A DNA stretch of 64,000 nucleotides, taken from a virus. The notes beneath the pieces were generated by a model. The model saw only the letters and a list, made by a program, of their open reading frames with translations, was not told the DNA's origin and made no database searches. Position 1 is the stretch's first letter; every line of letters starts with the position of its first letter. The DNA is taken from the IMG/VR virus record IMGVR_UViG_3300009661_000001, positions 637-64,636 of that record; one strand, given 5' to 3'. Shown piece by piece: positions 1 through 64,000 of this stretch. A program made the translations under genes and the position numbers.

Positions 1-2527
1 CGGTCGAAGCCAAAGCTGCACCCGAAGTTACTTGGCCCTGAGCGTTGACCGTGACTTTGGGGTAGGTACCAGCAGTTACACCAGTGTTCGTGATGGAGAA
101 TACTTGACCAGTCAAGGTCAGACCCGTGCCAGCCGAATATACTACACCATTGCCTTGTAGCTTCGTGTATGTAATGTTGGTAGTGCCGATAGTGACAGGT
201 GTCGAGTTGGTGTTCACCCATTGCGTCAGCGAATTGGCAGTACCGTTAATTACCAGGATTGCCATACCTTCGACTTCTGCGCCGGTACTTACGTCAACCG
301 CCCGGGACCAAACGCCAGCTGCGGCTACGTATACACCGTTGGTAGTTTGGTCAGTCTGGTCTTTAACCAACACGCGGTCACCTGCCAGTGTGGTGTATCC
401 GTCCAACGTCTGTAAGCCACTCAAGGTGATGTTGGTACCAGTGGTGGTAACTTGCGCGTTGGCCTTCCACGTCGTACCTACGGTCACGCTTGCGATTGCG
501 TTGTCTACGTAGATTTTATTGGTAGCGTCCCCGTTGGCTACTGGTGCAGGCAAGCCGGTCAAGGTCGCGCCACTGGTCAGCGTAATCGTACCGCCGACTG
601 TTCCACCACTCGTCGCATTCAGGGCATCGGTAATACCGAAGCCTGCCAACGTGGTGGGATTTGAGCCTGCGGTAACGCGGCCTTTGGCGTCAACAGTCAC
701 TGACTTGTATGTGCCGACTGCAACACCCGAAGCGGCCAAGGTCAAGGCGACTGTCGTAGTGCCTGTACCAGTAGCATCCCCGGAAATGGTAATAGCTTGG
801 TTGCCTGTAAGGAAACCGTTCGGGTTGGTACCACCATTGTATGGCGTAAAACCCAAAGCGGTTGTTACGTCCGTAGAGCCGAGCGCAGCACCCACAGTAA
901 CGCGGCCTTTGGCATCGACTGTCACCTTGGTGTAGGTTCCCGCCGTGACTCCTGAAGTAGCCAAAGTGAGGGCCAGAGTGGTAGTGCCACTACCACTCAC
1001 ATCACCAGAAGCAGTGATGGTTTGGTTAGTGGTAAGAAAACCTGATGGATTAGTCGTACCGTTGTAAGGCGTATAGCCCAGAGCCGTCGTCACATCAGCC
1101 GAAGCGAGTGCAGCAGAACCTGTCACCAAGCCTTTTGCATTGACTGTAACTTTGGCATAGGTACCAGCTACTACACCGCTGTTTGCCAGCGTCAGCGTGA
1201 TAGCAGTCGAACCACTACCAGTAGCGTCACCGCTAACGGTAATGGCTTGGTTAGCCGAAATATACCCGGATGGGTTTGTGGCATTGTATGGCGTGAAGCC
1301 CAATGCAGTGGTGATGTCCGACAAAGCAAGCGTACCGCTCGCCGTAATCAGACCTTTAGCATTTACAGTAACCTTGGTGTAGGTCCCTGCGGTAACGCCG
1401 CTATTGGCTAAAGTAGTAGCGATGGAACCAGAACCGCTACCGGTTACGTCTCCGGTCAACGTAACCGAACCAACGCCACCGGCAGCACTGAATGTCAAAT
1501 TGCCGTTACCGTCGTCGATGATGGTGACGTTGGTACCCGCCGTCAATGACTTCAAGGTCGCCACGCCAGCCGTCAGCGAGTTAATAAGCGACGTACCCGT
1601 GCCGGAACTTACAACACTCGACAGCTTGCCACCAATAGTGGCCAGCAATGCAGCAGATACGTCAATGTTACCAGCGCCATCAACGGTCAGATTGGACGAC
1701 ACTGGAACTATGACACCACCCAGGGCAGTCGAAGTAGCTGGCGTCAAGTTAGCAACTGCGATAGTTATAACGCCTGCGTTGTTGTTCAACGTTACGTTGG
1801 TACCTGCCTGCAAGCTGCGCAGATTCAAGGTCCCAGCGGTTATAGCATTGATCAGGCTGACGCCTCCCCCTACCGAAGAAGCGTTACCGAGTTTGCCATT
1901 GATCGTTGCCGACAGCGTGGCCGAAATGTCGAGGTTGCCCGAACTATCGACCATCAAGTTCGACGAACTTATGATGACGCCACCCAAGACAGACGTGGTG
2001 GCCGAAGGCAGCGTGTATGGGCCTGGTGCACCGATCAGGTCCGTATAATTACCCGTTCTGCCAACAACCGACAAGCCTGGCAGATTGCTTGCGTTGACCG
2101 TTACGGCACCCGTTTGACCGTTAACCGAAGTAACTGCGCCTGCACTTCCACCAGTAGGAGGTGTACGCACAGCGTAAACAGCGGAACCAGGGACGATTTC
2201 GTCGCCAGGTTGCAGTTGTCCGTTTTTGTATACCATAACCGTCGACGGCAACGTCACATCGAGAGTTTCATTTAGGTATACGTCTAGCGAATTGGCGAAG
2301 ATGATCGATGCCGAAATGGCTGGCATTGGCATTGCAAAACGCCACTGGACGCCATCGAACACGTACAGACCTTGGGGTTGCGCACCGACGTCGTGAAGCA
2401 GGATGACGACGAGGTCTTCTACGCTTTGAACCAAGGGAAGCGTGCTTACCACTGGAGCCAAAACTTGGCTCGATGCGGCGTCCCGGTGCATTGTGACCGG
2501 ATAGTAGAATGCGGATGGAGTAGTCAT
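1..2527 (-). CDS. Long tail fibre protein 1 (partial, 3' end runs off the window)
   Basis: ATG at 2527 (MTTPSAFYYPVTMH...), read as open to position 1; Gly/Thr/Ala-rich with repeated GTYTKVTVxAKGxVT fibre motifs; N-terminal domain shared with 4130..8626 and 9630..10373. Absent from the ORF track because it has no stop in the window. Confidence 0.85.
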   Translation of the reverse strand, partial: MTTPSAFYYPVTMHRDAASSQVLAPVVSTLPLVQSVEDLVVILLHDVGAQPQGLYVFDGVQWRFAMPMPAISASIIFANSLDVYLNETLDVTLPSTVMVYKNGQLQPGDEIVPGSAVYAVRTPPTGGSAGAVTSVNGQTGAVTVNASNLPGLSVVGRTGNYTDLIGAPGPYTLPSATTSVLGGVIISSSNLMVDSSGNLDISATLSATINGKLGNASSVGGGVSLINAITAGTLNLRSLQAGTNVTLNNNAGVITIAVANLTPATSTALGGVIVPVSSNLTVDGAGNIDVSAALLATIGGKLSSVVSSGTGTSLINSLTAGVATLKSLTAGTNVTIIDDGNGNLTFSAAGGVGSVTLTGDVTGSGSGSIATTLANSGVTAGTYTKVTVNAKGLITASGTLALSDITTALGFTPYNATNPSGYISANQAITVSGDATGSGSTAITLTLANSGVVAGTYAKVTVNAKGLVTGSAALASADVTTALGYTPYNGTTNPSGFLTTNQTITASGDVSGSGTTTLALTLATSGVTAGTYTKVTVDAKGRVTVGAALGSTDVTTALGFTPYNGGTNPNGFLTGNQAITISGDATGTGTTTVALTLAASGVAVGTYKSVTVDAKGRVTAGSNPTTLAGFGITDALNATSGGTVGGTITLTSGATLTGLPAPVANGDATNKIYVDNAIASVTVGTTWKANAQVTTTGTNITLSGLQTLDGYTTLAGDRVLVKDQTDQTTNGVYVAAAGVWSRAVDVSTGAEVEGMAILVINGTANSLTQWVNTNSTPVTIGTTNITYTKLQGNGVVYSAGTGLTLTGQVFSITNTGVTAGTYPKVTVNAQGQVTSGAALAST

Positions 2528-2547
2528 TTTATATTCCCGTGGTTAGG

Positions 2548-3171
2548 TTATTTCAACAGTGGTACATTACTGACTTCGCCAAGTAAAGCGCACATTTCTT
2601 GGGGGCCTTTTTCACTGGCGATGCTTATTTGTGTTGCCATGTTTGTGATGAATGGCACCAGCCTTTCTTTGAATTCAGGATGGCACCGCATTGTCTGCAA
2701 GTGGTCGGCCGGTATCGATCCGCTTGACAACATAAAATTCTCTGCTCGACCTTGCAGCTCAAGCAGCCATTCTTCTTGTTGAATTGCCTCCGACTGCCGA
2801 AGAATATCTAGGTCAGCGAACTTGCACTGCGGTTTTAACTCGGCCATAATGGCCTTGATATCGGCCAATTCTTGTTGGGCGCCCTTCAGATTCATATCCC
2901 AGGTTGGAATATCGGCTTCTTGTTCGATTTTATCAGCCAAGGCTCCTAGTCGAACTGACTTTGGAATATCGTCCTGCGCAAGAATTTCTTCGGCCTCAGC
3001 AATCTTAGCCTCACGGCGCAATAGCTGCGATTCGGCATGCCGTAGCTTACCCTGTATGTCGATAAGTTGCCCGTACATAAGAACATAGGCCCCGTCTGCC
3101 GTCTTGCAGTCGCCGGCCAAGAAGTAACGAAGTTGGAAGCCAGAGTTCTGGCGGTGTGGTTTGGAGTTGAT
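2548..3171 (-). CDS. Hypothetical coiled-coil protein between fibre genes; start codon anomalous
   Basis: Track ORF 2548..3120 extends in frame to an ATC at 3171, 5 nt after an AGGTG RBS (giving xNSKPHRQNSGFQLRYFLAG...). Confidence 0.65.
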   Translation of the reverse strand: MNSKPHRQNSGFQLRYFLAGDCKTADGAYVLMYGQLIDIQGKLRHAESQLLRREAKIAEAEEILAQDDIPKSVRLGALADKIEQEADIPTWDMNLKGAQQELADIKAIMAELKPQCKFADLDILRQSEAIQQEEWLLELQGRAENFMLSSGSIPADHLQTMRCHPEFKERLVPFITNMATQISIASEKGPQEMCALLGEVSNVPLLK

Positions 3172-3204
3172 GGCATCACCTATGATTTTGGTTAGTTGAG
3201 AAGT

Positions 3205-4113
3205 TTAAATACTTACGCCAGTGATACCTTGAGAAGCGGCGGCGCCTCCATTGACGCCTTGTGTTAGTAGTCCTCCGCCGACTATAGAATCGTCTGCATA
3301 CTGATATTTGTAAGTCTGGGTATTACTTAAGCCGTTTATGTAAACAGCATTCGTGTCGTTTCCTATAGCTGCCCCACCACCTGTAAAAGATATAGGAGAA
3401 GTGGTACTGTTTACGGTTGTTTCGCCACTCCAAATATATTTTTGAGTGGTCGTGGTCGAGCCAAAGAACAAACCATAACTACTATTCGATATTGCAGTTC
3501 CTACACCATAGTTACTCGCCAGCGCAGTGGCTAGTCCCGTTGACCCGTCTACCCAGGAGAATTTATTGGTTGTCTTGACCCCTGGACTAGGGCCTCCTGT
3601 AGCTGCTATAACAAATGAGGAGTTACCCGCCATACCCACAGACGTTGCGTTTGTTACCAAACTTGTGGTGACTACTGCTGTGTCTGAGGGAAAATCATAA
3701 ATCATCAGGGTTTTTAGATTACTACCTACGGATATAAGCATGCTAGTGGCGTTGCACGCAGCCGCACCTGCCGTGATTGTGGCTGATAGCGCACCGCCAT
3801 TTGAGGTAGCATCAATGGCATAGTTGTAGACGTCGGTCTTGAATTCTGTACTAGCGGTAGTACCCCCAACGCAGATTACAGCTTTGGTTATTATGCCCGC
3901 ACCTGTCCTACTAGAGGAAGTAACTTGCGTGGTCAATTGAGTTCCTGCCGATACTACATCAGTCGCAAAAGAATATTTATTAACGGAGCGCGCCGTGGGG
4001 CCAGCAAGGGCCGATGCAAATATCCCAAACTGTCCTCCGGGAAATCCGCTTTTAGCAGGTAATCTGCCGAACGCCGACACTGACATAGCTCCGCGCATTC
4101 CCATTAGTGTCAT
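3205..4113 (-). CDS. Fibre-associated repeat (beta-propeller-like) protein, candidate adhesin
   Basis: ~40-aa repeats with T-x-K-Y-x-Y/W-x-x-D/E cores; directly downstream of a fibre gene; paralogous to 13083..13919 and 16269..17147. Confidence 0.6.
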   Translation of the reverse strand: MTLMGMRGAMSVSAFGRLPAKSGFPGGQFGIFASALAGPTARSVNKYSFATDVVSAGTQLTTQVTSSSRTGAGIITKAVICVGGTTASTEFKTDVYNYAIDATSNGGALSATITAGAAACNATSMLISVGSNLKTLMIYDFPSDTAVVTTSLVTNATSVGMAGNSSFVIAATGGPSPGVKTTNKFSWVDGSTGLATALASNYGVGTAISNSSYGLFFGSTTTTQKYIWSGETTVNSTTSPISFTGGGAAIGNDTNAVYINGLSNTQTYKYQYADDSIVGGGLLTQGVNGGAAASQGITGVSI

Positions 4114-4129
4114 GGTCTCACCTATAAAA

Positions 4130-7100
4130 TTACTTGAATTGCGCTACGGACGCAAGAACCGTGTACGTCGATGCTGCGGTTTTAATGATGGTGAAGGTAT
4201 AAACATCGATGCCATTAGCGTTACCTGATGTCGGTGCACCACCCAACCACTTAGGCGTCAGTGTAGCACCGTCTATTTTAACGGTTGCTGTAAAGAAGCC
4301 GGTGCCACCCTGCGTTACCAATCCAACCACTGTCAAAGAATCACCAATAGCCATTGCCGCATTCAAAGTCGTGCTAGAACTCATTACGAAGTTCCACACC
4401 CAGTTGGTACCAGCCGCTCAGGTATAGTACTGAACAGCACCAGTGTTGACATAGAAGTTTTGGGCTGCTGCAATACTGCCGCCAACTATACTTGCGGCTT
4501 CCACTGCGTTGGCAAAACGAGCAGCCAAGTTAGTGGCCGAACCATCAAACTCTTGAAGGGTGCTGAATGGAGTTGAGGCACCGCTAACCGCTTGACCATT
4601 CGCCTTCTGATATTGATCGCAGCGCCAGTTACCACCACCCAACGAAGTGAACTGTGCAGTATCACCAGCGGCTGTTACTATGTTGGCAGCACCCGGCAAA
4701 ATCATAGACGTTGCGTTGTAAGTCAACGTCGCCGCTGCGTTAAAAGATACACGGCGCACTGCGCCAGCTGCGATGGTTCCAAATGAGGTTATTATGTTGG
4801 CGCCGGTTATGAGTATATCGTTACTTGCCAATCCCCCAATGTTTACCGTAGTAGAGGATGCTATATTTACAGTCGGCGCCTGATTTATGGGACCCGTCAT
4901 CGTACCACCGGCTAACGGCAATTTGGTAACATCTGGTGAACCAGCCAATGGGGACCCGTTAGCTCGCGTATAGTAATCACACCTCCAGTTACCAGAACCC
5001 AAAGACGTAAACTGCGCACCATCGCCAGCTTGCGTAACAATGTTAGCCGCTGTAGGTAGAATCAATGACGTCGAATTGTAAGTCAGCGTCAAAGAACCAG
5101 CAAACGTCAGTTTGCGAACTGTACCGCTGGTAATAGTGTCGAATGCCACTATGCTGGTAACACCGCTGATAGTTATATCGTTAGAGTTAGCAGCACCAAT
5201 CGGAGTATTAGCTGCCGATGCCACAGTCACGGTTGGAGCCAAATTCAAAGCACCCGTGAGACTGCCTCCGGTCACAGATAATTTCGCTGGATCGGAGCTT
5301 GGTGCAAGTGATTGCCCACTAGCACGCTGATAATAAACACACCTCCAACCCACACCGGTTGCAATGAATCCAGCAGTATCACCAGCTGTAGCTACTATAT
5401 TAGCGCCGGTAGGAAGTAACATTGTTGGGCTGTTAAGCAGCATCGGCGTGCTGGCAAACGTTACGTGTCTTATGGCACCGACTGGGGCTGAGTCGAAATA
5501 CTGAATCGTAGCAGTTCCAGTAACCAAAATATCATTTGCAGCGGCAGAACCAGCTGGAAGAATACCTTGTGCTGCCAAAGTAACGGTCGGTGCGTAGTTA
5601 AGCTGACCACTCAACGTACCACCCGTCAACGGCAACTTCGTTGGATCAGGGGCACCTACTAGCGGTGTACCATCCGCGCGTATGAAACTCAAGCACTGCC
5701 ATACCGTGCCACCATTAGAAATGAACAGCGCAACGTCACCAGGTTGCACCACTATATCTGACCCGGTAGGTAGAATCAATGCTGGCGAACTTACCAACGT
5801 TAGAGATGCCTTAAACGTCAGGATACGCAGTGCGCCGCCAGCTGTACTGTCGAAGCCATTGATGGTGGTTGTTCCCGTTATATTGATGACGTTACTGGTT
5901 GCCGCCCCTATCGGAGTGCTGGTAGCGGATGCCACCGATTGTGCGATGTTGTAATTGAAGGCACCCAGCATCGAATCGCCTGCCTTATTGACAGGCGTAA
6001 AACCAAGGGCCGCCAAGATATCTGAAGGGGCCAAATTCGCACCTACAGTAACACGACCTTTAGAATCAACAGTCACGCGAGTATAAGTACCAGGAGTCAC
6101 ACCCGTAGTTGCCAGAGTTAGTGCCAACGTAGTCGAACCTGTACCAGTAGCATCACCACTCAGTGTGATGAGTTGGTTTGTCGATATGTAGCCCGCAGGG
6201 TTCGTAGCGTTGTAAGGGGTGTATCCTATTGCTGTTGATATATCTGCTGTGGTCAATGCCGAAGCGTTGGTGATCTGACCCAGAGAGTTGACTGTAAACT
6301 TACTGTAGTTACCAGGTGTTACTCCAGTCGGAGCAATCGAAAACTGATTACTTGCGATTTGAAGACCAGCACCTGCGGTATAAGCAGGTGGAGGTGGCTG
6401 CAATTTTGCGTAGACGATGTTTGTCGTGCCTACGGTTATTGGAGGCACCGCAGTGTCAACCCACTGTGAAAGCGCGTTATTAGTGCCGTTCAGTACCAAA
6501 ATTGCCATACCAACTAACTCGGTACCATTCACCAGATCAAGCGCACGGGTCCAGGCTCCGCTGTTAGCCAAATAAACACCGTTTGCTGTTTGATCCGTTT
6601 GGTCTTTGACCAACACTCGGTCACCAGCTTGCGTTGCGTAACCGTCAATCGTCAACAAACCACTGAGAGCAGGCAGATTTGCGGTAGTCGCGACCTGCGC
6701 GTTTGCTTTCCACACTGTACCGTTTGCAACACCTTGGAATTGCGTATCGACGTAATTTTTGTTTGCTGCATCATTAGCCGACAGAGGGTCAGGTATCCCC
6801 GTCAACTTGGCGCCGGAGTTGAAAGTTACGGTCCCACTCACGTTACCACCCGTTACCGAGTTGAGCGCATCTACGATACCGTAACCTGCCAATGTAGTTG
6901 GATTTGCACCCAACGTTACCCGACCTCGTGCATCCACTGTTACCTGTGTGTAAACACCAGGCGTTACTCCGCTAGGACTAAACGTCAAATGAAGTGCAGT
7001 TGTACCAGTACCTTGGACGTCACCCGTGACTGTAATCAGCTGGTTACCAGTTATGTAACCAGCTGGATTCGCAGCATCATAAGGAGTGTAACCCAAGGCC

Positions 7101-8626
7101 GCCAAAATCTGTCCCTGCGTTAACGACAATGAAAGCGCCACACTGCTGCCACTGTTATCGACAGCTATGCCACCAGAACCCGTTATGACTATATCCCCGG
7201 TTTTCGTGTTGACCGAAGTTACGGGGAAAACCACACTAAGTGTTCCATTAGGCAGGACACTCAGGCCGGAGCCGACTATAATGGCACCAATTGTGGTTGC
7301 CGTTGCAGGGACGGCACTAGCTGCTGTAACCGTACCGTCACCAGCTATTGACAAACCATTGCCGATTTTGATGCCTCCAAGTACAGACGACGACGCAGTA
7401 GGTAAAACATATGAAATGGTTCCGTCCACTGCTACACTCAGGCCAGCACCTACTATCACACCACCCAACGTTGTGGCAGTGGCCGGTGCGAGACTCAGCA
7501 GACCAGCCAACGTCACGTTTAGGCCATTACCAACTTGCACCAAACCCAGAGCAAGATTAGTGGCAGGGCCGAGGTCAGAACTTATGGTTATTGCACCACC
7601 AGTAGCCGATACTGCAATACCTTGACCCGCTGCAATGGTGTTAAGGCTCACAACGTCAGCAACAGTGCCTACGATTAGCGATTGACCACTAGAAGGCATC
7701 GAGTCCTGCACGGCTGTCAGCTTACCATTAATTGTGGTCTTCAGTGCTGGGCTGATATCTATGTTACCGCTACCATCAACCACTATATTAGGACCAGGAA
7801 CAATGACGCCACCTAGTGCCGTTGTCGTTGCTGGAGCGAGTACTTCTTGACCTGCTACAGTCAGCGTGCCATTGTTGTCATCCGATATCGTGATACCTTG
7901 GCCCGCTGCAATGCTTTTGATTTTGGCAGTAGGAGCGCTGGACGAGAAGACCAGCGAATTACCAGTGCCAGTCGTTTGAACATTTTGTATAGCACCGCTG
8001 ATTGAGGCCAAAACAGAAGCCTTCAGATCGATGTTACCACTACCGTCCACCAGAATTGCCGACGTAGATGGGACAATGACGCCACCCAGACTTACGTTGG
8101 TCGCAGTCGGCAGTTGATACGCGGGTGGAAGACCAACCAGGTCAGTGTAGGCGCCAGTCTGTGCAACACGCGCAAGACCCGGCAAGTTTGCCGCATTGAT
8201 GGTCACTACGCCAGTCTGTCCATTGACGAGCGTAACGGCCGGAGTTTGACCTGGTGGGGGCGTGCGCACGGCGTACACCGAGGTACCATGTACTATCACA
8301 TTGCCAGGTTGCAGTTGTCCGTTTTTGTAGACAGACGAGAATACAGGAACAGTGACGTCATCCGTTCGGTTATAATAAATGTCCAGTGCGTCGCCTCGAA
8401 TAATGCACGCGGAGATAGCTGGCATTGGCATTGTGAAGCGCCACTGAATGCCATCGAACACATACAAACCTTGGGCGGTTACACCTACATCTAGCCCGAG
8501 AATGACAACCATATCCTCCATGTTCTGCACCAAAGGCAGTGCAGCAACAAAAGGTGCCAAGTAGGTATTTGACTCAGCATCTTGATGCATCGTCACCTGG
8601 TAGTAGAATTTTGATAGCGTTGTCAT
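4130..8626 (-). CDS. Long tail fibre protein 2, one frame interrupted by an in-frame TGA at 4418-4420
   Basis: 1402-aa ORF continues in frame after the TGA (YYT*AAGTNWVWNFVMSSSTTL...ASVAQFK); fibre repeats plus four ~120-aa C-terminal repeats. Confidence 0.85.
4580..5995 (-). repeat. Four ~120-aa tandem domain repeats in fibre 2
   Basis: Recurring TPIGAAxSNxIxITG...LILPxxxNIVxxAGD...WRC..Y.RA.G pattern; boundaries approximate. Confidence 0.8.
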
Positions 8627-8638
8627 TTTCTTTCCATC

Positions 8639-9013
8639 TTAGGTTAAGTACCAGCGAAGTGAAGCTGTATCGTAAATAAGGGTGACTGCGGCGTTTGCTG
8701 TAAGGCTTGTAGGAAGACCAGTTACCGAGGCACCAGTGCTGGTCCACGTAACCAAGGCTCTACCTGCCGTAGACATAATGGTCATCAATTGACCATCAAC
8801 TGCGGCTGCTGCTGTAGGAAGGGTTATGGTCAACGTGATGCCTGCAGTGCCCGTTAGTATGGTACGACGAGTTGACAGAGTTTGAGCCGTCAACCCGTTC
8901 GTAGCCACCACAGTCTTTGAAACGTTTGCCTCCATGCCGATCAAATGAAGGTCGGTCGTCGCAATTTCCTTAGTTACCCCCGCCTGCACTACTACTGGGC
9001 GAGAGGTAGCCAT
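8639..9013 (-). CDS. Small virion/fibre-associated protein
   Basis: Thr/Ala-rich 124 aa ending in a YDTASLRWY beta-motif; located in the fibre operon. Confidence 0.55.
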   Translation of the reverse strand: MATSRPVVVQAGVTKEIATTDLHLIGMEANVSKTVVATNGLTAQTLSTRRTILTGTAGITLTITLPTAAAAVDGQLMTIMSTAGRALVTWTSTGASVTGLPTSLTANAAVTLIYDTASLRWYLT

Positions 9014-9017
9014 GATA

Positions 9018-9626
9018 TTACGCCAGTACTATTGGCTGCAATGCTTGGAACACCATTGCGGTTGCTGACACAGCGAAGCCAACGCGCTGTACCGTGTCAC
9101 CTGAACCAGTAGGAGCAGTTGCACTAGGTGTTCCAGCGGTCGTACTGCTCAGGAACTGCAAGCCTGGTGTCAGACCGCTTACCTGCGTGTTCGTACCCTC
9201 GAAATAGACAAGCGCACTGCCAGAAGCAGCAACTGCGGCCAAAACAAAGCCGTCGCATTCCTTACCTGACGTCGAACCGTCAGCCTTACGCACGTTGGCA
9301 ACGCCCGCGTTGTTCCATACGTTGACCAAACTACCCGCTGCCAAAGCCTCAGAGGCAATGATTACTGACGTTTCTGGCACAATACCGACAGGCATTACGC
9401 TCACGTCCAAACGACCAGTGCTATCGAGAATTGGCGTTTGACCAGCATTGGAGGCACCGGTCGATACCACAACACCATTGATAATCGTGATGTCCAGTAC
9501 ACCGCTTGCGTTGAGTGCTGGCAGTTTATTGGCATCCGCTGCACCAGCACTGGTTGTCAAGGCATACTCTTCGGTCAGTGTACCTGCAACGTTCTTGATG
9601 AATTTCTTGGTAGACAAAGTACCCAT
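9018..9626 (-). CDS. Virion structural protein (cement/beta-clip-like)
   Basis: ASEALAAGSLVNV...GFVLAAV...GLTPG...QRVGFAVSAT pattern common in phage decoration-type proteins. Confidence 0.5.
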   Translation of the reverse strand: MGTLSTKKFIKNVAGTLTEEYALTTSAGAADANKLPALNASGVLDITIINGVVVSTGASNAGQTPILDSTGRLDVSVMPVGIVPETSVIIASEALAAGSLVNVWNNAGVANVRKADGSTSGKECDGFVLAAVAASGSALVYFEGTNTQVSGLTPGLQFLSSTTAGTPSATAPTGSGDTVQRVGFAVSATAMVFQALQPIVLA

Positions 9627-9629
9627 GAT

Positions 9630-10373
9630 TTAATCTCCGATGATGATAGGGGTTTTAATAGTGACGATTATCGTCTGTGGTGTTGTTACCTGACCTACAA
9701 TAATTACGAAGCCACTTGTCGGCACATCTTGAGTTAGGTACCCGCTTATACCGCAAAAGACTGGTAGACCCGGTGTCCAGTTCCAGCTTGGTTCAGTTAA
9801 CTCACCGCTCAGTTGAACATCAACTATCGCACCAGCTACAGCTGACCCGATGGTAATGCCTAGAACGAGATTTGCCGCTGTGATATCGTCGGAGGAGGCG
9901 TAGGTTACACCTCCTATGGCAATCTTCATCACACGGTGACCACTCACATCAGTTACTGCTGTGTAGGCCAAAAGATCAGGCCCCGGCGGTTTTGGTGGAA
10001 CACCTGCACCAGGGGTAAATACTATGTACACTGCTGAACCTGCCGATAACACATTACTGTTCAGCAGCTGGCCATTTCTGTACACGACTGCACTACTATC
10101 AACGGTTATATCGGAAATCAATCCGGTGTAAACATCGATTGTGCCGCTACGTGTAAGGTTGGAAGTCACCTCATACATGGGTGCGCTGTATTTCCAGCGT
10201 CCGTCATAGACGTATATACCTTGGCCAAAATTACCAACGCCTAACTGCAACATAACCACTTCTTCGGATAAAGCCGTCAACGGTAATGCAGTCAATACTG
10301 GCGCCAGTGCTTCGTTTGAATTGGTGTCCTTGTGAACTACGACCGGGTAGTAGAATGTTGATTCCGTACCCAT
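9630..10373 (-). CDS. Virion protein: fibre-type N-terminal domain plus cement-like C-terminal domain
   Basis: FYYPV...QGIYVYDG.W...VYRNGQL N-terminus shared with fibres 1 and 2; C-terminal WNWTPGLPVF...GYLTQ motif. Confidence 0.55.
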   Translation of the reverse strand: MGTESTFYYPVVVHKDTNSNEALAPVLTALPLTALSEEVVMLQLGVGNFGQGIYVYDGRWKYSAPMYEVTSNLTRSGTIDVYTGLISDITVDSSAVVYRNGQLLNSNVLSAGSAVYIVFTPGAGVPPKPPGPDLLAYTAVTDVSGHRVMKIAIGGVTYASSDDITAANLVLGITIGSAVAGAIVDVQLSGELTEPSWNWTPGLPVFCGISGYLTQDVPTSGFVIIVGQVTTPQTIIVTIKTPIIIGD

Positions 10374-10383
10374 TGCCGTCTCC

Positions 10384-11013
10384 TTAGAATATTGAGTTCG
10401 CCACGTTCAACACTTGGAGACGCGCTGGTACGGTTATAGCGGAACCGTTCAGAACCTCAGTCATGGAGGTCAGTGCGTCAGCGTCAGCCAAAGCATTGAA
10501 CCCGTGATGACTCCAGAACCACCCTGCGCTATCAACTGCGCCAGGTAACTGGGCTACCAAGTCTGGGTTTTGAACCAGACGATCATCACCGTAGACGTCG
10601 GTCGAACATGCAGCATAATTGCTTCGGAACGTAAGACCGAATATACCGCGACCACGGAAATTGTATCCGTCACCAGACGCTACATCGCCATTGCCATATT
10701 CGTTAGCGTATATTAGGCTCCCGAGCTTCTGACTATTCTTGACGTAGTTGGGTGCGTAGGCTTTCGATGCGTCTGTCAACTGCATGGTAAAGTGACGCGG
10801 CCACACTGCTACAAGACGATTAGGATCGAGGTAGTACAGGTCCTCGGCGAAATGCGTGAACGCCTGGCTCTCATGGTACGCTTGGGCCATAAAATAACGA
10901 AGCCGACGCGGTGTGTTAATGTCACATCGAACCAGAGTTTGATTTATTGCGTCTACCAAAGCTTGGGTTGCTGCCGCTTTGCAGAATGTGGTAAGTTGAT
11001 TGAGGGTAATCAT
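10384..11013 (-). CDS. Endolysin, glycoside hydrolase family 19
   Basis: FMAQAYHES catalytic motif, RGRG..LT..SNY, SAGWFW, NG motif. Confidence 0.9.
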   Translation of the reverse strand: MITLNQLTTFCKAAATQALVDAINQTLVRCDINTPRRLRYFMAQAYHESQAFTHFAEDLYYLDPNRLVAVWPRHFTMQLTDASKAYAPNYVKNSQKLGSLIYANEYGNGDVASGDGYNFRGRGIFGLTFRSNYAACSTDVYGDDRLVQNPDLVAQLPGAVDSAGWFWSHHGFNALADADALTSMTEVLNGSAITVPARLQVLNVANSIF

Positions 11014-11411
11014 TGAGTTCCTTTCACTCGAAGTACCGCTAGTTGAAAACCTTGACTGCTGCTGCGTATAGGATTAAGTTGATAGGCCACATCTACGTAA
11101 ACAGCGTACTCACCTTCAGGAATCTGGTCTCCTGTTAATACCTTATACTTGGAGTCCGTGGTTATTTCGCTTGAGAATTCCCGAACAACGTTGTCTTGGT
11201 TGTCCACTATCGAGACTTTAAGTGAAGTACTCTTACCAATCTCGAAGTTTTTAACTGGTATGTCTAATACGGCGCTGTGGCCGAATTGCTGTTCTACCAG
11301 ATGTACTACAGGCCTGTCGAATTCATGGTCAGGCTGCACGTACCAATACATGGGCAGAAGACTGACGATCCCTACGCCTGTGAAGAAGGCGATTACCAGG
11401 GACCTTACCAT
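11010..11411 (-). CDS. Membrane-anchored beta-sandwich protein in the lysis cassette
   Basis: N-terminal hydrophobic segment; GEY.VY....Y..NPIR C-terminus shared with 11413..11856. Confidence 0.55.
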   Translation of the reverse strand: MVRSLVIAFFTGVGIVSLLPMYWYVQPDHEFDRPVVHLVEQQFGHSAVLDIPVKNFEIGKSTSLKVSIVDNQDNVVREFSSEITTDSKYKVLTGDQIPEGEYAVYVDVAYQLNPIRSSSQGFQLAVLRVKGTQ

Positions 11412-11412
11412 A

Positions 11413-11856
11413 TCAGTCCCCCACGTTCACGTGAGCCAGTTTGATTTCAACTGTCTCGGTACGTATAGGATTCTTTGCATACGTCATTTCAGAATACAGA
11501 TCGTACTCGCCGTTTTTTACCGAACTAGGAATTTTAACGACAAGATTGCCAAATTCTTTGCCAGATGCCAACTCTTGGGGGTACGAATAGACAGTAACTC
11601 CATTCGCATCAACGAGACGCATCTTGTAAAGAACTTGGCCAGGTAATTCAACTGCCACCAGATCAATCGTATTTCTGCCTTGCGTAACATGATGTGTTTC
11701 ATGCGACGCCACAAACGTTGCCTTCATCCCACCTCCCGCGACCCAATAAGCAGAAAGCGCTAATAGGCCGGGAACGCATATCAAGGTGGAGACGGTCCAT
11801 CCTGCGGACCACCATGCCTTGATTTTCAAACCAACTGAAACAGGAATGAGATTCAT
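11413..11856 (-). CDS. Membrane-anchored beta-sandwich protein in the lysis cassette (paralog)
   Basis: Hydrophobic N-terminus; GEYDLYSEMTYAKNPIR. Confidence 0.55.
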   Translation of the reverse strand: MNLIPVSVGLKIKAWWSAGWTVSTLICVPGLLALSAYWVAGGGMKATFVASHETHHVTQGRNTIDLVAVELPGQVLYKMRLVDANGVTVYSYPQELASGKEFGNLVVKIPSSVKNGEYDLYSEMTYAKNPIRTETVEIKLAHVNVGD

Positions 11857-12179
11857 TTGTTAGCCTCTTTATCTTCAGGGATTTGAGGTACGCCGAGTTT
11901 CGCACGGAAGATGGCGATGAATTCCTTCCATGCCTTGTTACCCATTAGACCACCAACTGCAATCATGATGGCACTCATGGGGCCGTGGATGTTGGCTGAC
12001 TCGCAAAACCAAAAAGTCATAACGCCAGTAAAACCAGAAGTAATGATGTCAATGATAAGGCGACCAAAGTGGAATTTCTTTGCTGAGTTAATATATTTGA
12101 CTACTCCGCCAGCGCAGGCAACCGCAAGTACGATAACATATTGCTTTATTGGATACCCGAATGGGTTCTGCATATCCAC
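11853..12179 (-). CDS. Holin (LydA-like)
   Basis: 108 aa with about three hydrophobic segments and a basic then acidic C-terminus; GTG start after an AAGGAG RBS; first gene of the lysis cassette. Confidence 0.7.
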   Translation of the reverse strand: MDMQNPFGYPIKQYVIVLAVACAGGVVKYINSAKKFHFGRLIIDIITSGFTGVMTFWFCESANIHGPMSAIMIAVGGLMGNKAWKEFIAIFRAKLGVPQIPEDKEANK

Positions 12180-12247
12180 TAGAGTCTCCTTCGTAAATAA
12201 GATAAAATTGAGACAGTAAATAGTTAAAAACCTCTTACAGGACGATC

Positions 12248-13096
12248 ATGGAACGCTTGCTAGTGATAGATGGGAATTGGTACTTACACAGATGCTTTTT
12301 TACACTCAAAACATCACGACCAATTGAGGACGTTTTGCCTATGAATTTTGTAGGCTTAGTATGCAAAGATGCAGCAGCGGTAAAAGCAACACACCTGCTC
12401 ATTGCGTTCGACGGACCAAATGTTTTCCGCTATAAACTTTACCCAGAATATAAGGCGAATAGAGGAGGTGGTAAGAATGATTCGGAAGAGGAGGGCGGCA
12501 AAGATATATACCAGTACTTGCCGCATGTGCGAAAGCTGGTGGAAGAACTTGGTTGGGTGTTCAAACAAAATTCTAAACACGAGGCCGACGATATTGGTGC
12601 CTCCGCAGCAGCGCAATATACCCTGCCTACTGTTATAGGAACTGCTGACAAGGATAGCTACCAATTGTTAAGCGCGCGCGTCAGGTTATACAACTCGACG
12701 ACCAAGCCGCCGATTTTCATAGACGAAAAACGAGCCGTAAAAAGAAAAGGAGTCGCCATAAATCAGATGGTCATGTTTCAGACTCTGATAGGCGACTCCA
12801 CAGATAACATACCAGAGCTTATGAGCCCTGGGAAAGCCAAAAAGATGATCCAGCAATACGGGTCGTTTAAAAAATGGTACGCGAAGGGAACCGCAGAGGA
12901 CAAACGTTGGTTAAACGTAAATACCGTCGCACTACGGTTGAATCGCAAACTTGTTGAGCTTGTTACTGACCTTGCGTTACCAGACATAGAGGAGTTGAAG
13001 GTCCCTAAGAAAACACGTCAAGGGATGACAAGAGCTTGGTACGAATATCAAGACTTCTTATACCCTAAAACCAAAGGGCTTTTTAATAAACGTTGA
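12248..13096 (+). CDS. 5'-3' exonuclease / flap endonuclease (Pol I N-terminal / T5 D15-like)
   Basis: IDGN, FDG, YPEYKANR, EADD, DKD and GDSTDNIP motifs. Confidence 0.92.
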   Translation: MERLLVIDGNWYLHRCFFTLKTSRPIEDVLPMNFVGLVCKDAAAVKATHLLIAFDGPNVFRYKLYPEYKANRGGGKNDSEEEGGKDIYQYLPHVRKLVEELGWVFKQNSKHEADDIGASAAAQYTLPTVIGTADKDSYQLLSARVRLYNSTTKPPIFIDEKRAVKRKGVAINQMVMFQTLIGDSTDNIPELMSPGKAKKMIQQYGSFKKWYAKGTAEDKRWLNVNTVALRLNRKLVELVTDLALPDIEELKVPKKTRQGMTRAWYEYQDFLYPKTKGLFNKR

Positions 13097-13919
13097 CACC
13101 CAACGTACCATTAGCGGCTGAAGCTGTTATAGAAGCATTGGCCAATACGTAACCAGATGTTACTACGTCACCTGAGTACGTGTATTGCGCAATGTGATTT
13201 CCTGTCGCTAATGCAAAAAAACCATTTGTGCTAGTACCGCACCCTGTCTGAGCCAAATCGCCGAGAACACTACCAGAACTACTAGAATCAGACGAGAAGG
13301 TATATTTGATAGGTGCCGTACTGTTGCTGTTGGTACATATCAAACCTACTACACCATTACTTATGGCCCCACCAGGTGTAGGACTGTAGCCCAAAGATGT
13401 GGTTGTCGACACTGCGTCGCCGGCATAGGTATATTTGTTTGGCAGCTGCGGGCTTAAAACAGGGGTAATAAATATACCGACTGTTTTACTTCCGAATGCA
13501 GTTATGTGCCCGCCGTTGCCTGTTGTTCCCAAAGCGGTTCCTGATGCAACAGACTCTGGGCTATAGGTAAACTTGGACGTTGCATTACTTGTTCTGCTGC
13601 CAGCGACTATACCTAACGTTTTATTACCAACGGCACCTCCACTAAGACCAGTAGCTATCAATGAAGCTGACGTAGTTACCGCAGCATTGGAAAAAGCGTA
13701 CGACTTTGTCGGTAACTGGCTATCGAATATAAAAATACCGCGTGAGTTGGGACCAAATCCACTACGTGGTGTTATACCACTCCCCAGTGAAGTACTCGCC
13801 GCTGACGCTCCATTGGAGAACTGGAAGGTCGAACTTACATTTAAGTTGGCGAACAGACCTATAGTTCCGTCTGTAAGAATGACCTTCCCTGCGGAAAAGA
13901 ATTTTTTGGATAACATCAC
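13083..13919 (-). CDS. Fibre-associated repeat protein, candidate adhesin
   Basis: KYTYAGD-type repeats; start overlaps the stop of fibre 3. Confidence 0.6.
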   Translation of the reverse strand: MMLSKKFFSAGKVILTDGTIGLFANLNVSSTFQFSNGASAASTSLGSGITPRSGFGPNSRGIFIFDSQLPTKSYAFSNAAVTTSASLIATGLSGGAVGNKTLGIVAGSRTSNATSKFTYSPESVASGTALGTTGNGGHITAFGSKTVGIFITPVLSPQLPNKYTYAGDAVSTTTSLGYSPTPGGAISNGVVGLICTNSNSTAPIKYTFSSDSSSSGSVLGDLAQTGCGTSTNGFFALATGNHIAQYTYSGDVVTSGYVLANASITASAANGTLGVNVY

Positions 13920-16258
13920 ATCACCCGCGCATAAATTGTCGTACCACCATTGTCGGTAAAGAAGACAACAAAATCCGTGCCGGATGACTGGAAGTTTGTG
14001 GTCCCTCGTTGATTAGTCATGTAGGTAGCGAATGAGGTGGTAAATGTACCATCCGGATTAACCCAAGTAACTGCGGCTGGGAATGTATGGGTAGCAAGCC
14101 CTGCGTTTACCAGCCGCATTTGCACCTCTGCATAAACGTTCGCAGCAGGCCAACCACCAATAGTCCAGGTACAAGCGCCACCAGTGAATGTTACTGCCTG
14201 CACGTTTGCAGTAGCCTGAGACAAGCTAACTCCTGCACCAGAAGCTAAGGTGCCAATGTTAACGAACGTCATGCGGATACCTGTCGCAACACCGTTGGTA
14301 ATATTCAGTTTAGTAGCGTCACCAGGTATCGTAACGTTCCCGCTACCATCAGGACTTATTCCATTAACAGTCAGCAGAGTTGCTTTCAATGTACCATCGA
14401 CAGCAACAGAAAGACCGGTGCTGACCTTCACGCCACCTAATGTAGTAGTGGTAGCAACAGGCAACGTGTAGGTAGAAGTTGCATTCACGGTTCCATCACC
14501 TGCTATCGAAAGCCCTGTACCGATCTTGATACCGCCCAATACGGAACTTGAGGCGATTGGGAGGGCGTAAGTAGCACTGAGAGTTCCGTCACCAGCTACC
14601 GCCAAACCAGTACCTACTTTCACTCCGCCTAAAACAGAGGTAGTAGCCGTCGGTAGCGTATAGGTCGAGGTCACACTAAGCGTACCGTCCCCTGTCACAG
14701 CCAGACCACTCCCTACCTTTACCTGCCCCAAAACCGTTGCTGTAGCAATAGTCGATCCTGTAGCCACTTGCTGCCATGCAGACCATACGGTACCAGTAGA
14801 CTTGCGCCAAAATTGATCGTTGGCAGTTGTCCAACGCTGCACAGAATTACCACTACCTCCAACCGTAAGGGGGATAACCTCTAGCGTGGCATCCAGGCCC
14901 ACAATAGAAGGCGCGTCCACCAGAGTTGAACTGACGGCAGCTGTTATGATGAACAAACCAGTTACAGTGTAGTTGTTCATATCCGCGCCGGACGGAATTA
15001 CTGTTGGGTTTATGAGACCAATAACAGAAGCGGCAAGGGTGACGTTACCACTCGCGTCTGGGCTCAAGCCATTGACTTTCTTAACAGGTGCAAAACCCAA
15101 ATCGATTACGTCAGTACCAGTGATTACGATATTGCCGTTTGTTGGTAACTTAGCACCACCGCGTACCGACAACGACATTGGTGGTAGTACATAAGCTGGT
15201 GGTGCACCAATCAAATCAGAGTACAAACCGCTTTTACCTACCGCAGAAAGACCTGGCAGATTTGTAGCATTGATGATAACGTCACCAACCATACCGTTCA
15301 CAGAAGTCACCGCACCGATAGAGTGTGGATCGACGGAGCAGGTGCCGTCGGGTTGCACGATCAAACCTGCACCAATCTTGATGCCACCAAGTACAGAGGC
15401 CGTGGCAATGGGGACCATCAAATCAATGGAGGCCGTCGCACGGGTAAACATTTGGAATTTATCACCGACTTGAGGCTCTATGGCTAGCGGTGTATTGAAA
15501 CTCAGGGTCGCTGTGGTGCCACTGACGATAGTGGTCTTCACATAACGGCAGATCGAGTACAGAGGACCTGTAATAAACTCTATGATGAGTTGCCCAAAAT
15601 AACCGGGCACCATGTTTTCAGAATAATCAGCAATGCCAATCGTAATCGAATGGCTGTCGAACCCTATGACTGTTGCCGATAAAATGGTCGAGTACTGGTA
15701 TACGTCAAAGTTCCACAGCCCCTGGCGGTCCGTGTAGGCCAATAGTGGGCTTTGTTGCGTAGTTGCCCCCTGTATAATGTACATATTTGGTGTAGCGTCA
15801 GCCGACGGCGGCAATACATCGGGCGAACTCAAAGCTGCTACACGAAATTGATTGTTGGACTCCGCAAGGTCAAACCACATCAGGTAATTGTCACCTACCA
15901 TCGAAAGGTAGACGTCAATGCGTATCGAATTACCGACGGTCAAACCGACTGCTGTTTTGGCAATCAATTCAGTTGACACGCCAAGGGCGAACAAGTTACC
16001 AGCTTGGTACAGGCCGAATTCACCGAAGTCGTATGGACCAGCATTGTAATCGAGGTATATTGAATATTTGACGACGTTAGCATTAGCCGCAGCTGGTGCC
16101 GACGGCGCGCCTTGTGCTATCAGCGAACCGTGGATATCAACGTCGGTAGGCAGCGGTACGTAGTTATAGGCTGATCCTAACTTGAAGGTGTCGAGCGTTA
16201 TCGGACCAGCGGAGGATTGCAGTTGGGCCACTGCGTAATTTGTCAGTTGTACGAACAT
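13916..16258 (-). CDS. Tail fibre protein 3
   Basis: ~280-aa N-terminal anchor domain shared with fibre 4; LPxATxxxLGGVKVGxGL repeats; C-terminal domain shared with fibre 4 (...TIYARVM). Confidence 0.85.
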   Translation of the reverse strand: MFVQLTNYAVAQLQSSAGPITLDTFKLGSAYNYVPLPTDVDIHGSLIAQGAPSAPAAANANVVKYSIYLDYNAGPYDFGEFGLYQAGNLFALGVSTELIAKTAVGLTVGNSIRIDVYLSMVGDNYLMWFDLAESNNQFRVAALSSPDVLPPSADATPNMYIIQGATTQQSPLLAYTDRQGLWNFDVYQYSTILSATVIGFDSHSITIGIADYSENMVPGYFGQLIIEFITGPLYSICRYVKTTIVSGTTATLSFNTPLAIEPQVGDKFQMFTRATASIDLMVPIATASVLGGIKIGAGLIVQPDGTCSVDPHSIGAVTSVNGMVGDVIINATNLPGLSAVGKSGLYSDLIGAPPAYVLPPMSLSVRGGAKLPTNGNIVITGTDVIDLGFAPVKKVNGLSPDASGNVTLAASVIGLINPTVIPSGADMNNYTVTGLFIITAAVSSTLVDAPSIVGLDATLEVIPLTVGGSGNSVQRWTTANDQFWRKSTGTVWSAWQQVATGSTIATATVLGQVKVGSGLAVTGDGTLSVTSTYTLPTATTSVLGGVKVGTGLAVAGDGTLSATYALPIASSSVLGGIKIGTGLSIAGDGTVNATSTYTLPVATTTTLGGVKVSTGLSVAVDGTLKATLLTVNGISPDGSGNVTIPGDATKLNITNGVATGIRMTFVNIGTLASGAGVSLSQATANVQAVTFTGGACTWTIGGWPAANVYAEVQMRLVNAGLATHTFPAAVTWVNPDGTFTTSFATYMTNQRGTTNFQSSGTDFVVFFTDNGGTTIYARVM
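14385..14750 (-). repeat. Four ~31-aa tandem repeats in fibre 3
   Basis: PxAxxxxLGGVKVGxGLxVxxDGTL units; boundaries approximate. Confidence 0.8.
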
Positions 16259-16268
16259 TTGAATTCCT

Positions 16269-17147
16269 TTAAGTGTTTACGCCGCTTATGCCATTACTGA
16301 CGGCTGCCGGAGCTGCTGTGTTTATGCTATTAAATAAGGTACTTGCTGCGGTAGTGTTTGCACTGTAGTTGTAGACATTAACGTCACCAACCGTTGTCAT
16401 TGAAAATACCCCCACAGTACCGTTACCTGCGGCTTTAAGGCTGTTACCATTTACAGTAAGCATAGAAGTTGCGGGTGCAACAGTCTCAGAAGCCCACGTG
16501 TAGCTATTGGTTGTTTTTGTCGCGGCTACACCACCCACAAGTATTATACCTTTGGTGGAATTACTACACGAGGCACCATTAAACGAAGCGTTCACTAAAG
16601 CAGTTGCCGGTGCTACGGAGTCGTCGGCATAATAATAATTTTCTGTGGTGGTATTTCCACCTGCACCCCCGAACACCACAAGATTTCTATTTGCGTCTCC
16701 GCAAGAAGTACCGCTGTTAATATTGGTTGTCAACAAAGACCCGGGTGCTATCACGTCTCCGGCATATGTATATTTGGCTGTTATAGCATTACCACTGCCT
16801 GAGGAGGCACCGAAAAGACCGAGAGTTGAATTACCAAATCCGGTACCACCAGTACCCGTCGTTAACCCTAATGACGCTGTGTTGGACGCCACCAACGATG
16901 AAAACACCAGTTTACCAGAGGCCGCTACGGACCCTGATACAAGGAATATTCCCATAATGGTATTTGAAGCACCAACCCGAGGTGCTGATTGGGTAAGATT
17001 GGGTCCTGTAGCTATGGTGTTGTCGGCGAATGTATAGCGAGTGGTGGAGTTTGTCCCACTTGTGCCTGTTTTATAGTAACCATACGTCCCATCTGTAGGT
17101 GGAGGTGTTACCGAAATGCCTTTGTGTAAGTATTTTTTGAGCAGCAT
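16269..17147 (-). CDS. Fibre-associated repeat protein, candidate adhesin
   Basis: TxKYTYAxD repeats; TAATG overlap with the stop of fibre 4. Confidence 0.6.
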   Translation of the reverse strand: MLLKKYLHKGISVTPPPTDGTYGYYKTGTSGTNSTTRYTFADNTIATGPNLTQSAPRVGASNTIMGIFLVSGSVAASGKLVFSSLVASNTASLGLTTGTGGTGFGNSTLGLFGASSGSGNAITAKYTYAGDVIAPGSLLTTNINSGTSCGDANRNLVVFGGAGGNTTTENYYYADDSVAPATALVNASFNGASCSNSTKGIILVGGVAATKTTNSYTWASETVAPATSMLTVNGNSLKAAGNGTVGVFSMTTVGDVNVYNYSANTTAASTLFNSINTAAPAAVSNGISGVNT

Positions 17148-19989
17148 TACATCACCCGCGCGAAGATTGTTGTACCACCGTCTATGGACCAGAATATTGC
17201 AAAGTCAGTACCAGAGGTCTGGAAGTTCGTTGCACCAGTACGTTGATTACCGATGTATGTCGTGAATGAGGTGGTAGTGGTTCCGTCAGGATTTACCCAG
17301 TGAACTGCCGCAGGAAATGCGTGGGTTGCGAGGCCAGCGTTGGTCAGGAAAAACTCAATCTCACCATATGCCCCTGCAACAAAACCACTGAAGGTCCATG
17401 TCGCAGCGCCACCAGTAAATGTCGCACTATTCACGTTAGCAGTGACCAGATTACCAGGCACTGACGATCCTATTGTACCAATAGCATTGACCTTCAGTTG
17501 CAAACCCTGTGCAACACCACTTACGATGTTAAGTTTACCTGAGACATCAACCGGTGTCACCGAGATAGTGCCGTCGCCTGCAAGGTTAATACCGGTACCT
17601 ACTTTCACACCACCTAGCGTCAACGCTGTTGCAGGCGGCAACGTGTAGGTCGAACTAACGTTGAGCGTACCGTCTCCACCAATCGTTAATCCAGTGCCCA
17701 CTTTCACGCCACCAAGCAACGTAGTCGATGCTATCGGTAGTGTGTACCCACCAGTCGAAGACAACACACCGTTGCCGTCGATAGTAAGACCCGTGCCCAC
17801 TTTGATAACACCCAACGATGAAGTGGTAGCTATGGGTAAAGCAACGCTTAATACGCCAGTGCCGTCCACGTTCAAACCGCTACCGACTTTCACACCACCC
17901 AAAATGGAGGCCGTAGCTATCGGCAGGTTGTACGAAGTGGTGGCAGTCAGTACACCGTTAGCGTCGATACTCAAACCACTACCGACTTTAAAGCCCCCCA
18001 ATACAGACGAGGACGCAATTGGTAGAGTGTAGGTCGAGGAGGCGGAAACGACACCGTTAGCGTCGATGCTCAAGCCAGTACCAATCTTGATACCACCCAG
18101 TACCGAACTAGACGCAGTAGGCAACTGGAAGTTCGTAGACAGTGTACCGTCTGCTTGAACAAGCAAGCCGCTACCAACTTTAATAACACCTAGAGAAGAT
18201 GAGGTTGCTATTGGCAGCGCAACACTCAATGTACCATCCGTTTGAACGTTTAGACCAGAACCCACTTTTACACCACCTAGCAGCGTAGTCGTTGCTATTG
18301 GTAGCGTTTGCGTAACACTGATGGTCCCGAATTGATCGACGGTCAAACCAGCGCCAATGCGTACACCACCTAGAACAGCGCCGGACGCTATCGGCAGGTT
18401 GTAGGCACTCGACAGTGTACCATCGACAGCAATGGCCAACCCACTGCCAACTTTGATGACACCTAACGAAGTCGTTGTGGCGATAACAGAGTTCGCTACC
18501 TGATTCCATGGACCCCAGACGCCGTTGGTAGATTTGCGCCAGAACATTGAGGTCATAGTAGACCAGCGTTGAACAGAATCACCCGTACCAGTGACACTCA
18601 GCGGAACCACCTCCAAGGTAGCAGCCTCTTCCGAAGGTGCGCTTCCAAGTACAGCAGCAACAGCAGCCGTAACAGTAAATAATCCGGTAGTGGTATAGGA
18701 ATCAAGACTGACTCCCAAAGGGATGGCTTGCGGATTCACCAAACCTATTGCGTTTATTGGGACAGTTACTAGGCCGTTTCCATCAGGTATAAAGCCATTC
18801 ACGGCCTTAACTGGTTGAAAACTCAGATCGAGTTGATCGATTCCGAAGATCGTCAGATTACCAGACGGACCCAGCCGTGCCCCACCGCGCACGCTGGTAG
18901 ACATTGGTGGTAACACGTACGGTGGAGGTGCCCCAATAAGATCGGAGTAGAGGCCAGTTTGACCTACACGCGAAAGACCAGGTAAGTTGGCAGCATTGAC
19001 GACCACAGCACCCGTTTGACCATTGACCGAGGTCACCATGCCCAGCAACGTTGGATCGATAGAACAAGTACCATCTGGTTGAACTACAGACCACGTCCGA
19101 TCTTGATAGCACCTAACGTTACTGCCGTAGCAATTGGTAGGCTAGAAGCAACAGTGGCGGCGTTGCGTTTGAAGACCTGGAATTTGTCACCTACAATTGG
19201 CTCTATGGCCAACGGTGTATTAAAACCCAACGTAGTGGTCTGCGCGTTGACAACTACGGTTTTGATGTAGCGGCAGATCGAGTAAAGCGAACCCGTCACG
19301 AACTGCAATATCAGTTGGCCAAAATAGCTTGGTGTCAAATCGCTGGAGAAATCAGCGTTAGCAATGGTAACCGACTCGCTATCAAAGCCGACGATCGGTG
19401 CGCTAAGTACCGAACTGAATTGATAGGAGTCGAAGTTCCACAGACCCTCACGATCAGTGTAGGCCAAGATGCTGCTCTGCGTTGTATCTGCGCCAGAAAT
19501 GACGTACATATTCGGCGTCGAATCTTTGGCCGGTGGCATTACATCAGGTGAGGACAACCGAGCTACTTGGAAACGATTGTTGGACTCAGCAAGATCGGCC
19601 CAAGCTTCGTAGTTGGTGCCGACCAACGAAATATACATATCGATGCGCAACGAGTTACCAGGCGTCGTGGTGTCGTTAATTTTAGTGATAGGCGTGGTGC
19701 TCGCAGCCAAACCCACCAAATTTGTGCCCAAGAACAAACCGACGTTACCGAAGTCGAAAGGACCTACGCTGTTATCCAAGAAAACGGAGTAGCGTATCAG
19801 GTTACCCGTTAAGGCTTCTGGTAGCGAAGGAATACCACCTACGGGACCAACTTGTACACCGTGTATGTCCGTATCTGACTCAGAGGGTAGAAAATTGAAG
19901 TCCGAACCCAACTTGTAAATGTTGAGGATCGGTGGTAGCGAGCTTGCGTTGAAAAGGGTTACCCCAAAATCGGTGAGTTGTACGTTCAC
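17147..19989 (-). CDS. Tail fibre protein 4, split by a 1-nt frameshift near 19086
   Basis: GTG start at 19989 after GGAGG; track ORFs 19084..20043 and 17147..19048 join into a full paralog of fibre 3 if one base is restored (IGRGL-VVQPDGTCSIDP vs IGAGLIVQPDGTCSVDP). Confidence 0.85.
17556..18487 (-). repeat. Ten ~29-33-aa tandem repeats in fibre 4
   Basis: Ten counted PIAxxxxLGGxKxGxGLxxxxxGxLS units. Confidence 0.85.
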
Positions 19990-20019
19990 GTTAATCCTCC
20001 ATAATAAACTACCATAAAA

Positions 20020-20910
20020 TTGATGCCAATGAAACCTAAACAAGTAGCGAATGAACTGCTGGCAATATATTCTCAGGCATTAGATTCGTCGTCGTTGGAC
20101 AAACAACACCCTGGTCGTATAAAAGCTATACGACCATCCCAATTACCTTTCTGCCCGGTGTCTTTTTTTATACGACATGCTACACATGGTGTATATAGAA
20201 GCATGGACATGCGTGGGAATTTCTTTGTCAACATTGGAACCAGCATGCATACTGTGTTGCAGACATTTTTGGGAAAGCATACTCATAACGGTAAGGGGGT
20301 ATTCTTAGGAGATTGGCAATGTAAGATATGCCGTAAAAAATACCCACTCTCCTTTAAAAACGAGTGCTGTGATTTTTCATGCCACTACGAAGAAATAGGA
20401 ATAGATTTTTCATTCAAAAAACACCCAACTCGAAAATTGGTGGGGCACATAGACGCAGTATACCGTGATAAGGCTGGTAACTACTGGGTGGTTGATTACA
20501 AATCAACTTCCCTTAGGGGGGCTCTTGGTAAGTCTAAAACACCGGGTGTAGTATATCAAGAACAGATAGAAACCTATGCTGCTTTTTTACGTCTTAAGTA
20601 TGGCATAAAGGTTAAAGGCATCATTTTGTTCTTTGTACCTCGCGATGATCCTAGTCAACCAGTAATGTGGACCAAAACTTTGGACATTGACGATATCAGG
20701 CGTATTATAAAAAGAACGAAACGTTACATGCGACAACACGAGGAGGTGATGAATGTCGAAACCAAAGCTGAGGCAATGGCGCTAGCAAAATATGGTTCAT
20801 GTTCAAATTATTTCTGTAAAGAATGCAAAAAACCAGACTTGAAGAGTGCCTTGTTAAGAGCATTCAAGTCTGGTTTACGTAAAAATTATTTACCGCTTAC
20901 AACCCTATAG
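20020..20910 (+). CDS. Cas4-like PD-(D/E)xK exonuclease
   Basis: Early Cys (PFCP), GTSMH, GHIDAV, VVDYKS, QIETY and C-terminal CSNYFCKEC, consistent with the Cas4/AddB Fe-S staple. Confidence 0.75.
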   Translation: MMPMKPKQVANELLAIYSQALDSSSLDKQHPGRIKAIRPSQLPFCPVSFFIRHATHGVYRSMDMRGNFFVNIGTSMHTVLQTFLGKHTHNGKGVFLGDWQCKICRKKYPLSFKNECCDFSCHYEEIGIDFSFKKHPTRKLVGHIDAVYRDKAGNYWVVDYKSTSLRGALGKSKTPGVVYQEQIETYAAFLRLKYGIKVKGIILFFVPRDDPSQPVMWTKTLDIDDIRRIIKRTKRYMRQHEEVMNVETKAEAMALAKYGSCSNYFCKECKKPDLKSALLRAFKSGLRKNYLPLTTL

Positions 20911-21025
20911 CGACAATTATTGAAATGCCACCTTTCATTAATACCACGAGGGCTGCCAGTTATACCGCAGACAGGACACGTAACGGGTGGAGGAGGCTAG
21001 TAAATAACAGCGTAAGGGAGGATAT

Positions 21026-21244
21026 ATGAATTGGATAAAGCTTTTCGATTGGTACGGCAAAAGACCTTTGCTTCGATCCTTCAGACCTGGTGCCGTACCA
21101 AATATAAAGAAGTTGCCGAATCATGGGGATGTGGCGTACAACCAAGAAGATGACTTGGTGTACGTCAATCGCTACGGCAATATTGTGACCTATAAACCGG
21201 AGCAAAAGCTATGCCCAGTGCGCAACGAAAAACCGTCTCAGTGA
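21026..21244 (+). CDS. Hypothetical protein
   Basis: GGAGG RBS before ATG; 72 aa. Confidence 0.6.
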   Translation: MNWIKLFDWYGKRPLLRSFRPGAVPNIKKLPNHGDVAYNQEDDLVYVNRYGNIVTYKPEQKLCPVRNEKPSQ

Positions 21245-22254
21245 CGCTCTATGTTATACGCGCCAAAACCTAAAGCCGCAGCGGTTGACCAACCTCTAAA
21301 TAACCTGGTATGCAAGGTAGCACGGTTGATTCCACGGGCCAAAGCCCAAGCAGTGACGGACAGAGTTTTACCTTTATAAGTAAGGCTCCTACCGTTCCGT
21401 TCAGAATGTGCTTTCTTCCATGCATCGGTGTGCTTATACCCTACTGCATATTGATTACCTTGTATTCTCTGACTATTTGCCTTTTTCCAAGCATCGTCAT
21501 GCTTCAAACCCAGTGCGTGACTATTACCTATCATACGCTCCGACGCAGCATTTTTCCAAGCATTAGTATGTTTTAACCCTAATGCAAATTTATTATTTGT
21601 CATTCGCTTCCTATCTAATTGTTTTTGTATTTCAGTTCTGATAGTGCCTGTGGCATGATTGTTACCTCTCATGCGGTAGGAGTTATTAGCCTTCCACTCA
21701 TCCGTATGAATATAGCCTACAGTACCGTCACCTCCATCCGTATGATTAGCAAGTGTCCCTATCCTCGTGTCTTTTCGGCCAATTCCAGCTATTAAATCGA
21801 TCTCAAAAGCCTGTGCCAAATAGTCACTGACTCGCGTAGGCATTATTATGATCTTCGGTTGTTTTCCAGCCTTCCATATGGATCGAATGATGCTGATTTT
21901 ATACTGGCCTTTTAAACTACCTTTGTAGTTGGCAGCTTCTTTAAGGTGCGCATAGGCTCTATTTTTGGTTCCCTTTCCTACGTAAAATATTTCGTATTTG
22001 GTATTGACCACAAAACCACTAGGACAAACAATAGGTCCGTTGGAAGCCTTCAGCGGGTTGCAATATAAATATACATAATGTTGGGTGTAATTCTCATCTA
22101 CATTAAGGGTTATACGGTGATCTTTAAGATCGTGTAGTTCAGACGCAAGCCCTAAAAGGTACTGAAAATAATTAGATCGTTTGGTATAAGGGAAATGACG
22201 CCCCTTATATGCCGCAATTGTGGCGGCTAAAGGTTGGTTGGTGATACGAGGCAT
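21238..22254 (-). mobile_element. Free-standing GIY-YIG (LEM-3-like) homing endonuclease with NUMOD3-type repeats
   Basis: YVYLY...FYVGKG...RAYAH, E.DLI..IG, NHTDGGDG; ~22-aa KHTxAWK repeats; C-terminal HTH-like segment; inverted relative to neighbours and visibly AT-richer. Confidence 0.85.
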
Positions 22255-22287
22255 TTTGGATACTCCACTAAGTAATAGACAGATTCC

Positions 22288-22338
22288 CCAAGGTAGCGGT
22301 GTAGTGGCACCGCAGGGCTGGCCGGCCTTTTCCCTTGG
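22288..22338 (-). ncRNA. Candidate structured element, copy 1 (three-way junction upstream of the GIY-YIG gene)
   Basis: CCAAGG-GAAAA-GGC(CGGCCA)GCC-CT-GCGGTG(CCACTA)CACCGC-TA-CCTTGG; same architecture at 41874..41926. Confidence 0.55.
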
Positions 22339-22397
22339 TTCATCATAGAAGCGAACAGTAAATACTGTTGCTCAATTAAATTGAAGAGGAATTCGGT

Positions 22398-22613
22398 ATG
22401 ACAACCCAACGCAAGACGGTTCAGGTTACCATAAGCAAGACCATACAAGTGGTTCAGTTTGAACCCATAGTAGTTGCCATAACGGAAACCGCTGAGGTCA
22501 GCAAGGGTGAAGACCACGAAGAAATTATCGCTGAACTGCACGAATCAGTTTCTGCTCAGGTTCATAAGTATATGAAGCGTGAACTCAAGCAATGGAAAAA
22601 GGACCATAAATGA
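22398..22613 (+). CDS. Hypothetical protein
   Basis: GAGG RBS; ATGA overlap with the next gene. Confidence 0.7.
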   Translation: MTTQRKTVQVTISKTIQVVQFEPIVVAITETAEVSKGEDHEEIIAELHESVSAQVHKYMKRELKQWKKDHK

Positions 22614-22918
22614 AAATTCCTCCTTGGCTTTCTAAGCTTTGGTATTGCGGGCATGAGGTTCCACCTCCGGCGCACAAGGTGGAGAATTTCAAGAAGGCTT
22701 TTGGTGGCGATGGTATCATTTATATGACCATCATGTGGGACGGTGTGTTTCTGTCTGTATCAGTCGGACACGCGGTTCTGCATACAGGATGCTACACCAA
22801 GACCTCAACTGTGGTATGTCCTCGTAATTCAGGCGTTCAAGATGAAATGCTTGTAATAGCGACGGAGGTATTAAAATATGGTAGCAAAATATTAACCAAA
22901 GACTGGATCAAAGCATGA
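22610..22918 (+). CDS. Hypothetical protein
   Basis: ATGA overlaps at both ends within the operon. Confidence 0.65.
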   Translation: MKIPPWLSKLWYCGHEVPPPAHKVENFKKAFGGDGIIYMTIMWDGVFLSVSVGHAVLHTGCYTKTSTVVCPRNSGVQDEMLVIATEVLKYGSKILTKDWIKA

Positions 22919-24009
22919 GCTTTCACACAAAATATCGACCAGAGAACCTCGAACAAATTATCGGTCATGAGGCAGCAGTAACACGAATGTTGGGCATGAT
23001 TAAGAGTGGTAAGGTACCAAGCTCAATCGCCATCTTCGGCCCCACGTCTGCAGGTAAGACAACGCTAGGTAGAGCGTTTGCTGCGCAGGTCAATGGTTTG
23101 GAACGTATTGGCCAGAGCAGGGACTACATAGAAACCAATGCAGCCGCTGATAAGTCAATCGAAAGCGTTCGGCAGATAGAACAGCAATCTAAATTTCGGG
23201 CGCAGCACAAACGTCGGTTTATTCTAATCGATGAAGCACATGGCCTACTCAGTAACCCGCAAGCAGCAAACGCGATCCTGAAGACCTTAGAGGAACCTGC
23301 CAAGGACACGACGTTTATTATCTGTTCAATGGAACCTGCGAAGTTCTCTGCTACAGAGACTGGTCGTGCCATGCTGAACCGTTGCTCGCAATTCGTTCTG
23401 AAGCCGCACTCGCCGAAAGAATTATTAAAGCAGGCAGTACGAATTGCAAAGCGGGAAAAAATGAGCTACGTACTGGAGGAAGGCTACACGGTATTGAAAG
23501 ACCTGGTGAGAGGTTGCTCGGAAATGCGTACGGTAGCGAATATGGTCGAGGCCCTCAGTCAGTATTACGACGGTCTAGAGAAGAAACCAAAGCGTTTGAC
23601 CGAGCAGCAGTTGTCCGACGTCATCGCGTCTACGGAAAGCGCTGACGATGCTTTGGCAGCTACCGTAATGGCGGCAGTCTACAACCTGCAGTTTAAGGTT
23701 GTTCAACGTAGTCTGTTGGATGTTCAGGAACCATTCACGTTCGTAAATAAGTTGATGTGGGCAAACAGTTACATCCTCAACAGTGCGGTATTGGAGGGCA
23801 AGCGACATCGTAAAGTGTGGCCATCAAAAACTGCAAAGGACCTGATGGCGGCAGCGGGTTCGGTTAAACTCGGTGTCTTGGCAGCTACGAATGCATGTTT
23901 GGTCGAAGCCAAAATTCAGATCATGGGTGCAGCGGCTTCACCTGAAGAGGTGTTGAGCTTCCGCCTCTACCGCCTCATCATAGAAATAAAAGCGATGGTG
24001 GAGAAATGA
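22915..24009 (+). CDS. Clamp-loader AAA+ subunit (DNA Pol III gamma/tau-like)
   Basis: KYRP..LEQIIGH, Walker A GPTSAGKTT, Walker B IDEAH, LKTLEEP, NRC motif. Confidence 0.9.
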   Translation: MSFHTKYRPENLEQIIGHEAAVTRMLGMIKSGKVPSSIAIFGPTSAGKTTLGRAFAAQVNGLERIGQSRDYIETNAAADKSIESVRQIEQQSKFRAQHKRRFILIDEAHGLLSNPQAANAILKTLEEPAKDTTFIICSMEPAKFSATETGRAMLNRCSQFVLKPHSPKELLKQAVRIAKREKMSYVLEEGYTVLKDLVRGCSEMRTVANMVEALSQYYDGLEKKPKRLTEQQLSDVIASTESADDALAATVMAAVYNLQFKVVQRSLLDVQEPFTFVNKLMWANSYILNSAVLEGKRHRKVWPSKTAKDLMAAAGSVKLGVLAATNACLVEAKIQIMGAAASPEEVLSFRLYRLIIEIKAMVEK

Positions 24010-24305
24010 AGATCAAGAAATTGGAGACGGTCAACCATACCTGTGTAGTCCCTATGGGATCGATCTTGATGAAGCTCAGCCAGCCTAAAGGATTGGGTAG
24101 AAACTTCGGCCAGTTAAAACCCGACGCTGAGTTTACATTGGTATGGTTGCTGAGCGACTGCAAAGAAAATCAGGTCATATCGATTGAACTTTTTCAAGAC
24201 GGCGATGAGGTGCCGTCTCATTATTGTTACCTTAGCGGTTTTAAGGTACAACACGCCCAGCATACATACTACCCGTTTGCCAAATACTTCATAACCTCGG
24301 ACTAA
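24006..24305 (+). CDS. Hypothetical protein
   Basis: Overlapping start in the operon; 99 aa. Confidence 0.6.
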   Translation: MKIKKLETVNHTCVVPMGSILMKLSQPKGLGRNFGQLKPDAEFTLVWLLSDCKENQVISIELFQDGDEVPSHYCYLSGFKVQHAQHTYYPFAKYFITSD

Positions 24306-24307
24306 AC

Positions 24308-26539
24308 ATGCTAGAACTAGAATCCCTGAGACTGAAAAACGCACTGTTGTTCAAAGACGTTGAGTTCAAATTCGTACCCGGCCTAACAACCATCTATGGC
24401 CTTAATAAGGTAAGCGGAAAGGCCACAGGAAACGGCAACGGCGCCGGTAAGTCGTTTTTCTTCTCGCAGATCAGGGAAATTCTACATGAAGAACCTATGG
24501 TGGGGCAGAAGACGGACGTACTGAAGACTGGTACACGAAGCCTGGGCATCAAGATAGAGGGTAAGCGGTACAAAATCGATAGGGCTAAAACGGGCCTGAA
24601 GATTATGAGCAAGGGTAAATCAAAATTCCGGACCAAGCCGTTAGCTAAGGCGTGGCTCAAAAAACTGCCACTTACAGCAGAGGACTTCGATACCTACGTT
24701 CACCTCGATGCGCGTGTACCCCATCCGTTGGTCATGGGTAAATCAACGGAGCGTAAGAAGTTCTTTACCTCCTTCTTTGGCCTTGACCGAATGGACGTTG
24801 AGCGTCGTCTGTTCATGGCAGAGCTTTCTAAACTTGCCAAAGTCAAAGCCGCCTACAAAGAACTACGGGTAGAATACGAGAAGGCTAAAGAAAAGATTGA
24901 GGGACTCGATCTTGATGCCCTAAAAACAAAGGGACGTAAGTTGCGGGCTATGCTCGACGATCTGCATGAAAAGAACAAACGCCTGCAGAACATCACGCAG
25001 TTGCTTGCATTTGAGCGCACCGCCAAGAAGCAGGTAGAGCAGTACCTGAAGCTTGTGGTGGACGACTTGTCGGCAGAACGCTTCGACGAATTAATGGCCG
25101 ACGTAAAATACAACATCAAGGTCAATAAAGCAGACTTAGCTGAGGCTCAAGCCTGGCGAGAGTACCAAAAAGATGTAAAGCGCTATCACAAGGCTCTAGA
25201 GAGGTTATCACCGTCAAGCCAGAAGATGCTGGAAAAGTATTCAGCAAAAGATATACGCAAAAAATTTGGTTCAGCGGAAGAAGATCGTATGCATGTGGCA
25301 GCTTCTGTTATGGAGACCGAGAACCGCATTAAGTATAACAAGAAGCTGACGAAACCCACAAAGGTGGAAGACCCACAGATCGACCCAAAAGAACTAAGGG
25401 CGAAGCTTGAGTCCCTAGAACACCGGTATGACCACGCACGCAAGTTCAAGACTGGTGTATGTGATACGTGCGGGCAGGAGGTCAAAACGGTAGACCCAAA
25501 AGAGTTGAAGCGCAAAATAACAAAAATAGAGGTCCAACTCGAAAACCACGAAGAATACAAAACTTACGTAAAAGAACGCGATGAGTATAAGAGGGCTGTG
25601 GCTGAGTTAGCCGAGGATGAACCACAGCTGGAGGTCCTTCAGGCAAAGCATGACAAGCTGCGTCGTCGCGCAAAGGTATTCGACGAGATACAAGGTTTGC
25701 CTGATAAACCCACGAAGTTTGAGGGTAAAAAGCTCGAAGTGGAAATTCTTGAGCGTATGCTTGAAGAAGACCGGGAGCGAGTTGCATTGCTGGAATTTAT
25801 ACAGCCTAATTTACAGACTATTGAAGAACTCGTTGCACTAACGGACAAGCAGCGAGGTGCGTATAAAATCGCACAGGCTTTGCAAGATAAGATCAACGAC
25901 TACCAAGAGAAGCTGTCGAAGGTCAAGGTCAAGGTTGAAATGGGGAAGGAAAATCTTGAGACCTATAATCGATTGCGCAAACGCCTAAAGGAAATGAAGG
26001 TAGAGCTTGAAGACGAAGAGGCATTGAAACTTCTGGTCGACAGTTATTCCGATAAGGGAGCCAAACGACTGGCCATCAAGGCAATCAGTAGTCGCTTGAT
26101 GACGGAGGTCAACAAGTACGCGCGAATAGTATTCGGTGAAGATTTCGATTTCTTCTTTAAGTGGGAGTCGTCCGATTTGGTGTTGGGCGTAAATCGTCGG
26201 TACGGTAAGAAGGTGATAACCTCCGATGTGCGTAAGCTGTCTGGTGCAGAGTCGAAGCTTTTCACTTACGTACTGATGGCAGCATCAATGACCTTCCGTT
26301 CAGAACGCAAGCGCTGCAACGTTTTGATACTGGATGAGCCGACTGCCAACTTTAGCCCCGAAACATTTGAAATGTTCAAGAAGCTTGTACCCATCCTGAA
26401 TAAGATATTCCCGACCATCATCATTATAACGCCTAAGAGCGATGAACGTTATGAAGGAGCCGACGAATGGACAGTCACCAAAACAAAAACAGAGGCCAAG
26501 TTAGTTCGTGGTCACCCTCATCAGATAAGGAACAAATGA
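24308..26539 (+). CDS. SbcC/Rad50/gp46-like ABC ATPase
   Basis: Walker A GNGAGKS, long coiled coil with CDTC zinc hook, signature LSGAE, Walker B ILDEP. Confidence 0.9.
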   Translation: MLELESLRLKNALLFKDVEFKFVPGLTTIYGLNKVSGKATGNGNGAGKSFFFSQIREILHEEPMVGQKTDVLKTGTRSLGIKIEGKRYKIDRAKTGLKIMSKGKSKFRTKPLAKAWLKKLPLTAEDFDTYVHLDARVPHPLVMGKSTERKKFFTSFFGLDRMDVERRLFMAELSKLAKVKAAYKELRVEYEKAKEKIEGLDLDALKTKGRKLRAMLDDLHEKNKRLQNITQLLAFERTAKKQVEQYLKLVVDDLSAERFDELMADVKYNIKVNKADLAEAQAWREYQKDVKRYHKALERLSPSSQKMLEKYSAKDIRKKFGSAEEDRMHVAASVMETENRIKYNKKLTKPTKVEDPQIDPKELRAKLESLEHRYDHARKFKTGVCDTCGQEVKTVDPKELKRKITKIEVQLENHEEYKTYVKERDEYKRAVAELAEDEPQLEVLQAKHDKLRRRAKVFDEIQGLPDKPTKFEGKKLEVEILERMLEEDRERVALLEFIQPNLQTIEELVALTDKQRGAYKIAQALQDKINDYQEKLSKVKVKVEMGKENLETYNRLRKRLKEMKVELEDEEALKLLVDSYSDKGAKRLAIKAISSRLMTEVNKYARIVFGEDFDFFFKWESSDLVLGVNRRYGKKVITSDVRKLSGAESKLFTYVLMAASMTFRSERKRCNVLILDEPTANFSPETFEMFKKLVPILNKIFPTIIIITPKSDERYEGADEWTVTKTKTEAKLVRGHPHQIRNK

Positions 26540-27237
26540 TTATCCACGCCTTCGGAGTTTTATGCTCACCCCTTGAACTGGGTAACGTTTTGAAGAAGCT
26601 CAAGATCAGTCACGCTATGGTTGATAACTCGTTGACGGCCCACACCAAGGTTCGGCATCTTACACCAGTTCAACCTGCGTGGCCCATCATCTTGCCTTCA
26701 GTGAAGGCTTGCTCTCGGTTTCGATCCAAGTACACGCGCCAAATTCTATTCATATGCGATTCACTATCGCAATTGAAGACCGCGAATGTAAAGATTCTGG
26801 ACCCAGTCGATATGATGCGTTCAGTTCAGAAGGCATTGGAGTATGCGGTTGCGAATCCCATAGAGTGGAAACTGGCTGTGGTAGAGCCAACACTCGATGA
26901 GTACGTCAAGCACGCTACCAAACCATCGTTTCTCAATGACGTGCAGACGGAGATTTACCGCATTACGCCCTACGATCTAAGAAAGGCAGTGCAAAGCGAA
27001 GTCATTGCGTACCTGGGTGGGTTGCTTGGCTACCGCAAATTGATGGCACGTTTAAACTCCAGCCACAAACTTACCAAGATAAAAACACTCGTGCTGGCAC
27101 CCAAATGTGCGGTACTCAAAGATGCTATCACCGCCTACCGACACGGCCAAGACCTCAAAGAAGTAGCAGAAGCCTACAAGGTGGAGACCTTCGAAATTAT
27201 GTATATCGTCAAATCATCGACCCAAACAAAACCTTAA
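26536..27237 (+). CDS. Hypothetical protein
   Basis: Likely start ATG 26536 (ATGA overlap with the SbcC-like stop, AAGGA RBS). Confidence 0.7.
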   Translation: MIIHAFGVLCSPLELGNVLKKLKISHAMVDNSLTAHTKVRHLTPVQPAWPIILPSVKACSRFRSKYTRQILFICDSLSQLKTANVKILDPVDMMRSVQKALEYAVANPIEWKLAVVEPTLDEYVKHATKPSFLNDVQTEIYRITPYDLRKAVQSEVIAYLGGLLGYRKLMARLNSSHKLTKIKTLVLAPKCAVLKDAITAYRHGQDLKEVAEAYKVETFEIMYIVKSSTQTKP

Positions 27238-27252
27238 TTTAATGGGGATACA

Positions 27253-27603
27253 ATGAGCATATTAACGGTTCAACTTGTCGATGGTCAAGGCACCCTTAAC
27301 GTTGCTGACAACACGTTAGTCTATAATGGCAAAGCGTTCGTCGATCCTTCGGATGCTTTCTTTGTGGCTCTCTACGCTATGCCGATTGATGCACTAAGCC
27401 TTCCGTTCGAGACACTGCCAGCACAAACGTTGGTAACGCAACAGGCTCAGTTAGCATGGGTACTTAGCTACCTTGCGACTGCCGAACCCACAACAGACCC
27501 ATCGTTGGTTGTTCAACCCGATCCTGCAAACGGGCAGTGTGTCTGTGGCGTAACTTGTCAGGGCACGCAGCTTTCCTACGTAAAAGTAACCACGGAGTCC
27601 TAA
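27253..27603 (+). CDS. Hypothetical protein
   Basis: GGGGA RBS; 116 aa. Confidence 0.7.
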   Translation: MSILTVQLVDGQGTLNVADNTLVYNGKAFVDPSDAFFVALYAMPIDALSLPFETLPAQTLVTQQAQLAWVLSYLATAEPTTDPSLVVQPDPANGQCVCGVTCQGTQLSYVKVTTES

Positions 27604-28404
27604 ATGAAACAGCCTTTCGCTACGAATAACAAACTTGGTCTGCCTTTGGTGCAGCCTTCGGCTCAGACTTTGCTGCCGATAATTTGCGGTGGTAATGGCA
27701 ACATCCAAGGCTTTTACCCTATTACCAAAACGACCTTCACTGGCTCCGAGACTAGCTACACCTTAAGTGACGGTCCTGTGCCGATTACGACGGTAACGCT
27801 GCCACAGAAAGTCAGTGACGGCACCGGCACACAGGGCGTTCCGCAGTACATGGCTGCTGTGTGGCCTGACGACGAAGAACACGACCGCCCATGGATAGGC
27901 TACAGCGACTTTGTCCCTATCGGAGCAGTAGGTTACCTTGGTGCTGACCACAAGATGCCGACACAGGGTTGGGGAACTGCGTATTACCTGGGCACTCTGG
28001 TTACCAACCTCAAGTTCAACATGGATGAACTCGTGCCTATTCCACCTACCACCACACCGCCTTCCGTTACACCAGCAACGCTGCGCTGGGTAACCTCAGT
28101 CGAGGCAGTATCACTTGATTCGCAATGCCCATTCATTGACTTTAACTGGGTGACGCTGTTCAAGGCGTCCAGTCCAAATGTCGATCCACTGCGCATCGAT
28201 GTAATAAGCAATCCGGCTGGTGGATTCTTCAAATCCACGCTGGTGGCAAATCCTGTCGTCTCTCCACTGGGTGGCACCTACTTCGATACGGTTCGCCTGA
28301 TTCGCCTGTTACCAGCCCCTGCAGGTACGTACACGTTCCAGTACGCGGTCACTGACACGCAGAACAACGTGACCCAAGTAACGCTGACTCTTACGGTGGT
28401 CTAA
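27604..28404 (+). CDS. Hypothetical beta-rich protein
   Basis: Starts immediately after the previous stop; Pro/Thr-rich with an Ig-like C-terminal pattern. Confidence 0.7.
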   Translation: MKQPFATNNKLGLPLVQPSAQTLLPIICGGNGNIQGFYPITKTTFTGSETSYTLSDGPVPITTVTLPQKVSDGTGTQGVPQYMAAVWPDDEEHDRPWIGYSDFVPIGAVGYLGADHKMPTQGWGTAYYLGTLVTNLKFNMDELVPIPPTTTPPSVTPATLRWVTSVEAVSLDSQCPFIDFNWVTLFKASSPNVDPLRIDVISNPAGGFFKSTLVANPVVSPLGGTYFDTVRLIRLLPAPAGTYTFQYAVTDTQNNVTQVTLTLTVV

Positions 28405-28407
28405 CGA

Positions 28408-28482
28408 ATGCTTCTTAAGGTTTGGCTCTCGTTTGGAGCCCTAGCGCTAGTCGCCTACTTGGTAGATCGATTCCGCAAATAA
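28408..28482 (+). CDS. Candidate 24-aa single-pass membrane peptide
   Basis: MLLKVWLSFGALALVAYLVDRFRK*; GGTGG 8 nt upstream. Confidence 0.4.
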   Translation: MLLKVWLSFGALALVAYLVDRFRK

Positions 28483-28580
28483 CAAGCCTGCTATCAGAAA
28501 TGGTAGCAGGCTCTGTCACCGCTTGCTTGATACTCTCGCGCTCAGGCATAGTAAATAATAGATTTCAACAGAAGAAAATC

Positions 28581-29666
28581 ATGCAAATCACAACCACTAC
28601 CGACTCCCTGCAAGAAGCAATCCGAATCGTTACCCGCTTGGCTCCGCCTGTAAGTGGTAACGTCGCAATCAATTCGGATGGTAAGAAGTTCATCATCACC
28701 TCCAACAGCGAAACCTCTAGCTGTTCGGTCATACTCCCTGGCGAAGTAGAAGGAAAAGCCAATACCTTCGCTGTGGGTATCCAGTCCATTCGTGACGCGA
28801 CCAAGGGCCGTAAGGAACTGGTCATCAGTTACGATAAGACGCTTTGCAAAATCAAGAGTGGTAATTATCGTTGCGATCTGCCAACAGTCGATGCTATGCA
28901 AATCGAAGAAGACACGGACGCAAAAGAAAAGAAAATCAAGGTCAGCTCTGAACAGGCGGTATGGTTACGGCAAATGGTCAGCACAGTCGGTCTAAAGCCA
29001 ACTACGCTGGTGGCCGCATTCATGCCCCTTAGTGTGAAGTTTACCAAGAAAGGTGCGTTCATCGCCTGCTACGATATCAATCATATGTCATTCGTTCACT
29101 CCAAAGAACTGGTGGGTGACATGGAAGTTAGTTTGCCTCTGGATATGTTCGCGTCAGTTCTAGATGCTTTCAAAGGTGAGTTCAAAATGGAACTCTCGCG
29201 CGCCAACCTGCACGTATCAAGCAAAACAGTCAAGGTGGTTATGGCCTTGCCTCAGGTAGAAGAAAATGCGCTGCAACTGCAAGAGGTCATAGACGTAGTT
29301 AAGGGTCTGAAAGACAGCAAGTCAGTTGACCTGGAAGTTGAGAAAGAGGCGTTCACGGCTTTCTTGGACAATGCGCGTGCTGTAGCTACCAAGGAGCGCA
29401 GTGAGGTTCAAATGAAAATCGGGGAAGGCAAGTTATCAATGGCAGTCGTAACTGCTAACGGCGCTATTCGTGCAGCAGTTAAGGCCACCAAGAGCAAGAA
29501 GGTAGAATGCATGATCGACTTCGAGTTCTTGGACGAAGCAGTTCGCAAGAGTCAAAATACGGTCAAGATGCGCGTTGTTGAACCGGACTTCGTTGCCTTT
29601 GATCTGAAAGTAGGTACGGTAATCGTGTCGCTTAATCAGGATCAGGAATCAGCAAATGAAGAGTGA
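28581..29666 (+). CDS. Sliding clamp (DNA Pol III beta-like)
   Basis: ~361 aa from ATG 28581 with beta-clamp-like length and pattern; same operon region as the clamp loader. Confidence 0.7.
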   Translation: MQITTTTDSLQEAIRIVTRLAPPVSGNVAINSDGKKFIITSNSETSSCSVILPGEVEGKANTFAVGIQSIRDATKGRKELVISYDKTLCKIKSGNYRCDLPTVDAMQIEEDTDAKEKKIKVSSEQAVWLRQMVSTVGLKPTTLVAAFMPLSVKFTKKGAFIACYDINHMSFVHSKELVGDMEVSLPLDMFASVLDAFKGEFKMELSRANLHVSSKTVKVVMALPQVEENALQLQEVIDVVKGLKDSKSVDLEVEKEAFTAFLDNARAVATKERSEVQMKIGEGKLSMAVVTANGAIRAAVKATKSKKVECMIDFEFLDEAVRKSQNTVKMRVVEPDFVAFDLKVGTVIVSLNQDQESANEE

Positions 29667-30042
29667 GTTCAAACTCTACATCGATGCTCCGGTTGGCGTC
29701 TTCTACGATGACGGAGAAGACGGTTTCTTCCTACCAATTTTGGGTATCAAACGCCTCACACCAATAAAGATCGTAAAGGAGCTTACGCTCCGCTGCATGT
29801 TCTCGGTCTTTATGTGCGAGGCAGAAGGACAACGATGCGGCTTCTATTTCGCATCCCAATTCAAGGTCAGCAATGAAGGCGGATACCTTATTACGTACAT
29901 GAACAGACGTAAAGAGGCGACTGAGGTTGAGACTTTGATTAAGACACCGGAGTTAATCCTCTACCATTATCCCAATAAGGGAACGTTGGCCATTTCGCCT
30001 AAGGTCAACGATGAAATAAACACAGTCTTCCTAGAACAATAG
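29656..30042 (+). CDS. Hypothetical protein
   Basis: Overlapping start; 128 aa. Confidence 0.65.
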   Translation: MKSEFKLYIDAPVGVFYDDGEDGFFLPILGIKRLTPIKIVKELTLRCMFSVFMCEAEGQRCGFYFASQFKVSNEGGYLITYMNRRKEATEVETLIKTPELILYHYPNKGTLAISPKVNDEINTVFLEQ

Positions 30043-30051
30043 AGGTACACC

Positions 30052-30573
30052 ATGAGTCTCAAGAGCGACATCAGGGAAACAAAGCAATACAAAACGTTTA
30101 AGAAAATTCGTATTGGTGTCGAAGACAAGCTGAACATGGAGAAGGACCGCGCAGAGGCATTGTCAATGCACGCAGGTCGTGTGTCGCGGCGTATGCACGG
30201 CAACAAGATGTACTCACCAAGGGCCTTGATAGAGGCCCTAACGAACGATATGTCATGTCGCAGTCGTTTGGTTGAACTTCGGGTGCAGGCCTCAATTCAA
30301 ATCGAGACCCTACAAGAGGCGATCAAGGCATTCAAACGCTTCGTGCAAACTGATTACTCCGAACGTTTGAACAAGACGTACAAGACGGTAGGTCAACGCT
30401 CCGCCTTCATGGAGAACATGATTACGGCGGCGATGGAAGTCGAAGGTCAAGGCAAGTCGTTGCTCAAGTTGTTCGATGACCTCATTGCGGACGTGGATAA
30501 GACTTCATATCACCTGTCCAATATGGTTGATGTGGTCAAACTGATTTCGGACAAACCCGGGAAGACGCTATGA
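30052..30573 (+). CDS. Helical protein, possibly UvsY-like recombination mediator
   Basis: GAGG RBS; mostly helical; two genes upstream of an SF2 helicase. Function is a guess. Confidence 0.45.
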   Translation: MSLKSDIRETKQYKTFKKIRIGVEDKLNMEKDRAEALSMHAGRVSRRMHGNKMYSPRALIEALTNDMSCRSRLVELRVQASIQIETLQEAIKAFKRFVQTDYSERLNKTYKTVGQRSAFMENMITAAMEVEGQGKSLLKLFDDLIADVDKTSYHLSNMVDVVKLISDKPGKTL

Positions 30574-30989
30574 ACATCGCTCATCTGCTCCCACCAGGTT
30601 ATGCGATATCGAGGGATCAGGCGAACGATGGAACGGGTATGCAATGGCACACTACTTTGTTCTACATCCCGCAGCCACGTGTTCTGCTTGCAATCAACGA
30701 AGACGGTAAGTCAATGCGGTTGGGTGCACCGACAGCAGACGACATTGAGGTCATTGGTCAGATTCTCAAGGCCTTCATAAGCTACGAGAAAAAGGTGACC
30801 TGTTATGATCGTATTCCCGAAGTAATGGATATCCTCAAAAGTATAACAAAAGTGAGTCTGCGGTTAACCACACGGGTCAACAGCGGTAGAATGATGGGAG
30901 CGTCGATGGGTATTGACGGTCTCGATTCGATACTACAATATGTCAACCACAGCGTGTTGGCTGCCGAAAGTTATCTGACCATATCATGA
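30570..30989 (+). CDS. Hypothetical protein
   Basis: ATGA overlaps in the operon. Confidence 0.65.
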   Translation: MNIAHLLPPGYAISRDQANDGTGMQWHTTLFYIPQPRVLLAINEDGKSMRLGAPTADDIEVIGQILKAFISYEKKVTCYDRIPEVMDILKSITKVSLRLTTRVNSGRMMGASMGIDGLDSILQYVNHSVLAAESYLTIS

Positions 30990-32518
30990 CCAAGCCAATC
31001 AAGATTTTCAAGCGAGAGGCCTTCTTTATTCAAAAGAAGAACCTCACTCCCAAAGTGTTGGACGCGCTGGAGGTCCACAACCGACATCTGTTCTTTGAGG
31101 AAAAAGCCTGTAACGGCTGTGAGTGGCACGAGGATCGTCTTGGTGATCCAAGTGGGATCAGTGAGAACTGCGAGGACTGCGCTGCTTTTAAGGGCGGTGT
31201 ATCATTGACCAAAGACGTGGAAATAAAAGGCAAGAAATATATTAGCCTACCGTTTGGCGACAAAGAACGGATGGAAAAGATCATTGGTTCAGAAGTCGTA
31301 TATAAGTCTAAGCATGTGGAGACCGAATTTAAGCGACCAATGAAGTTCACTGGTGAGCTGCGGGATCACCAGCGAGAGGCAGTTGACGTATTCAAGAAGA
31401 AAAAGAGCGGTGTAATCAAAGCACCGCCACGATCAGGTAAAACCGTTCTATCGACTGCCGCCATTTGTGAAATAGGATGCAAGACCATTATCATGGCTTC
31501 GCAGCGCGAGTGGTTGGATGGATTCTATGAAACGTTCTGTGGCTCTGACACACAAAAACCTCTCACCAATGCGAAGAAATCGCAAGTCGGGTTCGCTAAA
31601 AAGTACGAAGACTTTCTCAAGTACGATGTGTGCTTGGTAACATGCCAGACCTTTAACTCGGAGAAGGGCCAGAAGCTGCTACGTAAGGTACGCGATCTGT
31701 TTACGGTCATGGTCATCGATGAAGTACGCCTGGGAGCAGCCCACAAGTTTGCGACTGCTATCTCACGTATCAATGTGAAGTACAAGATTGGTCTGGATGG
31801 TACACCGGATCGTAAAGACGGTCGATTTGTCATCATCAGGGCATTGATTGGTAAAGTCATCTATGAGGCCAAAGTAACGCGACTGAAGCCTAACATACGG
31901 CTGGTCAGAACGCAGTACGCAAGGCATTACAAACGACAGGTCATGTGGACTTCGATGGTGTCCTCTCTTGAGAAGGACCCGGCGCGACTCAAGCTCATTG
32001 CGAAGTGGGCTATCAGGGATGCAAAGGATGGGCATATGGTACTCATTCCATTTGCGCGTGTCACAGTCATCACGGCTTTGTGCAAGGCCATAAACATCAT
32101 GGCGGGTAAGAAACTTGCGAAGCCTTTCTACGGAGGGCTTAAAAAAGATGTACGCAAGCAAACGATTCAGGATGCTCGTAACTACAAAATCAAAATCCTG
32201 GTCGGTAACATCAAGCTGTTAAGTACGGGTATCAATATCCCTCGTGCTAGTGCTTTGTATGAGGTCACTATGTCGTCAAATAAAGAAAACGCGGAACAGC
32301 GCGTCTCCCGTATCCTGACTCCGTGGGATGATAAACCGCCGCCATTGCTTCGCATCTTCCTTGATGACCTGGGTGTACGTAAGCGCTGCCTATCGATGGA
32401 GTGGTGGCAAGTAATCATGCCTAAGTTCAAGCCCATAGTCTCAACAAAAGACTTGGTTATCTTAAAAGGCTATTTTGCCGAGAAACAGAAAGCCGAACAT
32501 GCATCGTGGGAACTTTAA
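30986..32518 (+). CDS. SF2 DNA helicase (UvsW-like)
   Basis: LRDHQ Q-motif, APPRSGKT, motif II reads DEVR, GTPDRKDG, TGINIP, QRVSRI. Confidence 0.88.
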   Translation: MTKPIKIFKREAFFIQKKNLTPKVLDALEVHNRHLFFEEKACNGCEWHEDRLGDPSGISENCEDCAAFKGGVSLTKDVEIKGKKYISLPFGDKERMEKIIGSEVVYKSKHVETEFKRPMKFTGELRDHQREAVDVFKKKKSGVIKAPPRSGKTVLSTAAICEIGCKTIIMASQREWLDGFYETFCGSDTQKPLTNAKKSQVGFAKKYEDFLKYDVCLVTCQTFNSEKGQKLLRKVRDLFTVMVIDEVRLGAAHKFATAISRINVKYKIGLDGTPDRKDGRFVIIRALIGKVIYEAKVTRLKPNIRLVRTQYARHYKRQVMWTSMVSSLEKDPARLKLIAKWAIRDAKDGHMVLIPFARVTVITALCKAINIMAGKKLAKPFYGGLKKDVRKQTIQDARNYKIKILVGNIKLLSTGINIPRASALYEVTMSSNKENAEQRVSRILTPWDDKPPPLLRIFLDDLGVRKRCLSMEWWQVIMPKFKPIVSTKDLVILKGYFAEKQKAEHASWEL

Positions 32519-32717
32519 GGAGAAGATCATGGTACCTCTTAGCATCTATGCGTCTAAACTGAAAGCCATCTTCAACATGGTTGGCCTGACCTCGACGGAG
32601 CAATCGTTCGTGGACAACTACTGGTTGGCGACTGAACGCTCCACAAAGATGGAGGTACTCGATTTGAAGGCTCTGGAAAACATCAACTCGATCTTCAACA
32701 AATACTACAAGGATTAG
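32475..32717 (+). CDS. Hypothetical protein
   Basis: Track ORF; true start may be a later ATG (an AAGGAG sits before the ATG near 32529). Confidence 0.5.
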   Translation: MPRNRKPNMHRGNFKEKIMVPLSIYASKLKAIFNMVGLTSTEQSFVDNYWLATERSTKMEVLDLKALENINSIFNKYYKD

Positions 32718-32720
32718 GCC

Positions 32721-33107
32721 ATGCGTATCTCGGTATTGCTTTTCCAAAGTTCGACAACAGGTACCTTATGCTTCTACCCAAAGACGAAAATATCTTCGGA
32801 GTATGCTCGCATACGAGACCTGGTTATCACCGAGTTGGTGTCTAACGATATGGTAGTCGTACATCATGTACCGCATGATTTGCCTATGGACAAAATTCTT
32901 GGTGAGCCCATGTTAGTCCACCATCTGGTAAACGTATTACGGTCATGTGTGGGAACCTCATGCGACATTCAACTCACGCTCATCAATTCTTATGGCTACA
33001 TTTTGAGACTGACAGGTATGGCAACTCAGTTGAAAGATGCAGTAAATAAGATCGAGTCGCTGAAAGGCAGCACAGTGATTGCTAATGTGGAAGTGGCACA
33101 CTGCTAG
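32721..33107 (+). CDS. Hypothetical protein
   Basis: Operon position; 128 aa. Confidence 0.6.
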   Translation: MRISVLLFQSSTTGTLCFYPKTKISSEYARIRDLVITELVSNDMVVVHHVPHDLPMDKILGEPMLVHHLVNVLRSCVGTSCDIQLTLINSYGYILRLTGMATQLKDAVNKIESLKGSTVIANVEVAHC

Positions 33108-33121
33108 GTCCAGGAGAATGT

Positions 33122-33757
33122 ATGGAAGTCATTAGTCGCAGGAAGAAAAAACCAGAGCGTAACCAACCAGACGAGGACGATCTGCCCACAAAGATCGAAG
33201 TCGATAAGTCCCTGGTTGAGCGAATAGTACCAGGGAGTGTGTGGCGTGCGAAGTCCTTCAAATGGAATCCACTGACCTTTGTGACCGAAAGCGAACAGCT
33301 TAACAGCAAGTTCATGGAGTCAACGGTTCAAGATAAATCGCTTCAAAGATTCATCGACGATCCGGTGAGACCACAAACGTACGCAATCGGGGGTAATCCA
33401 GACGATGTGCAGGCCAAGTATTTTGCAGCCTACCTAATGGGCCTGCACATGAAGGCATTGAAGGGCCACGCGAATCCTATGTGGGCAACGATATACGGAG
33501 GATTCGATAATCCGTTTATCGACAAAGAGAAGGGGCGCCCATCAATCATCGTGATGACGAACCTGACTCTGATATCAACCAACCAGAAACTAGAAAAAGC
33601 CAGAGACACGTTGGAATACTATGCGGATATTCCGCGCATTGTAATCAACGTAGGCATCGATCCGATTTCGTTCTTCGCCACCAAGTTGTTTTTGCCGGTG
33701 AACGGTATCGCTTACTTTGCTGATTCTCTAATCAAGCGGGCTGTGGAGGTCATCTAG
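33122..33757 (+). CDS. Possible degenerate DnaC-like helicase loader
   Basis: Directly upstream of DnaB; AAA+-like spacing with non-canonical Walker motifs. Confidence 0.4.
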   Translation: MEVISRRKKKPERNQPDEDDLPTKIEVDKSLVERIVPGSVWRAKSFKWNPLTFVTESEQLNSKFMESTVQDKSLQRFIDDPVRPQTYAIGGNPDDVQAKYFAAYLMGLHMKALKGHANPMWATIYGGFDNPFIDKEKGRPSIIVMTNLTLISTNQKLEKARDTLEYYADIPRIVINVGIDPISFFATKLFLPVNGIAYFADSLIKRAVEVI

Positions 33758-33758
33758 C

Positions 33759-35090
33759 ATGGGACTAAAGTTAGCAAGTCCAAAAGCAGAGCTAAACGTA
33801 TTACGGGGATTGCTCCACAAAGACCCAAAGATAAGTGGCACACTTATCGGAGCAGTCGATGAGACTTATTTCTACTCGCCAGAATCAATCGAGATTTACG
33901 AAGCGGTGATGCGCAACATGAGCGTCAATGGTCGGAACCCAACATACCGGATTCTGATTGAGGACCCAGAGTTAAGCGATGAGGCCCGGGATCACCTAAA
34001 GGATTCCTCGGCCAATGTGCAGTCGATTGCGGATGCCAACAAAGCCGCCACGATATTGAACAAGTATAGACAGCGCAGGGGTCTCTACAACATCGCAGCC
34101 GATATAGGGCAGCAGTTCAAGAAGTCCAAGGTCGACATCGATAGCCTGATGCATCGTATGACGACGGCAATCAACATCGTTCAAGCCAAGAAGGCAACCG
34201 ACGATGATTTTCTTCACTTCGGGTTAAACAATAACTCGAAAAAGATGGTCGATGAGATTCTTGATGGGGACCGTTCGGAAGACATCATCCCAACAGGCAT
34301 CGAAGAATTCGACAAAGAAGCTGGTGGATTTGCCCGAGGCTCGCTGGTAACGATCGGCTCGAACTCTGGAGGGGGTAAGTCGATATGTGCTAGTGCCTTA
34401 GCAGTAAATATGGCAGAAGCAGGATACAAAGTGCTTTTAGTTCCTTTGGAAATGTCAAAGAATGAAATGACGGCGCGTATTCTAGCCAATATCACCAATA
34501 CAGACTTTAGTCCACTGTGGCTTCAAAAGCTATCAGAGGAACAAAAAGAGAAGGTACGTTCGCGGCATCGCAAGTGGGTAAAGCGGGCGAAAAAGCGTGG
34601 TGGGCGTTACACCATCTTTAAACCGAAGCAAGACCTGACCATCGAAGAAATCATGGCGTCGATTAACGCCTTTGATGTCGATGTCGTCATCATCGATTAC
34701 ATTAGTTTGCTCAAAGGTGTAGACGGTGACGATCAAGTAAAGGCTTTAGGTCGAGCAGCGCGCTACGGTAAGATCAGCGCTGAGAATAGCAACAGGGTTC
34801 ACATTCTCGTTTGTCAGGTCGATGACAACGGGAAGATCAAATACGCCAGGGCTATTTCGGAACACAGTTCCAATAGCTGGCTATGGATATCGACGCCGGA
34901 GATTAAGAACGACGGCTGGGTTGTTAAAGTTGAACAGCCTAAGTCACGTAACAGTTTAAGCTTCCCCTTCTTGATGCGTATCGATGGTTCAAAGATGCGT
35001 GTCTATGGTGTGGGTATGCAAGAGACAGAATCTCTGGCGAAGGTAAAGAAAGGGAAAGAACTTCCCAATTTGGCAACCGCCGATGTTTAA
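33759..35090 (+). CDS. dnaB: Replicative DNA helicase, DnaB family
   Basis: IPTGIEEFD, GSLVTIGSNSGGGKS, LEMS..EM..RIL, IIDYISLL motifs. Confidence 0.92.
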   Translation: MGLKLASPKAELNVLRGLLHKDPKISGTLIGAVDETYFYSPESIEIYEAVMRNMSVNGRNPTYRILIEDPELSDEARDHLKDSSANVQSIADANKAATILNKYRQRRGLYNIAADIGQQFKKSKVDIDSLMHRMTTAINIVQAKKATDDDFLHFGLNNNSKKMVDEILDGDRSEDIIPTGIEEFDKEAGGFARGSLVTIGSNSGGGKSICASALAVNMAEAGYKVLLVPLEMSKNEMTARILANITNTDFSPLWLQKLSEEQKEKVRSRHRKWVKRAKKRGGRYTIFKPKQDLTIEEIMASINAFDVDVVIIDYISLLKGVDGDDQVKALGRAARYGKISAENSNRVHILVCQVDDNGKIKYARAISEHSSNSWLWISTPEIKNDGWVVKVEQPKSRNSLSFPFLMRIDGSKMRVYGVGMQETESLAKVKKGKELPNLATADV

Positions 35091-35107
35091 CTTTAAGAGG
35101 AAATAAA

Positions 35108-35632
35108 ATGAGCGATCAAAACCAAGCAGCAAACCAAGAAGTGGCAGCCGATCAACAAATCACCGTTCGCATCGGTTTCGAGCAGGCACTGGATCAAGCG
35201 TCGCCAACGTGGCGTGAGAACTGGAGCCAGGCCGCCGTGGACAACGCACGATTCTTCTACAACGCTGGCGTGCGTGATACCTCGATCTTCGCCTCGTCGG
35301 CTGTTCAAAACATGAACCAAGCCATCGCGAACCTGCAAAGCGGTTACCAGTCGATCAACGAACTGGCACAACGTCCTCAACAAGGCGGCGTGATCCCACC
35401 GGAGATTGCAGCCGCTGCGGCCACCGAAGAAACACCAGCGGAAGACACCTCGGCCGAGTACGATGCGGTTCAAGCCGAACACGATGCAGTGGTGAAACAG
35501 CAAAGTGAAGACGAAACGTCGGCTGATCTGGACCAGGCGCAGCACGACGAATCGCAGGCTGCTGAAACGCCGGTTCCTGCCGCAGAAGAAGCGCCAGTGC
35601 CTGCAGCTACGGAAGCACCAGCCGCGCAGTAA
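35108..35632 (+). CDS. Acidic Ala/Glu-rich protein
   Basis: GAGGA RBS; low-complexity acidic C-terminus. Confidence 0.75.
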   Translation: MSDQNQAANQEVAADQQITVRIGFEQALDQASPTWRENWSQAAVDNARFFYNAGVRDTSIFASSAVQNMNQAIANLQSGYQSINELAQRPQQGGVIPPEIAAAAATEETPAEDTSAEYDAVQAEHDAVVKQQSEDETSADLDQAQHDESQAAETPVPAAEEAPVPAATEAPAAQ

Positions 35633-35733
35633 AAAGTGCACCATACAGCCTGGTTCTAGCTATCGTAGACCAGGTCTGGCACGCTGTTTTTAACGCTCAT
35701 TAGCTATGCTACGGGCGCTGGTATAGACGTGCA

Positions 35734-35767
35734 AAAGGGAGCTAATCCGCAAAGATTAGCTCCCTTT
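35734..35767. terminator. Intrinsic terminator between converging operons (likely bidirectional)
   Basis: 14-bp perfect inverted repeat AAAGGGAGCTAATC / GATTAGCTCCCTTT. Confidence 0.85.
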
Positions 35768-35783
35768 CTTACCTCTGTACTAC

Positions 35784-36566
35784 TTACATTGCCATCGTGC
35801 CTTCGACCTGCTCAATGACCTCACGCAGATACGCCGGAGCGTACCCAAACAGCTTTTGGTAGTAAGTGATTTCCTGGTCGGCGTCTGCGCGCGAAATACC
35901 GGTAGCCAGAATACGCTTGTGTACGTCGTTAGGAATCTGGATGCCTTGCTCACCTGTAGCAACCACGGTAACGACTTGATCGAAATCAATCACCGTTGCC
36001 TGGCGATCCGAAGCTGCCACGACTTTCAGCACTTTCTTGCCAGCGTTCACGCCGACGCAGAAGCCGTAGTCCATGTCGCCCGAAGCCGACGCGAAGGCGA
36101 CGAATTCACGTTTGGCGACGGAGGCCAGCGCGATGTTGTTCAAACGTGGAACGTTGCCGCGCGGATTGGTTGCCGCCGAAACGAGTTCCGACAGGTCCTC
36201 GTTACCGTGACGTGCCAGGTAGGTACCAGAGGCGCCCTTGCGAACTTCCCACAGCGACTTGTCTTTGTCATCCATCATCATGTTGTTCGACATCACCTTG
36301 TAGCTGGCTTTCAGTTCCTTTGGCTCGACAACGCGCACTTCTTGGTTTGCACGGATGAAGCCCAATGCAACACCGGCGCGAACGTGCGTGAACGAGTTCT
36401 CGATTGGTGTAGCCAGGTTGTCGAGTTGTTCGCTCAACGAAGCCGTTATCGCCTGACGGTCGAATTTGCCTGTGAAGGAAATTACCACTTTAGCGATCTT
36501 GTTTGCCATGATCTTGAAGTCGGTGATGGCTACAGTGTTAGGATCAATACCTTTAAAGTCAATCAT
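35784..36566 (-). CDS. Hypothetical virion-cluster protein
   Basis: GGAG RBS; strong codon bias like the head/tail genes. Confidence 0.7.
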   Translation of the reverse strand: MIDFKGIDPNTVAITDFKIMANKIAKVVISFTGKFDRQAITASLSEQLDNLATPIENSFTHVRAGVALGFIRANQEVRVVEPKELKASYKVMSNNMMMDDKDKSLWEVRKGASGTYLARHGNEDLSELVSAATNPRGNVPRLNNIALASVAKREFVAFASASGDMDYGFCVGVNAGKKVLKVVAASDRQATVIDFDQVVTVVATGEQGIQIPNDVHKRILATGISRADADQEITYYQKLFGYAPAYLREVIEQVEGTMAM

Positions 36567-36638
36567 GTTACACTCCTAGTCTTTGACGCTCTATGGCGGG
36601 AGAGTTGAGTAAGCCTCGTAAGTGAGGTCTTAGTAAAA

Positions 36639-37037
36639 TTATTTCTTGCGTATTACGGAGATACGCCATTGCGTTGGATCGCCACCAAGCATTGCTCTGC
36701 TAGGATGCGGATCAAAGAAGGGCTTACCGTTCTTGCCCACTATAGCATGATAAGTGCCGTTACCTCTTGGAGACGGACCACTCATTTCGTGGTACAAGTC
36801 TGGGTCACCTTCACGCCAGTGATAGATCAGACTTACGTTAGGCAGAAATTCGTAGCCTCTGTTTTCAAGCCAATCATACAGCCTGTTCCAAAAGCCATGA
36901 ACTTCGTCTGCCAACTGCATGAAGTGAGGGACCTCCGCGATTGGTAGCTCAAGCAGCGATGCTATCACTGCCCGAGCGCAATCACCTTGTATACCCTTTT
37001 CACTATCGTGCAGAAACTCTTGATCCTGCGGTATCAT
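36639..37037 (-). CDS. Hypothetical protein, possible papain-like (C39-type) fold
   Basis: QGDCARAVIASLL, YHAIV and FFDPHP give a Cys/His/Asp arrangement. Confidence 0.45.
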   Translation of the reverse strand: MIPQDQEFLHDSEKGIQGDCARAVIASLLELPIAEVPHFMQLADEVHGFWNRLYDWLENRGYEFLPNVSLIYHWREGDPDLYHEMSGPSPRGNGTYHAIVGKNGKPFFDPHPSRAMLGGDPTQWRISVIRKK

Positions 37038-37540
37038 TACTGGTCGTCCCAGAAGTCAAACGCGAAGGTGATGGACAGCGAAACCAAACCTGATTCAGCG
37101 CCGTTCAGTGCCACCTCAGCTATAACGTCTGGCCACATACCAGTGACACTGCAGGTTTTCGTTACAGCTGGTATGTCGTTGTAAACCACGACCTGTGAGT
37201 TGACTTTGTACGCGGAAGCCAGCATACCACTGTTGTTGACCCAGTCGCGCATTGTGTGCCAGCGACGGAACTTCTCGCGCGTTGCCCAATCGCTGGTTTC
37301 CAAGAAGGTAGCAGAAATCGAGTGCGAGTAGGTTTTGCGACCAGCGTAGATCAGTTGCACACCATGCAGAGGAACCTCTACGCGGTCGATGGTGGAACCT
37401 GGCATATCGGTCGTCTGACATTTGAACGTCAGGTCGCGCGTATCCGAGGACCCCGGAATGGTTGGCAAGAACAGATCGAAGTTCCAAGACTGTGCGGGGT
37501 CTTGAATGCTCTGAACGTCTTGCAATGAAGTACGAGCCAT
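37037..37540 (-). CDS. Tail tube protein (T4 gp19-like)
   Basis: WNFDLF, CQTTDMPG...VEV...YAGR..Y, F.FDFW pattern; follows the sheath gene. Confidence 0.85.
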   Translation of the reverse strand: MARTSLQDVQSIQDPAQSWNFDLFLPTIPGSSDTRDLTFKCQTTDMPGSTIDRVEVPLHGVQLIYAGRKTYSHSISATFLETSDWATREKFRRWHTMRDWVNNSGMLASAYKVNSQVVVYNDIPAVTKTCSVTGMWPDVIAEVALNGAESGLVSLSITFAFDFWDDQ

Positions 37541-37559
37541 ATTTTACTCCTTGTTTAGC

Positions 37560-37579
37560 GGGAGGCCCGAAGACCTCCC
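37560..37579 (-). promoter_or_regulatory. UUCG-capped hairpin between sheath and tube genes
   Basis: GGGAGGTC-TTCG-GGCCTCCC with no U-tract; possible mRNA stabiliser or processing site. Confidence 0.5.
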
Positions 37580-37585
37580 TTGGAA

Positions 37586-39529
37586 TTAGCTTGGTTGACC
37601 GTTCACTTGTTGCAGCACCTCGGAGAACGAAACGCCTTGTTTCGAGATAACCATCTGCAACTGAATTTCGTGAATTGGAATCACCGGAACGATGACGACC
37701 GTTACCACACGAACACCTGAATTCAACTGAGCCGCCGAGTTGTTCGATGAATCGCTGACCACATCGAAGCTAGAAATGCCGCGTGCGTTCTGTATCAATT
37801 GCAGGTACTGCGAACACGAGGTAACGATCTGCCGACCGGTGAAATCATCATCGGGTTCTTCCAAGCTATACAGCAGGAAGGAGTAGAGCGAGGTCTTGAT
37901 GACGTTGATGATACGACGCACCGAAATCCAGCTCAAGGCCGATGGCTGTGCAGCCAAAGTCGTTTGCTCCCACAGCGCGATACCCTGACCGATGAAAGTC
38001 CGGGTGTAGTTGACCTGCGCTTGGAACAGTGCCGTCGATTCGCCGTCATCGAAGGTATAGCGCGTCTTCAAGACGTTGACGATACCACGATTCAGACCCG
38101 CTATCGAGAAACTTGGATTGGCGACACGGTCCGTGCGGGCGCACAGTGCGGCAGCCCAACCAGAGAACGGTACGAATTGCTGCTTGCCGTTGATCAGGTC
38201 GGCTTCCAAAACGTCTGGGTTGAACAGACCGCTGTAAGTCGAGTTCAGGTTCAACTGCAGGTTGCGATAGTTAATCGCTGCCTGGAATTGCTGCGAGTTG
38301 GATGGTACGTCCAACATTGCCACCGTATCACCACGACCTTGGGCCAAAGTATCCATTGCCAACTGCACCGTTGGGGTCGCGTGACCACCGTTAATCAACG
38401 TGTTGATTTTGTACAGTTGCTTGTTGGCAAAAACGCCGTAAGCAGCTGCCACGTCAAAGGCCGTAGGCGCCGTACCGCTGTCGCCTGACGTCATCAGCGC
38501 CGGCAAACTGGAATTGATTTCAGGCACCGTCAACAACGCTGGTGTGTTATTTGTCACCAGCATGTAGTTCGAGTAACCGTTGATGCGACTTTCGAGTTCC
38601 GTCGAAGTACCGGTCGAATCGATACCGTCTTGCAGGGTACACAAGAACGATTCGACTGGCGAGTAGACCGAGCGCGTCGTATCGTAAACGTTGACCGTGA
38701 ACTGCGGGTTCGGTGGCGGCAGATTTGCAGGGCTCGTAATCGGCAGGTGCGTGGTATCTGGCGTGATGGCGCCTGTATCGGTAAACGTGTAGGTACCTTG
38801 ACCCACAGTCATCAACTCACCTACGGTAGTAGTATCGCGACCGTAAATGACGTAGCCGATTGCCAGTGGAACTGGGTCCCAGGTCAACACATTGGAGTTC
38901 GTTACCGAGACACCCGCGATAACGATGACGACCGGCGCGGAGGCAAGTGTTTCGCCTGCCTGACCTAGGGCAGAAACTTGATATTGGTAAGTCGCTGGCG
39001 GAAGTACACCTCCGGTAGTGCTGCTACTGCCCAGGAAGTTGGCTGGTGTCTCGATGTTATTCGACACGATTTCCACCGACGTCGTACCAGCGTAAGACCC
39101 AGGGCCGTGTATCGGGTAGAACAGCGCGACTGGTGTATCGGATGGTGCTGGCATCAGAACGCTCCAATTAGGCAGCGTAGGATCAGGGATACCGACGGGA
39201 GCAGACTCCAACGCAGACACCGTACCGTTAGAGTACAGGGTTACGCCACCATAGACTGCATCGGAATGGACGCCACGGCAAGCCCACAGCGCGTTGCCTT
39301 CCTTGAAGTAATCCAGACCACAGTAGACGTCGAACGAGATTTGCGCGTTCGGGTTACCATACTCTGCGATGTAGTCGTCAGCGTTCGTGAAGTATTTCGG
39401 GAACGGCGAACCTTGATTGGACACCACCACTTGGCAGGCAACTGACGATGATGCCGAAGTGATAACCTGACTCAGGTTAATTTCTTGGATGCGAACATCC
39501 GATCCTTGTTGTTGAAGGATGGTAGACAT
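37586..39529 (-). CDS. Contractile tail sheath protein
   Basis: GSDVRIQEINLSQ N-terminus; P.SG..A....RTD, AGLNRG, VRRIINVIK..L...LL..L.EP.D C-terminal motifs. Confidence 0.92.
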   Translation of the reverse strand: MSTILQQQGSDVRIQEINLSQVITSASSSVACQVVVSNQGSPFPKYFTNADDYIAEYGNPNAQISFDVYCGLDYFKEGNALWACRGVHSDAVYGGVTLYSNGTVSALESAPVGIPDPTLPNWSVLMPAPSDTPVALFYPIHGPGSYAGTTSVEIVSNNIETPANFLGSSSTTGGVLPPATYQYQVSALGQAGETLASAPVVIVIAGVSVTNSNVLTWDPVPLAIGYVIYGRDTTTVGELMTVGQGTYTFTDTGAITPDTTHLPITSPANLPPPNPQFTVNVYDTTRSVYSPVESFLCTLQDGIDSTGTSTELESRINGYSNYMLVTNNTPALLTVPEINSSLPALMTSGDSGTAPTAFDVAAAYGVFANKQLYKINTLINGGHATPTVQLAMDTLAQGRGDTVAMLDVPSNSQQFQAAINYRNLQLNLNSTYSGLFNPDVLEADLINGKQQFVPFSGWAAALCARTDRVANPSFSIAGLNRGIVNVLKTRYTFDDGESTALFQAQVNYTRTFIGQGIALWEQTTLAAQPSALSWISVRRIINVIKTSLYSFLLYSLEEPDDDFTGRQIVTSCSQYLQLIQNARGISSFDVVSDSSNNSAAQLNSGVRVVTVVIVPVIPIHEIQLQMVISKQGVSFSEVLQQVNGQPS

Positions 39530-39530
39530 T

Positions 39531-39713
39531 TTAGACCTCCTTCACAGTTACGGTATTAGGATGCTTTTGCATCCAACGCGGGTCAACGTCCATGCCGTCC
39601 CGCAACGTGGCACGGCTGCGAGCCATGATCTGAACAGAATCGAGTTTGCCATCGCTGTGGCGCACATCAACCTGCTGAGTCGTCCGCGTCAAGTTAATGA
39701 CTAGCTTCTTCAT
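39531..39713 (-). CDS. Small hypothetical protein
   Basis: GAGGAG RBS; 60 aa. Confidence 0.7.
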   Translation of the reverse strand: MKKLVINLTRTTQQVDVRHSDGKLDSVQIMARSRATLRDGMDVDPRWMQKHPNTVTVKEV

Positions 39714-39724
39714 TGTAGCTCCTC

Positions 39725-40354
39725 TTAATTGAAGGGAAAGAACTGGGCGCCTACGCCTGCTACCGCCATGTGCATTTCAACCGTGGTTACTACCCCTTGT
39801 GTCGCCAACATTTCTTCTGAGGTGTATCCGTGAACAGTGAGCGTTGAGGTGACTAAATACTTACTCTCCGCCTCAACCTTGTTCTCTCCTTGCGGAGTTT
39901 GAACCTGCTCGCTTAAAGTCAGCGATATGGGGAACTGTAAGCGCCCGTAGTCCACATTAAATTTAAGCCAGCCTGCTCGTCTTGCGAACAACCAGCGCTT
40001 CTGAAATCCCATCACGGAGCCCTGCCCGCCCAAGAACTTATTGGTAACAAATTCGACTTCAAAATCGAAATTCGTCGGCAGCACACGTACAGCTTGCCCT
40101 TGATTCTCGTTTACCGATACCATTAAGCCCTTTCGCACCAAGCGATTAGGATTATAGGAATCAGTATTGTGGCTCAAGGTAGTGGGGACCAAAAACATAT
40201 AAGGGTATACGATATCACGCCCATTGAACATACGCTGCAAGGCCGCTTGCTTATCATTCGCTGGCGTAATGATTGCAGGGCAACCAAAGACTTGTATTGC
40301 CCTCAGTACCAGCCCATCAAAGACAAAGTTCTCAATCGGTAGGACTGTATCCAT
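39725..40354 (-). CDS. Probable tail completion/terminator protein
   Basis: Position upstream of the sheath; YPY..L, beta-rich fold pattern. Confidence 0.45.
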   Translation of the reverse strand: MDTVLPIENFVFDGLVLRAIQVFGCPAIITPANDKQAALQRMFNGRDIVYPYMFLVPTTLSHNTDSYNPNRLVRKGLMVSVNENQGQAVRVLPTNFDFEVEFVTNKFLGGQGSVMGFQKRWLFARRAGWLKFNVDYGRLQFPISLTLSEQVQTPQGENKVEAESKYLVTSTLTVHGYTSEEMLATQGVVTTVEMHMAVAGVGAQFFPFN

Positions 40355-40370
40355 TTTAGCTCCACAAATG

Positions 40371-40405
40371 GAAAAAGCCGGCCAGCGAAGATGCGCGGCC
40401 GGCTT
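40371..40405 (-). terminator. Intrinsic terminator
   Basis: AAGCCGGCC...GGCCGGCTT stem followed by a T-tract on the minus strand. Confidence 0.75.
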
Positions 40406-40412
40406 CTGGGAC

Positions 40413-40832
40413 TTACTTGCGTTTGGCTTTGTTCGAGCCTTTGGTCATCGCAGTCAGCGTGGCCGCGAAGGCGTCGTGGTCGAATTCTTCCTCTTCGTCC
40501 TCGCCTTCTTCGTCCAGACCGCTCATCACTTCTTCGGTCTCGCCTTCCTCGTCTTCACCACCACCGACCAGGTCTTCCATGTCCTCGTCGGAACCCATGT
40601 CGTCTTCTTCCTCATCGGAAGCACGCACAGCTTTCTTGGCGGCGGCGATTCGAGCAGCTTCCATCTTCTGGAACGCCTGCTTGTTACTGGCTTCCAGAAC
40701 GTGCAGTGCGTAACGCGAATCTGGGGCCGCGATGGCTTTGGCGAACAGTTTTGCTGCCATTGCCATGTTACCTTTGCGACCGGAGGCCAGAGCCAGGGTC
40801 ACGAAGTCCAGGCTTTTGCTATATTGCTTCAT
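40413..40832 (-). CDS. Acidic head-cluster protein
   Basis: Likely start ATG 40832 (AAGGAG RBS); Asp/Glu-rich C-terminal half. Confidence 0.7.
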   Translation of the reverse strand: MKQYSKSLDFVTLALASGRKGNMAMAAKLFAKAIAAPDSRYALHVLEASNKQAFQKMEAARIAAAKKAVRASDEEEDDMGSDEDMEDLVGGGEDEEGETEEVMSGLDEEGEDEEEEFDHDAFAATLTAMTKGSNKAKRK

Positions 40833-40842
40833 CTTATGCTCC

Positions 40843-41859
40843 TTAGTGGATGTTTTGAATTCGTACCTGTTCAGTCTTGGTCCAGAACTTGAATACTCTA
40901 TGAAATTTGCCTTTGATGAGAACGTATATTCTGTAGTCATCAAAGTACCTCATAGCAGCTTCATACTTAGCGCGGTTCTCTATTAAAGCTTCTTCCTTCG
41001 TCATCCAGTTATAGTTTGCTAGACCCAATGATGCCAGGTCTTTGACTTCAACCATTGTTCTACCTACAGCAAAATCAGGAGTGTACTTCGCCATGCATTT
41101 CTTGATTGGGTTATAGTAAAGAACCTTATACTCGTTTGGTTCATATCTTACTTTATCAAGTGGTACACCGCTATCCTTCAAATACTGCATGAACCTAACT
41201 TCAGTTTTCGATCTAACTATAATCGGCTTACCATTGAACTTACCTCTGTACCAAATACCAGTTGGTCTACAAGTTTGACAGCTTCTGATTACCCCGTACG
41301 GGGTTGTTACGCATTCGCGGGGAACTCTGTTTATATGCCCACATTTAATATGCTTGACCTTCAAATGACCATCAGCCCTTCGGCCAGATTTATATTCATC
41401 TAATAGTTGCATACCTCGAGACAGGGCTATTTTGCAGGCCTCTTCGTGAGAGTAACCAAGTTCCCTACATTCACCACATGGGACTTTTGAACCCTTCAAA
41501 CAGTCTGGTGAAACACGGAATTTATTCCCACACTTATGCTGGTACACATTCTTTCGCTTTGCACCGACAAAGGTAACACAGGTGTAATCTGTATAACCCA
41601 ATTCATGTAGTTCTTCCGTATGCGTCTCAGCAGTTCGTTTTATGCGGTAGAATTTGCGCTTGTGAGTACACGAACATACAGGTCCAGCTCTACCTTGTGA
41701 GTACCTTACTGTTCTATATAGTCCACAATCATTGCATGCCACAATTAATTCACGCTCACCAAGTATTTTAATGAGCTTGTAGTTCAGTCTGGTTGAATGT
41801 TTATCGGCAAACGCCTTAGCACTCATTGGTTTTTGTCCGCTCATTGTTCTATCCAACAA
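40843..41859 (-). mobile_element. Free-standing endonuclease: zinc-ribbon repeats plus a TnsA/gp4-like PD-(D/E)xK domain
   Basis: Several CxxC / HxCG units, then RSKTE...YEP...YTPDF....VEVK; visibly AT-richer than flanking capsid genes; probable start ATG 41844. Confidence 0.7.
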
Positions 41860-41873
41860 TGGTTATAAAGGAT

Positions 41874-41926
41874 GAGGTAGAAAGAACCGGATAGGATTCA
41901 GTCAGAGCCGCTAAGCCTTTTCCCTC
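41874..41926 (-). ncRNA. Candidate structured element, copy 2 (three-way junction upstream of the PD-(D/E)xK endonuclease gene)
   Basis: GAGG-GAAAA-GGC(TTAGCG)GCT-CT-GACTGAATC(CTATCC)GGTTCTTTC-TA-CCTC. Confidence 0.55.
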
Positions 41927-41940
41927 GAAAACTTACATAG

Positions 41941-41961
41941 AGAACCGCGCGAAGCGGTTCT
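41941..41961 (-). terminator. Hairpin downstream of the capsid gene
   Basis: AGAACCGC / GCGGTTCT 8-bp stem; weak U-tract. Confidence 0.5.
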
Positions 41962-41981
41962 AAACTACTGAAAAACCTACG

Positions 41982-43067
41982 TCACACTCTCAAACCTTTG
42001 GCAACCGAACGGCTGTTTGCCACCGAAATCGCGATCTCCTCGTGGATGACCCAGCCCATGCCTGGAATCTTCTCGTTGATGATGTCGGTCGGTTTCGAGT
42101 TCAGGCCGCCGCGATCCGAGTAGGCGCCGTGGTTCAGTGCCTCGGAGATAACGAAGAACTCGCCTTGGCTCAGCACCTTGTGTTCTGGGTGACGATAGGC
42201 GTCCGACGTGATCGTCATGCCGTACATCACAGCCAGTTCACCGGTCAGCAGCAACTCATGGCGAGCGACTGGATCGACGGCGGTGTAGAACTCGCTGTTA
42301 CCGACGATGTCCTGATACAGATCGGACGCCATCAGAATGTGTGGTGCTTTCAGGCCCCAGCGAGTGACGTTGGTCTGCACTTGCATCAGGGTGTACGGGG
42401 TCAGCTGACCACTGATAATCGACAGGTTGTTGTCGATACCGACGATCTGGTTGACTTGGTTGTACCACAGACGATCTTCTGCGACCATGATTGCTTCGGT
42501 CGCCTCGACGTACTTCTCTTGCAGCACATCGCCGGCCGATTGGTTCAGTTCGTTTTGGGTAACGAACGGTCGTGCGACGATGGACAGCTCAGGTGGCGTG
42601 TACCATTTGTCGCGAGTGATCTGGCTGTCGATCCGCGTTGGCGAAGTCGACCACACAGCCGTGACGTTTTTGGTACGCAGTGGGAAGCGCGGCACCGTAC
42701 CTTGATCGACTTGCACACGTGCCAGATACTTGCGCATGAAGCCCTGACGATTGGCCGTGATGAACAGACTGTCGGCCATACGTTCGCCCAGAACGCGGTG
42801 AATCTTGGCGTCGTTGAAACCTGCCAACGTCAGTTCACGGCTCGCCTTGACTTCTTGTTGCTCGCGCAACTTGGCTTCGCCGCTGACCAGACCACCGCTC
42901 GAAGCTGCGGTCAGGAATTTGATCTGTTGGTTCAGCAGGTCCTTCTTGGACGAAGCGTTAAGCTCGCCGTTGGCACCGACTGCGCGTTCGTTACTGCCCT
43001 GGAAACGGTACTCCGAGGCTGCAACGGTTGGGACGCGAGTTGCGCCGATTTTTACTTTCTCGCCCAT
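41982..43067 (-). CDS. Major capsid protein (HK97-type, probable)
   Basis: 361 aa, strong codon bias; follows protease, scaffold and decoration genes; EAIMVAEDRLW helix and GELAVMYGMTI motif. Confidence 0.78.
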   Translation of the reverse strand: MGEKVKIGATRVPTVAASEYRFQGSNERAVGANGELNASSKKDLLNQQIKFLTAASSGGLVSGEAKLREQQEVKASRELTLAGFNDAKIHRVLGERMADSLFITANRQGFMRKYLARVQVDQGTVPRFPLRTKNVTAVWSTSPTRIDSQITRDKWYTPPELSIVARPFVTQNELNQSAGDVLQEKYVEATEAIMVAEDRLWYNQVNQIVGIDNNLSIISGQLTPYTLMQVQTNVTRWGLKAPHILMASDLYQDIVGNSEFYTAVDPVARHELLLTGELAVMYGMTITSDAYRHPEHKVLSQGEFFVISEALNHGAYSDRGGLNSKPTDIINEKIPGMGWVIHEEIAISVANSRSVAKGLRV

Positions 43068-43106
43068 AATTTTTCTCCGTGATTGATGGTTGATTACGGC
43101 AGCTAA

Positions 43107-43778
43107 TTAAGGCGCCGAGAATTCGATGCCCAGATACGGGATATCCGAACCTGGGGCTGCCACGACGTAGCCGTTAATGGCCAGGCCGGTACCCGACTGG
43201 TCGGTGATCTGGCCGTTGGCGGCAAGCTTGATTGCCGTCGCTGCGTTCCAGTTCTTCGACGCATCGTATTCCGACGTGTAGATCAGGCCGCGCTTGATCA
43301 GGCCGATTTGGCCGATGTATGCACCGCTGTAGCCACCTGGTTGAATGTCGCCGATCAGAGCGCGAGCCTGGACGACGGTCAGTGCGTACTTGTAGGTGAC
43401 GTTGACTTGATCACCGACGGTCAAGCCGCTGACTTGATTGCCGGTAACGACAGGGCTGGCGACAGCGCTGTTCGAGGTCACGTCGAACACGAACGTCTGA
43501 CCGGTAACTGGCGTGAATTGCAGCGTCACGATGCCAGTTGCTGGAACGACGAAGGTCTCGATTTTGTTGGCGTAACCCTCAGCGAACGGAGCAGCCGAAG
43601 TACCAGCCAGCGAGAAGCCGGCGAAGACATCTGCCGAAGTACCGGTCGATGGCATCACGCCAGCCGATTGAGCGCCTTGAGCGCGGACCAGGGCCAGGCC
43701 CTCAGCAGTGATGTACACACCAGGTGCAACCGCTGCCTCAGCCGAGTCCGGGTATTTGGAAAGTGGACCGTAGATCAT
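43107..43778 (-). CDS. Head decoration/cement protein (probable)
   Basis: ATG 43778 after GGAGG; immediately upstream of the capsid gene; Ala/Gly/Thr-rich. Confidence 0.6.
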   Translation of the reverse strand: MIYGPLSKYPDSAEAAVAPGVYITAEGLALVRAQGAQSAGVMPSTGTSADVFAGFSLAGTSAAPFAEGYANKIETFVVPATGIVTLQFTPVTGQTFVFDVTSNSAVASPVVTGNQVSGLTVGDQVNVTYKYALTVVQARALIGDIQPGGYSGAYIGQIGLIKRGLIYTSEYDASKNWNAATAIKLAANGQITDQSGTGLAINGYVVAAPGSDIPYLGIEFSAP

Positions 43779-43826
43779 TGAAACCTCCAATAGTTGAGTT
43801 TGCTACATTAAACTACATGCTGTGAA

Positions 43827-45179
43827 TCAGCGTCCCAGAAACAGCGGTTGACTGCCATCCAACTTGGCCGAAGCCGTTACCGACAGCATACCCGGGCGGA
43901 CCGAGTTACCGATCTGACGTTGACGGGCGACGCCAGCAGTGGCCATCGTCGTCGGCATCACATCGTCGTCTTCACCGAGTTCGTCTGGATCATCGGTGCC
44001 GACTGGCAAGCTGTCTTCTTCCGATTCTTCCATATCACCGGAAGTCATATCCAGCGCCTCGACGAAGCCAGCGCGAGTTTCTTTCGGCATGGCCGACAGT
44101 TTCGTCGCCAGTTGAATCAGCTCTTTTGCGTAGGCGGGACCTTCGCTTGCAAACACACTGGCCAACAGGCGACGTGGATTGCGGACGCCGGCTTCTACCA
44201 GGCGAGCTTCCAGGGCGTCTTGCAGCGGATTCGTCACACCGGCGAAGTACTTGCGATTGATGCCGACAGCGGCGATTGCCATCGATTGATCCATCGTTGC
44301 GGCGTTGACTTCGTTGACCTTGCGAACGGCTGCGGTTTGCTTGTGAACCAGTTTCTTCACGCGCGCTTCAACAGCACTCGATTTGTTCATCGCGACCTTC
44401 GCCTCGATAAAGCCCATCGAACGCAGGCCTTTGCGTAGGCCCTGTTTGGCGATTTCGGCCGCCGTGACTTCTTGGAACTGGTCGGTCAGGTAGACGTCGG
44501 CGCGATCCAGTGCCGTTGCAGCGCGTTCGGTCAGCGTTGCGATGATGCGATTGGAACGGATGACCATCACACGCTTACCCAGCGTAGCAAAGGCCACATT
44601 GGTATCGTCGTCAGGCACCTGATCCACGTCCATCAGCGACATCGCTTCGTCACCCATTGCAGCTTCTTCAGGCTCGACAACTTCCTCGCCCTCGTCTTCC
44701 GAAATGGATTCTTCGCCTTCGTCGATGTCGTCTTCGGCGTGCTGGCTCAGCGGTTCATCCCAGTCTTAGTCGTCGCCTTCGGCGGTCAGTGGCGTTGGTT
44801 TGTTGCTGTTTTCCAGATCAGGTTCCAACGAACTCTGGACCTCTTCTTCGTCCATATCTTCGTCGTCATCCATATCGAAATCGGATGCGTTCTCCAGATA
44901 GCCCTTCGCTGGCTCGCCGTCATTCGGCAACGTGCCGATGTTTTGCTGGCAGTCGTCGCCGACCGTAGCCCTCGTTTTCTTGGCTTTCGCGGTAACCGAC
45001 GAGTGGGTCGAACCACCCGTGTAGTCTTCTGGATCGATCAGCGTGTCGGCGGACATATTGTTTTCGAGGTCTTGGTCGGCCTCGATGATGTCTACGTTAC
45101 CGCCGTTACCGCCGTGAGTCGAACCCGCCATGGTCTTGTTGCGCGGGACCAGGGGAGTCTTAGCTTTAGCAATAGGCAT
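43827..45179 (-). CDS. Scaffold/prohead core protein, one frame interrupted by an in-frame TAA at 44766-44768
   Basis: Track ORFs 44766..45179 and 43827..44657 are in the same frame; the 36 codons between them continue the acidic sequence. Confidence 0.7.
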
Positions 45180-45222
45180 GTTGCCCTCCTTGTGAATGAT
45201 TATCTTAAATTACGACCTGCGA

Positions 45223-45432
45223 TTAACCGTGAACTTTCTCTTTCAGGTCGCGCAGTTCCTCACGACGGTCTTCCAGTTGCTTACGCTCCTGGCTTGCGTC
45301 TTCCTTGTTTTCTTCCATATCGGCGACATCTTCCTCCAGGTTCATGATTTCTTTCTGGAGGTCAAGGATACGCTGCTTGTCACCGTTATCGTCCTCGAAT
45401 GCCCGCAACCGGGCAGCTGCTTCGATTTTCAT
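45223..45432 (-). CDS. MKIEA-tagged 69-aa coiled-coil protein
   Basis: Likely start ATG 45432 (MKIEAAARLRA), overlapping the upstream stop. Confidence 0.75.
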   Translation of the reverse strand: MKIEAAARLRAFEDDNGDKQRILDLQKEIMNLEEDVADMEENKEDASQERKQLEDRREELRDLKEKVHG

Positions 45433-45887
45433 AGCTTGACTAAGCCTTCCATGATGGGTAGCAGTTTCTTTGCAGATTCCATGTAGGCTTCCGCAACGTT
45501 CATACAATCCTTCAGGTCCTTCAAACCGTATTTGGCTTCACGTTTGATTTCGGCGACCACGTCTTTAGTAGCACGCATTTTCTTGGAGCTACTGTCCGTA
45601 TCAATCGAAAGGAAATTGCTTTGCAGTTCGACGCCGCTATCAACCGTTACGTTGACCGACACACTCAGGTAAGGTTCATCGGCCTCATCATCAGGTTCAG
45701 ACAGAGTGATTGTTACCTCGACTTCCACATCTTTACCCAATTTGGGTTTGAACTCGACGATTTCATCACCCCAGTTGTTCTTGGCCTTCTTGGTATAAGG
45801 ACCCAAGACCGCCTCAAATTTCTGTAACAGCGCACCCGCGCTGTCGGGACCAGCCGCCATAAGTCTTTTCTTGGCTTCGATTTTCAT
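45429..45887 (-). CDS. MKIEA-tagged acidic protein
   Basis: ATG 45887 after a GAGG RBS (MKIEAKKRLMA). Confidence 0.75.
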   Translation of the reverse strand: MKIEAKKRLMAAGPDSAGALLQKFEAVLGPYTKKAKNNWGDEIVEFKPKLGKDVEVEVTITLSEPDDEADEPYLSVSVNVTVDSGVELQSNFLSIDTDSSSKKMRATKDVVAEIKREAKYGLKDLKDCMNVAEAYMESAKKLLPIMEGLVKL

Positions 45888-45889
45888 GG

Positions 45890-46636
45890 TTACCTCGTAA
45901 GTATGTGGTCGCTCAAGGCCGTTGACCAAGCTGGGCTTTCGACCAGTGAGGTCTCAATACCTTGGATACCATGACTGTTTCGGAACGCAATCGAATCAGG
46001 TCCCTTGAAGTTCTTGACCACGCGCCAATCAATATCATTGCGTGGATCAAGATGCTGGCAGTATGAGTTCTCGGTCATTGGCTCACCGCAGCAGGAGCAG
46101 GTGAAGTTGTCAACCAGTGCACCCATCGAGTAGGTATTGATGTCACCATCCATGACGCGCTGCGCCATTTTCGGGTACTTCTTTTTATCGATACCCAGTA
46201 GACCCATAACCTTCCACAGCTTACCTTGTCCGTAGTCACTGACCTTATGCAGCGATGTATCGAAGATGATGCCATAGGCCGCAGTGTGGTCTTCGTTGGC
46301 GTGTTCGTAGTGAACAGGGCAACCAGTCCAGGTCTTGTAAGCCATACGGGCGTTTGGCGGCTCCTGAAATCTGGTCAACTCGTTGAGCGGGAACCCGATA
46401 CCGTTTCGATTCGGGATATCGGAAGGGCAAATAGGCGTCACAACCAGTATGTAATCCTCGATGTTCGGAGAGGTGTGGTACAGCTTTGCAGCGTACGGTA
46501 ACCAGGTCAGAGCATCGAGATTTACCAGCTCAGGATCGGTGTTCACGTCGGTAACGCGCTCTGATACTTGAGCTGCCGTTATGACGTTGGGTTTTTGCTC
46601 GGAGAAGTGACGTTCGCCAGAATGGAGTTCAAACAT
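45890..46636 (-). CDS. Prohead (maturation) protease, assemblin/HK97-type fold
   Basis: NRNG..F...EL, PVHYEH, YSMG...CSCCG, ETSLVESPAW motifs; position in the head operon. Confidence 0.7.
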   Translation of the reverse strand: MFELHSGERHFSEQKPNVITAAQVSERVTDVNTDPELVNLDALTWLPYAAKLYHTSPNIEDYILVVTPICPSDIPNRNGIGFPLNELTRFQEPPNARMAYKTWTGCPVHYEHANEDHTAAYGIIFDTSLHKVSDYGQGKLWKVMGLLGIDKKKYPKMAQRVMDGDINTYSMGALVDNFTCSCCGEPMTENSYCQHLDPRNDIDWRVVKNFKGPDSIAFRNSHGIQGIETSLVESPAWSTALSDHILTR

Positions 46637-47025
46637 TATCGCACCCCCATGTAAGCTTCACCAGCTGCCGACCACGTTATCTTGCAGCAGGTAAACAGTA
46701 CGTCAGCTTTGGTGATTTCTCCGGCAGGCACTGAGAGCGAATTACCCCACAGTACTGAACCCTGCACATTTGGGTCTGGGTCCATCGCCATACCCGGGTT
46801 AGAGAGGGTGAACTCAACAGTAATGGGTACAGAAGATTGGAAGAAGATACCAAAGTGCAGATCGTTAAAAATCAGTGCTGACAGTTGAACGATTTTGACA
46901 TCCCCGGATGCATCAGCACCCCAACCGCTCCAGCCGATACCAACAGGAACGTTGGCAGAGCCGATACCGCTGGGGCTATGACCGAGGTAACCTTTAGCAC
47001 GATTACCTACAGATTTAACTGCCAT
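46636..47025 (-). CDS. Hypothetical head-cluster protein
   Basis: Operon position; 129 aa. Confidence 0.65.
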   Translation of the reverse strand: MAVKSVGNRAKGYLGHSPSGIGSANVPVGIGWSGWGADASGDVKIVQLSALIFNDLHFGIFFQSSVPITVEFTLSNPGMAMDPDPNVQGSVLWGNSLSVPAGEITKADVLFTCCKITWSAAGEAYMGVR

Positions 47026-47027
47026 GA

Positions 47028-47453
47028 TTAGGCCTCGCTATGCGTGCCCGACACGTCCATGGTCATTGCGGAGGTCTCGGCAGGTGGAGTTTCAGGAGCT
47101 TGCTCGGCCGGCGCAGTTTCAGCGACGGGTTCTGCTGCTGGTTCGACAACAACTGGTTCGACAACAGCAGCAGGTGCAGCGGCAGGTTCCGTAGCAGCTT
47201 GCGGCTCGACTGGTGCAGCGGCTGGCACAGGAGTTACTGTTTCATGATGACCAGCCAAAGCCGCGATCTTTTTCCAGGTTGCCTCAAAGTGCGCAGGGAA
47301 CATCAGGATACCGTGCGCGGCATCATGCGCGACACCCAAGGTGAAGTGCGCGAAATCGCGGAATGCGGCAGCATCGGAAGCAGCCCAATGCTCACCTGCG
47401 GTGACTACGTGACCAGCTGCTACCATTGCTTTTTTGATGAGTGAGTAGTTCAT
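47028..47453 (-). CDS. Ala/Pro/Glu-rich hypothetical protein
   Basis: AAGGA RBS; low-complexity C-terminus. Confidence 0.65.
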   Translation of the reverse strand: MNYSLIKKAMVAAGHVVTAGEHWAASDAAAFRDFAHFTLGVAHDAAHGILMFPAHFEATWKKIAALAGHHETVTPVPAAAPVEPQAATEPAAAPAAVVEPVVVEPAAEPVAETAPAEQAPETPPAETSAMTMDVSGTHSEA

Positions 47454-47491
47454 TTTCAGGTTCCTTTCAACGAAAATATTAAATTGTAGCC

Positions 47492-47527
47492 AAAGAAAAA
47501 GCGACTAGCTTTATGGGCTAGTCGCTT
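47492..47527 (-). terminator. Intrinsic terminator after the SNF2 gene
   Basis: 11-bp stem AAGCGACTAGC / GCTAGTCGCTT followed by a T-tract. Confidence 0.85.
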
Positions 47528-47532
47528 GTGAA

Positions 47533-50500
47533 TTACTTCATATCTTGGTCGTTACGAATCTTGATTTTCTTCAGCTTCTTGAAGTGGGCACTGAGGTCTT
47601 TAACGTTGGAGATACCAATACCAGCTGCCTGTATCTCTTTAATTTTTTGACCTGTGTGCGCCAAATCGAGGCCGTAGTAGACCATCGATTCAGCACCCTT
47701 TGACCACTTCACTCCCGGGACCGCAACTTTCATCGCACGCAGGGCAGCTGGTTGGCCGCGAGTATGCATGACGATAAATGCCTTGCCATCTTCGATCATT
47801 GGGTATGGCTTGATTTCGTTCTTCGCAGTGGATGGCTTAGATTCCAGACGGAAGAAGTTTGTCAGTTGATTCTTGTTGGCAAAATTGAAGGTCTCCTTAC
47901 CGCTGCTGAGGCCACCGGATTTAATCAGTGCCGCCATATCCCATACTGCGCGGGCTACGTGCATCTTGCGGTACGTTTCATCCAGAGTAAAACCTTTTGC
48001 TTCCCACGCAGCAAAAAGTCTCCACAAAGCGGCAGAGGATTTGAACTGAGCCAAAGCGAATTGAGGAACAGGGCGGAAACCCAATGCCTGCAATGCCGAT
48101 TTAGCCTTGTCATCTTCCACAAAGTACGTGATGCCGAGGAAGCCATTACTGACGTTGAATTCCAGTTCGACATCGATACCGGTTTCGACTACCGTAGGTG
48201 TATGCTGTTTCTGCATACGTTCTTTTTCCGCCTTGCGCTCTGCTGCTTTGTTAAGGCGGAACGACGGACCGAGAATACCAGTAGGAGGTTGAACCTTCAG
48301 CTTGTCATGTTCAACAAGGCGACCTTTCTTGTCCTTCTTCTGACCAACTTGATCCATGATGGCATCGCGCATCTGCTTACCTGAGGTGTTCTTCTTGGTA
48401 ATGATGTAGGATGCCGCCATATGAACACGAACCAGATAGCCATTGTCGAGGGCGACGTTGAGTTTCTTCGCATGAAGCATGACGGTTTTGATTACGCCAT
48501 CGCCAAACTCCGTGTGGACGGCCTGACCTTGCAGCGCAACAGCAGCCTGTTTCTTGAGCTTCTGTTTCTCGGTGAGAGCGCCCTCTTCTGTTTCTTCGTC
48601 TTCCGATTCGTCCTCTGCACCGGCATTGTTCTGTGTATCCATGTGAAGGAATTCATCCACACGAACCAAACCGAGTTCACCGCTGTTGAAGATTTCCAAG
48701 CCAGGCACATACGGAACCTCTGCCATTATCATCGCGTCTTTTGGATTCGGTGCAATGACCAAAGGATCGAGTTTCAGTTCACCGTGTTTTGCGCGGTACT
48801 CAGCGTAGTCGTCGGATTTGACCTGATTGTAGACCTTGTATGCGTGAGCATACGTCGTCAGGTTTTCATTCCAGTCATTCATCGCCATAATCGAATCAAC
48901 GTTCATAGCAATGACCTTGACGTCTGGCACAGTTTCGTAGGCGACGCTTTCGGTGTTCTCGAATTTGGCGACTGCGATGACCTTGGATATCAGACGGCTG
49001 ACCTTGGTGATGTCCAACGTGTGGTTGGCAACAATCCAATCATAGTAGATTTTATCCCGACGTTCTGCCTTCTTCAGTTCAGGACGATTGACACGCGAGT
49101 TACCTTGTTCCAGTGTACCTGGGTTCCAAACCGTTTCCGTACGAATCAAGCGGCTGACGTGCTGGAAGTTAAGACCCGTATTCATGGAATTCTCAACACC
49201 AACCATCCAGCGCATTTTATCGTCTTGCTCAAATGCCCGACCCGCCTCGATTTTATCCGCTGCCTTGTAGAGGATACCCATTGCTCGCATATCGTCGTCG
49301 AAGGCTTCGTAAATTTCTTCGGCAGATTCGGTGTAGTTCGTAAAGATCAACACCTTGCCTTCGATACCCTGCTCGATGTGCTTTTTGGTGATGTTGATAA
49401 TCATGTTCACCTTAGGCGAACGACGATCCACACCTTGCAGCAGTTTGTCACCTAACGGATCGCGTGCGGGTGCAGTAATGTACTGCTCCAACCGTGCCAA
49501 GTAGAAGCCCAGCAATGCCTCCAAATCGGCACCTGCATCTTCATCGGCGATATCCTCTTCTTCATTGCCTTCCGCGTCGTCCTCGGTGTCCTCATGCAAC
49601 TCCTGCTTGGCATTCTTGAAGAACTTCTGCAACGTTTTGTTGGTCTTTGCGTCCTCGCGCATTTTGTCCAAGGCTTCGGTCAAAATAGCTTCGTAGACAC
49701 GTTGCTGGTTCTCTGTAAGAACAACACCGTGGAACAGTTCCTCCGCTTGAGGAAGCAACGCCGCCCATTCCTTACGCATCGCCTTCGCCACAACAACACG
49801 CGATTTGATGGCCTTCATGATGTCGTACTGCGCCTTGGGTTTCCACTCGATGACCCGATCACCCTTAACATTGGAGCCGTAGCGATTGTTGAATTCGCTC
49901 TTGGAACCGAACAACGTTGGATCTAGCATCGCAATCTGAATGGCCAGGTCAGACGGGGAATCGTGAGCCATCGTACCGGAGGCCAAACGTTTTTTCGGTA
50001 TGTCGGCAATCAGCGCCATACATGCGCGGGTACGCTGCGAATCGTTTTTGACGAAATGGCTTTCGTCCAACAATGCATATTGGAAGTTAAACTGGCGCAG
50101 GAACTCGATCAGCGGATACACAGTAACCGAGGTCGTACCGTAGCAAACCTGACGTTGTTTCTGGCGCAGCACATCGTAGTCAACAATGACCACAGTATTA
50201 CGCGGTGCATTGCTAATCATTTTCGACAGACGCTCGTAGCCATTACGGAAGGTCACGTAGGTATTGATTGGTATAGCGTTGATTTTACCACCGGTGAAGA
50301 ACGTAAGTTCTTTAACGTACTGCGGCACCAGGTGGGACGGGCAAATGATCAGGTACGGATTACTACGATTGGCTTTTATTTCGTAGCAGATGTCGGTAAT
50401 TGCCAGCGGAGTTTTACCACCACCTGCCTGCACTGGCAGGATAGCAAACGACGGGCTATCTTTCAGCAGATTGCGTACCTTCTTTTGGTGGGGCAGAAGA

Positions 50501-52119
50501 CCTATCGGACGGTCAGGGTCATCCTTAATCATCGGTATCGAAGGGGGTTCCCAACCTGGGGTAACTTCCTGATTGGTTGCCGCAGCGTTAGCAGCAGCTG
50601 CCTCGAGGTGCGTCTCAGCATCACCTGCGTACTTCAAGAGAGTCAGCAGGCCCAGTATGCTACTGGCGCCGCTTACCGAATACTTCAGGTTAACTGCATC
50701 CATGTTGGCAAGCATTGCTGCGCGTACCTGACCGGCGAATCGAGCTATTGGGCGGAAGATTTCAGGACCCTCTACCGAAATGTCGTCAAGTAGCAGTTCG
50801 TCGCCAAGATGCTGGGTGAAGAAGCTGAGTGCCATGTGCCAGTAGTCTTCCAGGTCCATAGGCTTGTTCAGCTTATTGGCGATGATACTATCGACGTGTT
50901 CAACTGCCTCCAACTCGTCTGCCTTGAGGCGTATGACAGGTGCCAATCCCATCGCCACACCTACGTTGGAAATCTGTTGAACCTGTTTGAGGCTTAGCGT
51001 CAGACGTTTCAGGAGGTTGTGAATGTGCGCTGGTTCAGCTGCCTTGAAGCGACTCAGGTTCTGCACCTTCAGGATACCGTTGGTTTGCGTATAGGCATAT
51101 TTGTAGTTTACCCAGTCTATCAGGACTGGAATATTGGGCGGCAATTTGTTCTTTGGCGCCTCATTGAGGTCTATCATCGTAGCTGCCTCGTTCATCTTGA
51201 GCAACGAGAACGAGCCGTCACCATTGTCGCCGGCCTGCGTGAACAAATCCTCGTAGCGAGAGGTGTTGTCCAACTTCTCTGGCAACCACAACGCGATACC
51301 AGTAGGATCGATGGATAGCCCATCTTTGTTGACACGGGCTTGACCTTCTACAACGCGTGGCAGCGTCTTGGCAATCTTGGAAACTGGAAAGGAAGCGAGT
51401 GGTGTATCAGTGGAGTAGCCGTACTGACCCGTCACCCATTGTAGCAACAGCGGGTACAGATCGATGTTGCGAATCATCATCCATTCAGTGGTCGTCAACT
51501 GTTGGGCGATTGGCTTGTTGATCTTAAAGTCGGCAACGAAGATTGCGAAGCCGCCTTTGTAAAGCAGACGTATGGATACCAGGCAATCTTGAAGTTCGAC
51601 AGCCATTTTGGCATCGATGCCAATCATCTTGGAAATTGCTTGCTGGCCGGTAAAAACATGAGCAGACAATTGATCGGCCGCCGGCTGCTTACCTTGCTGG
51701 AGAGTGTTCGTCAATTCGTTGATCGAACCCGTAGCCATATCGTGTTTTTTGCCATCCGTGAACCACTGAATGAAACGATTGGCGGTCAAGCTTACGTCAC
51801 CACGCTTCATCGTGTACAAAGGGATGGTGGCCAGGAAATGCGGATCGTCCGCGTCGTTGACCTTTTTAAGCGTGAGGTAGCCGGCGAGACCTTGCTTGGC
51901 CATATATTCCGACCACGCACGTATGCCCTTACGATTCTTGCCGAAGCTCGGGTCTTTCACAATCTCTGGGAAGAAGAGACTGAGCCACATGCGGTTAATG
52001 AACACAGGTTCCAAGCCTGTGTAGCCTTTGTTGTAGACGGCCAAGAACGATTTCTTCAACTCTTTACGGTCAAGTTGGAGATTCGGTGGCACTATGAGGT
52101 TGGTTGTGGCACGCAGCAT
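47533..52119 (-). CDS. Large SNF2-family ATPase/helicase (1528 aa)
   Basis: LLPHQ, AGGGKT, LLDESH, SGT, KVLIFT, WNPGTLEQG..RV.R motifs; long uncharacterised N- and C-terminal extensions. Confidence 0.85.
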   Translation of the reverse strand: MLRATTNLIVPPNLQLDRKELKKSFLAVYNKGYTGLEPVFINRMWLSLFFPEIVKDPSFGKNRKGIRAWSEYMAKQGLAGYLTLKKVNDADDPHFLATIPLYTMKRGDVSLTANRFIQWFTDGKKHDMATGSINELTNTLQQGKQPAADQLSAHVFTGQQAISKMIGIDAKMAVELQDCLVSIRLLYKGGFAIFVADFKINKPIAQQLTTTEWMMIRNIDLYPLLLQWVTGQYGYSTDTPLASFPVSKIAKTLPRVVEGQARVNKDGLSIDPTGIALWLPEKLDNTSRYEDLFTQAGDNGDGSFSLLKMNEAATMIDLNEAPKNKLPPNIPVLIDWVNYKYAYTQTNGILKVQNLSRFKAAEPAHIHNLLKRLTLSLKQVQQISNVGVAMGLAPVIRLKADELEAVEHVDSIIANKLNKPMDLEDYWHMALSFFTQHLGDELLLDDISVEGPEIFRPIARFAGQVRAAMLANMDAVNLKYSVSGASSILGLLTLLKYAGDAETHLEAAAANAAATNQEVTPGWEPPSIPMIKDDPDRPIGLLPHQKKVRNLLKDSPSFAILPVQAGGGKTPLAITDICYEIKANRSNPYLIICPSHLVPQYVKELTFFTGGKINAIPINTYVTFRNGYERLSKMISNAPRNTVVIVDYDVLRQKQRQVCYGTTSVTVYPLIEFLRQFNFQYALLDESHFVKNDSQRTRACMALIADIPKKRLASGTMAHDSPSDLAIQIAMLDPTLFGSKSEFNNRYGSNVKGDRVIEWKPKAQYDIMKAIKSRVVVAKAMRKEWAALLPQAEELFHGVVLTENQQRVYEAILTEALDKMREDAKTNKTLQKFFKNAKQELHEDTEDDAEGNEEEDIADEDAGADLEALLGFYLARLEQYITAPARDPLGDKLLQGVDRRSPKVNMIINITKKHIEQGIEGKVLIFTNYTESAEEIYEAFDDDMRAMGILYKAADKIEAGRAFEQDDKMRWMVGVENSMNTGLNFQHVSRLIRTETVWNPGTLEQGNSRVNRPELKKAERRDKIYYDWIVANHTLDITKVSRLISKVIAVAKFENTESVAYETVPDVKVIAMNVDSIMAMNDWNENLTTYAHAYKVYNQVKSDDYAEYRAKHGELKLDPLVIAPNPKDAMIMAEVPYVPGLEIFNSGELGLVRVDEFLHMDTQNNAGAEDESEDEETEEGALTEKQKLKKQAAVALQGQAVHTEFGDGVIKTVMLHAKKLNVALDNGYLVRVHMAASYIITKKNTSGKQMRDAIMDQVGQKKDKKGRLVEHDKLKVQPPTGILGPSFRLNKAAERKAEKERMQKQHTPTVVETGIDVELEFNVSNGFLGITYFVEDDKAKSALQALGFRPVPQFALAQFKSSAALWRLFAAWEAKGFTLDETYRKMHVARAVWDMAALIKSGGLSSGKETFNFANKNQLTNFFRLESKPSTAKNEIKPYPMIEDGKAFIVMHTRGQPAALRAMKVAVPGVKWSKGAESMVYYGLDLAHTGQKIKEIQAAGIGISNVKDLSAHFKKLKKIKIRNDQDMK

Positions 52120-52186
52120 TTTGAGTGTCCTTTAGTTGAGGGGTATTCGGCATAAAATTGGACCAAACGAATACACCTAGACGTGC

Positions 52187-52220
52187 AAAGAGCCAGCCCT
52201 ATATTAGCGACTGGCTCTCT
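52187..52220 (-). terminator. Hairpin, possible terminator
   Basis: AGAGCCAG / CTGGCTCT stem just after the stop of 52227..52925. Confidence 0.5.
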
Positions 52221-52226
52221 TATTTA

Positions 52227-52925
52227 CTACAATAGGCGTCGGTGATATCCATACGGGCGATTGGACCGTAAAACAGGCATCCAGAGAACATCGAGAGTAA
52301 ACTTCTCAAGCTCAGCGCGTGAGGGCAAGTGGCGACCCGGCAAGTCAGGGAACTGTCGGCAGGTAATTTCGTAACCTATGTGCCACCGTTGCGTCCCATT
52401 AGCTCCCTCATTGTAGACAACCATAGTTACGTTGTCGCTGAGGTGCTTGATATACTTACCGTCATGTTTAATGCGGAAGCCTGGGTATGGCGTCTGCATA
52501 AGCCACCGCACGAAGGTGGGGTCCTTGATGTAAACCTGACCGAACACATCGAGTGAAAACCCGATGTTATTCATCTTAACAACCCTTGAGGTCGTTCGTA
52601 TTTGAACGTGTTTAAGAAACTCACTGTGATTCAGAAACTTCACCACGGCTTTCCGAGCTTCTTTAAGATGATTTACGATCTGGTCATTCGCAGATTGCTT
52701 CAGATTGGAGAACGGGTAGATATCACGGTCAGTACAAGTGTTGACGAAATCCTTTATAGCCAGACCCCAGTCAACGTCCGGGTCATTAGTTGGAACCAAT
52801 CGCCCTATCACCTGATCCCACACAGGTTTACCGTTGATGTTAAAGCTGATGGGGAAAGCTGCTGCCGTAGGGCTCCTCGCCTGATCGATAGCGCTGACAC
52901 CCAAGCTGGCGAGGAAGGGTCTCAT
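52227..52925 (-). CDS. Hypothetical protein
   Basis: 232-aa ORF with ATGA overlap. Confidence 0.7.
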   Translation of the reverse strand: MRPFLASLGVSAIDQARSPTAAAFPISFNINGKPVWDQVIGRLVPTNDPDVDWGLAIKDFVNTCTDRDIYPFSNLKQSANDQIVNHLKEARKAVVKFLNHSEFLKHVQIRTTSRVVKMNNIGFSLDVFGQVYIKDPTFVRWLMQTPYPGFRIKHDGKYIKHLSDNVTMVVYNEGANGTQRWHIGYEITCRQFPDLPGRHLPSRAELEKFTLDVLWMPVLRSNRPYGYHRRLL

Positions 52926-53362
52926 GTTGGGCTCCGGAACGACGGTACACCGTCATCCGTCAGCACGTCTTGCGAATCAGGCGTGGTAACGCCTACACCG
53001 ATATCATGCACATCGGCACCGTCGTCGTTGGTTTCTTGTTGCGAACCCAAGTCGTCACCGGTCGGATCGCCGTCCGTGAGTGCCACGTCTTCCAGCGGAA
53101 TGGCATCCTCATCAATATTTGGATCGTAAAGTACATCCTCATCGGCGGCTTCAATCTTGGTTGCCATTGCCTCCGTTGGATCGGTCAGCACGTCGTCATC
53201 ATCACCGTCGACGACTTCGCCTAGAAGCTCATAAATGTGGGCTTCCAAGGCTTCCTTGTCCATGCCCAATGCACCAGCTAGGGCGTGTACCTGAGCATCG
53301 GCGGGTTTCGGATTCAATTGCAGAAAGATGGTAATTAGTTCGGTCAGTTTCTCGTTCATCAT
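52922..53362 (-). CDS. Very acidic hypothetical protein with internal KIEAA
   Basis: GGAG RBS; Asp-rich; contains MATKIEAADED. Confidence 0.7.
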   Translation of the reverse strand: MMNEKLTELITIFLQLNPKPADAQVHALAGALGMDKEALEAHIYELLGEVVDGDDDDVLTDPTEAMATKIEAADEDVLYDPNIDEDAIPLEDVALTDGDPTGDDLGSQQETNDDGADVHDIGVGVTTPDSQDVLTDDGVPSFRSPT

Positions 53363-53850
53363 TTGCTCCTATAGGATTGCAGGTATTTAATTATCTTTGT
53401 CGACCACTTGTCGTACTCAAGCGATGATATGCCGTCTAATTCTTTTATGGCAGCCTCGTGTGCGTTACCACCAAGTTGGACGTCCTTTTCTGCCATTACA
53501 AAAGGGCTTGCATCAGGGTATTTCTTACGTGCAGCAGCGATGGTCAGCTTAGCCTCGACGTATTCATGCTGCATTACGTGTACCAGCTCCCACTCTAGTC
53601 CGGCTTTCAAGCAAGCATTATAGAAAGAGGTTTGAAAAAGTATGGTTATATGACCAGTAAAATCTACGGTCCAACTGGCTTCCCAATCACCATTAGTACC
53701 CTTCAATTTTTCCATTAACTCTAAGCTGGTACGCGGAAATGGTGTGGTCTTATTCTTGATATGAGGTAGGTATGAAGGAACCTGCGCCACTGACCTGTCG
53801 TACCATGGTGGCGTCAAGGCGGTCAAGCGTTTCACGGCCTCTATCTTCAT
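53359..53850 (-). CDS. MKIEA-tagged protein with an HExxE...AH motif
   Basis: MKIEAVKRLTA; MQHEYVE...AHEAA suggests a metal-binding site. Confidence 0.65.
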   Translation of the reverse strand: MKIEAVKRLTALTPPWYDRSVAQVPSYLPHIKNKTTPFPRTSLELMEKLKGTNGDWEASWTVDFTGHITILFQTSFYNACLKAGLEWELVHVMQHEYVEAKLTIAAARKKYPDASPFVMAEKDVQLGGNAHEAAIKELDGISSLEYDKWSTKIIKYLQSYRSK

Positions 53851-54182
53851 CATTTGCACCCATGGTAAGTCTTTAAATGGTTATTGCCTGGGTGCCGTTG
53901 CTCATGGCAGTTATCGCACACCGACATCAAATTCTTTTTTGTAGTTGTACCGCCTTTGGAAAGGGGAAGTATGTGGTGACAGTCGGTAGCCTTTACAAGC
54001 TTGCCCTTACGCCGGCACGGGACGCAAAACCCCCCGTCACGCTTGAAAACCTCCTTACGAATATCCCACCAACTGTTGGTCTTAGTAAATCCTGAGACTG
54101 TCGCATAGCCACTGCGCTTGATTTTGGTGACCCCACTTTTGCTCGAAGTCCGTACTGAGGCAAATCTTTTTATCAGTCCCAT
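53850..54182 (-). CDS. HNH endonuclease
   Basis: RDGGFCVPC...DCHHILPLSKGG...NLMSVCDNCHEQRH. Confidence 0.9.
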   Translation of the reverse strand: MGLIKRFASVRTSSKSGVTKIKRSGYATVSGFTKTNSWWDIRKEVFKRDGGFCVPCRRKGKLVKATDCHHILPLSKGGTTTKKNLMSVCDNCHEQRHPGNNHLKTYHGCK

Positions 54183-55384
54183 GCGTATCCCTTGCGTTCG
54201 GCTTTATCCCAGCGCGCTTCTTTCTTTTTTTGGTAGTAACTGCGTATAGAAATTGCTGCCAGCCGAACATTATCACCTAGGCCAACCGGTATCCCGTGTA
54301 TGGTTGGTCCCTCTTGCTTCCGTAACTCATAGAACGATGAATCGGAAACTATCATAAAGTTGAAAGACTGGCCCGGTATGAATTTCTTGGCATCGGTAAA
54401 CGACACAAACGCCCAACCCTTCTTACCGAACGCTTTACAAGCCACCATACCGTCAACGAGTTTGCCTCCCCACACAACCGTAGCCAGTAGTGAATCGTGC
54501 GGCTGCACACGAACTAGCTTGTGTTCTTCAACCTGCTCCAAAGCCTGCTTATGTTTATTGATACGTGATTCGTATTCAATCTTTTCTTCTTCGGTCATGT
54601 AAGTGGACCGTTCGTTCGGATCATAGCGCCTAGGGTTCAGGCCAACTTTCTTCATCCATGCCTGCCAATTATGGCCGTGACCTCCCTCAGAGTGATCGGT
54701 AACCTTATCGATTTCGGACACTGCTTGATGGCACATTTCATGCAGCAGGACCTCAACAAAAAACGCAAACGTGTGATTCAACAAACGAGGACTCAACGCC
54801 AACTCGCGGTAGAACCCGTCCCAGAAACCGCGTGTCTTGAGGCTGGTTCCCCTAACGTTCTTCATAAACCGCAGGAGCTTAGGTATGTGCATTTTGCCTT
54901 GGAACTTATGGACATTAAGGTATATCCACAGGTCCTTCAAGAAGGTCAATGACAATTCAGGAAAAACCTGGCAGCGTTTAAACAGCGCCTCCAGCTTTGG
55001 ATCGACAGATATATGTGGTACATTGTTATCGTCATTCTCGGTACCTGTTCGTGGATCATGTGGCGGTTCGATTGGTTTTTCAACCGGTGCCTTTACTTCA
55101 GGTACCTCAGGTTTAGAACCTTTCTTCGTGTTCTTGAGCAACACAGTTTTGGTTGTGGGCCAAATAGCGACCACCCCACTCTTGTTGTACGCATACCGGA
55201 TACTCTTTTCTACACTCTTCGGCTCACCCAGCATAACCTTGACGCGGGCCTTGTCGTAATCCGAATAGTAGAACTTGATGATGTTGTCGCCCTCATGCTT
55301 GAAGCGGAGGCCGTGGAAGCCAAGCTCCAGGAGGAAGGCCTGTGCTTGGTTCCGGTCTGCCATTACGGCAAGAATCGGAGTCAT
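54173..55384 (-). CDS. SprT-like zinc metalloprotease with an N-terminal domain shared with 55993..56301
   Basis: VLLHEMCH (HExxH) and GHGHNWQAWM..VG SprT motifs. Confidence 0.85.
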   Translation of the reverse strand: MTPILAVMADRNQAQAFLLELGFHGLRFKHEGDNIIKFYYSDYDKARVKVMLGEPKSVEKSIRYAYNKSGVVAIWPTTKTVLLKNTKKGSKPEVPEVKAPVEKPIEPPHDPRTGTENDDNNVPHISVDPKLEALFKRCQVFPELSLTFLKDLWIYLNVHKFQGKMHIPKLLRFMKNVRGTSLKTRGFWDGFYRELALSPRLLNHTFAFFVEVLLHEMCHQAVSEIDKVTDHSEGGHGHNWQAWMKKVGLNPRRYDPNERSTYMTEEEKIEYESRINKHKQALEQVEEHKLVRVQPHDSLLATVVWGGKLVDGMVACKAFGKKGWAFVSFTDAKKFIPGQSFNFMIVSDSSFYELRKQEGPTIHGIPVGLGDNVRLAAISIRSYYQKKKEARWDKAERKGYAWD

Positions 55385-55944
55385 CGGAAACCTTTCTGTA
55401 TGAACGCATCGGGATCAACTCCTTTGGCAAGCAGGATGAGGCGCACACCGTCGACTTCAGCCAGACCTAATGCGTTCTCACCACTTGACTTGAGCATCGT
55501 AACCTTGTCGTTGACTGCAAGCAGGTCATATTGCTTGCTCAATGCCTTCCACACCTGTGCGGAGGCTGCACTCTGTACGTCGTGGCTAAGGATACTCATT
55601 TTGTTATCTAACACCCATTTGTACAGAGCCTTAGCGAAGCCCATTCCTCGGTAAGGCTTGAGGAAGAAAGAGCTTGGTACAAATAGACGCCCGAATGGAA
55701 AATCGCGAGGCACAATGGACAAGAGGCCCACCGGTTCATCGTTGTGGACCAAATAGATGTCGAAGATGATTCCCTGCTTATTTACTTGGATGCGAAAACC
55801 CGGAGTATTGGTTGGCACATTCTTGATAGAACCCTCACCAAGGTGAAATTCATCTAGAGCGGCTTGACCTTGTTTATCGGAGAACGCAACGTCAGACGGT
55901 ACTATGTGTACTGATTGCAGGCGAGTAAGGGCTTCGATTTTCAT
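55381..55944 (-). CDS. MKIEA-tagged GNAT-fold protein
   Basis: YRGMGFAKALY acetyl-CoA-binding motif A; S..QS..S..VW..L. Confidence 0.7.
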   Translation of the reverse strand: MKIEALTRLQSVHIVPSDVAFSDKQGQAALDEFHLGEGSIKNVPTNTPGFRIQVNKQGIIFDIYLVHNDEPVGLLSIVPRDFPFGRLFVPSSFFLKPYRGMGFAKALYKWVLDNKMSILSHDVQSAASAQVWKALSKQYDLLAVNDKVTMLKSSGENALGLAEVDGVRLILLAKGVDPDAFIQKGFR

Positions 55945-55957
55945 ATTTAGACCTCAG

Positions 55958-55984
55958 AAAAAGGGAGGCCGTTTAAGACCTCCC
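55958..55984 (-). terminator. Intrinsic terminator
   Basis: GGGAGGTC...GGCCTCCC stem plus TTTTT on the minus strand. Confidence 0.75.
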
Positions 55985-55992
55985 TCGTTGAA

Positions 55993-56301
55993 TTACTGAC
56001 CGCGTTTGCTATTTTTGAAGATCACTTCCTTACGATTAGGCCACACTGCGAGGACACCAGCGCCCGGGACGTTGTAGCGGATCGATTCGGACTTGGTCGT
56101 TTCTTTCGGCGCGCCCAGTTTCTTGTTCAGCATCTTCTCGTTGTATTTCTCGTACTTGAAGGTCAAGATGTCCTCGTCGCTTTTCTTCAGCGTGACACCG
56201 GTGAAGCCGACCTCGGTCAGGTACTTGATGGCTTTTTTCTCCGAGCCTTCTGCTGCCAGGATTTCGGATTTTGCGATACGTGCGGCTGCTTCGATTTTCA
56301 T
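55993..56301 (-). CDS. MKIEA-tagged small basic protein
   Basis: AAGGA RBS; MKIEAAARIAK; homologous to the SprT protein N-terminus. Confidence 0.8.
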   Translation of the reverse strand: MKIEAAARIAKSEILAAEGSEKKAIKYLTEVGFTGVTLKKSDEDILTFKYEKYNEKMLNKKLGAPKETTKSESIRYNVPGAGVLAVWPNRKEVIFKNSKRGQ

Positions 56302-56327
56302 GGTATTTCCTTTTGAGGTTGAGTTAC

Positions 56328-56726
56328 TTAAAATTGACGGCCTTCAACGTCGTCGCTGATTACACCATCTTGGATAAAACCGTGATACCCACCATGGAGA
56401 TTGATTGAAGGGTGAACCGTGATGTTGGGTGCATCACCAGTTACCATCCATCCTCCATAGTAATTACCGCTTGACCAACACATGCCATCGACGCAGAAAA
56501 GGTCTTTGTTCGGTAGCACTACCACCAAAGGCTTACGGTGGATGTTAGTCGTGAGATAAAATTCGGACAAGTGCCTGCACACAAAATGCACAGATCGAGT
56601 CCACTTTGGGTCGTCCTCTTCTTCTAAACCCGGCCCCCAGAATGCATCGCCAGGCTTTAGCGTAGCACCATCACCTCTTGAATACATGCCTTTCTCGTAC
56701 TCAATCATTCTTAAAGGCCACGGCAT
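56328..56726 (-). CDS. DUF6527-like protein
   Basis: W..TGDAPNITVHPSI....YHGFIQDG pattern. Confidence 0.55.
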   Translation of the reverse strand: MPWPLRMIEYEKGMYSRGDGATLKPGDAFWGPGLEEEDDPKWTRSVHFVCRHLSEFYLTTNIHRKPLVVVLPNKDLFCVDGMCWSSGNYYGGWMVTGDAPNITVHPSINLHGGYHGFIQDGVISDDVEGRQF

Positions 56727-56735
56727 AGTAGTCTC

Positions 56736-57356
56736 CTATTTAGGCCAAATAAATCGGAACAATGGTTTTGGTCCTGCGGTGAGATTGATATCGCCTTGTG
56801 GGTGTTTGTAAATCAGATCGTCACCTCGTTGTTCAATCTCGTTACGTTTGGTCTTGATGTTACCACTGACCTCTATGTAAATCTTTGGTGTGGATTTGTA
56901 GAGACTCAGCCACGTATAATAACTGAACGTTCCAAGGTCATCCGAACTTTCGATACCATTCTTACTGTATTGGTGGACCGTTACGTATAAGGCTTTTCCG
57001 TACCCTTGCCCACGAACTGTAGGATTCGTCCAGATGGATTCCACCACATCTCTTGGATTTTGTTTCAAAGCCTTTATGAATCCCAGGATTTGTGCTACAC
57101 CAGCACTGTGAAGGGAATCTAGCTCACCATCGAGCTTTAACTCTGACCCTTTAACCAGACATTCGGCAACAACAAAAGTGCGTTTCCACGTTTGATTGTA
57201 CATTAGCAGAACGCCAGTACCATGATGATTCAGAACCTTAAACGCGGAGGCGTCAGTATCATGCAGTAGGTCACGTGCAACTTCAGGGCCGCGCCCAAAG
57301 TTGTCGCCCTCCGTTATCGCCATTGCGGTTAGCCTGCTTAGGGCCTCTATCTTCAT
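56736..57356 (-). CDS. MKIEA-tagged GNAT-fold protein
   Basis: VRGQGYGKALY; close paralog of 57748..58383. Confidence 0.75.
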   Translation of the reverse strand: MKIEALSRLTAMAITEGDNFGRGPEVARDLLHDTDASAFKVLNHHGTGVLLMYNQTWKRTFVVAECLVKGSELKLDGELDSLHSAGVAQILGFIKALKQNPRDVVESIWTNPTVRGQGYGKALYVTVHQYSKNGIESSDDLGTFSYYTWLSLYKSTPKIYIEVSGNIKTKRNEIEQRGDDLIYKHPQGDINLTAGPKPLFRFIWPK

Positions 57357-57357
57357 A

Positions 57358-57738
57358 TTAACCTTTCGGTGGCTCTAAGGCCTCAGCAGTATCAGTCGCA
57401 CGCTTGTCTTCGGTACGACGTGACAGGTATTTATCTAGGGCTACTGAACCAGACCAAACAACCATGTAGCCTGTAAAGTAGCTTTCGGTCAACTGACCTT
57501 TTAAGGTCAAGGCAATAAAGCCCCAGCTTGATACTACCAAAGCCACTATCTGACCGATCTTGTGAATCGATGGACGTTTCTTTTCGTCGTAGATTAGCCA
57601 GCGCAAATCTACGGAGTCTCGCTTGACCTGCATATAGCCGAGCAGACAAATGACGAAGGTAATGGTCAGAAACAATAGGGCTTCCATTACTGTCACATCG
57701 CCGGGGTGCAACCATAGCTGCCCTAGTGTTTTGTTCAT
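57358..57738 (-). CDS. Small multi-pass membrane protein, holin-like
   Basis: Three hydrophobic segments; DLRWLI.D...PS..KIGQ..ALVVSSW pattern seen in phage membrane proteins. Confidence 0.55.
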   Translation of the reverse strand: MNKTLGQLWLHPGDVTVMEALLFLTITFVICLLGYMQVKRDSVDLRWLIYDEKKRPSIHKIGQIVALVVSSWGFIALTLKGQLTESYFTGYMVVWSGSVALDKYLSRRTEDKRATDTAEALEPPKG

Positions 57739-57747
57739 ACTCGTTCC

Positions 57748-58383
57748 TTATTTTGGCCAAATAAAATAGAAAGTTGGCGTCCCGCGTGCGGTTAATTCAA
57801 CCAACTTATCACCATAGTCGTACAAAATATCTAACCCGTTTACGGTTATCTTTTTCCTGTCAAGCGCACCTTGATACCACTTTGGTACATTAAGCTTTAT
57901 TTCAGGATGAGCCTTGAACAACGATATCCATAGACCTAAACTCATAGTACCGAGTGAGTCAGAACTACGAATACCCTTTTTAGACATTTCATAGGCGACC
58001 TTGTAAAGTGCCTTCCCATATCCCTTGCCTCGGTAATTTTTGTGCACCCATACCGCAGATGTTTCCTCCCTTACACCAAGAATGAGAGCATCATGCGATA
58101 CTGCCATATAGGCTATGGCTGAATCGAACCCACTCTTTGCTATGGTTTTATTTTCCTTTAGGGCTGCCGAGAAATCTGATAGTGGTACCTTAATAGTTAC
58201 CAAAAGAAGCGTACCCGTTTTCGGTGAGTGTAACAAGACCTGGTTCTCGTGCGAATTTAGGACCTTAAATTGAGAACCCTCGCGTGTGGAAACGAGCCAC
58301 GCTACATCGTCTGCTGCCCCTGAAAAATTATCACCTTGCGTTATGGTCATACCTTTAAGTCTCGCGGCGGCTTCTATAATCAT
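57748..58383 (-). CDS. Tagged (MIIEAAARL) GNAT-fold protein
   Basis: YRGKGYGKALY; SS..LGT.S..W.SL; ends FIWPK like 56736..57356. Confidence 0.75.
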   Translation of the reverse strand: MIIEAAARLKGMTITQGDNFSGAADDVAWLVSTREGSQFKVLNSHENQVLLHSPKTGTLLLVTIKVPLSDFSAALKENKTIAKSGFDSAIAYMAVSHDALILGVREETSAVWVHKNYRGKGYGKALYKVAYEMSKKGIRSSDSLGTMSLGLWISLFKAHPEIKLNVPKWYQGALDRKKITVNGLDILYDYGDKLVELTARGTPTFYFIWPK

Positions 58384-58386
58384 AAG

Positions 58387-59436
58387 TCACCCATATTGTT
58401 TGATATACTTGAGGATGTCGTTGATGACCTTCAACTGGTTTTCTTCATTAAGGTTTTCTTCATTAATGGCACCAATGGTGACCACGGGTTTCTTGCCATG
58501 ATCGTAGTCGTAGAATTCAAATACCGTTTTCTCTGCACCGTAGCGACCGCTGCCACTCCAGCCCATAAGCTCCATAATACGTGGCTCGCCTTCTTCGTCT
58601 TTTGGTGGGTATTTGACGAACTTCGTTTCGTAGTAGGCTTTATTCTGGATAGTCTTTGCTTGGTAACCTTGCAAGGTCATCAGGTGTACGATGTCTTTGA
58701 CACCCTTCTCTGCGACCTGAGACAACTGAGTTGAGCGAGCCATCAGCTTCTGTTCGGCTGCGGTCAACGCAAGTTTATCAAATGCTTTTAGGCGGGATGC
58801 TGCCTCGATCTTGAATGCTCTAACCATGCGTTCTGGCAGAGGTCGTGCGAAGGCCGTGGCTTTCTTGGCAGCTGTAAATGCTTGCGCCCGTGTGAAAGTG
58901 TGGCCGTTCTCGCAGCTACTCGTGGCCTTAGTGTCGTCTGGTGTACGGGCTGTGGAAGTAATACGACCACTACAGGTTGGGCATGGTGTTTCGTAAATAC
59001 TGGTCATTGCTTGAACTCCCGTTGGTTTGTCTTGTGGTGATTTCTTGTAGAGCTTGCGTAATTCTTCTTTGGCTTTATGGAGCCGATCTTTATCAGGGCT
59101 CATTAGTTTCTTGCCAGCGCGATTTACATAGAAGCTTATGGCCCCCATCGCTGCCTTAAAATCGTCCTTATACCTATTCTTCAAGGTCCTAGCTAATTCA
59201 CCAGGTTGCATCTTGAAGGTAGTGTCATCAGGGTTACCGGATAATGGCGGTTTCTCCTGATTCTTAATCTTGGTCTTACGTTCGACCTTCTCCGACCAAT
59301 CACGGTCATACGCTTTAATGCGTGCGGCGGCTTCGATGGCATCCTTCATGGAAAACTCGTGGTTGTTGTAGCACTGGGCTATTGAGCCACTGTAGGTCGC
59401 AGCAGGAGGTGAGCCACATATTGGACATACCTTCAT
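58387..59436 (-). CDS. Multi-module protein: zinc ribbon - tag - DUF3175-like - zinc ribbon - tag - unknown
   Basis: CPIC...C.N.H.F and CPTC...C.N.H.F; internal IEAAARIKA and KIEAASRLKA; AMGAISFYVNRAG. Confidence 0.7.
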   Translation of the reverse strand: MKVCPICGSPPAATYSGSIAQCYNNHEFSMKDAIEAAARIKAYDRDWSEKVERKTKIKNQEKPPLSGNPDDTTFKMQPGELARTLKNRYKDDFKAAMGAISFYVNRAGKKLMSPDKDRLHKAKEELRKLYKKSPQDKPTGVQAMTSIYETPCPTCSGRITSTARTPDDTKATSSCENGHTFTRAQAFTAAKKATAFARPLPERMVRAFKIEAASRLKAFDKLALTAAEQKLMARSTQLSQVAEKGVKDIVHLMTLQGYQAKTIQNKAYYETKFVKYPPKDEEGEPRIMELMGWSGSGRYGAEKTVFEFYDYDHGKKPVVTIGAINEENLNEENQLKVINDILKYIKQYG

Positions 59437-59448
59437 CGTCTACTCCTT

Positions 59449-60255
59449 TTAAGCCGTCGAGAACTTCATCTTGGTCTTCAGATGAGAAAGCCCTTGTTTG
59501 ACAGTTGGGTTGGAGGGCGCGTGTTTGAATGCCGTATAGCATAGGGCAATCATCAGGTTATACGGTATTGAGACTGCGAGCCAAGAAGGACTTGGCCACG
59601 GTGTAGCCAAGCCTGCTACCACCAGACTGATTGCCAATAATCCTTGCGGCGAGGTGAACAGTTCAGCCGCAGACCAATGACCATGCAGCGCTGCTTTAAT
59701 GAGGGCTGCAAAGTCCATATCAAGGTCTGGGTGTGCTGTAAAGTTGCCGGCTAAAAACGCCCAGATCAGCAGGCCAGCTACGGCGGGACCAGCGAGGCGT
59801 CGCAGAATTGGGTACTCTTCCAAAAACTCATCAAGCTTTAATGCACCGGAATGCAGCTTTTGGAAAGCTCGGGTTTCATGAAGCTTAGAGAACAAGGTCA
59901 GTATGCCTTCTTTGTACAAGGTCGCAAAAGCCTTGATCGGTTTGACCAAAGAGGCCACCGTGAACTTAATTGCCTTAAGTAGCGCAAACATTGGGCGTGT
60001 CTTGAAGGCCTCAACGATAGCGCTAATTTCTAGGCCCGTTTCCTTGGCGACCTCACTTACCATCGATTTAATGTGTTGAAAGAAATCGTTGATTTGATCG
60101 ACACCAGTTTTGATCGATTTCCAGATGTCAAGTGCATGTACTTTGTTTGGCTCATTGATATTGTCGAGCAGTGCCGTCCAGTGTGCATACTGGATTTGAG
60201 AGGCTAAAGTTCGGTGACGTGATGCCAACAGTCGGGCGTGTGCTTCGATCTTCAT
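59449..60255 (-). CDS. MKIEA-tagged protein with hydrophobic C-terminal helices
   Basis: MKIEAHARLLA; LAGPAVAGLLIWAFLAG and GLLAISLVVAGLA segments. Confidence 0.7.
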   Translation of the reverse strand: MKIEAHARLLASRHRTLASQIQYAHWTALLDNINEPNKVHALDIWKSIKTGVDQINDFFQHIKSMVSEVAKETGLEISAIVEAFKTRPMFALLKAIKFTVASLVKPIKAFATLYKEGILTLFSKLHETRAFQKLHSGALKLDEFLEEYPILRRLAGPAVAGLLIWAFLAGNFTAHPDLDMDFAALIKAALHGHWSAAELFTSPQGLLAISLVVAGLATPWPSPSWLAVSIPYNLMIALCYTAFKHAPSNPTVKQGLSHLKTKMKFSTA

Positions 60256-60263
60256 GTGTGGTC

Positions 60264-60881
60264 CTAGGAAGAGAACGGGTCCGTTATAATTGGGTCTTCA
60301 CCGCGCATCATTATATTTTTACTGTGCAAATCAAGGCGGATTTTTCCGCCGACGGTTTTAACAATAAACTTAGCGACTAGCGCAATATCTCGATCTTTCT
60401 TTTGTTTGGCCAGGTCTTCCCATACCTCTGTTATGTTAAGTCCCATATTCACGTACTCCGGTGAATTTAGTTCTTTTATTTCGTCTGACCGACCAGCCGT
60501 TAGAAATAAATAAGTCCCAAACTGCATGTAGTCCCTTCGTTTCATGGGAGTCAATTTCTCCATAAAAACCAAACGCAGGTCTCTGAATTCTGTTTCGTCT
60601 CCATCAAAGGCTTTATCGGCTTCTACTACCTGGAGTATCTTGGGCATATACTTATTAGCGTTCTTTTGGCTAAACTTAATATATGCTTCATATCCAAGAT
60701 CAGTACCAGTCAAAATTTTAACCACTACATTAGGCATGGTAGGATGCTGAAATACATTTGCATAAAGGCCACTACCTACCTGCTTGAGACCCAGCTTCTT
60801 AAGGCGGTCTATGTATTCGTACAAGCGTTCGGCTATCATCATTTTTGTCGCAACCAATCGCTGCGCTGCCTCGATCTTCAT
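60264..60881 (-). CDS. MKIEA-tagged protein-kinase-like enzyme
   Basis: Gly-loop VGSGLYANVF, VVKI lysine, catalytic DLHSKN, metal-binding ITDP. Confidence 0.8.
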   Translation of the reverse strand: MKIEAAQRLVATKMMIAERLYEYIDRLKKLGLKQVGSGLYANVFQHPTMPNVVVKILTGTDLGYEAYIKFSQKNANKYMPKILQVVEADKAFDGDETEFRDLRLVFMEKLTPMKRRDYMQFGTYLFLTAGRSDEIKELNSPEYVNMGLNITEVWEDLAKQKKDRDIALVAKFIVKTVGGKIRLDLHSKNIMMRGEDPIITDPFSS

Positions 60882-60899
60882 TTAAGGCTCCTTATATGT
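60868..60899 (-). repeat. 32-nt direct repeat, copy A (RBS + tag start)
   Basis: ACATATAAGGAGCCTTAAATGAAGATCGAGGC; 31/32 identical to 62150..62181. Confidence 0.9.
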
Positions 60900-61001
60900 T
60901 GGGTACCAGTGCAGAATCTTAACCCTAGATTTAGGCGGCATCAACATGGTTACTTCATCCTCCTCGGGAAGATGGGAGTATATTGCTGCCTCGATTTTCA
61001 T
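60882..61001 (-). CDS. 39-aa MKIEA-initiated mini-ORF (possible remnant)
   Basis: MKIEAAIYSHLPEEDEVTMLMPPKSRVKILHWYPTYKEP*; fills the gap between two genes exactly; below the track cutoff. Confidence 0.55.
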   Translation of the reverse strand: MKIEAAIYSHLPEEDEVTMLMPPKSRVKILHWYPTYKEP

Positions 61002-61002
61002 A

Positions 61003-61509
61003 CTATACCTTCGTCAATTGGTTAGAGCTGAACAAACCATAGGTTTCTATATTGTTGTTTTGGCCCTCATACGCCTTTATCGCGTCGAACCCGGCTGCCT
61101 TAAGAACCTGAATAAGTTGAGGTAATTCCATATACCACTCCCACACTTCTTTGTGACCACTGTATGCCGCGGAAAGACGGCGTAATTCTTCGACCAATTT
61201 ACGACCAAGTACATCGCTTATATGATGTTGCTTAAATTGACCTAGTACGCCATCCCGTATTCTAGAACAAACTTCATTGAGTTTAACCTGTGTCGTCAGC
61301 GTCCTGAACCCAAATTCAAACGGGTGTACTACATTCACATGAAATGCGTAAACATGGTCCGCATCCTTTGCATACTCCAAGGCGTAGTTATGATCTGACG
61401 TTACAAATATCAAATGTTGATTTCTAGCATGATCCTCTTTCCAGGTTTCGTTTAAACCTCGGTAGAAAACCTGTGAAGCTTTCAATCTTGTTGCCGCTTC
61501 GATTTTCAT
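61003..61509 (-). CDS. MKIEA-tagged ADP-ribosyltransferase-like protein (ART-PolyVal-like)
   Basis: FYRG first strand, FVTSD...A.EYA, H.N..HPF and GFDAI...E.Y..F...Q tail. Confidence 0.65.
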   Translation of the reverse strand: MKIEAATRLKASQVFYRGLNETWKEDHARNQHLIFVTSDHNYALEYAKDADHVYAFHVNVVHPFEFGFRTLTTQVKLNEVCSRIRDGVLGQFKQHHISDVLGRKLVEELRRLSAAYSGHKEVWEWYMELPQLIQVLKAAGFDAIKAYEGQNNNIETYGLFSSNQLTKV

Positions 61510-61898
61510 ATGCGGTCCTTGGGGTAATCAGGGAGGTCGACTAATTGATTTGCCATCGCGTGCGTGCAATCGCCTAGGAACTGAATCTTACCAGGTGTCG
61601 ATCCGTCTGCGGAACCCACAAAACTATGGCAGTAAGACGGTTTCGGCTTACCCTGGGCATCCAGTACCCAATCACCAGTCCATAAACCATCGCCGCCTAT
61701 GACCACTTCGTGACCTGAAACACCAACAGACGGACTAAATACTGGCAGATCACCAGAGCCATTCCATGCCCATCCATTAGGTGGGGCAACGCTAACTGCA
61801 TGAGGTTTCTTACAGGCCGGGCAGAAAAACAAAGTATAGCCTGCGTCGGACATCATCAGTTTGGTACCCTTGCGTTTCATTTCATTTTCTGGACTCAT
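61506..61898 (-). CDS. DUF6527-like protein
   Basis: CPAC..PH, W.WNG....P.FSPSV, CHSFV...G.IQFLGDCTH; likely start 61898. Confidence 0.65.
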   Translation of the reverse strand: MSPENEMKRKGTKLMMSDAGYTLFFCPACKKPHAVSVAPPNGWAWNGSGDLPVFSPSVGVSGHEVVIGGDGLWTGDWVLDAQGKPKPSYCHSFVGSADGSTPGKIQFLGDCTHAMANQLVDLPDYPKDRI

Positions 61899-61899
61899 A

Positions 61900-62163
61900 T
61901 TATTCCCCGTAAAGCTTTCGTAATTCGTCTTTGGCCTTCTCCAGGTTCTCTTTATTTTCGACCTTGTCGCCACCGCGGTTGATGTAGAAATTTAAAGCCG
62001 ACATAGCGGACTTCAGGTCAGAGTGAAGCTTCTTTAAGCCTTTGGCGATGGCGGCCCCACTTTTCTTGAACAACCCTTCTGGTGGATGGTTCTCTACCTT
62101 TTCGGTAACGGGTTGACTCCATTTGTCGGCTTTCAGTAACCGTGCTGTGGCCTCGATCTTCAT
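61900..62163 (-). CDS. MKIEA-tagged DUF3175-like protein
   Basis: KWS..VT...SAMSALNFYINRGG...LEKAKDELRKLYG. Confidence 0.7.
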   Translation of the reverse strand: MKIEATARLLKADKWSQPVTEKVENHPPEGLFKKSGAAIAKGLKKLHSDLKSAMSALNFYINRGGDKVENKENLEKAKDELRKLYGE

Positions 62164-62181
62164 TCAAGGCTCCTTATATGT
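62150..62181 (-). repeat. 32-nt direct repeat, copy B (RBS + tag start)
   Basis: ACATATAAGGAGCCTTGAATGAAGATCGAGGC. Confidence 0.9.
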
Positions 62182-62479
62182 CGTAGACTTCAAGGGTTCC
62201 ACCGTCGTCCGGCGGATCATTTAACACGATACCGATTTCGTCATTCCATTTATCCCACACGTACAGCTTGGTATCTCCTTTGCGACCAGTCTTAGGCTGA
62301 CCCAATTTCTTGGTCAAAATCTTGAGGACCTCTGTGGCCGAGGTGTACAATTCGTAGGTTGCGCTACCAGATACTATGTGTACCAGGTCGGCATCGATAC
62401 CCATATTGCTGAGTAACTTTTCGGTCATACCCCAATTGGTATCAGCCGCCTTAAGTCGTTGGACTGCCTCGATCTTCAT
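62174..62479 (-). CDS. MKIEA-tagged hypothetical protein
   Basis: MKIEAVQRLKA; GGAGG RBS. Confidence 0.75.
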   Translation of the reverse strand: MKIEAVQRLKAADTNWGMTEKLLSNMGIDADLVHIVSGSATYELYTSATEVLKILTKKLGQPKTGRKGDTKLYVWDKWNDEIGIVLNDPPDDGGTLEVYDI

Positions 62480-63261
62480 TTGAAGCCTCCTATGAAGGAT
62501 TGGACAGCCATTCCACCTGCATTAAATAAACGCTGACGAGTAGCCTTATTCATGTTGCGATCAAGTGAGGAAGCGTAACCTGTTTCAACAAAGGCCACCT
62601 GTGCACCTTCCAGCGATGCGATATCGATGTGGGCTGCCTCAGAGGCATTCATCATTAGGTTGAGCATATGCATGGGACGATTGAGTAATGTCAGTGGTGA
62701 TGTGTCATTCGCCACCAGCTGAATACCGATGCGGGGTCGCGCGCGGGTCAGCCGGTCAATCGGTATGTTGTTGCTCAGGCCACCGTCAACCATTTGTATG
62801 CCGTCGTAGTTGAAAGGCTCGTAAACGAACGGTATAGAAGTCGACGCCCGTACTGCATCGGCGATCAAAGCATGTGGTGTAGCGTAACGGCTAAACTCAA
62901 ATGGTTTTTCTGCCTTTACGTCGGACGCTATTACTGTCAGATCATGGTCCAGTTCGATAAACGTTTTTTCTTCCGTCATTTGAAGCAACCACTCATGCAG
63001 ATTATTGCCGTTGCACCAACTAATACCTGGCCAGGACGATGGTGTAGGCGTCAACATCGACGACCAATCGTTATTCATCGTCAATTCGACCAGCGAATCG
63101 ATATCGTGACCGCATGCGTATAAGGCTGCTACAATAGAGCCTCCACTGGTACCAGCTACTTCCTCAGGTATCAAACCTGCTTTGAGTAAAGCAGATAAAG
63201 CACCTACGTGAGCCGGGAATTTAAAACCACTGCCACTAAAGGCCGTATTGATTGCAGTCAT
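62476..63261 (-). CDS. Patatin-like phospholipase
   Basis: FSGSG oxyanion loop, GTSGG nucleophile elbow, DGG catalytic Asp. Confidence 0.9.
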   Translation of the reverse strand: MTAINTAFSGSGFKFPAHVGALSALLKAGLIPEEVAGTSGGSIVAALYACGHDIDSLVELTMNNDWSSMLTPTPSSWPGISWCNGNNLHEWLLQMTEEKTFIELDHDLTVIASDVKAEKPFEFSRYATPHALIADAVRASTSIPFVYEPFNYDGIQMVDGGLSNNIPIDRLTRARPRIGIQLVANDTSPLTLLNRPMHMLNLMMNASEAAHIDIASLEGAQVAFVETGYASSLDRNMNKATRQRLFNAGGMAVQSFIGGFK

Positions 63262-63264
63262 ATG

Positions 63265-63807
63265 TCACCTATTTTCGATTAGCAGTAGGACCTCAGGGTC
63301 GGTCCATTTGGCGCCTGGTGAAGTTTCATAGGCTCCACCTTTAACCTGGCGTATGGTCTTCACGTTGTACTGAGTACCAAGGCGTTTCCAAAGGTTGTGG
63401 CTCATACGTGACTGCCTGCTATCTGATATGAGATTAAACACGGTTATGGCCCACTCGTACATACCCAGCATTACACCTCGCCCACGCATATCTGGTATTA
63501 AGTAAGAGGACGCTGTTCCAACTTGAAGGGTTTTGTCATCAAGCCATATACGCTTTGGTGTAATGTGCAGACTTCCGACCGCCGTACTGTCGCGGAAACA
63601 TATGAGGTTGATTCCTTTGTGGATGCCGGTTTTGCAGTCATAGACCCGAAAGTGAATACCATTTCTTTGTCCGAGTGTTTTAAAGGCATCCGGTTTTTCC
63701 GCAAAGACCTCTGTCATATCACCAAGTACACTGCGCCCCATGCTGTCGCTGTAGCCTTCTTTTACGATTCTCACTGACCTCAACCTTAACGCAGCTTCGA
63801 GTCTCAT
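63265..63807 (-). CDS. Tagged (MRLEAALRL) GNAT-fold protein
   Basis: MRGRGVMLGMY; SDSRQS..S..LW..L; resembles 55381..55944. Confidence 0.65.
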   Translation of the reverse strand: MRLEAALRLRSVRIVKEGYSDSMGRSVLGDMTEVFAEKPDAFKTLGQRNGIHFRVYDCKTGIHKGINLICFRDSTAVGSLHITPKRIWLDDKTLQVGTASSYLIPDMRGRGVMLGMYEWAITVFNLISDSRQSRMSHNLWKRLGTQYNVKTIRQVKGGAYETSPGAKWTDPEVLLLIENR

Positions 63808-63810
63808 ACA

Positions 63811-63999
63811 TCACCTGTTGACGGTTGGATATGGGAGACCGGAGCGGTATGGACCCCAAGGAGACGCTGGGGTAATCGTGATACCCACCGAACCCAAAGC
63901 ACCCTGCGCAAGCTTCGATAGGTCTGCCGAACCATCGCCTGACGTTTGACCCTTAATGATAAGGTTCTGCTTGAAGGGCTTGATTTCATTGTCGAGGCG
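63811..63999 (-). CDS. C-terminal end of a gene entering from beyond the window
   Basis: Frame reads RLDNEIKPFKQNLIIKG...PYPTVNR* (TGA at 63811-63813), more protein-like than track ORF 63804..63989. Confidence 0.6.
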   Translation of the reverse strand, partial: RLDNEIKPFKQNLIIKGQTSGDGSADLSKLAQGALGSVGITITPASPWGPYRSGLPYPTVNR

Positions 64000-64000
64000 C

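Follow-up and report, generated by a model that had tools for sequence, protein, structure and literature searches.

In the T-even phages, translation of the homing-endonuclease genes I-TevI, I-TevII, I-TevIII, segB and mobE is repressed by RNA structures that sequester the ribosome-binding site (PMC2988022). These structures, that of the Aeh1 mobE included, are simple, local hairpins without shared sequence which mask the Shine-Dalgarno of the endonuclease gene on transcripts reading through from its neighbors, and which are relieved by a late promoter lying inside the structure (PMC2988022). The element described here would likewise mask the Shine-Dalgarno of homing-endonuclease genes, but differs from these hairpins in being a conserved three-way junction, a distant loop of which pairs with the Shine-Dalgarno to give a pseudoknot (predicted, unprobed). 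The SAM-II, SAM-V and preQ1-II riboswitches are H-type pseudoknots that hide the Shine-Dalgarno. As in these riboswitches, the second pseudoknot helix of the element would include Shine-Dalgarno nucleotides, although its architecture and consensus are unrelated to theirs and it has neither an indicated ligand nor an Rfam match. To our knowledge, little is known of what keeps free-standing homing endonucleases harmless in phages other than the T-even group.

Two copies of the element occur on the minus strand of the window, the 64,000-nucleotide stretch of viral DNA that was analyzed (Table 1). Their positions and fold are as the initial annotation had given them, including its claim that P3, although of different sequence in the two copies, still pairs, with a 2x2 internal loop in copy 2; in the L018 orthologue of copy 2, this P3 is a perfect 9-bp helix and shows compensatory changes. 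Its statement that G-U pairs fit only the endonuclease sense strand also holds (there are seven G-U cells in P2 alone), and the shared 11-mer AGGGAAAAGGC ends exactly 70 nt before both ATG 22254 and ATG 41844, as had been noted. The recurrence of this 11-mer is not beyond chance, however, as with up to one mismatch it is found twice vs. 0.98 times expected, and two or more occurrences arose in 30 of 100 shuffles. The MFE fold of copy 1 is the three-way junction, yet with z = -0.95, and the MFE fold of copy 2 differs from the junction (z = +0.22). The two window copies alone are weak evidence, and it is the comparison of many members that settles the matter.

Table 1. Features of the two element-bearing loci, in window coordinates.
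Feature	Positions	Strand	Basis or remark
Copy 1, three-way junction core	22338-22288	minus	sequence; MFE fold; 66 bits with model R2
Copy 1, P1 CCAAGG/CCTTGG	22338-22333 / 22293-22288	minus	sequence
Copy 1, J1/2 GAAAA	22332-22328	minus	sequence
Copy 1, P2 GGC, loop CGGCCA, GCC	22327-22325, 22324-22319, 22318-22316	minus	sequence
Copy 1, J2/3 CU	22315-22314	minus	sequence
Copy 1, P3 GCGGTG/CACCGC	22313-22308 / 22301-22296	minus	sequence
Copy 1, P3 loop (L3) CCACUA	22307-22302	minus	sequence
Copy 1, J3/1 UA	22295-22294	minus	sequence
Copy 1, anti-L3 site UAGUGG	22270-22265	minus	sequence; exact L3 complement
Copy 1, Shine-Dalgarno GGAG	22266-22263	minus	overlapped by anti-L3 site
Copy 1, start ATG	22254-22252	minus
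Free-standing GIY-YIG homing endonuclease gene behind copy 1, 338 aa	21238-22254	minus	PF22945 LEM-3-like GIY-YIG, E = 1.2e-13
Cassette 1 (approximate): ~59-nt 5' flank, element, leader, GIY-YIG ORF	~21245-22397	minus	blastn and tblastx vs. G001
Copy 2, three-way junction core	41926-41874	minus	sequence; 39.5 bits with model R2
Copy 2, P1 GAGG/CCTC	41926-41923 / 41877-41874	minus	sequence
Copy 2, GAAAA	41922-41918	minus	sequence
Copy 2, P2 GGC, loop UUAGCG, GCU	41917-41915, 41914-41909, 41908-41906	minus	sequence
Copy 2, CU	41905-41904	minus	sequence
Copy 2, P3 GACTGAATC/GGTTCTTTC, 2x2 internal loop	41903-41895 / 41888-41880	minus	sequence
Copy 2, P3 loop (L3) CUAUCC	41894-41889	minus	sequence
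Copy 2, UA	41879-41878	minus	sequence
Copy 2, anti-L3 site GGAUAG	41854-41849	minus	exact L3 complement; itself the weak Shine-Dalgarno
Copy 2, start ATG	41844-41842	minus
Free-standing endonuclease gene behind copy 2, 333 aa from ATG 41844	40843-41844	minus	phrog_559, E = 6e-10
Cassette 2	40858-41994	minus	between capsid-gene terminator region and ribosome-binding site of next gene
Terminator-like hairpin AGAACCGC-UUCG-CGCGGUUCU	41941-41961	minus	follows major capsid gene 41982-43067; copy 2 lies 14 nt downstream

Four pattern scans specifying the junction and P2 only, followed by filtering, yielded 33 distinct members, which come from contigs of uncultured viruses and metagenomes. Selection applied a filter on P1 and P3 pairing, which inflates the helix statistics but leaves the results on the loop and the Shine-Dalgarno and on gene linkage unaffected. 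The members have a fixed core (GAAAA, GGY-N6-GCY, CU and UA) around which P1 and P3 covary fully. In an alignment of 17 members, 97.7% of cells were paired and double changes were present at 9 of 13 pairs (53 cells); the observed covariation score was reached by none of 500 shuffles, and the slid controls all collapsed. The initial annotation had proposed a search for homologs and covariation, and both were found. The junction is the MFE fold of only 18 of the 33 cores. The P2 loop occurs as a few discrete types (CGGCCA, UUAGCG, UGGCCA, UUGCAA and GGCGAC) for which no consistent pairing partner was found within 120 nt on either side, nor was there consistent complementarity between the P2 and P3 loops when judged by eye. 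The sequence TATGA lies upstream of some members only and is not a general motif. The phages carrying the element have capsid proteins with identity down to 36-39%, and one further phage record with a member (G017) has no capsid match. A pattern scan of bacterial genomes gave no convincing member among the first 120 matches listed, and megablast against cultured phages gave no match. Weak matches of model R1 (18 bits) within a coding region of G008, G009 and G010 were judged false and vanish with model R2.

Both window copies lie within inserted segments. Cassette 1 is antisense between the plus-strand genes 21026-21244 and 22398-22613, and cassette 2 is replaced by 43 bp in the closely related G001 (93% capsid protein identity), which lacks both cassettes and conserves the flanks of both. 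The initial annotation had also suggested comparison with an endonuclease-free relative and examination of linkage to endonuclease genes; the element is missing from both empty sites of G001 and nuclease genes lie behind nearly all members; the element was co-inserted with the nuclease gene. A nuclease gene present or absent between conserved neighbors meets the criterion for a free-standing homing endonuclease cassette, with activity and homing being inferred only. G001 has its own element and a DUF7487 gene at another place, as well as a counterpart of the terminator-like hairpin 41941-41961 at the empty site, and the relatives G003, G005 and G014 are without the element, a LEM-3-type GIY-YIG gene or an EndoVII gene.

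The gene behind copy 1, the sole LEM-3-type GIY-YIG gene in the contig, was identified correctly in the initial annotation. The assignment of the gene behind copy 2 to PD-(D/E)xK is a lead only: its product has zinc-ribbon-like repeats at the N-terminus and a PD-(D/E)xK-like C-terminal part (PDF...EVK) that resembles DUF7487, TnsA-like and endonuclease I clusters (ESM Atlas features, score 0.90-0.92), but it has no Pfam match. A solved-structure search with this nuclease found nothing, and single-protein searches of IMG/VR found no close relatives of either nuclease. Across the family, the downstream genes encode GIY-YIG, HNH/EndoVII, DUF7487 (PD-(D/E)xK-like) and phrog_559/681 endonucleases and a ParB-like nuclease, the exceptions being one member before a portal gene and two before small ORFs of unknown kind. 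Four or more unrelated nuclease families are linked to the element, which serves them all as one and the same portable RNA leader, and its carriers range from jumbo phages of soil to phages of Erwinia and Burkholderia. Among the first 17 members, the start codon is 69-94 nt past GAAAA and on the same strand, and the motif marks both homing-endonuclease cassettes and true start codons in unannotated phage genomes. On the combined comparative evidence, we conclude that the element is a real folded RNA leader which travels with selfish endonuclease genes in phages.

The initial annotation had overlooked what we consider the key feature of the element, the complementarity of the P3 loop (L3) to the Shine-Dalgarno region. 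In 29 of 32 members, the reverse complement of L3 occurs without mismatch as a 5-7 nt stretch reaching across the 5' edge of the Shine-Dalgarno behind it; an exact complement is missing in the other three. An upstream control of equal length contained one exact full-length complement in the 32 members, and 10,000 permutations of the loops averaged 1.46 such complements and never exceeded 7. There are 29 distinct loop sequences, and the rule was derived on 17 members and then proved true in 15 of 16 newly found ones. The complement follows a G-poor linker of 7-23 nt and ends 4-14 nt upstream of the start codon. In copy 2 the anti-L3 site and Shine-Dalgarno GGAUAG sits 4 nt before ATG 41844, and thus supports the start codon preferred in the initial annotation; the L018 orthologue has the covarying loop and site CUGUCC and GGACAG. 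In nested-fold ensembles L3 is free (mean unpaired probability 0.81) and its site largely so (0.57), the isolated duplexes are of modest stability (-3 to -8.6 kcal/mol), and the L3 helix takes in no more than the first 2-3 nt of the Shine-Dalgarno. That the loop is an anti-Shine-Dalgarno is a rule that is simple to test.

These patterns lead us to infer that the element probably attenuates translation of the nuclease by masking its ribosome-binding site. In the folded 5' leader RNA of the cassette, GAAAA, CU and UA would connect the helices P1, P2 (short and GC-rich) and P3 (variable), and past the linker L3 would pair across the 5' edge of the Shine-Dalgarno to produce an H-type pseudoknot. 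Masking of the site would reduce translation of a nuclease potentially harmful to the phage and host genome, be it from transcripts of the cassette's own promoter or from read-through from a strongly expressed neighbor (the capsid gene, for instance). The role of the conserved junction and P2 would be that of a scaffold for the pseudoknot, with A-minor docking of GAAAA as one conceivable means, and not that of a signal sensor. Pairing in vivo, lowered translation and the scaffold role are inferences, as no experiment has been performed on any member. Of the three readings offered in the initial annotation (unannotated cis-regulatory RNA, processing signal, mobility end), it is the first that is supported by the covariation, the co-insertion, the match of loop to Shine-Dalgarno and the lack of an Rfam match. 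Against masking, the complementarity of L3 over its whole length leaves connecting loops of zero length, so that not all of the 5-7 pairs can form with P3 closed, and simple masking does not explain the conserved junction strands and discrete P2 loop types. The linkers contain no motif common to all members, promoter-like or other, and no sigma-70-type site is predicted at the two window loci, the promoters of these phages being unknown.

The Rfam search proposed in the initial annotation found no family in Rfam 15 that matches the element: none matched in the whole window at the gathering threshold, and at a permissive E-value the two loci and 22240-22400 produced only noise (sR48, eeev_FSE and TMV_UPD-PK3). 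The closest Rfam family is int-alpA (RF02996), a candidate structured RNA typed 'Gene; sRNA'. Its model (gathering threshold 35.8 bits) had no match at E <=10 on seven elements in G000, G001, G010, G020 and G021, and a match in G010 was noise, being a terminator. As a positive control, RF02996 matched in 12 of 151 Gammaproteobacteria genomes (33.6-76 bits, 18 of 19 matches above the cut-off), whereas R2 matched in none of the 151; RF02996 had no match in E. coli K-12, either near intA/alpA or in the whole chromosome. Like the element, the int-alpA consensus that we obtained by sampling the 151 genomes is a small three-way junction with a short single-stranded tail behind it. The strands UA, GAAAA and CU occur in the same cyclic order with identical G/C pairs next to them, one hairpin is short and GC-rich (its loop has 4-5 nt in int-alpA), and the loop of the last hairpin is complementary to the Shine-Dalgarno that follows, AAGG in int-alpA (CCUUCA/UGAAGG and CCCUUA/UAAGGG; instances L402-L407). 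However, int-alpA is rotated by one helix (P1-UA-P2-GAAAA-P3-CU-P1' vs. P1-GAAAA-P2-CU-P3-UA-P1'), which makes a linear alignment of the two impossible, and it has a 9-nt loop with a 6-nt match instead of a wholly complementary 5-7 nt loop, and a U-rich linker of ~10 nt instead of a G-poor one of 7-23 nt. The same junction core is thus present in rotated form, which covariance models are unable to detect, and the element suggests a function for an orphan Rfam family typed as a small RNA.

It is possible, although in our view unlikely, that the same pseudoknot gate is a sensor, in which a small molecule, an ion or a protein of host or phage is bound by the core (GAAAA/CU/UA, P2 and the P2 loop) and thereby stabilizes or melts the fold, so that the nuclease is made only when the infected cell is in a certain state, as by a riboswitch or an autoregulatory operator. 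The junction and P2 are conserved far beyond what masking needs, the few P2 loop types have no partner in cis, and the recurrence of the three junction strands in int-alpA, in very different hosts, would be consistent with a universal partner or a self-contained fold. Yet a purely structural scaffold would also be expected to keep A-rich junction strands, the core is small (nine junction nt), the helix roles are rotated in int-alpA relative to these strands in a way hard to fit to one fixed binding pocket, and no result points to a ligand or protein; autoregulation by the nuclease itself is unlikely because the nuclease families differ. With similar reservation, we raise the broader idea that the core may be a portable sensor module (riboswitch-like or protein-binding) for selfish or accessory phage genes of many kinds, circularly rearranged in evolution with its output, a loop hiding the ribosome-binding site, being kept; translation of the genes carrying it would then be restricted to infected cells in a particular physiological state.

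Improbable, in our estimation, is a processing or stability element that frees the nuclease mRNA from the transcript ahead of it by self-cleavage, an RNase site or 5'-terminal protection, as this leaves the perfectly covarying pairing of loop and Shine-Dalgarno, which would be secondary, unexplained. In sense-oriented cassettes the element does come after the terminator of the highly expressed capsid gene, and a sigma-70-like promoter read from the sequence of L034 would start a transcript just before P1; soil metatranscriptome contigs spanning the capsid gene, element and nuclease gene unbroken lend weak support, since contigs cannot show RNA ends or strand. No Rfam ribozyme model matches at E <=10. 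A hammerhead was rejected, GAAAA being present but its core CUGANGA missing and the other strands being CU and UA, and other known ribozymes were likewise ruled out on the core strands. We give very little credence to release of the element as a small RNA acting in trans on other targets: the Rfam typing of int-alpA would favor it, but the start codon always follows on the same strand at the distance given above (first 17 members), no terminator separates element and gene, and the loop complements its own gene's Shine-Dalgarno with a member-specific sequence. Least credible of all is an element acting as DNA, whether as a promoter, an endonuclease target or recognition site, or the end of a mobile cassette. 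In both inserted segments the element lies close to the 5' boundary, and cassette 1, antisense to its neighbors, must bring its own promoter within ~60 nt upstream. However, helix sequence varies freely with pairing preserved, and the strand-specific covariation, with G-U pairs fitting one strand only, largely refutes this reading; moreover, the loop matches an mRNA translation signal, a shared DNA target is not expected among unrelated nuclease families, and no sigma-70-type promoter is predicted at either window site. The mobility end in particular is unsupported, the segment boundaries being 14 nt (copy 2) and ~59 nt (copy 1) from the element.

Translational masking thus remains our preferred reading, under which the motif would constitute a compact, tunable translation attenuator of practical use, the attenuation itself being inferred. 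Two jumbo phages that are in culture, Erwinia phage pEa_SNUABM_22 and Burkholderia phage BCSR5, were found to have copies of the element as well, making experiments possible.

The two window copies match exactly the three-way junction, P1-GAAAA-P2-CU-P3-UA-P1', that the initial annotation had described upstream of two nuclease genes, including the 70 nt from the end of the shared 11-mer to the ATG in both. The count of this 11-mer in the window is within chance, and no Rfam 15 family matches either copy. The minimum free energy fold of copy 1 is the junction (z = -0.95) and that of copy 2 is not, and on their own the two copies are not a convincing pair. A 104-codon GTG ORF that covers copy 1 and extends into the GIY-YIG gene had no family match, overlaps the structured leader and is most likely not a gene.

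A pattern scan of IMG/VR in which only the junction and P2 were specified (GGGAAAAGGC-N6-GCYCT) returned 99 loci, mostly chance matches, among which were eight distinct sequences of identical architecture with wholly different P1 and P3. With no more than a standard MAFFT alignment as input, RNAalifold predicted the junction. A covariance model built for the element led to variants with GGU in P2, a C-G closing pair, or GAAAAAA and UCU (the last in G001, a close relative without either window cassette), and a metagenome pattern scan supplied five more members. Homologues and covariation were found beyond the window copies, the latter on 17 members, with 97.7% of cells paired, double changes in 9 of 13 pairs, P2 varying by G-U only, and no shuffled or slid control near the observed value. 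As members were selected with a P1/P3 filter, these helix statistics are inflated and partly circular; the evidence independent of the filter is the gene linkage, the empty sites and the match between the P3 loop (L3) and the Shine-Dalgarno sequence. The collection came to 33 members, and carrier genomes have one or two copies. One pattern match, from the end of an unrelated viral contig (L483), is a 22-nt sequence repeated three times in tandem (GGAAAAGGTCCCTAGGCCCTGG); it arose by chance and does not belong to the family.

L3 is the exact reverse complement of a stretch (anti-L3) overlapping the 5' edge of the downstream Shine-Dalgarno sequence, and the complementarity is limited to the loop, the P3 strands not being included. 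An exact complement lies downstream in 29 of the 32 members with loops of 5-7 nt; an equal-length upstream control gave one, and when loops were permuted among members the count averaged 1.46 and peaked at 7 over 10,000 trials. The rule held prospectively in 15 of 16 members from two later pattern scans for variants, with GGU in P2 or the C-G closing pair. The linker is 7-23 nt long with almost no G, 4-14 nt separate the end of the complement from the start codon, duplex energies range from -3 to -8.6 kcal/mol, and L3 is unpaired in nested-fold ensembles. In copy 2 the predicted pairing also identifies the start of the gene as ATG 41844, which had previously been only a preferred choice.

Coordinates, following genes and L3 pairing of the elements, with related features (L-numbers, fetched loci or members)
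Feature	Location	Gene following the element	L3	Partner
Copy 1	window 22288..22338 (-)	GIY-YIG (Pfam or obvious N-terminal motif)	CCACUA	UAGUGG(AG)
Copy 2	window 41874..41926 (-)	DUF7487 or phrog_559/681 endonuclease (40843-41844)	CUAUCC	GGAUAG
L018 (copy 2 orthologue)		DUF7487 or phrog_559/681 endonuclease	CUGUCC	GGACAG
L003			CCACAU	AUGUGG
L090		GIY-YIG (Pfam or obvious N-terminal motif)	CUAGUAC	GUACUAG
L126		GIY-YIG (Pfam or obvious N-terminal motif)	CCGCAAU	AUUGCGG
L095, L383, L302, L566, L591, L613, L628		GIY-YIG (Pfam or obvious N-terminal motif)
L144 (no family match), L369		GIY-YIG-like (N-terminal sequence only)
L116, L145, L425, L469, L470, L554, L567, L585, L637		EndoVII/HNH
L603, L607, second G001 cassette		DUF7487 or phrog_559/681 endonuclease
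Burkholderia phage BCSR5		DUF7487	CUCGUAU	AUACGAG
L044		ParB-like nuclease
L112 (G021)	3789-5764	Portal gene (exception)
L525, L587, L310, L325		Small unknown ORFs (exceptions)
G001 element and DUF7487 cassette	L389 403-1573 (G001:C1:30402-31572)	DUF7487
Segment missing from G001, copy 2 cassette	window 40858-41994
Segment missing from G001, GIY-YIG cassette	window about 21245-22397
GTG ORF	window 22227-22541 (-)
Structural module	window 35770-42099 (-)
Replication module	window 22100-35730
Two-base difference	window 41833-41834 (+)
Tandem repeats, rejected	L483 29-92

In every member a same-strand ORF with a Shine-Dalgarno sequence begins downstream, starting 69-94 nt past GAAAA in the first 17 members. 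The stretch from the Shine-Dalgarno sequence to the start is alike (GGRGUAUC(A)AAAUG or GGGGUUGYCAAAUG) in copy 1, L034, L145, L116, L579, L567, L613, L628 and L637. Such likeness across differing nuclease families suggests the entire leader is exchanged as a single module. In the 295-kb phage G021 the gene behind one member (L112) encodes the portal, not a nuclease, and only a partial anti-L3 match is present, 10 nt upstream of the Shine-Dalgarno sequence; this copy could be what remains of a lost cassette, or a regulator that has been recruited.

Both window cassettes are missing from G001, whose capsid protein is 93% identical to that of the window phage, and the element is at neither empty site. 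At one, about 20 nt separate the capsid stop and terminator hairpin from the AAGGAGCAT ribosome-binding site of the next gene; in the window this site and the inserted nuclease gene's stop codon overlap. At the other, the two plus-strand genes between which the GIY-YIG cassette lies antisense in the window abut. Conversely, G001 has behind a tail-tube-like gene a more divergent element (GAAAAAA, GGU, UCU, P1 of 10 bp) and a 361-aa DUF7487 gene with no counterpart in the window. We infer that the element travels with nuclease genes and is not among the host phage's own signals. BCSR5 has an element (P1 of 13 bp) and the DUF7487 gene QRE00280.1 at the same position as G001, suggesting a recurrent homing site. 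Three further relatives (G003, G005 and G014) have neither the element nor LEM-3-type GIY-YIG or EndoVII genes.

The best-supported reading, which we consider probable, is that an H-type pseudoknot on P3 would mask the ribosome-binding site and so attenuate translation of the nuclease. The proposed task is that of the hairpins sequestering the ribosome-binding sites of T-even homing-endonuclease genes (PMC2988022). The initial annotation, which had proposed a cis-regulatory RNA, processing signal or mobility end, is supported in its interpretation and sharpened by the L3/Shine-Dalgarno pairing. Masking nevertheless leaves unexplained why the junction strands are strongly conserved and the P2 loops fall into few discrete types. 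The conserved core may be a scaffold, in which GAAAA would dock by A-minor contacts onto the variable pseudoknot helix irrespective of its sequence. Alternatively, within masking, the core could act as a sensor, a version that we regard as unlikely; no consistent cis partner for the P2 loop was found within 120 nt on either side. A processing, DNA-level or trans-acting role ranks well below both masking and its sensor version.

The nearest known family is int-alpA (RF02996), with the consensus P1-UA-P2(4 bp)-GAAAA-P3(5 bp, 9-nt loop)-CU-P1' and then a tail. We drew instances from 151 sampled Gammaproteobacteria genomes, 12 of which had matches at E <= 0.001 (11 above the family cut-off), with up to four copies per genome and two near tmRNA or tRNA genes (L402-L407). 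In each instance fetched the tail ends in AAGG, complementary to the P3 loop, which, judged from sequence alone, supports a cis translational role for int-alpA rather than Rfam's sRNA type. The two RNAs have in common the three junction strands, their cyclic order, the flanking G/C pairs and the order of roles (closing stem, short GC hairpin, Shine-Dalgarno-pairing hairpin), but the junction strands of the element are rotated by one helix and linear alignment is impossible. As the RF02996 model does not detect the element and R2, a covariance model built for the element, found none in the same 151 genomes, the element is not an int-alpA member but a sister or permuted variant, working alike, with common descent versus convergence undecided. 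The element represents a new RNA family, functionally of a known kind, that should be of real interest to those who study RNA or phages.

The element also occurs in cultured phages, in BCSR5 and in Erwinia phage pEa_SNUABM_22 (265,146 bp; evidently IMG/VR record G020), where it lies between a capsid-like gene and the GIY-YIG gene pEaSNUABM22_00143, both annotated as hypothetical. The window derives from a 77.7 kb IMG/VR contig (completeness estimate 33%) of an uncultured jumbo myovirus, with sheath, clamp-loader and SbcC-like genes in the window and Ralstonia phage phiRSL1 and BCSR5 as distant relatives. Its sequence is present in soil metagenome and metatranscriptome runs. The metatranscriptome data are contigs, from which RNA ends are not readable. 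Mean contig depth over the structural module exceeded that over the replication module 3- to 14-fold in three soil metatranscriptome libraries, whereas depth in one DNA run was flat at about 11 over both, which makes transcription of the late region in those samples probable. Every RNA and DNA run compared differs from the window at two adjacent bases (T>A and T>G), so that on the coding strand the fourth codon of the second nuclease gene reads CCT in place of CAA; the difference stems either from strain variation or from assembly.

Follow-up and report, generated by a model that had tools for sequence, protein, structure and literature searches.

Why should about twenty small genes around the head-assembly genes of a phage begin with the same 11-residue peptide? 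This arrangement was observed in a stretch of 64,000 nucleotides of viral DNA (IMGVR_UViG_3300009661_000001:637-64636, to be referred to as the window), which belongs to a contig of 77,724 bp (77.7 kb) that extends past it. The strict motif M[KIR][IL]EA..R[LI] is found in window ORFs that start at 63807, 62479, 62163, 61509, 60881, 60255, 58383, 57356, 56301, 55944, 53850, 45887 and 45432. An earlier note on this DNA had listed 14 such starts; all were checked, and 13 fit the strict motif, with a truncated tag at 61001. In total, M-K-I-E-A-x-x-R-L is found in the window on 13 complete ORFs and one truncated ORF, and twice more at internal positions.

The tag at these gene starts is real and far above chance expectation. 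The loose motif [IL]EA..R[LI] has 15 matches in the six-frame translation of the window, compared to 0.4 expected from composition and at most 3 in 200 residue shuffles. All 15 matches are on the minus strand, between 45.4 and 63.8 kb, and the tagged ORFs are all on the strand of the structural genes. The six-frame motif scan finds no tag in any plus-strand gene of the window, in agreement with the earlier claim that the plus-strand replication genes lack it, and the tail and replication genes of the window are likewise untagged. On the whole contig, 20 ORFs begin with the tag, two of the 20 being in-frame second copies inside longer ORFs. Beyond the window there are six more tagged starts (window-equivalent positions 65619, 72769, 73944, 74493, 74981 and 75368) and one additional internal copy. 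The tagged genes and the head genes among them are as follows.

41982..43067, minus strand: major head protein, N-terminus ...VAASE/YRF
43827..45179, minus strand: scaffold-like gene, here as ORFs of 137 aa and 276 aa
45223..45432, minus strand: tagged acidic coiled-coil protein, 69 aa, MKIEAAARLRAFE, directly upstream of the scaffold gene
45429..45887, minus strand: tagged ORF MKIEAKKRL, 152 aa, directly after the head protease
45890..46636, minus strand: head maturation protease, 248 aa (phrog_18299, E 1.7e-78)
47533..52119, minus strand: SNF2-family helicase, 1528 aa, untagged, in the head module and kept in all relatives (phiRSL1 ORF129)
53359..53850, minus strand: tagged ORF (M)MKIEAVKRL, 163 aa, from translation
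54173..55384, minus strand: SprT-like metallopeptidase, 403 aa (SprT-like, E 1.3e-12), with decayed tag MTPILAVMADRNQ
55381..55944, minus strand: tagged ORF MKIEALTRL, 187 aa, GNAT-like
55993..56301, minus strand: tagged ORF MKIEAAARI, 102 aa, a homologue of the N-terminal domain in the adjoining SprT-like protein (from direct reading of the sequences)
56736..57356, minus strand: tagged ORF MKIEALSRL, 206 aa, GNAT-like
57748..58383, minus strand: tagged ORF MIIEAAARL, 211 aa, GNAT-like
58387..59436, minus strand: 349-aa ORF with two internal tags, zinc ribbons and a DUF3175-like domain
59449..60255, minus strand: tagged ORF MKIEAHARL, 268 aa, with a C-terminal region judged hydrophobic by eye from the translation
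60264..60881, minus strand: tagged ORF MKIEAAQRL, 205 aa, T7 gp0.7-like protein kinase family
60882..61001, minus strand: mini-ORF, 39 aa, truncated tag MKIEAAIYS, from translation
61003..61509, minus strand: tagged ORF MKIEAATRL, 168 aa, ART-PolyVal-like (resembling an ADP-ribosyltransferase)
61900..62163, minus strand: tagged ORF MKIEATARL, 87 aa, DUF3175 (residues 14-86, E 4.9e-13)
62174..62479, minus strand: tagged ORF MKIEAVQRL, 101 aa, no family matched
63265..63807, minus strand: tagged ORF MRLEAALRL, 180 aa, weakly GNAT-like

On the contig, the tag is borne by no fewer than eight types of protein body. The earlier note had called the tagged proteins unrelated; the bodies are indeed diverse, but paralogue groups exist among them (four GNAT-like and two DUF3175-like proteins). 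The tag is an add-on to these bodies, as domain matches start after it: at residue 14 for DUF3175 and at residue 22 for both the kinase and a saccharopine dehydrogenase, while the NUDIX match begins right after a second tag. The DUF3175 match covers residues 14-86 of the 87-aa protein, and its tag is therefore outside the domain. The kinase match (phrog_15752, T7 gp0.7-like kinase) covers residues 22-204 of the 205-aa protein, with E 2.1e-21. The 168-aa protein resembles ART-PolyVal ADP-ribosyltransferases by its ESM Atlas feature score of 0.95 against ART-PolyVal clusters (200/256 shared features) and its structural TM of 0.65; a Pfam search by HMM (ART-PolyVal is PF18760) and a PDB sequence search give no match. 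In a low-confidence AF2 model of the 206-aa protein, residues 3-11 form a helix that is followed by coil. NUDIX proteins are among the tagged bodies in three lineages, and a homospermidine-synthase-like enzyme is tagged in the related phage G001.

Comparison of gene content places this uncultivated phage among the jumbo myoviruses, as kin to Ralstonia phiRSL1 and Burkholderia BcepSaruman. The content and order of its head and tail genes are the same as in the phiRSL1-like group (Mieseafarmvirus / Sarumanvirus), with portal, HNH, SNF2 helicase, protease, scaffold, decoration protein, capsid protein, sheath and tube in the shared order. Its capsid protein shares 71-73% identity with the phiRSL1, BcepSauron and BCSR5 proteins, and its protease 53-56%. 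For the protease, a Pfam search gives no match even at E <= 10, nor does a search of PDB sequences, so that it is not placed in the T4 gp21 family (Peptidase S77) by sequence; in the relatives it is annotated 'prohead core protein protease'. The N-terminus of the major head protein fits the A-x-E motif of giant-phage head proteases (motif: PMC10052503). The scaffold-like gene aligns with a single 440-aa ORF in G001.

At the genetic level, the tag is linked to the head-morphogenesis module. The portal, SNF2 helicase, head protease, scaffold and capsid genes are interleaved with tagged genes, two of which separate the head protease gene from the scaffold gene. The 152-aa ORF of this pair has the same position as phiRSL1 ORF133 (MYEIKAAVDRLKATE), and the position of the 69-aa coiled-coil gene is kept in G001 and G002. 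The same concentration around head and tail genes is observed in these two near-complete relatives. All 9 strict matches in G001 (190 kb) are forward and fall within 7-33 kb, around the head module; the 11 matches in G002 (192 kb) are all on the structural strand, with 10 of them at 155-187 kb. Controls gave 0 in both genomes. Some tagged genes of the relatives are inside the tail module.

A motif scan of the relatives finds the tag throughout the phiRSL1-like family, as expected from the family specificity proposed earlier. Each lineage has a private dialect of it; both the dialects and the family-wide spread are new in this analysis. The family-wide core is [IL]-x-A-x-x-R-[LI]-x-[AS], and the version in the window is M-K-I-E-A-x-x-R-L-x-A. 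The window phage and G001 have the dialect MKIEA..RL. The dialect of G002 is (F)KIEA..RI, with Ile after the Arg in 11/11 tags compared to 2/21 in the window phage (p = 6e-7). That of G003 is K/I-L-N-A..RL, with Glu at position 4 in 0/11 tags compared to 21/21 in the window phage (p = 8e-9). The phiRSL1 dialect is I-[ST]-A-A-x-x-R-L, and that of BcepSaruman is MKLEAAARLLAT. Orthologues of DUF3175, of a pre-portal 99-aa protein and of GNAT carry the local dialect; examples are the G001 and G003 orthologues of the DUF3175 protein and the G002 orthologue of the 206-aa GNAT-like protein, which begins MVFRIEAFQRI. Such dialects, followed by orthologues, are what co-evolution with one genome-encoded reader would produce. 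Together with the confinement to the structural strand, they suggest a common phage-encoded reader.

The most probable reading, at roughly 45%, is that the tag is an address label for capsid loading, read by one phage partner in the manner of the T4 capsid-targeting sequence. All six codons are used for the Arg of the tag and five for the Leu, the wobble positions of K, I, E and A match the codon usage of the gene bodies, and nothing in the upstream DNA is conserved except a Shine-Dalgarno-like GGAG or GGA. Since synonymous codons vary freely and the upstream DNA is not conserved, selection is on the peptide, as the earlier note had argued. Alternatively, the shared start could matter as nucleic acid or as a genetic element, for example as a context for translation initiation, as a site bound by a translational regulator, or as a junction of recombination that gene conversion spreads. 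A 32-nt stretch covering the ribosome-binding site and the first tag codons is nearly identical at 60868-60899 and 62150-62181, and AAA or AAG is a frequent second codon in well-translated genes. However, the Arg codons belong to two codon families, and the peptide is kept in internal copies and in orthologues of about 60-80% protein identity. The codon analysis largely refutes this explanation, which is now highly improbable. A role of the tag mainly as a recognition element of the head protease, at a propeptide or polyprotein junction that would hold enzymes inactive or joined until cut, is also improbable, though less so. In its favour, A-x-E is found within 15 residues of the tag in 15/65 tags family-wide (23%, compared to a background of 6.6%), a 3.5-fold excess that is partly due to the tag's own conserved Ala. 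Five phiRSL1 copies have R-L-x-[AST]-[ATG]-E (RLKATE, RLASTE, RLAATE, RLTAAE and RLTAGE), which are of the giant-phage protease type (motif: PMC10052503) and resemble the N-terminus of the capsid protein, VVAATE/Y. Internal copies between domains (window ORF 58387-59436; phiRSL1 ORF112, ORF125 and ORF141) would also suit a junction. On the other hand, the window phage has no cleavage-type site at a fixed distance behind the tag, and Glu at a fixed +5 is found in 2/21 of its tags compared to 5 of about 12 copies in phiRSL1; most tags in G001 and G003 likewise lack a Glu at a fixed distance. Moreover, folds as different as these would hardly all be inhibited by 11 additional N-terminal residues, and the conserved I, A, R, L and A do not fit the known A-x-E determinants.

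A more serious competitor, though still rather unlikely, is docking to a shared phage-encoded partner outside the capsid, such as a chaperone, an AAA+ unfoldase, a regulator, or a late cytoplasmic assembly or metabolic hub, which would gather or control accessory enzymes inside the infected cell. The dialects demand a genome-encoded reader but are silent on its location, and the tagged NUDIX and homospermidine-synthase-like enzymes look intracellular and metabolic. Tags are also found in tail-module hot spots and inside proteins. The N-terminus of the T4 capsid protein directs proteins to GroEL (cited in PMC10052503), and N-terminal peptides near head genes can thus have roles other than packaging. 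Nevertheless, no candidate reader outside the capsid was found, and the tag is limited to the structural strand, concentrated at head and tail genes and absent from the early and replication regions. Conserved tagged genes are exactly between protease and scaffold and beside the portal. In addition, the ART-PolyVal-like and kinase cargo would suit injected effectors, and effectors similar to them are packaged in the virions of other phages. The capsid-targeting interpretation of the earlier note is favoured in part, by the selection on the peptide, its family specificity, its attachment to unrelated bodies, the tie to the head module and the effector-like cargo. NUDIX and homospermidine-synthase-like enzymes are not usually thought of as virion cargo and are a poorer fit to it, as are tags inside some proteins and tagged genes in the tail module of relatives. 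Also counting against it are the missing fixed-distance cleavage site in the window phage, the presence of A-x-E behind only 23% of tags across the family, the internal copies with no Met near them, and a protease that sequence searches do not place in the T4 gp21 family.

For capsid loading, we infer the identity of the reader as well as the encapsidation, cleavage and ejection of the cargo. The N-terminal 11-12 residues would be a docking peptide that is portable, probably folds into a short Ala-rich helix, and is read by a single phage-encoded partner during virion morphogenesis. The likeliest reader would belong to the prohead core or scaffold during its assembly, such that the tagged proteins become enclosed in the capsid. 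The head protease would then clear the scaffold and, in some cargo, cut at A-x-E just after the tag; the protease-type sites that often follow the phiRSL1 tags at a fixed distance speak for this reading too. The freed cargo would leave the head together with the DNA and act on the host at an early stage, with kinase, ADP-ribosyltransferase, GNAT-like, NUDIX and SprT-like peptidase as candidate activities and a possible membrane activity of the 268-aa protein.

The closest known system is the capsid-targeting sequence (CTS) of the phage T4 proteins IPI, IPII, IPIII and Alt, reportedly described by Mullaney and Black in 1996. In both cases otherwise unrelated proteins begin with a common short peptide (10-19 aa in T4, about 11 aa here), the cargo sets vary between related phages, an ADP-ribosyltransferase (a putative one here) is in the cargo and a head protease is encoded nearby. 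T4 packages its ADP-ribosyltransferase Alt via the CTS (PMC9026906). There are differences, however. MKIEAxxRLxA shares only Met-Lys with T4 MKTYQEFIAE (PMC9026906), and the window phage has no fixed protease site at the tag end. The set here is larger (about 20 per 78-kb contig), with copies inside proteins and lineage-private dialects; the phiRSL1-like jumbo myoviruses are another phage family, in which packaging by the tag is a prediction. In phiKZ, 201phi2-1 and SPN3US, jumbo myoviruses with many internal or ejected head proteins, as would also hold for this phage, a gp21-like protease cuts the propeptides of head and ejection proteins after A-x-E (PMC10052503). The capsid protein N-terminus of the window phage (...AASE/Y) fits this motif, and in phiRSL1 A-[ST]-E often comes after the tag. 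Most of those propeptides, however, are long (111-254 aa), and they have only the cleavage motif in common, in contrast to the defined 11-residue peptide here. Elsewhere, ART-PolyVal is fused to MuF head proteins or located within polyvalent proteins predicted to be packaged (PMC5512222). These polyvalent and MuF-fused effectors (Iyer et al. 2017, PMC5512222) and the P1 Dar antirestriction proteins have the same kinds of effector domain beside head genes (ART-PolyVal, SprT-type metallopeptidase, SNF2 helicase), whose delivery along with the DNA is predicted or known. The domains there are covalently joined in a giant protein or head-protein fusion, whereas here they are separate small genes, each with the same short tag, an 'unbundled' version. 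Short, transferable and helix-forming peptides, to which the tag would be comparable, also dock diverse enzymes to a shell or scaffold in encapsulins (cargo-loading peptides) and in bacterial microcompartments (encapsulation peptides). Encapsulin shells have the HK97 fold; their peptides attach to the shell protein itself and are as a rule C-terminal. They have no sequence similarity to the tag, which is N-terminal.

If the tag is a loading signal, it would mark at once the set of proteins that a jumbo-phage family may inject before gene expression (kinase, ADP-ribosyltransferase, acetyltransferase-like proteins, NUDIX and peptidase), in a family that includes Ralstonia, Burkholderia and Achromobacter phages considered for biocontrol. 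It would also offer a natural and very short handle by which foreign proteins could be packaged in large capsids. The private dialects are a rare natural experiment in the co-evolution of address and reader and a direct route to the reader. Even with a reader outside the capsid, one peptide organising about 20 accessory proteins would be an undescribed layer of phage cell biology. A bolder and unlikely extension, doubtful beside the plain loading signal, is an evolvable cargo-loading code, in which an 11-residue helix loads nearly any protein into the T=27 head, in private and mutually orthogonal dialects. Enzymes, membrane-active proteins and even polyamine-synthesis enzymes would then be loadable, each dialect would be matched to its own reader without cross-loading in co-infection, and the injected arsenal would be reshuffled gene by gene.

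The sequences show that tags have been gained, lost, fused and split. The set of tagged genes differs between the window and G001, where the 268-aa protein has an orthologue at L014:4690, and such turnover of the repertoire between close relatives is as expected of arms-race cargo. The tag of the SprT-like protein is lost here but kept in a metagenomic relative (L018:574), as an intact MKLEAAHRL. The 349-aa ORF consists of a zinc ribbon, an internal tag (DAIEAAARIKAYD) and a DUF3175-like domain, followed by a second zinc ribbon, internal tag (FKIEAASRLKAFD) and further domain; its first internal unit is a stand-alone tagged gene in G001 (L014:2652). Internal copies in phiRSL1 ORF117, ORF125 and ORF141 have no nearby Met. 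The start of the tagged 163-aa ORF overlaps the stop codon of the HNH gene at 53850-54182.

From 45.2 to 63.8 kb of the window, thirteen minus-strand ORFs begin with M-[KIR]-[IL]-E-A-x-x-R-[LI], exactly at the positions listed in an earlier note made from the sequence alone. The truncated tag also claimed there is a 39-residue mini-ORF (MKIEAAIYS). Two internal copies lie inside the ORF at 58387-59436. The looser pattern [IL]EA..R[LI] matches 15 times when the 64-kb window is translated in all six frames, each time on the minus strand in the same region, compared to 0.4 expected by composition and a maximum of 3 in 200 residue shuffles. The entire 77,724-bp contig contains 20 tag-starting ORFs, two of them in-frame second copies within longer ORFs. 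Six of the 20 starts are outside the window, flanking the portal gene on both sides, and one more internal copy is found there within a 251-residue protein.

Features of the window and, in the last line, of its contig beyond the window (L005).
43827-45179, minus strand: scaffold-like gene, split into ORFs of 137 and 276 residues with a 108-nt gap. In G001, a close uncultivated relative, it is a single 440-residue ORF (L010:8997-10319), and the piece absent here is an acidic linker. The split may be real or result from a frameshift or an assembly error.
47533-52119, minus strand: SNF2-family helicase of 1528 residues, untagged, which every family member has within the head module; it recalls the packaged DarB helicase/methylase of phage P1.
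52922-53362, minus strand: conserved 146-residue protein (phiRSL1 ORF125 family), with the tag-like fragment TKIEAADED in its acidic tail.
53848-53856: stop codon of the HNH endonuclease overlapping the double ATG of the tagged gene that follows (AAATGATGAAG), which suggests translational coupling.
58387-59436, minus strand: 349-residue ORF with the order zinc ribbon, tag, DUF3175-like domain, zinc ribbon, tag, domain. A Met is located 3-5 residues upstream of each internal tag.
60868-60899 and 62150-62181: near-identical 32-nt stretch holding a ribosome-binding site and the first tag codons, ACATATAAGGAGCCTT[A/G]AATGAAGATCGAGGC, before two different tagged genes and bracketing a 1.3-kb block; a possible recombination junction for cargo cassettes.
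L005:11148-12005, minus strand: two-tag ORF of 285 residues, with MKIEALYRL at the start, MKIEAAARL at residue 130, and a NUDIX domain directly after the second tag.

The overall gene order is that of the phiRSL1-like jumbo myoviruses: portal, small genes, HNH, more small genes, the SNF2 helicase, two small genes, head maturation protease, scaffold-like protein, virion protein, major head protein, sheath and tube. The major head protein has 71-73% identity to its homologues in Ralstonia phage phiRSL1 and Burkholderia phages BcepSauron, BcepSaruman and BCSR5, and the protease 53-56%. The protease has no Pfam match and no PDB sequence match, so PHROG naming is the sole ground for placing it in the gp21 family. 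The tagged genes occupy the variable slots of this head module. Two of them, encoding a 152-residue protein and a 69-residue acidic coiled coil, are located in the interval between protease and scaffold. A megablast search of the tagged island against the phage collection gave no match.

The proteins behind the tag are diverse. Four are weak GNAT-like paralogues, one is a DUF3175 protein, one is a NUDIX protein, one belongs to a T7 gp0.7-like kinase PHROG (E 2e-21), one resembles the ART-PolyVal ADP-ribosyltransferases (Atlas feature score 0.95, TM 0.65), and one has a hydrophobic C-terminal region, as judged by eye from the translation. The remainder are without a family. In every case the domain match begins after the tag, which is therefore an appended module. 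Among the untagged neighbors are two DUF6527 proteins, a patatin-like lipase, an HNH endonuclease and a SprT-like metallopeptidase, the last of which begins with a decayed tag; its counterpart in a metagenomic relative carries an intact MKLEAAHRL. A signal peptide or Tat signal was rejected, as the tag has no hydrophobic core and no twin Arg. In an AF2 model of a tagged GNAT-like protein (6-sequence alignment, mean pLDDT 51), the tag forms a helix at residues 3-11 followed by coil, at a pLDDT of ~30 that is too low to use.

All six codons are used for the Arg of the tags and five for the Leu. The wobble positions of the tag Lys, Ile, Glu and Ala have the same usage as the gene bodies, and the DNA upstream of the tagged genes is common only in a Shine-Dalgarno-like GGAG or GGA. 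Selection therefore acts on the peptide, as the earlier note had argued. A shared start maintained as a feature of the RNA or DNA is highly improbable; these codon data leave it next to no room, and explanations at that level were rejected.

The tag is also present in relatives, in versions that differ from lineage to lineage. A looser form is found on genes of the same region in phiRSL1 and BcepSaruman, and three uncultivated IMG/VR relatives (G001, G002 and G003) each have a recognizable dialect.

Tagged genes and dialects in the relatives.
G001: MKIEA..RL, 13 genes; protease 79% identical.
G002: (M-x-F)-K-I-E-A-x-x-R-I, 11 genes.
G003: M-[IK]-x-L-N-A-x-x-R-L, 11 genes.
phiRSL1: ORF109 (NUDIX), 111, 120, 123, 124, 127 and 133, for example MAYDITAAVSRLAGT and MYEIKAAVDRLKATE; internal copies in ORF112, 117, 125 (twice) and 141, those of ORF125 being ATARLRLTAAE and SAALRLTAGE.
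BcepSaruman: gp092 (MFAVEAAKRLLATA) and gp077 (MKLEAAARLLATS).

The differences between lineages are concerted. The residue after the tag Arg is Ile in 11 of 11 tags of G002, versus 2 of 21 in the window phage (p = 6e-7), and position 4 is Glu in all 21 tags of the window phage, versus none of the 11 in G003 (p = 8e-9). Orthologues bear the dialect of their own genome, as observed for the DUF3175 protein, a 99-residue protein upstream of the portal, and the GNAT-like protein. Every lineage has the core [IL]-x-A-x-x-R-[LI]-x-[AS]. Degenerate DNA patterns of the tag were scanned over G001 and G002, which are near-complete (~190 kb each, 80-82% complete), with a reversed pattern as control. Matches are on the structural strand only, with 9 of 9 at 7-33 kb in G001 and 10 of 11 at 155-187 kb in G002, and the control never matched. 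The in-frame tag is absent from the ~100 early-region ORFs of phiRSL1 scanned. Among 2.9 million IMG/VR contigs, an exact-codon pattern of the tag is found in 12 stretches only, most of them additional contigs with several tagged genes on each.

The tagged gene set turns over among close relatives, with tags gained, lost, fused and split. In G001, a separate tagged gene (L014:2652) corresponds to the first internal unit of the ORF at 58387-59436. A homospermidine-synthase-like enzyme of the saccharopine dehydrogenase family (479 residues; L014:2962-4401, plus strand) carries the tag MKIEAAKRL in G001, unlike the homologue in phiRSL1 (ORF110), which is untagged. The NUDIX protein is tagged in three lineages, the window phage, phiRSL1 (ORF109, MKINSAFRLL) and G003.

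Concerted, lineage-private variation on many unrelated proteins is expected if all the tags are read by one partner that the genome itself encodes, and we propose such a reader. A search for a non-structural gene that accompanies the tag universally gave none. The GNAT-like, HNH and SprT-like genes were rejected for this role, being missing from some tag-bearing genomes or themselves tagged cargo. The tag would be read at the assembling prohead, in view of where the genes lie, the conserved tagged genes beside portal, protease and scaffold, the confinement of the tags to the structural strand, and the kinds of cargo. Loading into the capsid is the best single explanation, with a probability of about 0.45, based on the gene context and cargo kinds and on two precedents. 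In T4, the internal proteins and the ADP-ribosyltransferase Alt enter the prohead core by means of a 10-19-residue N-terminal capsid-targeting sequence (CTS), which gp21 then removes; its first 10 residues suffice, and the CTS-bearing proteins differ among related phages (PMC9026906). Elsewhere, ART-PolyVal domains are found as fusions to MuF head proteins or within polyvalent proteins predicted to be packaged (PMC5512222). A serious rival, possible without being probable, places the reader outside the capsid, as a chaperone, an unfoldase, a regulator or a late cytoplasmic hub. Capsid loading is weakened by the NUDIX protein of three lineages and the homospermidine-synthase-like enzyme, which are atypical virion cargo, by tagged accessory genes in tail-module hot spots of relatives, by several internal tag copies without a nearby Met, and by the reliance on a PHROG name for the protease. 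The GenBank/RefSeq annotation of phiRSL1 has no virion notes on the tagged ORFs. A complex prediction that combined the tagged DUF3175 protein with the major head protein and the two scaffold ORFs, folded without alignments, gave a score of 0.00 and pLDDT of 42-56, and counts neither for nor against capsid loading.

The earlier note had proposed a packaging and/or protease-recognition tag. The family-specific peptide and its linkage to the head module agree with that proposal; against it, the window phage has no cleavage site at a fixed position after the tag. A purely protease-recognition element is possible, if rather unlikely. The N-terminus of the capsid protein (...VAASE|YRF) fits A-x-E, the motif of giant-phage head proteases (PMC10052503), and five tag copies in phiRSL1 read R-L-x-[AST]-[ATG]-E. 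Within 15 residues, A-x-E is found for 23% of 65 collected tags versus 6.6% of background windows, an excess due in part to the conserved Ala of the tag. Cleavage after Glu4 (KIE|A) was rejected as a family feature, since this position holds Asn in G003, and in phiRSL1 it holds Ala, Asn or Gly. With capsid loading, the scaffold could serve as the anchor and, being degraded anyway, would free the cargo without cleavage of the tag.

The family-wide tag with lineage-private dialects, as read from the genomes, is the main new result. The tag is undescribed in the open literature searched, where a full-text search for 'MKIEA' gave only irrelevant matches, and the Matilda preprint, a jumbo-phage review and the PaBG, FLC6 and RP12 papers are silent on such a tag. 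Loading peptides are a known type of element, and the role of the present tag is putative. It appears to resemble the T4 CTS and the encapsulin and microcompartment loading peptides in how it works. Unlike these, it has an unrelated sequence, is found in a different phage family, and has an unusually large cargo set with clear lineage dialects.

PaBG is more distantly related and has a virion proteome; it lacks an R-L tag. Several of its proteins near the head protease (L016) have a different recurring start, M-x-[LI]-[LIK]-[IV]-...-(S)AE, as in MQLLIAMASAE, MQIKVAMYSAE and MAAIKINLAE. This start may mark an independent N-terminal propeptide system with an A-x-E-type site at its end.

What the first reader, a model, noticed from the sequence alone, without database searches (positions are those of the whole stretch)
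53359..63807. Island resembling an 'unbundled polyvalent protein': tagged modification enzymes as a possible injected anti-host kit
Seen: 12 of the 19 ORFs I count here start with the tag and a 13th has it internally. Cargo includes four GNAT folds, a kinase, an ART-like domain, DUF3175-like domains and an HExxE protein. Untagged neighbours are SprT, patatin, HNH, two DUF6527-like genes and a membrane protein. Known: phage polyvalent proteins concatenate ART, GNAT, kinase, metallopeptidase and SNF2 domains, and T4 Alt, T4 IPI and P1 DarB are injected with the DNA. Inference: here such domains are separate swappable genes addressed by one tag, possibly an undescribed modular counter-defence system.
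Basis: inference. Interest (0 to 1): 0.85.

Follow-up and report, generated by a model that had tools for sequence, protein, structure and literature searches.

The report
Shared address tag on phage enzymes
An uncultured giant phage puts the same short N-terminal peptide (M-K-I-E-A-x-x-R-L) on about twenty unrelated small enzymes encoded among its head genes. The peptide is most likely an address label that loads them into the capsid for delivery with the DNA, as phage T4's capsid-targeting sequence does, but with a new tag and no direct test yet.

Summary
In 53359-63807, 11 full-length genes and one 39-codon remnant start with M-K-I-E-A-x-x-R-L. A 349-aa gene carries the tag twice internally. 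The strict DNA pattern has 10 hits in the window against 0.00 expected. Codons vary synonymously, so selection acts on the peptide.

The 77.7-kb contig has 22 copies, all on one strand. Two lie beside the prohead protease.

The tag is clade-wide, found in phiRSL1, BCSR5, BcepSauron, Motura and five metagenomic relatives. Its invariant core is [IL]-x-A-x-x-R-L. More distant jumbo phages with the same capsid and protease lack it.

Cargo varies between relatives while a backbone (membrane protein, SprT, HNH, two conserved ORFs, SNF2 helicase) stays.

The "ART-like" gene is a true ART-PolyVal relative. Its profile hits the domain inside 2,300-5,000-aa polyvalent proteins and starts just after the tag. 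In a T4-type phage the same domain carries a T4-like capsid-targeting leader, within an array of genes that share it.

Best reading (about 0.6): a lineage-specific capsid-targeting tag on a variable enzyme kit. Packaging and injection are untested. This is a new variant of a known kind. The scan has noted analogous tags, with other sequences, in other jumbo phages.

The parts
63265..63807 (-). Tagged (MRLEAALRL) GNAT-like protein, 180 aa
   Evidence: It is a paralogue of the 187-aa GNAT. Weak Acetyltransf_9 hit at 0.014. The L014 orthologue is tagged MNINAFRRL.
62476..63261 (-). Untagged patatin-like phospholipase, 261 aa
   Evidence: Pfam PF01734 at 9.5e-31. Also untagged in L013.
62174..62479 (-). 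Tagged small protein, 101 aa, no family
   Evidence: Homologues in L013 are tagged.
61900..62163 (-). Tagged DUF3175 protein, 87 aa. The domain starts at residue 14, directly after the tag.
   Evidence: Pfam PF11373 at 4.9e-13, residues 14-86 against profile positions 1-85 of 86. Tagged orthologues in L015, L022 and L023; in L013 and L014 the domain follows a zinc ribbon.
61506..61898 (-). Untagged DUF6527/BubE-like protein (a), about 130 aa
   Evidence: Pfam PF20137 at 24.1 bits against a cut-off of 23.6. Called as 130 aa 'BubE' in L005.
61003..61509 (-). Tagged ART-PolyVal-type ADP-ribosyltransferase, 168 aa
   Evidence: Atlas features 0.95 and TM 0.65 to ART-PolyVal/AcrIF11 clusters. The profile hits 114 representatives, including polyvalent giants, and hits pass Pfam PF18760. 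Y16-R17-G18, T37 and E148-G149 are invariant.
60882..61001 (-). 39-codon remnant ORF that starts MKIEAA without R-L, next to a 32-nt repeat
   Evidence: The repeat at 60868-60899 and 62150-62181 is 31/32 identical.
60264..60881 (-). Tagged protein kinase, 205 aa
   Evidence: PHROG 15752 (T7-type protein kinase) at 2.1e-21, residues 22-204. PF27024 Phage_T7_kinase, weak.
59449..60255 (-). Tagged 268-aa protein with a hydrophobic C-terminal half, no family
   Evidence: Tagged orthologues in L022 and L023.
58387..59436 (-). 349-aa protein: zinc ribbon + tag + DUF3175, then zinc ribbon + tag + C-terminal domain. It is a fusion of two genes that are separate in relative L022.
57748..58383 (-). Tagged (MIIEAAARL) GNAT, 211 aa
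   Evidence: Pfam Acetyltransf_7 at 1.5e-5 and Acetyltransf_1 at 22.0 bits against a cut-off of 20.7.
57358..57738 (-). Untagged membrane protein, 126 aa, part of the conserved backbone (phiRSL1 ORF119 homologue)
   Evidence: blastp hits in RSL1, L013-L015 and L022.
56736..57356 (-). Tagged GNAT, 206 aa, paralogue of the 211-aa GNAT
   Evidence: blastp 1.7e-31.
56328..56726 (-). Untagged DUF6527/BubE-like protein (b), 132 aa
   Evidence: Pfam PF20137 at 23.0 bits, just under the cut-off of 23.6. Orthologue in L022.
55993..56301 (-). Tagged 102-aa protein. Its body is homologous to the N-terminal domain of the SprT protein.
   Evidence: blastp 7.4e-18 to SprT residues 4-89.
55381..55944 (-). 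Tagged GNAT, 187 aa
   Evidence: Pfam Acetyltransf_1 at 21.8 bits against a cut-off of 20.7.
54173..55384 (-). SprT-like metallopeptidase, 403 aa, with only the rear half of the tag left. Its orthologues are fully tagged.
   Evidence: Pfam PF10263 at 1.3e-12. Tagged in L013, L014, L015 and L022. An upstream in-frame stop is present here.
53850..54182 (-). Untagged HNH endonuclease, 110 aa, conserved backbone
   Evidence: Pfam PF01844 at 1.1e-11. Present in all relatives.
53359..53850 (-). Tagged 163-aa protein with an HExxE motif, no family assignment
   Evidence: Tagged orthologue in L022 at 67% identity.
52227..53362 (-). Two conserved untagged backbone genes that close the island: a very acidic 146-aa protein (pI 4.05) and a 232-aa protein
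   Evidence: The AF2 model of the 232-aa protein has pLDDT 88 and no clear fold match.
47533..52119 (-). SNF2-family helicase, 1528 aa, inside the head-gene block, followed by the only strong terminator of the region (47527-47499)
45890..46636 (-). Prohead maturation protease
   Evidence: PHROG 18299 at 1.7e-78.
45223..45887 (-). Two further tagged genes (152 aa and a 69-aa coiled coil) between the protease and the scaffold
   Evidence: One to four tagged small genes sit at this position in RSL1, BCSR5, L013 and L014.
41982..45179 (-). Scaffold-like gene (43827-45179, in-frame TAA in this assembly), decoration protein and major capsid protein
63811..64000 (-). 3' end of the portal/connector-like gene (501 aa, phiRSL1 ORF118 homologue) that bounds the island upstream
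   Evidence: PHROG 17327 'head-tail connector protein' at 3.6e-64.

Best explanation
The peptide M-K-I-E-A-x-x-R-L (clade core [IL]-x-A-x-x-R-L) is a short, probably helical N-terminal address tag. It directs otherwise unrelated proteins into the assembling head of RSL1-like jumbo phages, in the way the 10-residue capsid-targeting sequence directs T4's internal proteins into its scaffolding core. The island between the portal-like gene and the SNF2 helicase is the main depot of such cargo genes. It holds GNAT acetyltransferases, a protein kinase, an ART-PolyVal ADP-ribosyltransferase, DUF3175 proteins, an SprT-type peptidase and small domains of unknown function. These would be made late together with the head genes, packed into the procapsid, and released into the next host with the DNA to modify host or defence proteins before phage genes are expressed. 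Cargo genes are gained, lost, fused and split between relatives, while the tag and a backbone of untagged genes stay. Shown: the tag, peptide-level selection on it, its modularity and clade-wide distribution, its position in the head-gene block, and the cargo identities. Inferred: packaging, the tag's receptor, any cleavage, injection, and the targets.
For: 1. The tag is far above chance and selected as a peptide: 10 strict hits against 0.00 expected, with synonymous codon variation.
2. It sits on unrelated folds, and the domain boundary starts right after it. DUF3175 starts at residue 14. The ART profile matches non-clade proteins from query position about 11-17. The AF2 model shows a separate helix at residues 4-11 followed by a coil.
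3. The same enzyme exists with and without the tag. SprT is tagged in L013, L014, L015 and L022 and truncated here. The homospermidine-synthase-like enzyme is tagged in L013 and L014 but untagged in phiRSL1.
4. Tagged genes lie in the structural block. They flank the portal-like gene, and one to four always follow the prohead protease. A few lie by sheath, tube or fibre genes in BCSR5, Sauron and Motura. All are co-oriented with the head genes, and the only strong terminator of the region lies just after the SNF2 gene.
5. Positional equivalence with a proven targeting signal. In a T4-type phage (T4 portal, gp19 tube, terminase) the homologous ART-PolyVal gene starts MKTFKQFITE. Five to six neighbouring genes share this leader, which resembles T4's CTS MKTYQEFIAE (PMC8442874). 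About 15 of 60 solo ART-PolyVal representatives carry such a leader. Elsewhere the domain lies inside giant polyvalent proteins with MuF_C. Iyer et al. argue that these proteins are packaged (PMC5512222).
6. Cargo varies between relatives over a constant backbone.
7. Most tagged proteins are basic, as T4's internal proteins are (PMC8442874).
Against: There is no direct evidence that any tagged protein is in a virion. The phiRSL1 virion protein list (Yamada 2010) could not be read. The complex prediction of scaffold + capsid protein + a tagged protein gave no answer. The tag has no sequence similarity to T4's CTS. Its Glu is not conserved across the clade (E, Q, N or any residue), so a T4-like Glu cleavage is not supported. 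Tags also work, or at least persist, internally after zinc ribbons, unlike a classical N-terminal propeptide. Some tagged cargo is metabolic (NUDIX, homospermidine-synthase-like), for which packaging is less obviously useful. A few tagged genes sit in tail or fibre clusters, so the destination could be another part of the virion.
Confidence: 0.6

Rival explanations
1. The tag is a docking helix for a non-virion hub. It would gather the enzymes onto a phage-encoded intracellular partner, acting in the producing cell rather than being packaged. Candidate partners are the acidic 146-aa backbone protein, the 232-aa backbone protein, the SNF2 helicase or a chaperone.
For: Tagged cargo includes metabolic enzymes (NUDIX; homospermidine-synthase-like in L013 and L014). 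Two conserved proteins of unknown function and the SNF2 gene always close the island. One of them is extremely acidic (pI 4.05), against a basic tag. The tag tolerates internal positions.
Against: This rival does not explain why one to four tagged genes always sit between the prohead protease and the scaffold. It does not explain why nearly all tagged genes lie in the structural block. It does not explain why the same ART-PolyVal cargo carries a T4-type capsid-targeting leader in T4-type phages. No partner was identified.
Confidence: 0.17
2. The tag attaches proteins to another part of the particle (neck, tail or fibre), not to the capsid interior. It would act as a plug for exchangeable virion accessories.
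For: Single tagged genes lie after the sheath or tube genes and beside a tail-fibre gene in BCSR5, BcepSauron and Motura. Earlier notes of this scan describe such docking tags in other jumbo phages (unchecked leads).
Against: The cargo here consists of intracellular-type enzymes (kinase, ART, GNAT, NUDIX, SprT) that need cytoplasmic substrates and cofactors. Most tagged genes flank the portal, protease and scaffold.
Confidence: 0.1
3. The repeated 5' ends are mainly a DNA or RNA-level device with no role for the peptide. They would serve as recombination microhomology for cassette exchange, or as a translation-initiation-friendly start.
For: A 31/32-nt repeat (RBS plus the first tag codons) flanks a 1.28-kb block and adjoins a truncated tag-only ORF. 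Genes are fused or split between relatives.
Against: Codons vary synonymously at nearly every tag position, including R and L at positions 8-9. The residues are conserved across phages of only about 40% protein identity with different codons. Most copies share no more than about 65-75% DNA identity. Recombination at tag junctions may still happen as a by-product.
Confidence: 0.05

Closest known systems
Phage T4 capsid-targeting sequence (CTS, MKTYQEFIAE) and the hypervariable internal-protein genes of T-even phages
   Same: A peptide of about 10 residues at the N-terminus is shared by otherwise unrelated proteins. Cargo differs between related phages while the tag is kept. Cargo includes an ADP-ribosyltransferase. 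A T4-type metagenomic phage carries the same ART-PolyVal domain behind a CTS-like leader, in an array of leader-sharing genes (PMC3012670, PMC9026906, PMC8442874).
   Different: There is no sequence similarity. No conserved Glu cleavage site exists across the clade, and no T4 gp21-family hit was found for the protease. The tag also occurs internally after zinc ribbons. There are many more tagged genes per genome (at least 19 on 78 kb), and they are mostly enzymes rather than small basic DNA-binding proteins. Packaging is unproven here.
Polyvalent proteins of phages and conjugative elements (Iyer, Burroughs, Anand, de Souza, Aravind 2017, PMC5512222)
   Same: The domain repertoire matches: ART-PolyVal, protein kinase, GNAT, zincin-type peptidase, an SNF2 helicase next door, and NUDIX. 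Location is near the portal and late genes. The ART profile hits the domain inside 2,300-5,000-aa polyvalent proteins with MuF_C, PBECR5 and LPD23.
   Different: The domains here are separate genes, each with its own short tag. They are not concatenated behind a MuF-type head-morphogenesis domain, and no MuF domain was found in the island.
AcrIF11-type ADP-ribosyltransferase anti-CRISPR
   Same: The 168-aa tagged protein groups with clusters that carry PF26151 AcrIF11_ADP_ribosyl / PF18760 ART-PolyVal.
   Different: There is no direct sequence or PDB fold match. The target is unknown. Known AcrIF11 proteins, as far as I know, are not tagged for packaging.
Phage P1 Dar anti-restriction system (DarB methyltransferase-helicase packed in the head)
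   Same: A large SNF2-type helicase gene lies inside the head-gene block, with accessory proteins presumed to be packed and to protect incoming DNA (from my own knowledge of P1; the P1 virion paper PMC9024508 was listed but not read).
   Different: There is no homology test to Dar proteins here. P1 uses ordered protein-protein incorporation, not a shared peptide tag.
Encapsulin cargo-loading peptides and microcompartment encapsulation peptides
   Same: A short terminal peptide plus linker addresses diverse enzymes to the interior of a protein shell. In encapsulins the shell has the HK97 fold (my own knowledge).
   Different: These are cellular nanocompartments. Encapsulin peptides are usually C-terminal and have other consensus sequences. 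This is a working analogy only, not homology.

Membership tests
T4-type CTS-addressed internal proteins | A short N-terminal peptide shared by otherwise unrelated proteins of one phage | tested here: met
   There are 19 N-terminal and 3 internal copies on the contig. The folds are unrelated.
T4-type CTS-addressed internal proteins | Sequence resembles MKTYQEFIAE, with the processing Glu at position 10 | tested here: not met
   The consensus is MKIEAAxRLKA. The only Glu (position 4) is replaced by Q, N or other residues in relatives.
T4-type CTS-addressed internal proteins | The peptide is sufficient to load a protein into the prohead, and cargo is found in virions | not testable with these tools
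   This needs virion proteomics or tag-reporter fusions. The complex prediction gave no answer.
T4-type CTS-addressed internal proteins | Cargo set is hypervariable between related phages while the tag is conserved | tested here: met
Polyvalent proteins (Iyer et al. 2017) | Two to fifteen conflict-related domains in one polypeptide | tested here: not met
   Each domain is a separate gene of 87-403 aa. Only the 349-aa and 285-aa proteins combine two tagged units.
Polyvalent proteins (Iyer et al. 2017) | Characteristic domain families (ART-PolyVal, kinase, GNAT, metallopeptidase, SNF2) | tested here: met
   ART-PolyVal by transitive homology. Kinase, GNAT, SprT and SNF2 by PHROG/Pfam. Membership of the specific polyvalent sub-families of kinase and GNAT was not tested.
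Polyvalent proteins (Iyer et al. 2017) | Fusion to a MuF-type head-morphogenesis domain or another delivery module | tested here: not met
   No MuF or MuF_C hit in any island ORF.
ART-PolyVal (PF18760) | Match to the family model above its gathering score | tested here: not met
   No Pfam hit for the 168-aa protein even at E up to 5. However, its 5-sequence profile finds proteins at 1e-25 to 1e-41 that do pass PF18760.
ART-PolyVal (PF18760) | Conserved R / S-T / E catalytic positions of R-S-E ADP-ribosyltransferases | tested here: inconclusive
   Y16-R17-G18, T37 and E148-G149 are invariant in the five orthologues, and YRG is kept in most representatives. Their assignment to catalytic roles is by pattern only. 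The AF2 model core was too weak for a PDB match.
BubE / DUF6527 serine protease (PF20137) | Match to the family model above its gathering score (23.6 bits) | tested here: inconclusive
   Copy a scores 24.1 bits (met) and copy b scores 23.0 bits (just under). The Ser-His dyad and C4 zinc site were not aligned here.

The most novel reading that the evidence does not exclude
Jumbo and T4-type phages use interchangeable, lineage-specific short address tags to load a freely swappable pool of effector enzymes into their capsids. The same ART-PolyVal module travels behind the MKIEAxxRL tag, behind a T4-type CTS, behind a third leader (M-x-I-x-x-S-L-S in Erwinia/Dickeya-type phages), or fused into MuF-bearing polyvalent giants. 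In the RSL1-like clade the tag is an uncleaved docking helix that also works internally. If so, the whole injected proteome (about 20 or more proteins, including a kinase, acetyltransferases, an ADP-ribosyltransferase, NUDIX and a polyamine enzyme) can be read from sequence and re-programmed.
Probability: 0.3. Interest if true: 0.8.

Novelty: new variant of a known kind. Interest (0 to 1): 0.6.

Why it matters
If the tag is a capsid address, the set of proteins that RSL1-like jumbo phages deliver with their DNA could be listed from sequence alone. These phages infect Ralstonia, Burkholderia and Achromobacter and are of interest for biocontrol and therapy. Each tagged enzyme then becomes a candidate first-minute modifier of host or defence proteins. 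The tag would also be a handle for loading foreign proteins into these large capsids, as the T4 CTS is used. The link made here bears on how polyvalent effector proteins and solo effectors evolve from one another: one ART-PolyVal module sits behind three different leaders or inside polyvalent giants. The concept itself is established for T4, so the gain is a new tag, a new clade and a much larger enzymatic cargo set.

Tried and rejected
1. Complex prediction of scaffold (450 aa) + major capsid protein + the tagged 101-aa protein scored 0.00. This is no verdict, neither for nor against binding.
2. The AF2 model of the ART-like protein (pLDDT 74, N-terminal 60 residues poor) gave no significant match in PDB by Foldseek or VIA-align. 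A profile search of PDB sequences also found nothing. The ART assignment therefore rests on the Atlas and on transitive profile homology.
3. Scans of IMG/VR and JGI metagenome contigs with the 232-aa flanking protein found no relatives.
4. megablast of the island against GenBank phages found no match.
5. Six near-identical contigs from other samples (99.97% identity, no indels) showed no strain-level cassette variation. An apparent 206-aa variant in L009 was only a gene cut by the contig end.
6. Literature: no paper holds 'MKIEA' in this sense. The phiRSL1 virion protein list (Yamada 2010) is not held. The Matilda preprint has no virion proteome.
7. The HExxE protein and the 268-aa protein got no family from Pfam, PHROGs or the Atlas.
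8. The 232-aa backbone protein gave a confident model but no clear fold. The best match was Z 6.5 to DUF4853, with faint likeness to neck/collar proteins.
9. The idea that the tag's Glu marks a T4- or phiKZ-like cleavage site was rejected, because the Glu is not conserved in relatives.
10. The sigma-70 promoter scan of the region was below chance and gave nothing usable.

Full report
CONTEXT

The window is bases 637-64636 of a 77.7-kb contig. The contig comes from an uncultured jumbo myophage. Its 1528-aa SNF2 helicase (47533-52119, minus strand) is 38-43% identical to those of Burkholderia phage BCSR5, Ralstonia phage phiRSL1, Achromobacter phage Motura and Burkholderia phages BcepSauron/Saruman.

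The gene order matches phiRSL1:
- a portal/connector-like gene (phiRSL1 ORF118 homologue, window 63811 onward; PHROG 17327, 3.6e-64);
- a stretch of small genes;
- two conserved ORFs, then the SNF2 helicase;
- two small ORFs, then the prohead protease (PHROG 18299, 1.7e-78);
- the scaffold-like gene, the decoration protein, the major capsid protein, and the sheath.

The finding is the stretch of small genes. It spans 10.4 kb and 19 ORFs here, against about 3.9 kb and 9 ORFs in phiRSL1.

THE OBSERVATION

Eleven full-length minus-strand genes begin with the tag or a one-residue variant (MRLEA, MIIEA..ARI). A 39-codon ORF (60882-61001) begins MKIEAA and then diverges. The 349-aa gene carries the tag twice internally.

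The strict back-translated pattern occurs 10 times in the window, against 0.00 in 100 shuffles. Codons differ between copies at almost every position: AAA/AAG, ATC/ATA, GAA/GAG, all four Ala codons, six Arg codons and five Leu codons. What is conserved is therefore the peptide, not the DNA.

Within this phage M1, E4, A5 and R8 are invariant. K2, I3 and L9 are nearly so, and A11 is frequent.

The tag is not limited to the island:
- Two more tagged genes (152 aa and 69 aa) lie between the protease and the scaffold, at 45887 and 45432.
- Seven more copies lie beyond the window end on the same strand. One sits on a NUDIX hydrolase, and one sits just upstream of the portal-like gene.

CARGO

| Gene(s) | Evidence |
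|---|---|
| Three GNATs | Weak Pfam hits, Acetyltransf_1 at 21.6-22.0 bits against a cut-off of 20.7 |
| Fourth GNAT | Paralogue of the 187-aa GNAT |
| Kinase | PHROG 15752 (T7-type protein kinase), 2e-21, from residue 22 |
| Two DUF3175 domains | In the 87-aa protein the domain runs from residue 14, directly after the tag |
| HExxE protein, 268-aa protein with hydrophobic C-terminal half | No family assignment |
| Patatin, HNH, membrane protein, two DUF6527 genes | Untagged |
| SprT | Only apparently untagged (see below) |

SprT orthologues in four relatives start with a full tag (for example MKIEAAHRL in L022). The gene here begins in the middle of the tag, behind an in-frame stop.

THE ART-LIKE GENE

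This gene gave the most informative result. Pfam does not hit it. The ESM Atlas places it with ART-PolyVal/AcrIF11 clusters, with features 0.95, 200 of 256 shared, and TM 0.65.

A profile of it and its four orthologues was built. All four orthologues are tagged, and Y-R-G, T37 and E-G are invariant. The profile finds 114 representative proteins. Many are solo proteins of 150-250 aa. Others are giants of 2,300-5,000 aa with the domain deep inside.

Of eight hits scanned, six pass Pfam's ART-PolyVal threshold and a seventh has a sub-threshold hit. Three of these also carry MuF_C, PBECR5+SLT or LPD23. These are the polyvalent proteins of Iyer et al. 2017 (PMC5512222).

In all non-clade hits the match begins at query position about 11-17. 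The tag is therefore an add-on in front of the domain. The AF2 model agrees: a low-confidence helix at residues 4-11, then a coil to about residue 33.

THE TAG IS CLADE-WIDE AND MODULAR

| Phage or locus | Tag form |
|---|---|
| phiRSL1 | M-x-x-I-x-A-A-x-x-R-L-x-A on ORF120, 123, 124, 127 and 133, with related forms on ORF109 (NUDIX) and ORF111 |
| BCSR5 | MKIEAAxRLKA |
| Motura | At least 14 genes with M-x-I-Q-A-x-x-R-L |
| BcepSauron | A few copies |
| L013 | M-x-IKIEA.. |
| L014 | MKI-x-A-x-x-RL |
| L015 | MK[LV]NA-x-x-RL |
| L022, L023 | MKIEA.. |

Each of the five metagenomic relatives has 9-14 tagged genes in 12-20 kb.

The invariant core is [IL]-x-A-x-x-R-L. The Glu of this phage is Q, N or any residue elsewhere. 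Jumbo phages that share the SNF2, capsid and protease families but are more distant show the pattern only at chance level. These are Xanthomonas PhiXhv-15, Vibrio GR7B, P. putida Voja-6, Lu11 and Erwinia pEa_SNUABM_23.

Orthologous enzymes occur with and without the tag. Examples are SprT and the homospermidine-synthase-like enzyme, which is tagged in L013 and L014 and untagged in phiRSL1.

CARGO VARIES OVER A FIXED BACKBONE

The membrane protein, SprT, HNH, the acidic 146-aa protein and the 232-aa protein are found in all relatives. None of this island's tagged cargo is found in the syntenic regions of the four cultured phages at 1e-3.

L022 is a relative at 57% identity. It shares the 268-aa protein, DUF3175, the ART, the 102-aa protein, one GNAT, SprT and the HExxE protein. 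It lacks the kinase and the 211/206-aa GNAT pair. It has three other tagged genes.

The 78% relative (P0002) has a different gene list again, with no ORFs of kinase, ART or GNAT-pair size and an added saccharopine-dehydrogenase-type gene. This comes from gene calls only, without DNA.

The 349-aa protein here equals two separate, non-adjacent genes of L022. A 31/32-nt repeat (RBS plus the first tag codons) flanks a 1.28-kb block next to the tag-only remnant ORF. Tag junctions therefore probably also serve as recombination points. Six contigs from other samples are the same phage at 99.97% identity and show no differences in content.

HOW IT MOST LIKELY WORKS

The closest proven mechanism is T4's capsid-targeting sequence. 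The first 10 residues of IPIII suffice to load any protein into the scaffolding core. T-even phages carry diverse internal proteins that share only this peptide (PMC3012670; PMC9026906; sequence MKTYQEFIAE in PMC8442874).

Two new observations tie the present tag to that logic.

First, about 15 of 60 solo ART-PolyVal representatives start with a CTS-like leader, such as MKTFKQFITE or MKSFSQFINE. One of them lies in a T4-type phage, between the sheath gene and the gp19 tube/T4 portal genes. There it sits in a run of six consecutive genes that all start MK[TS]FK[QS]FI-x-E (one of them MISFKQFINE). In another contig a GNAT and an ART share the leader side by side. The same cargo type therefore sits behind a known capsid address in one lineage and behind MKIEAxxRL, at the same position and length, in this one.

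Second, tagged genes cluster around the portal-like gene and always include one to four small genes between the protease and the scaffold. That is the place expected for core or internal head proteins. One of these in BCSR5 is a 65-aa Lys/Pro-rich peptide.

I therefore put about 0.6 on 'address tag for loading into the head (or at least the virion)'. Delivery with the DNA follows as an inference from that.

WHAT ARGUES FOR CAUTION

- Nothing here shows packaging.
- The receptor is unknown, and the one complex prediction gave no verdict.
- There is no conserved cleavage motif.
- The tag also occurs internally after zinc ribbons, in several relatives.
- NUDIX and a polyamine enzyme are among the cargo.
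- A few tagged genes lie in tail or fibre clusters.

The rivals are a docking helix for an intracellular hub (0.17), attachment elsewhere on the particle (0.10), and a purely nucleic-acid-level role (0.05). The last is largely excluded by the synonymous variation.

COMPARISON AND NOVELTY

In working terms this is a CTS-type system with polyvalent-protein-type cargo. It is not a member of either family:
- The tag is unrelated in sequence to the T4 CTS.
- The domains are separate genes without a MuF module.

I found no description of this tag in the literature. The concept is established, Iyer et al. already noted solo polyvalent-type domains near late genes, and this scan has noted analogous tags with other sequences in other jumbo phages (unchecked leads). 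I class it as a new variant of a known kind, of moderate to high interest. The tag flags an unusually large, enzymatic and variable cargo set in a clade that includes cultured phages, where the prediction can be tested directly by virion proteomics.

Noticed in passing
window 44766-44768: The scaffold-like gene (43827-45179, minus strand) has an in-frame TAA in this assembly. A 99.97%-identical contig from another sample (L005) has GAA there and a single 450-aa ORF. This is a nonsense variant or a sequencing error in an essential head gene.
   Followed up: partly
window 61506-61898 and 56328-56726: There are two untagged DUF6527 genes. Newer Pfam names the family BubE, and a 2024 preprint (10.1101/2024.11.21.623953) shows BubE is a Ser-His protease that cleaves ubiquitin-like conjugates in bacterial Bub operons. 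Phage copies could undo host Ubl conjugation. The dyad residues were not checked here.
   Followed up: partly
window 54173-55384: The SprT-like gene has lost the first half of its tag: an in-frame stop lies just upstream and the start is MTPILAVMAD. Orthologues in four relatives are fully tagged. This is a natural tag-loss variant. Its N-terminal domain is also a separate tagged gene (55993-56301).
   Followed up: yes
window 60868-60899 and 62150-62181; 60882-61001: A 31/32-nt direct repeat (RBS plus the first tag codons) flanks a 1.28-kb block holding the DUF3175, BubE-like and ART genes. It abuts a 39-codon ORF that keeps only MKIEAA. This looks like a scar of cassette recombination.
   Followed up: partly
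L013 5726-7171 and L014 2801-4228; L001 (phiRSL1) 7798-9240: The saccharopine-dehydrogenase-type (homospermidine-synthase-like) enzyme carries the tag in two metagenomic relatives but not in phiRSL1. The NUDIX hydrolase is tagged in this contig, in phiRSL1 and in BcepSauron.
   Followed up: partly
L013 11288-16852 and L014 10773-16322: The SNF2 helicase of two relatives is about 320 residues longer (1854 and 1849 aa), with weak intein/Hint Pfam hits. The gene in this window (1528 aa) has none.
   Followed up: no
L029 8001-11538 (T4-type metagenomic phage): Six consecutive genes between the sheath and gp19 tube genes start with MK[TS]FK[QS]FI-x-E, or in one case MISFKQFINE. This leader is close to T4's CTS, and two of the genes are ART-PolyVal enzymes. 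A seventh gene with a similar leader (MIRFKEFITEN) lies about 2 kb downstream, before the portal gene.
   Followed up: partly
L028 4136-6510 (record MH460463.1, 262-kb jumbo phage): The ART-PolyVal homologue starts (L)QIFVSLS, a leader shared by several other solo homologues (M-x-I-x-x-S-L-S). Two neighbouring genes share another start (M-[AS]-LIK-[IL]-N-[IL]...SESAA). These may be further lineage-specific tags.
   Followed up: no
window 52227-52925: The conserved 232-aa gene that closes the island gives a confident AF2 model (pLDDT 88) with no clear known fold. The best match is Z 6.5 to DUF4853, with faint likeness to phage neck/collar proteins and DUF3168. The 146-aa gene before it is extremely acidic (pI 4.05).
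   Followed up: partly
window 47499-47527: The only strong intrinsic-terminator-like hairpin of the region (11-bp stem, T-run) lies directly after the SNF2 gene. This suggests that the island through the helicase is one long transcription unit.
   Followed up: no
contig beyond the window (L021 10748-11605): A 285-aa ORF carries the tag at its N-terminus and again at residue 130, in front of the NUDIX domain. An RBS-like sequence precedes the internal ATG, so this may be two products from one frame.
   Followed up: no
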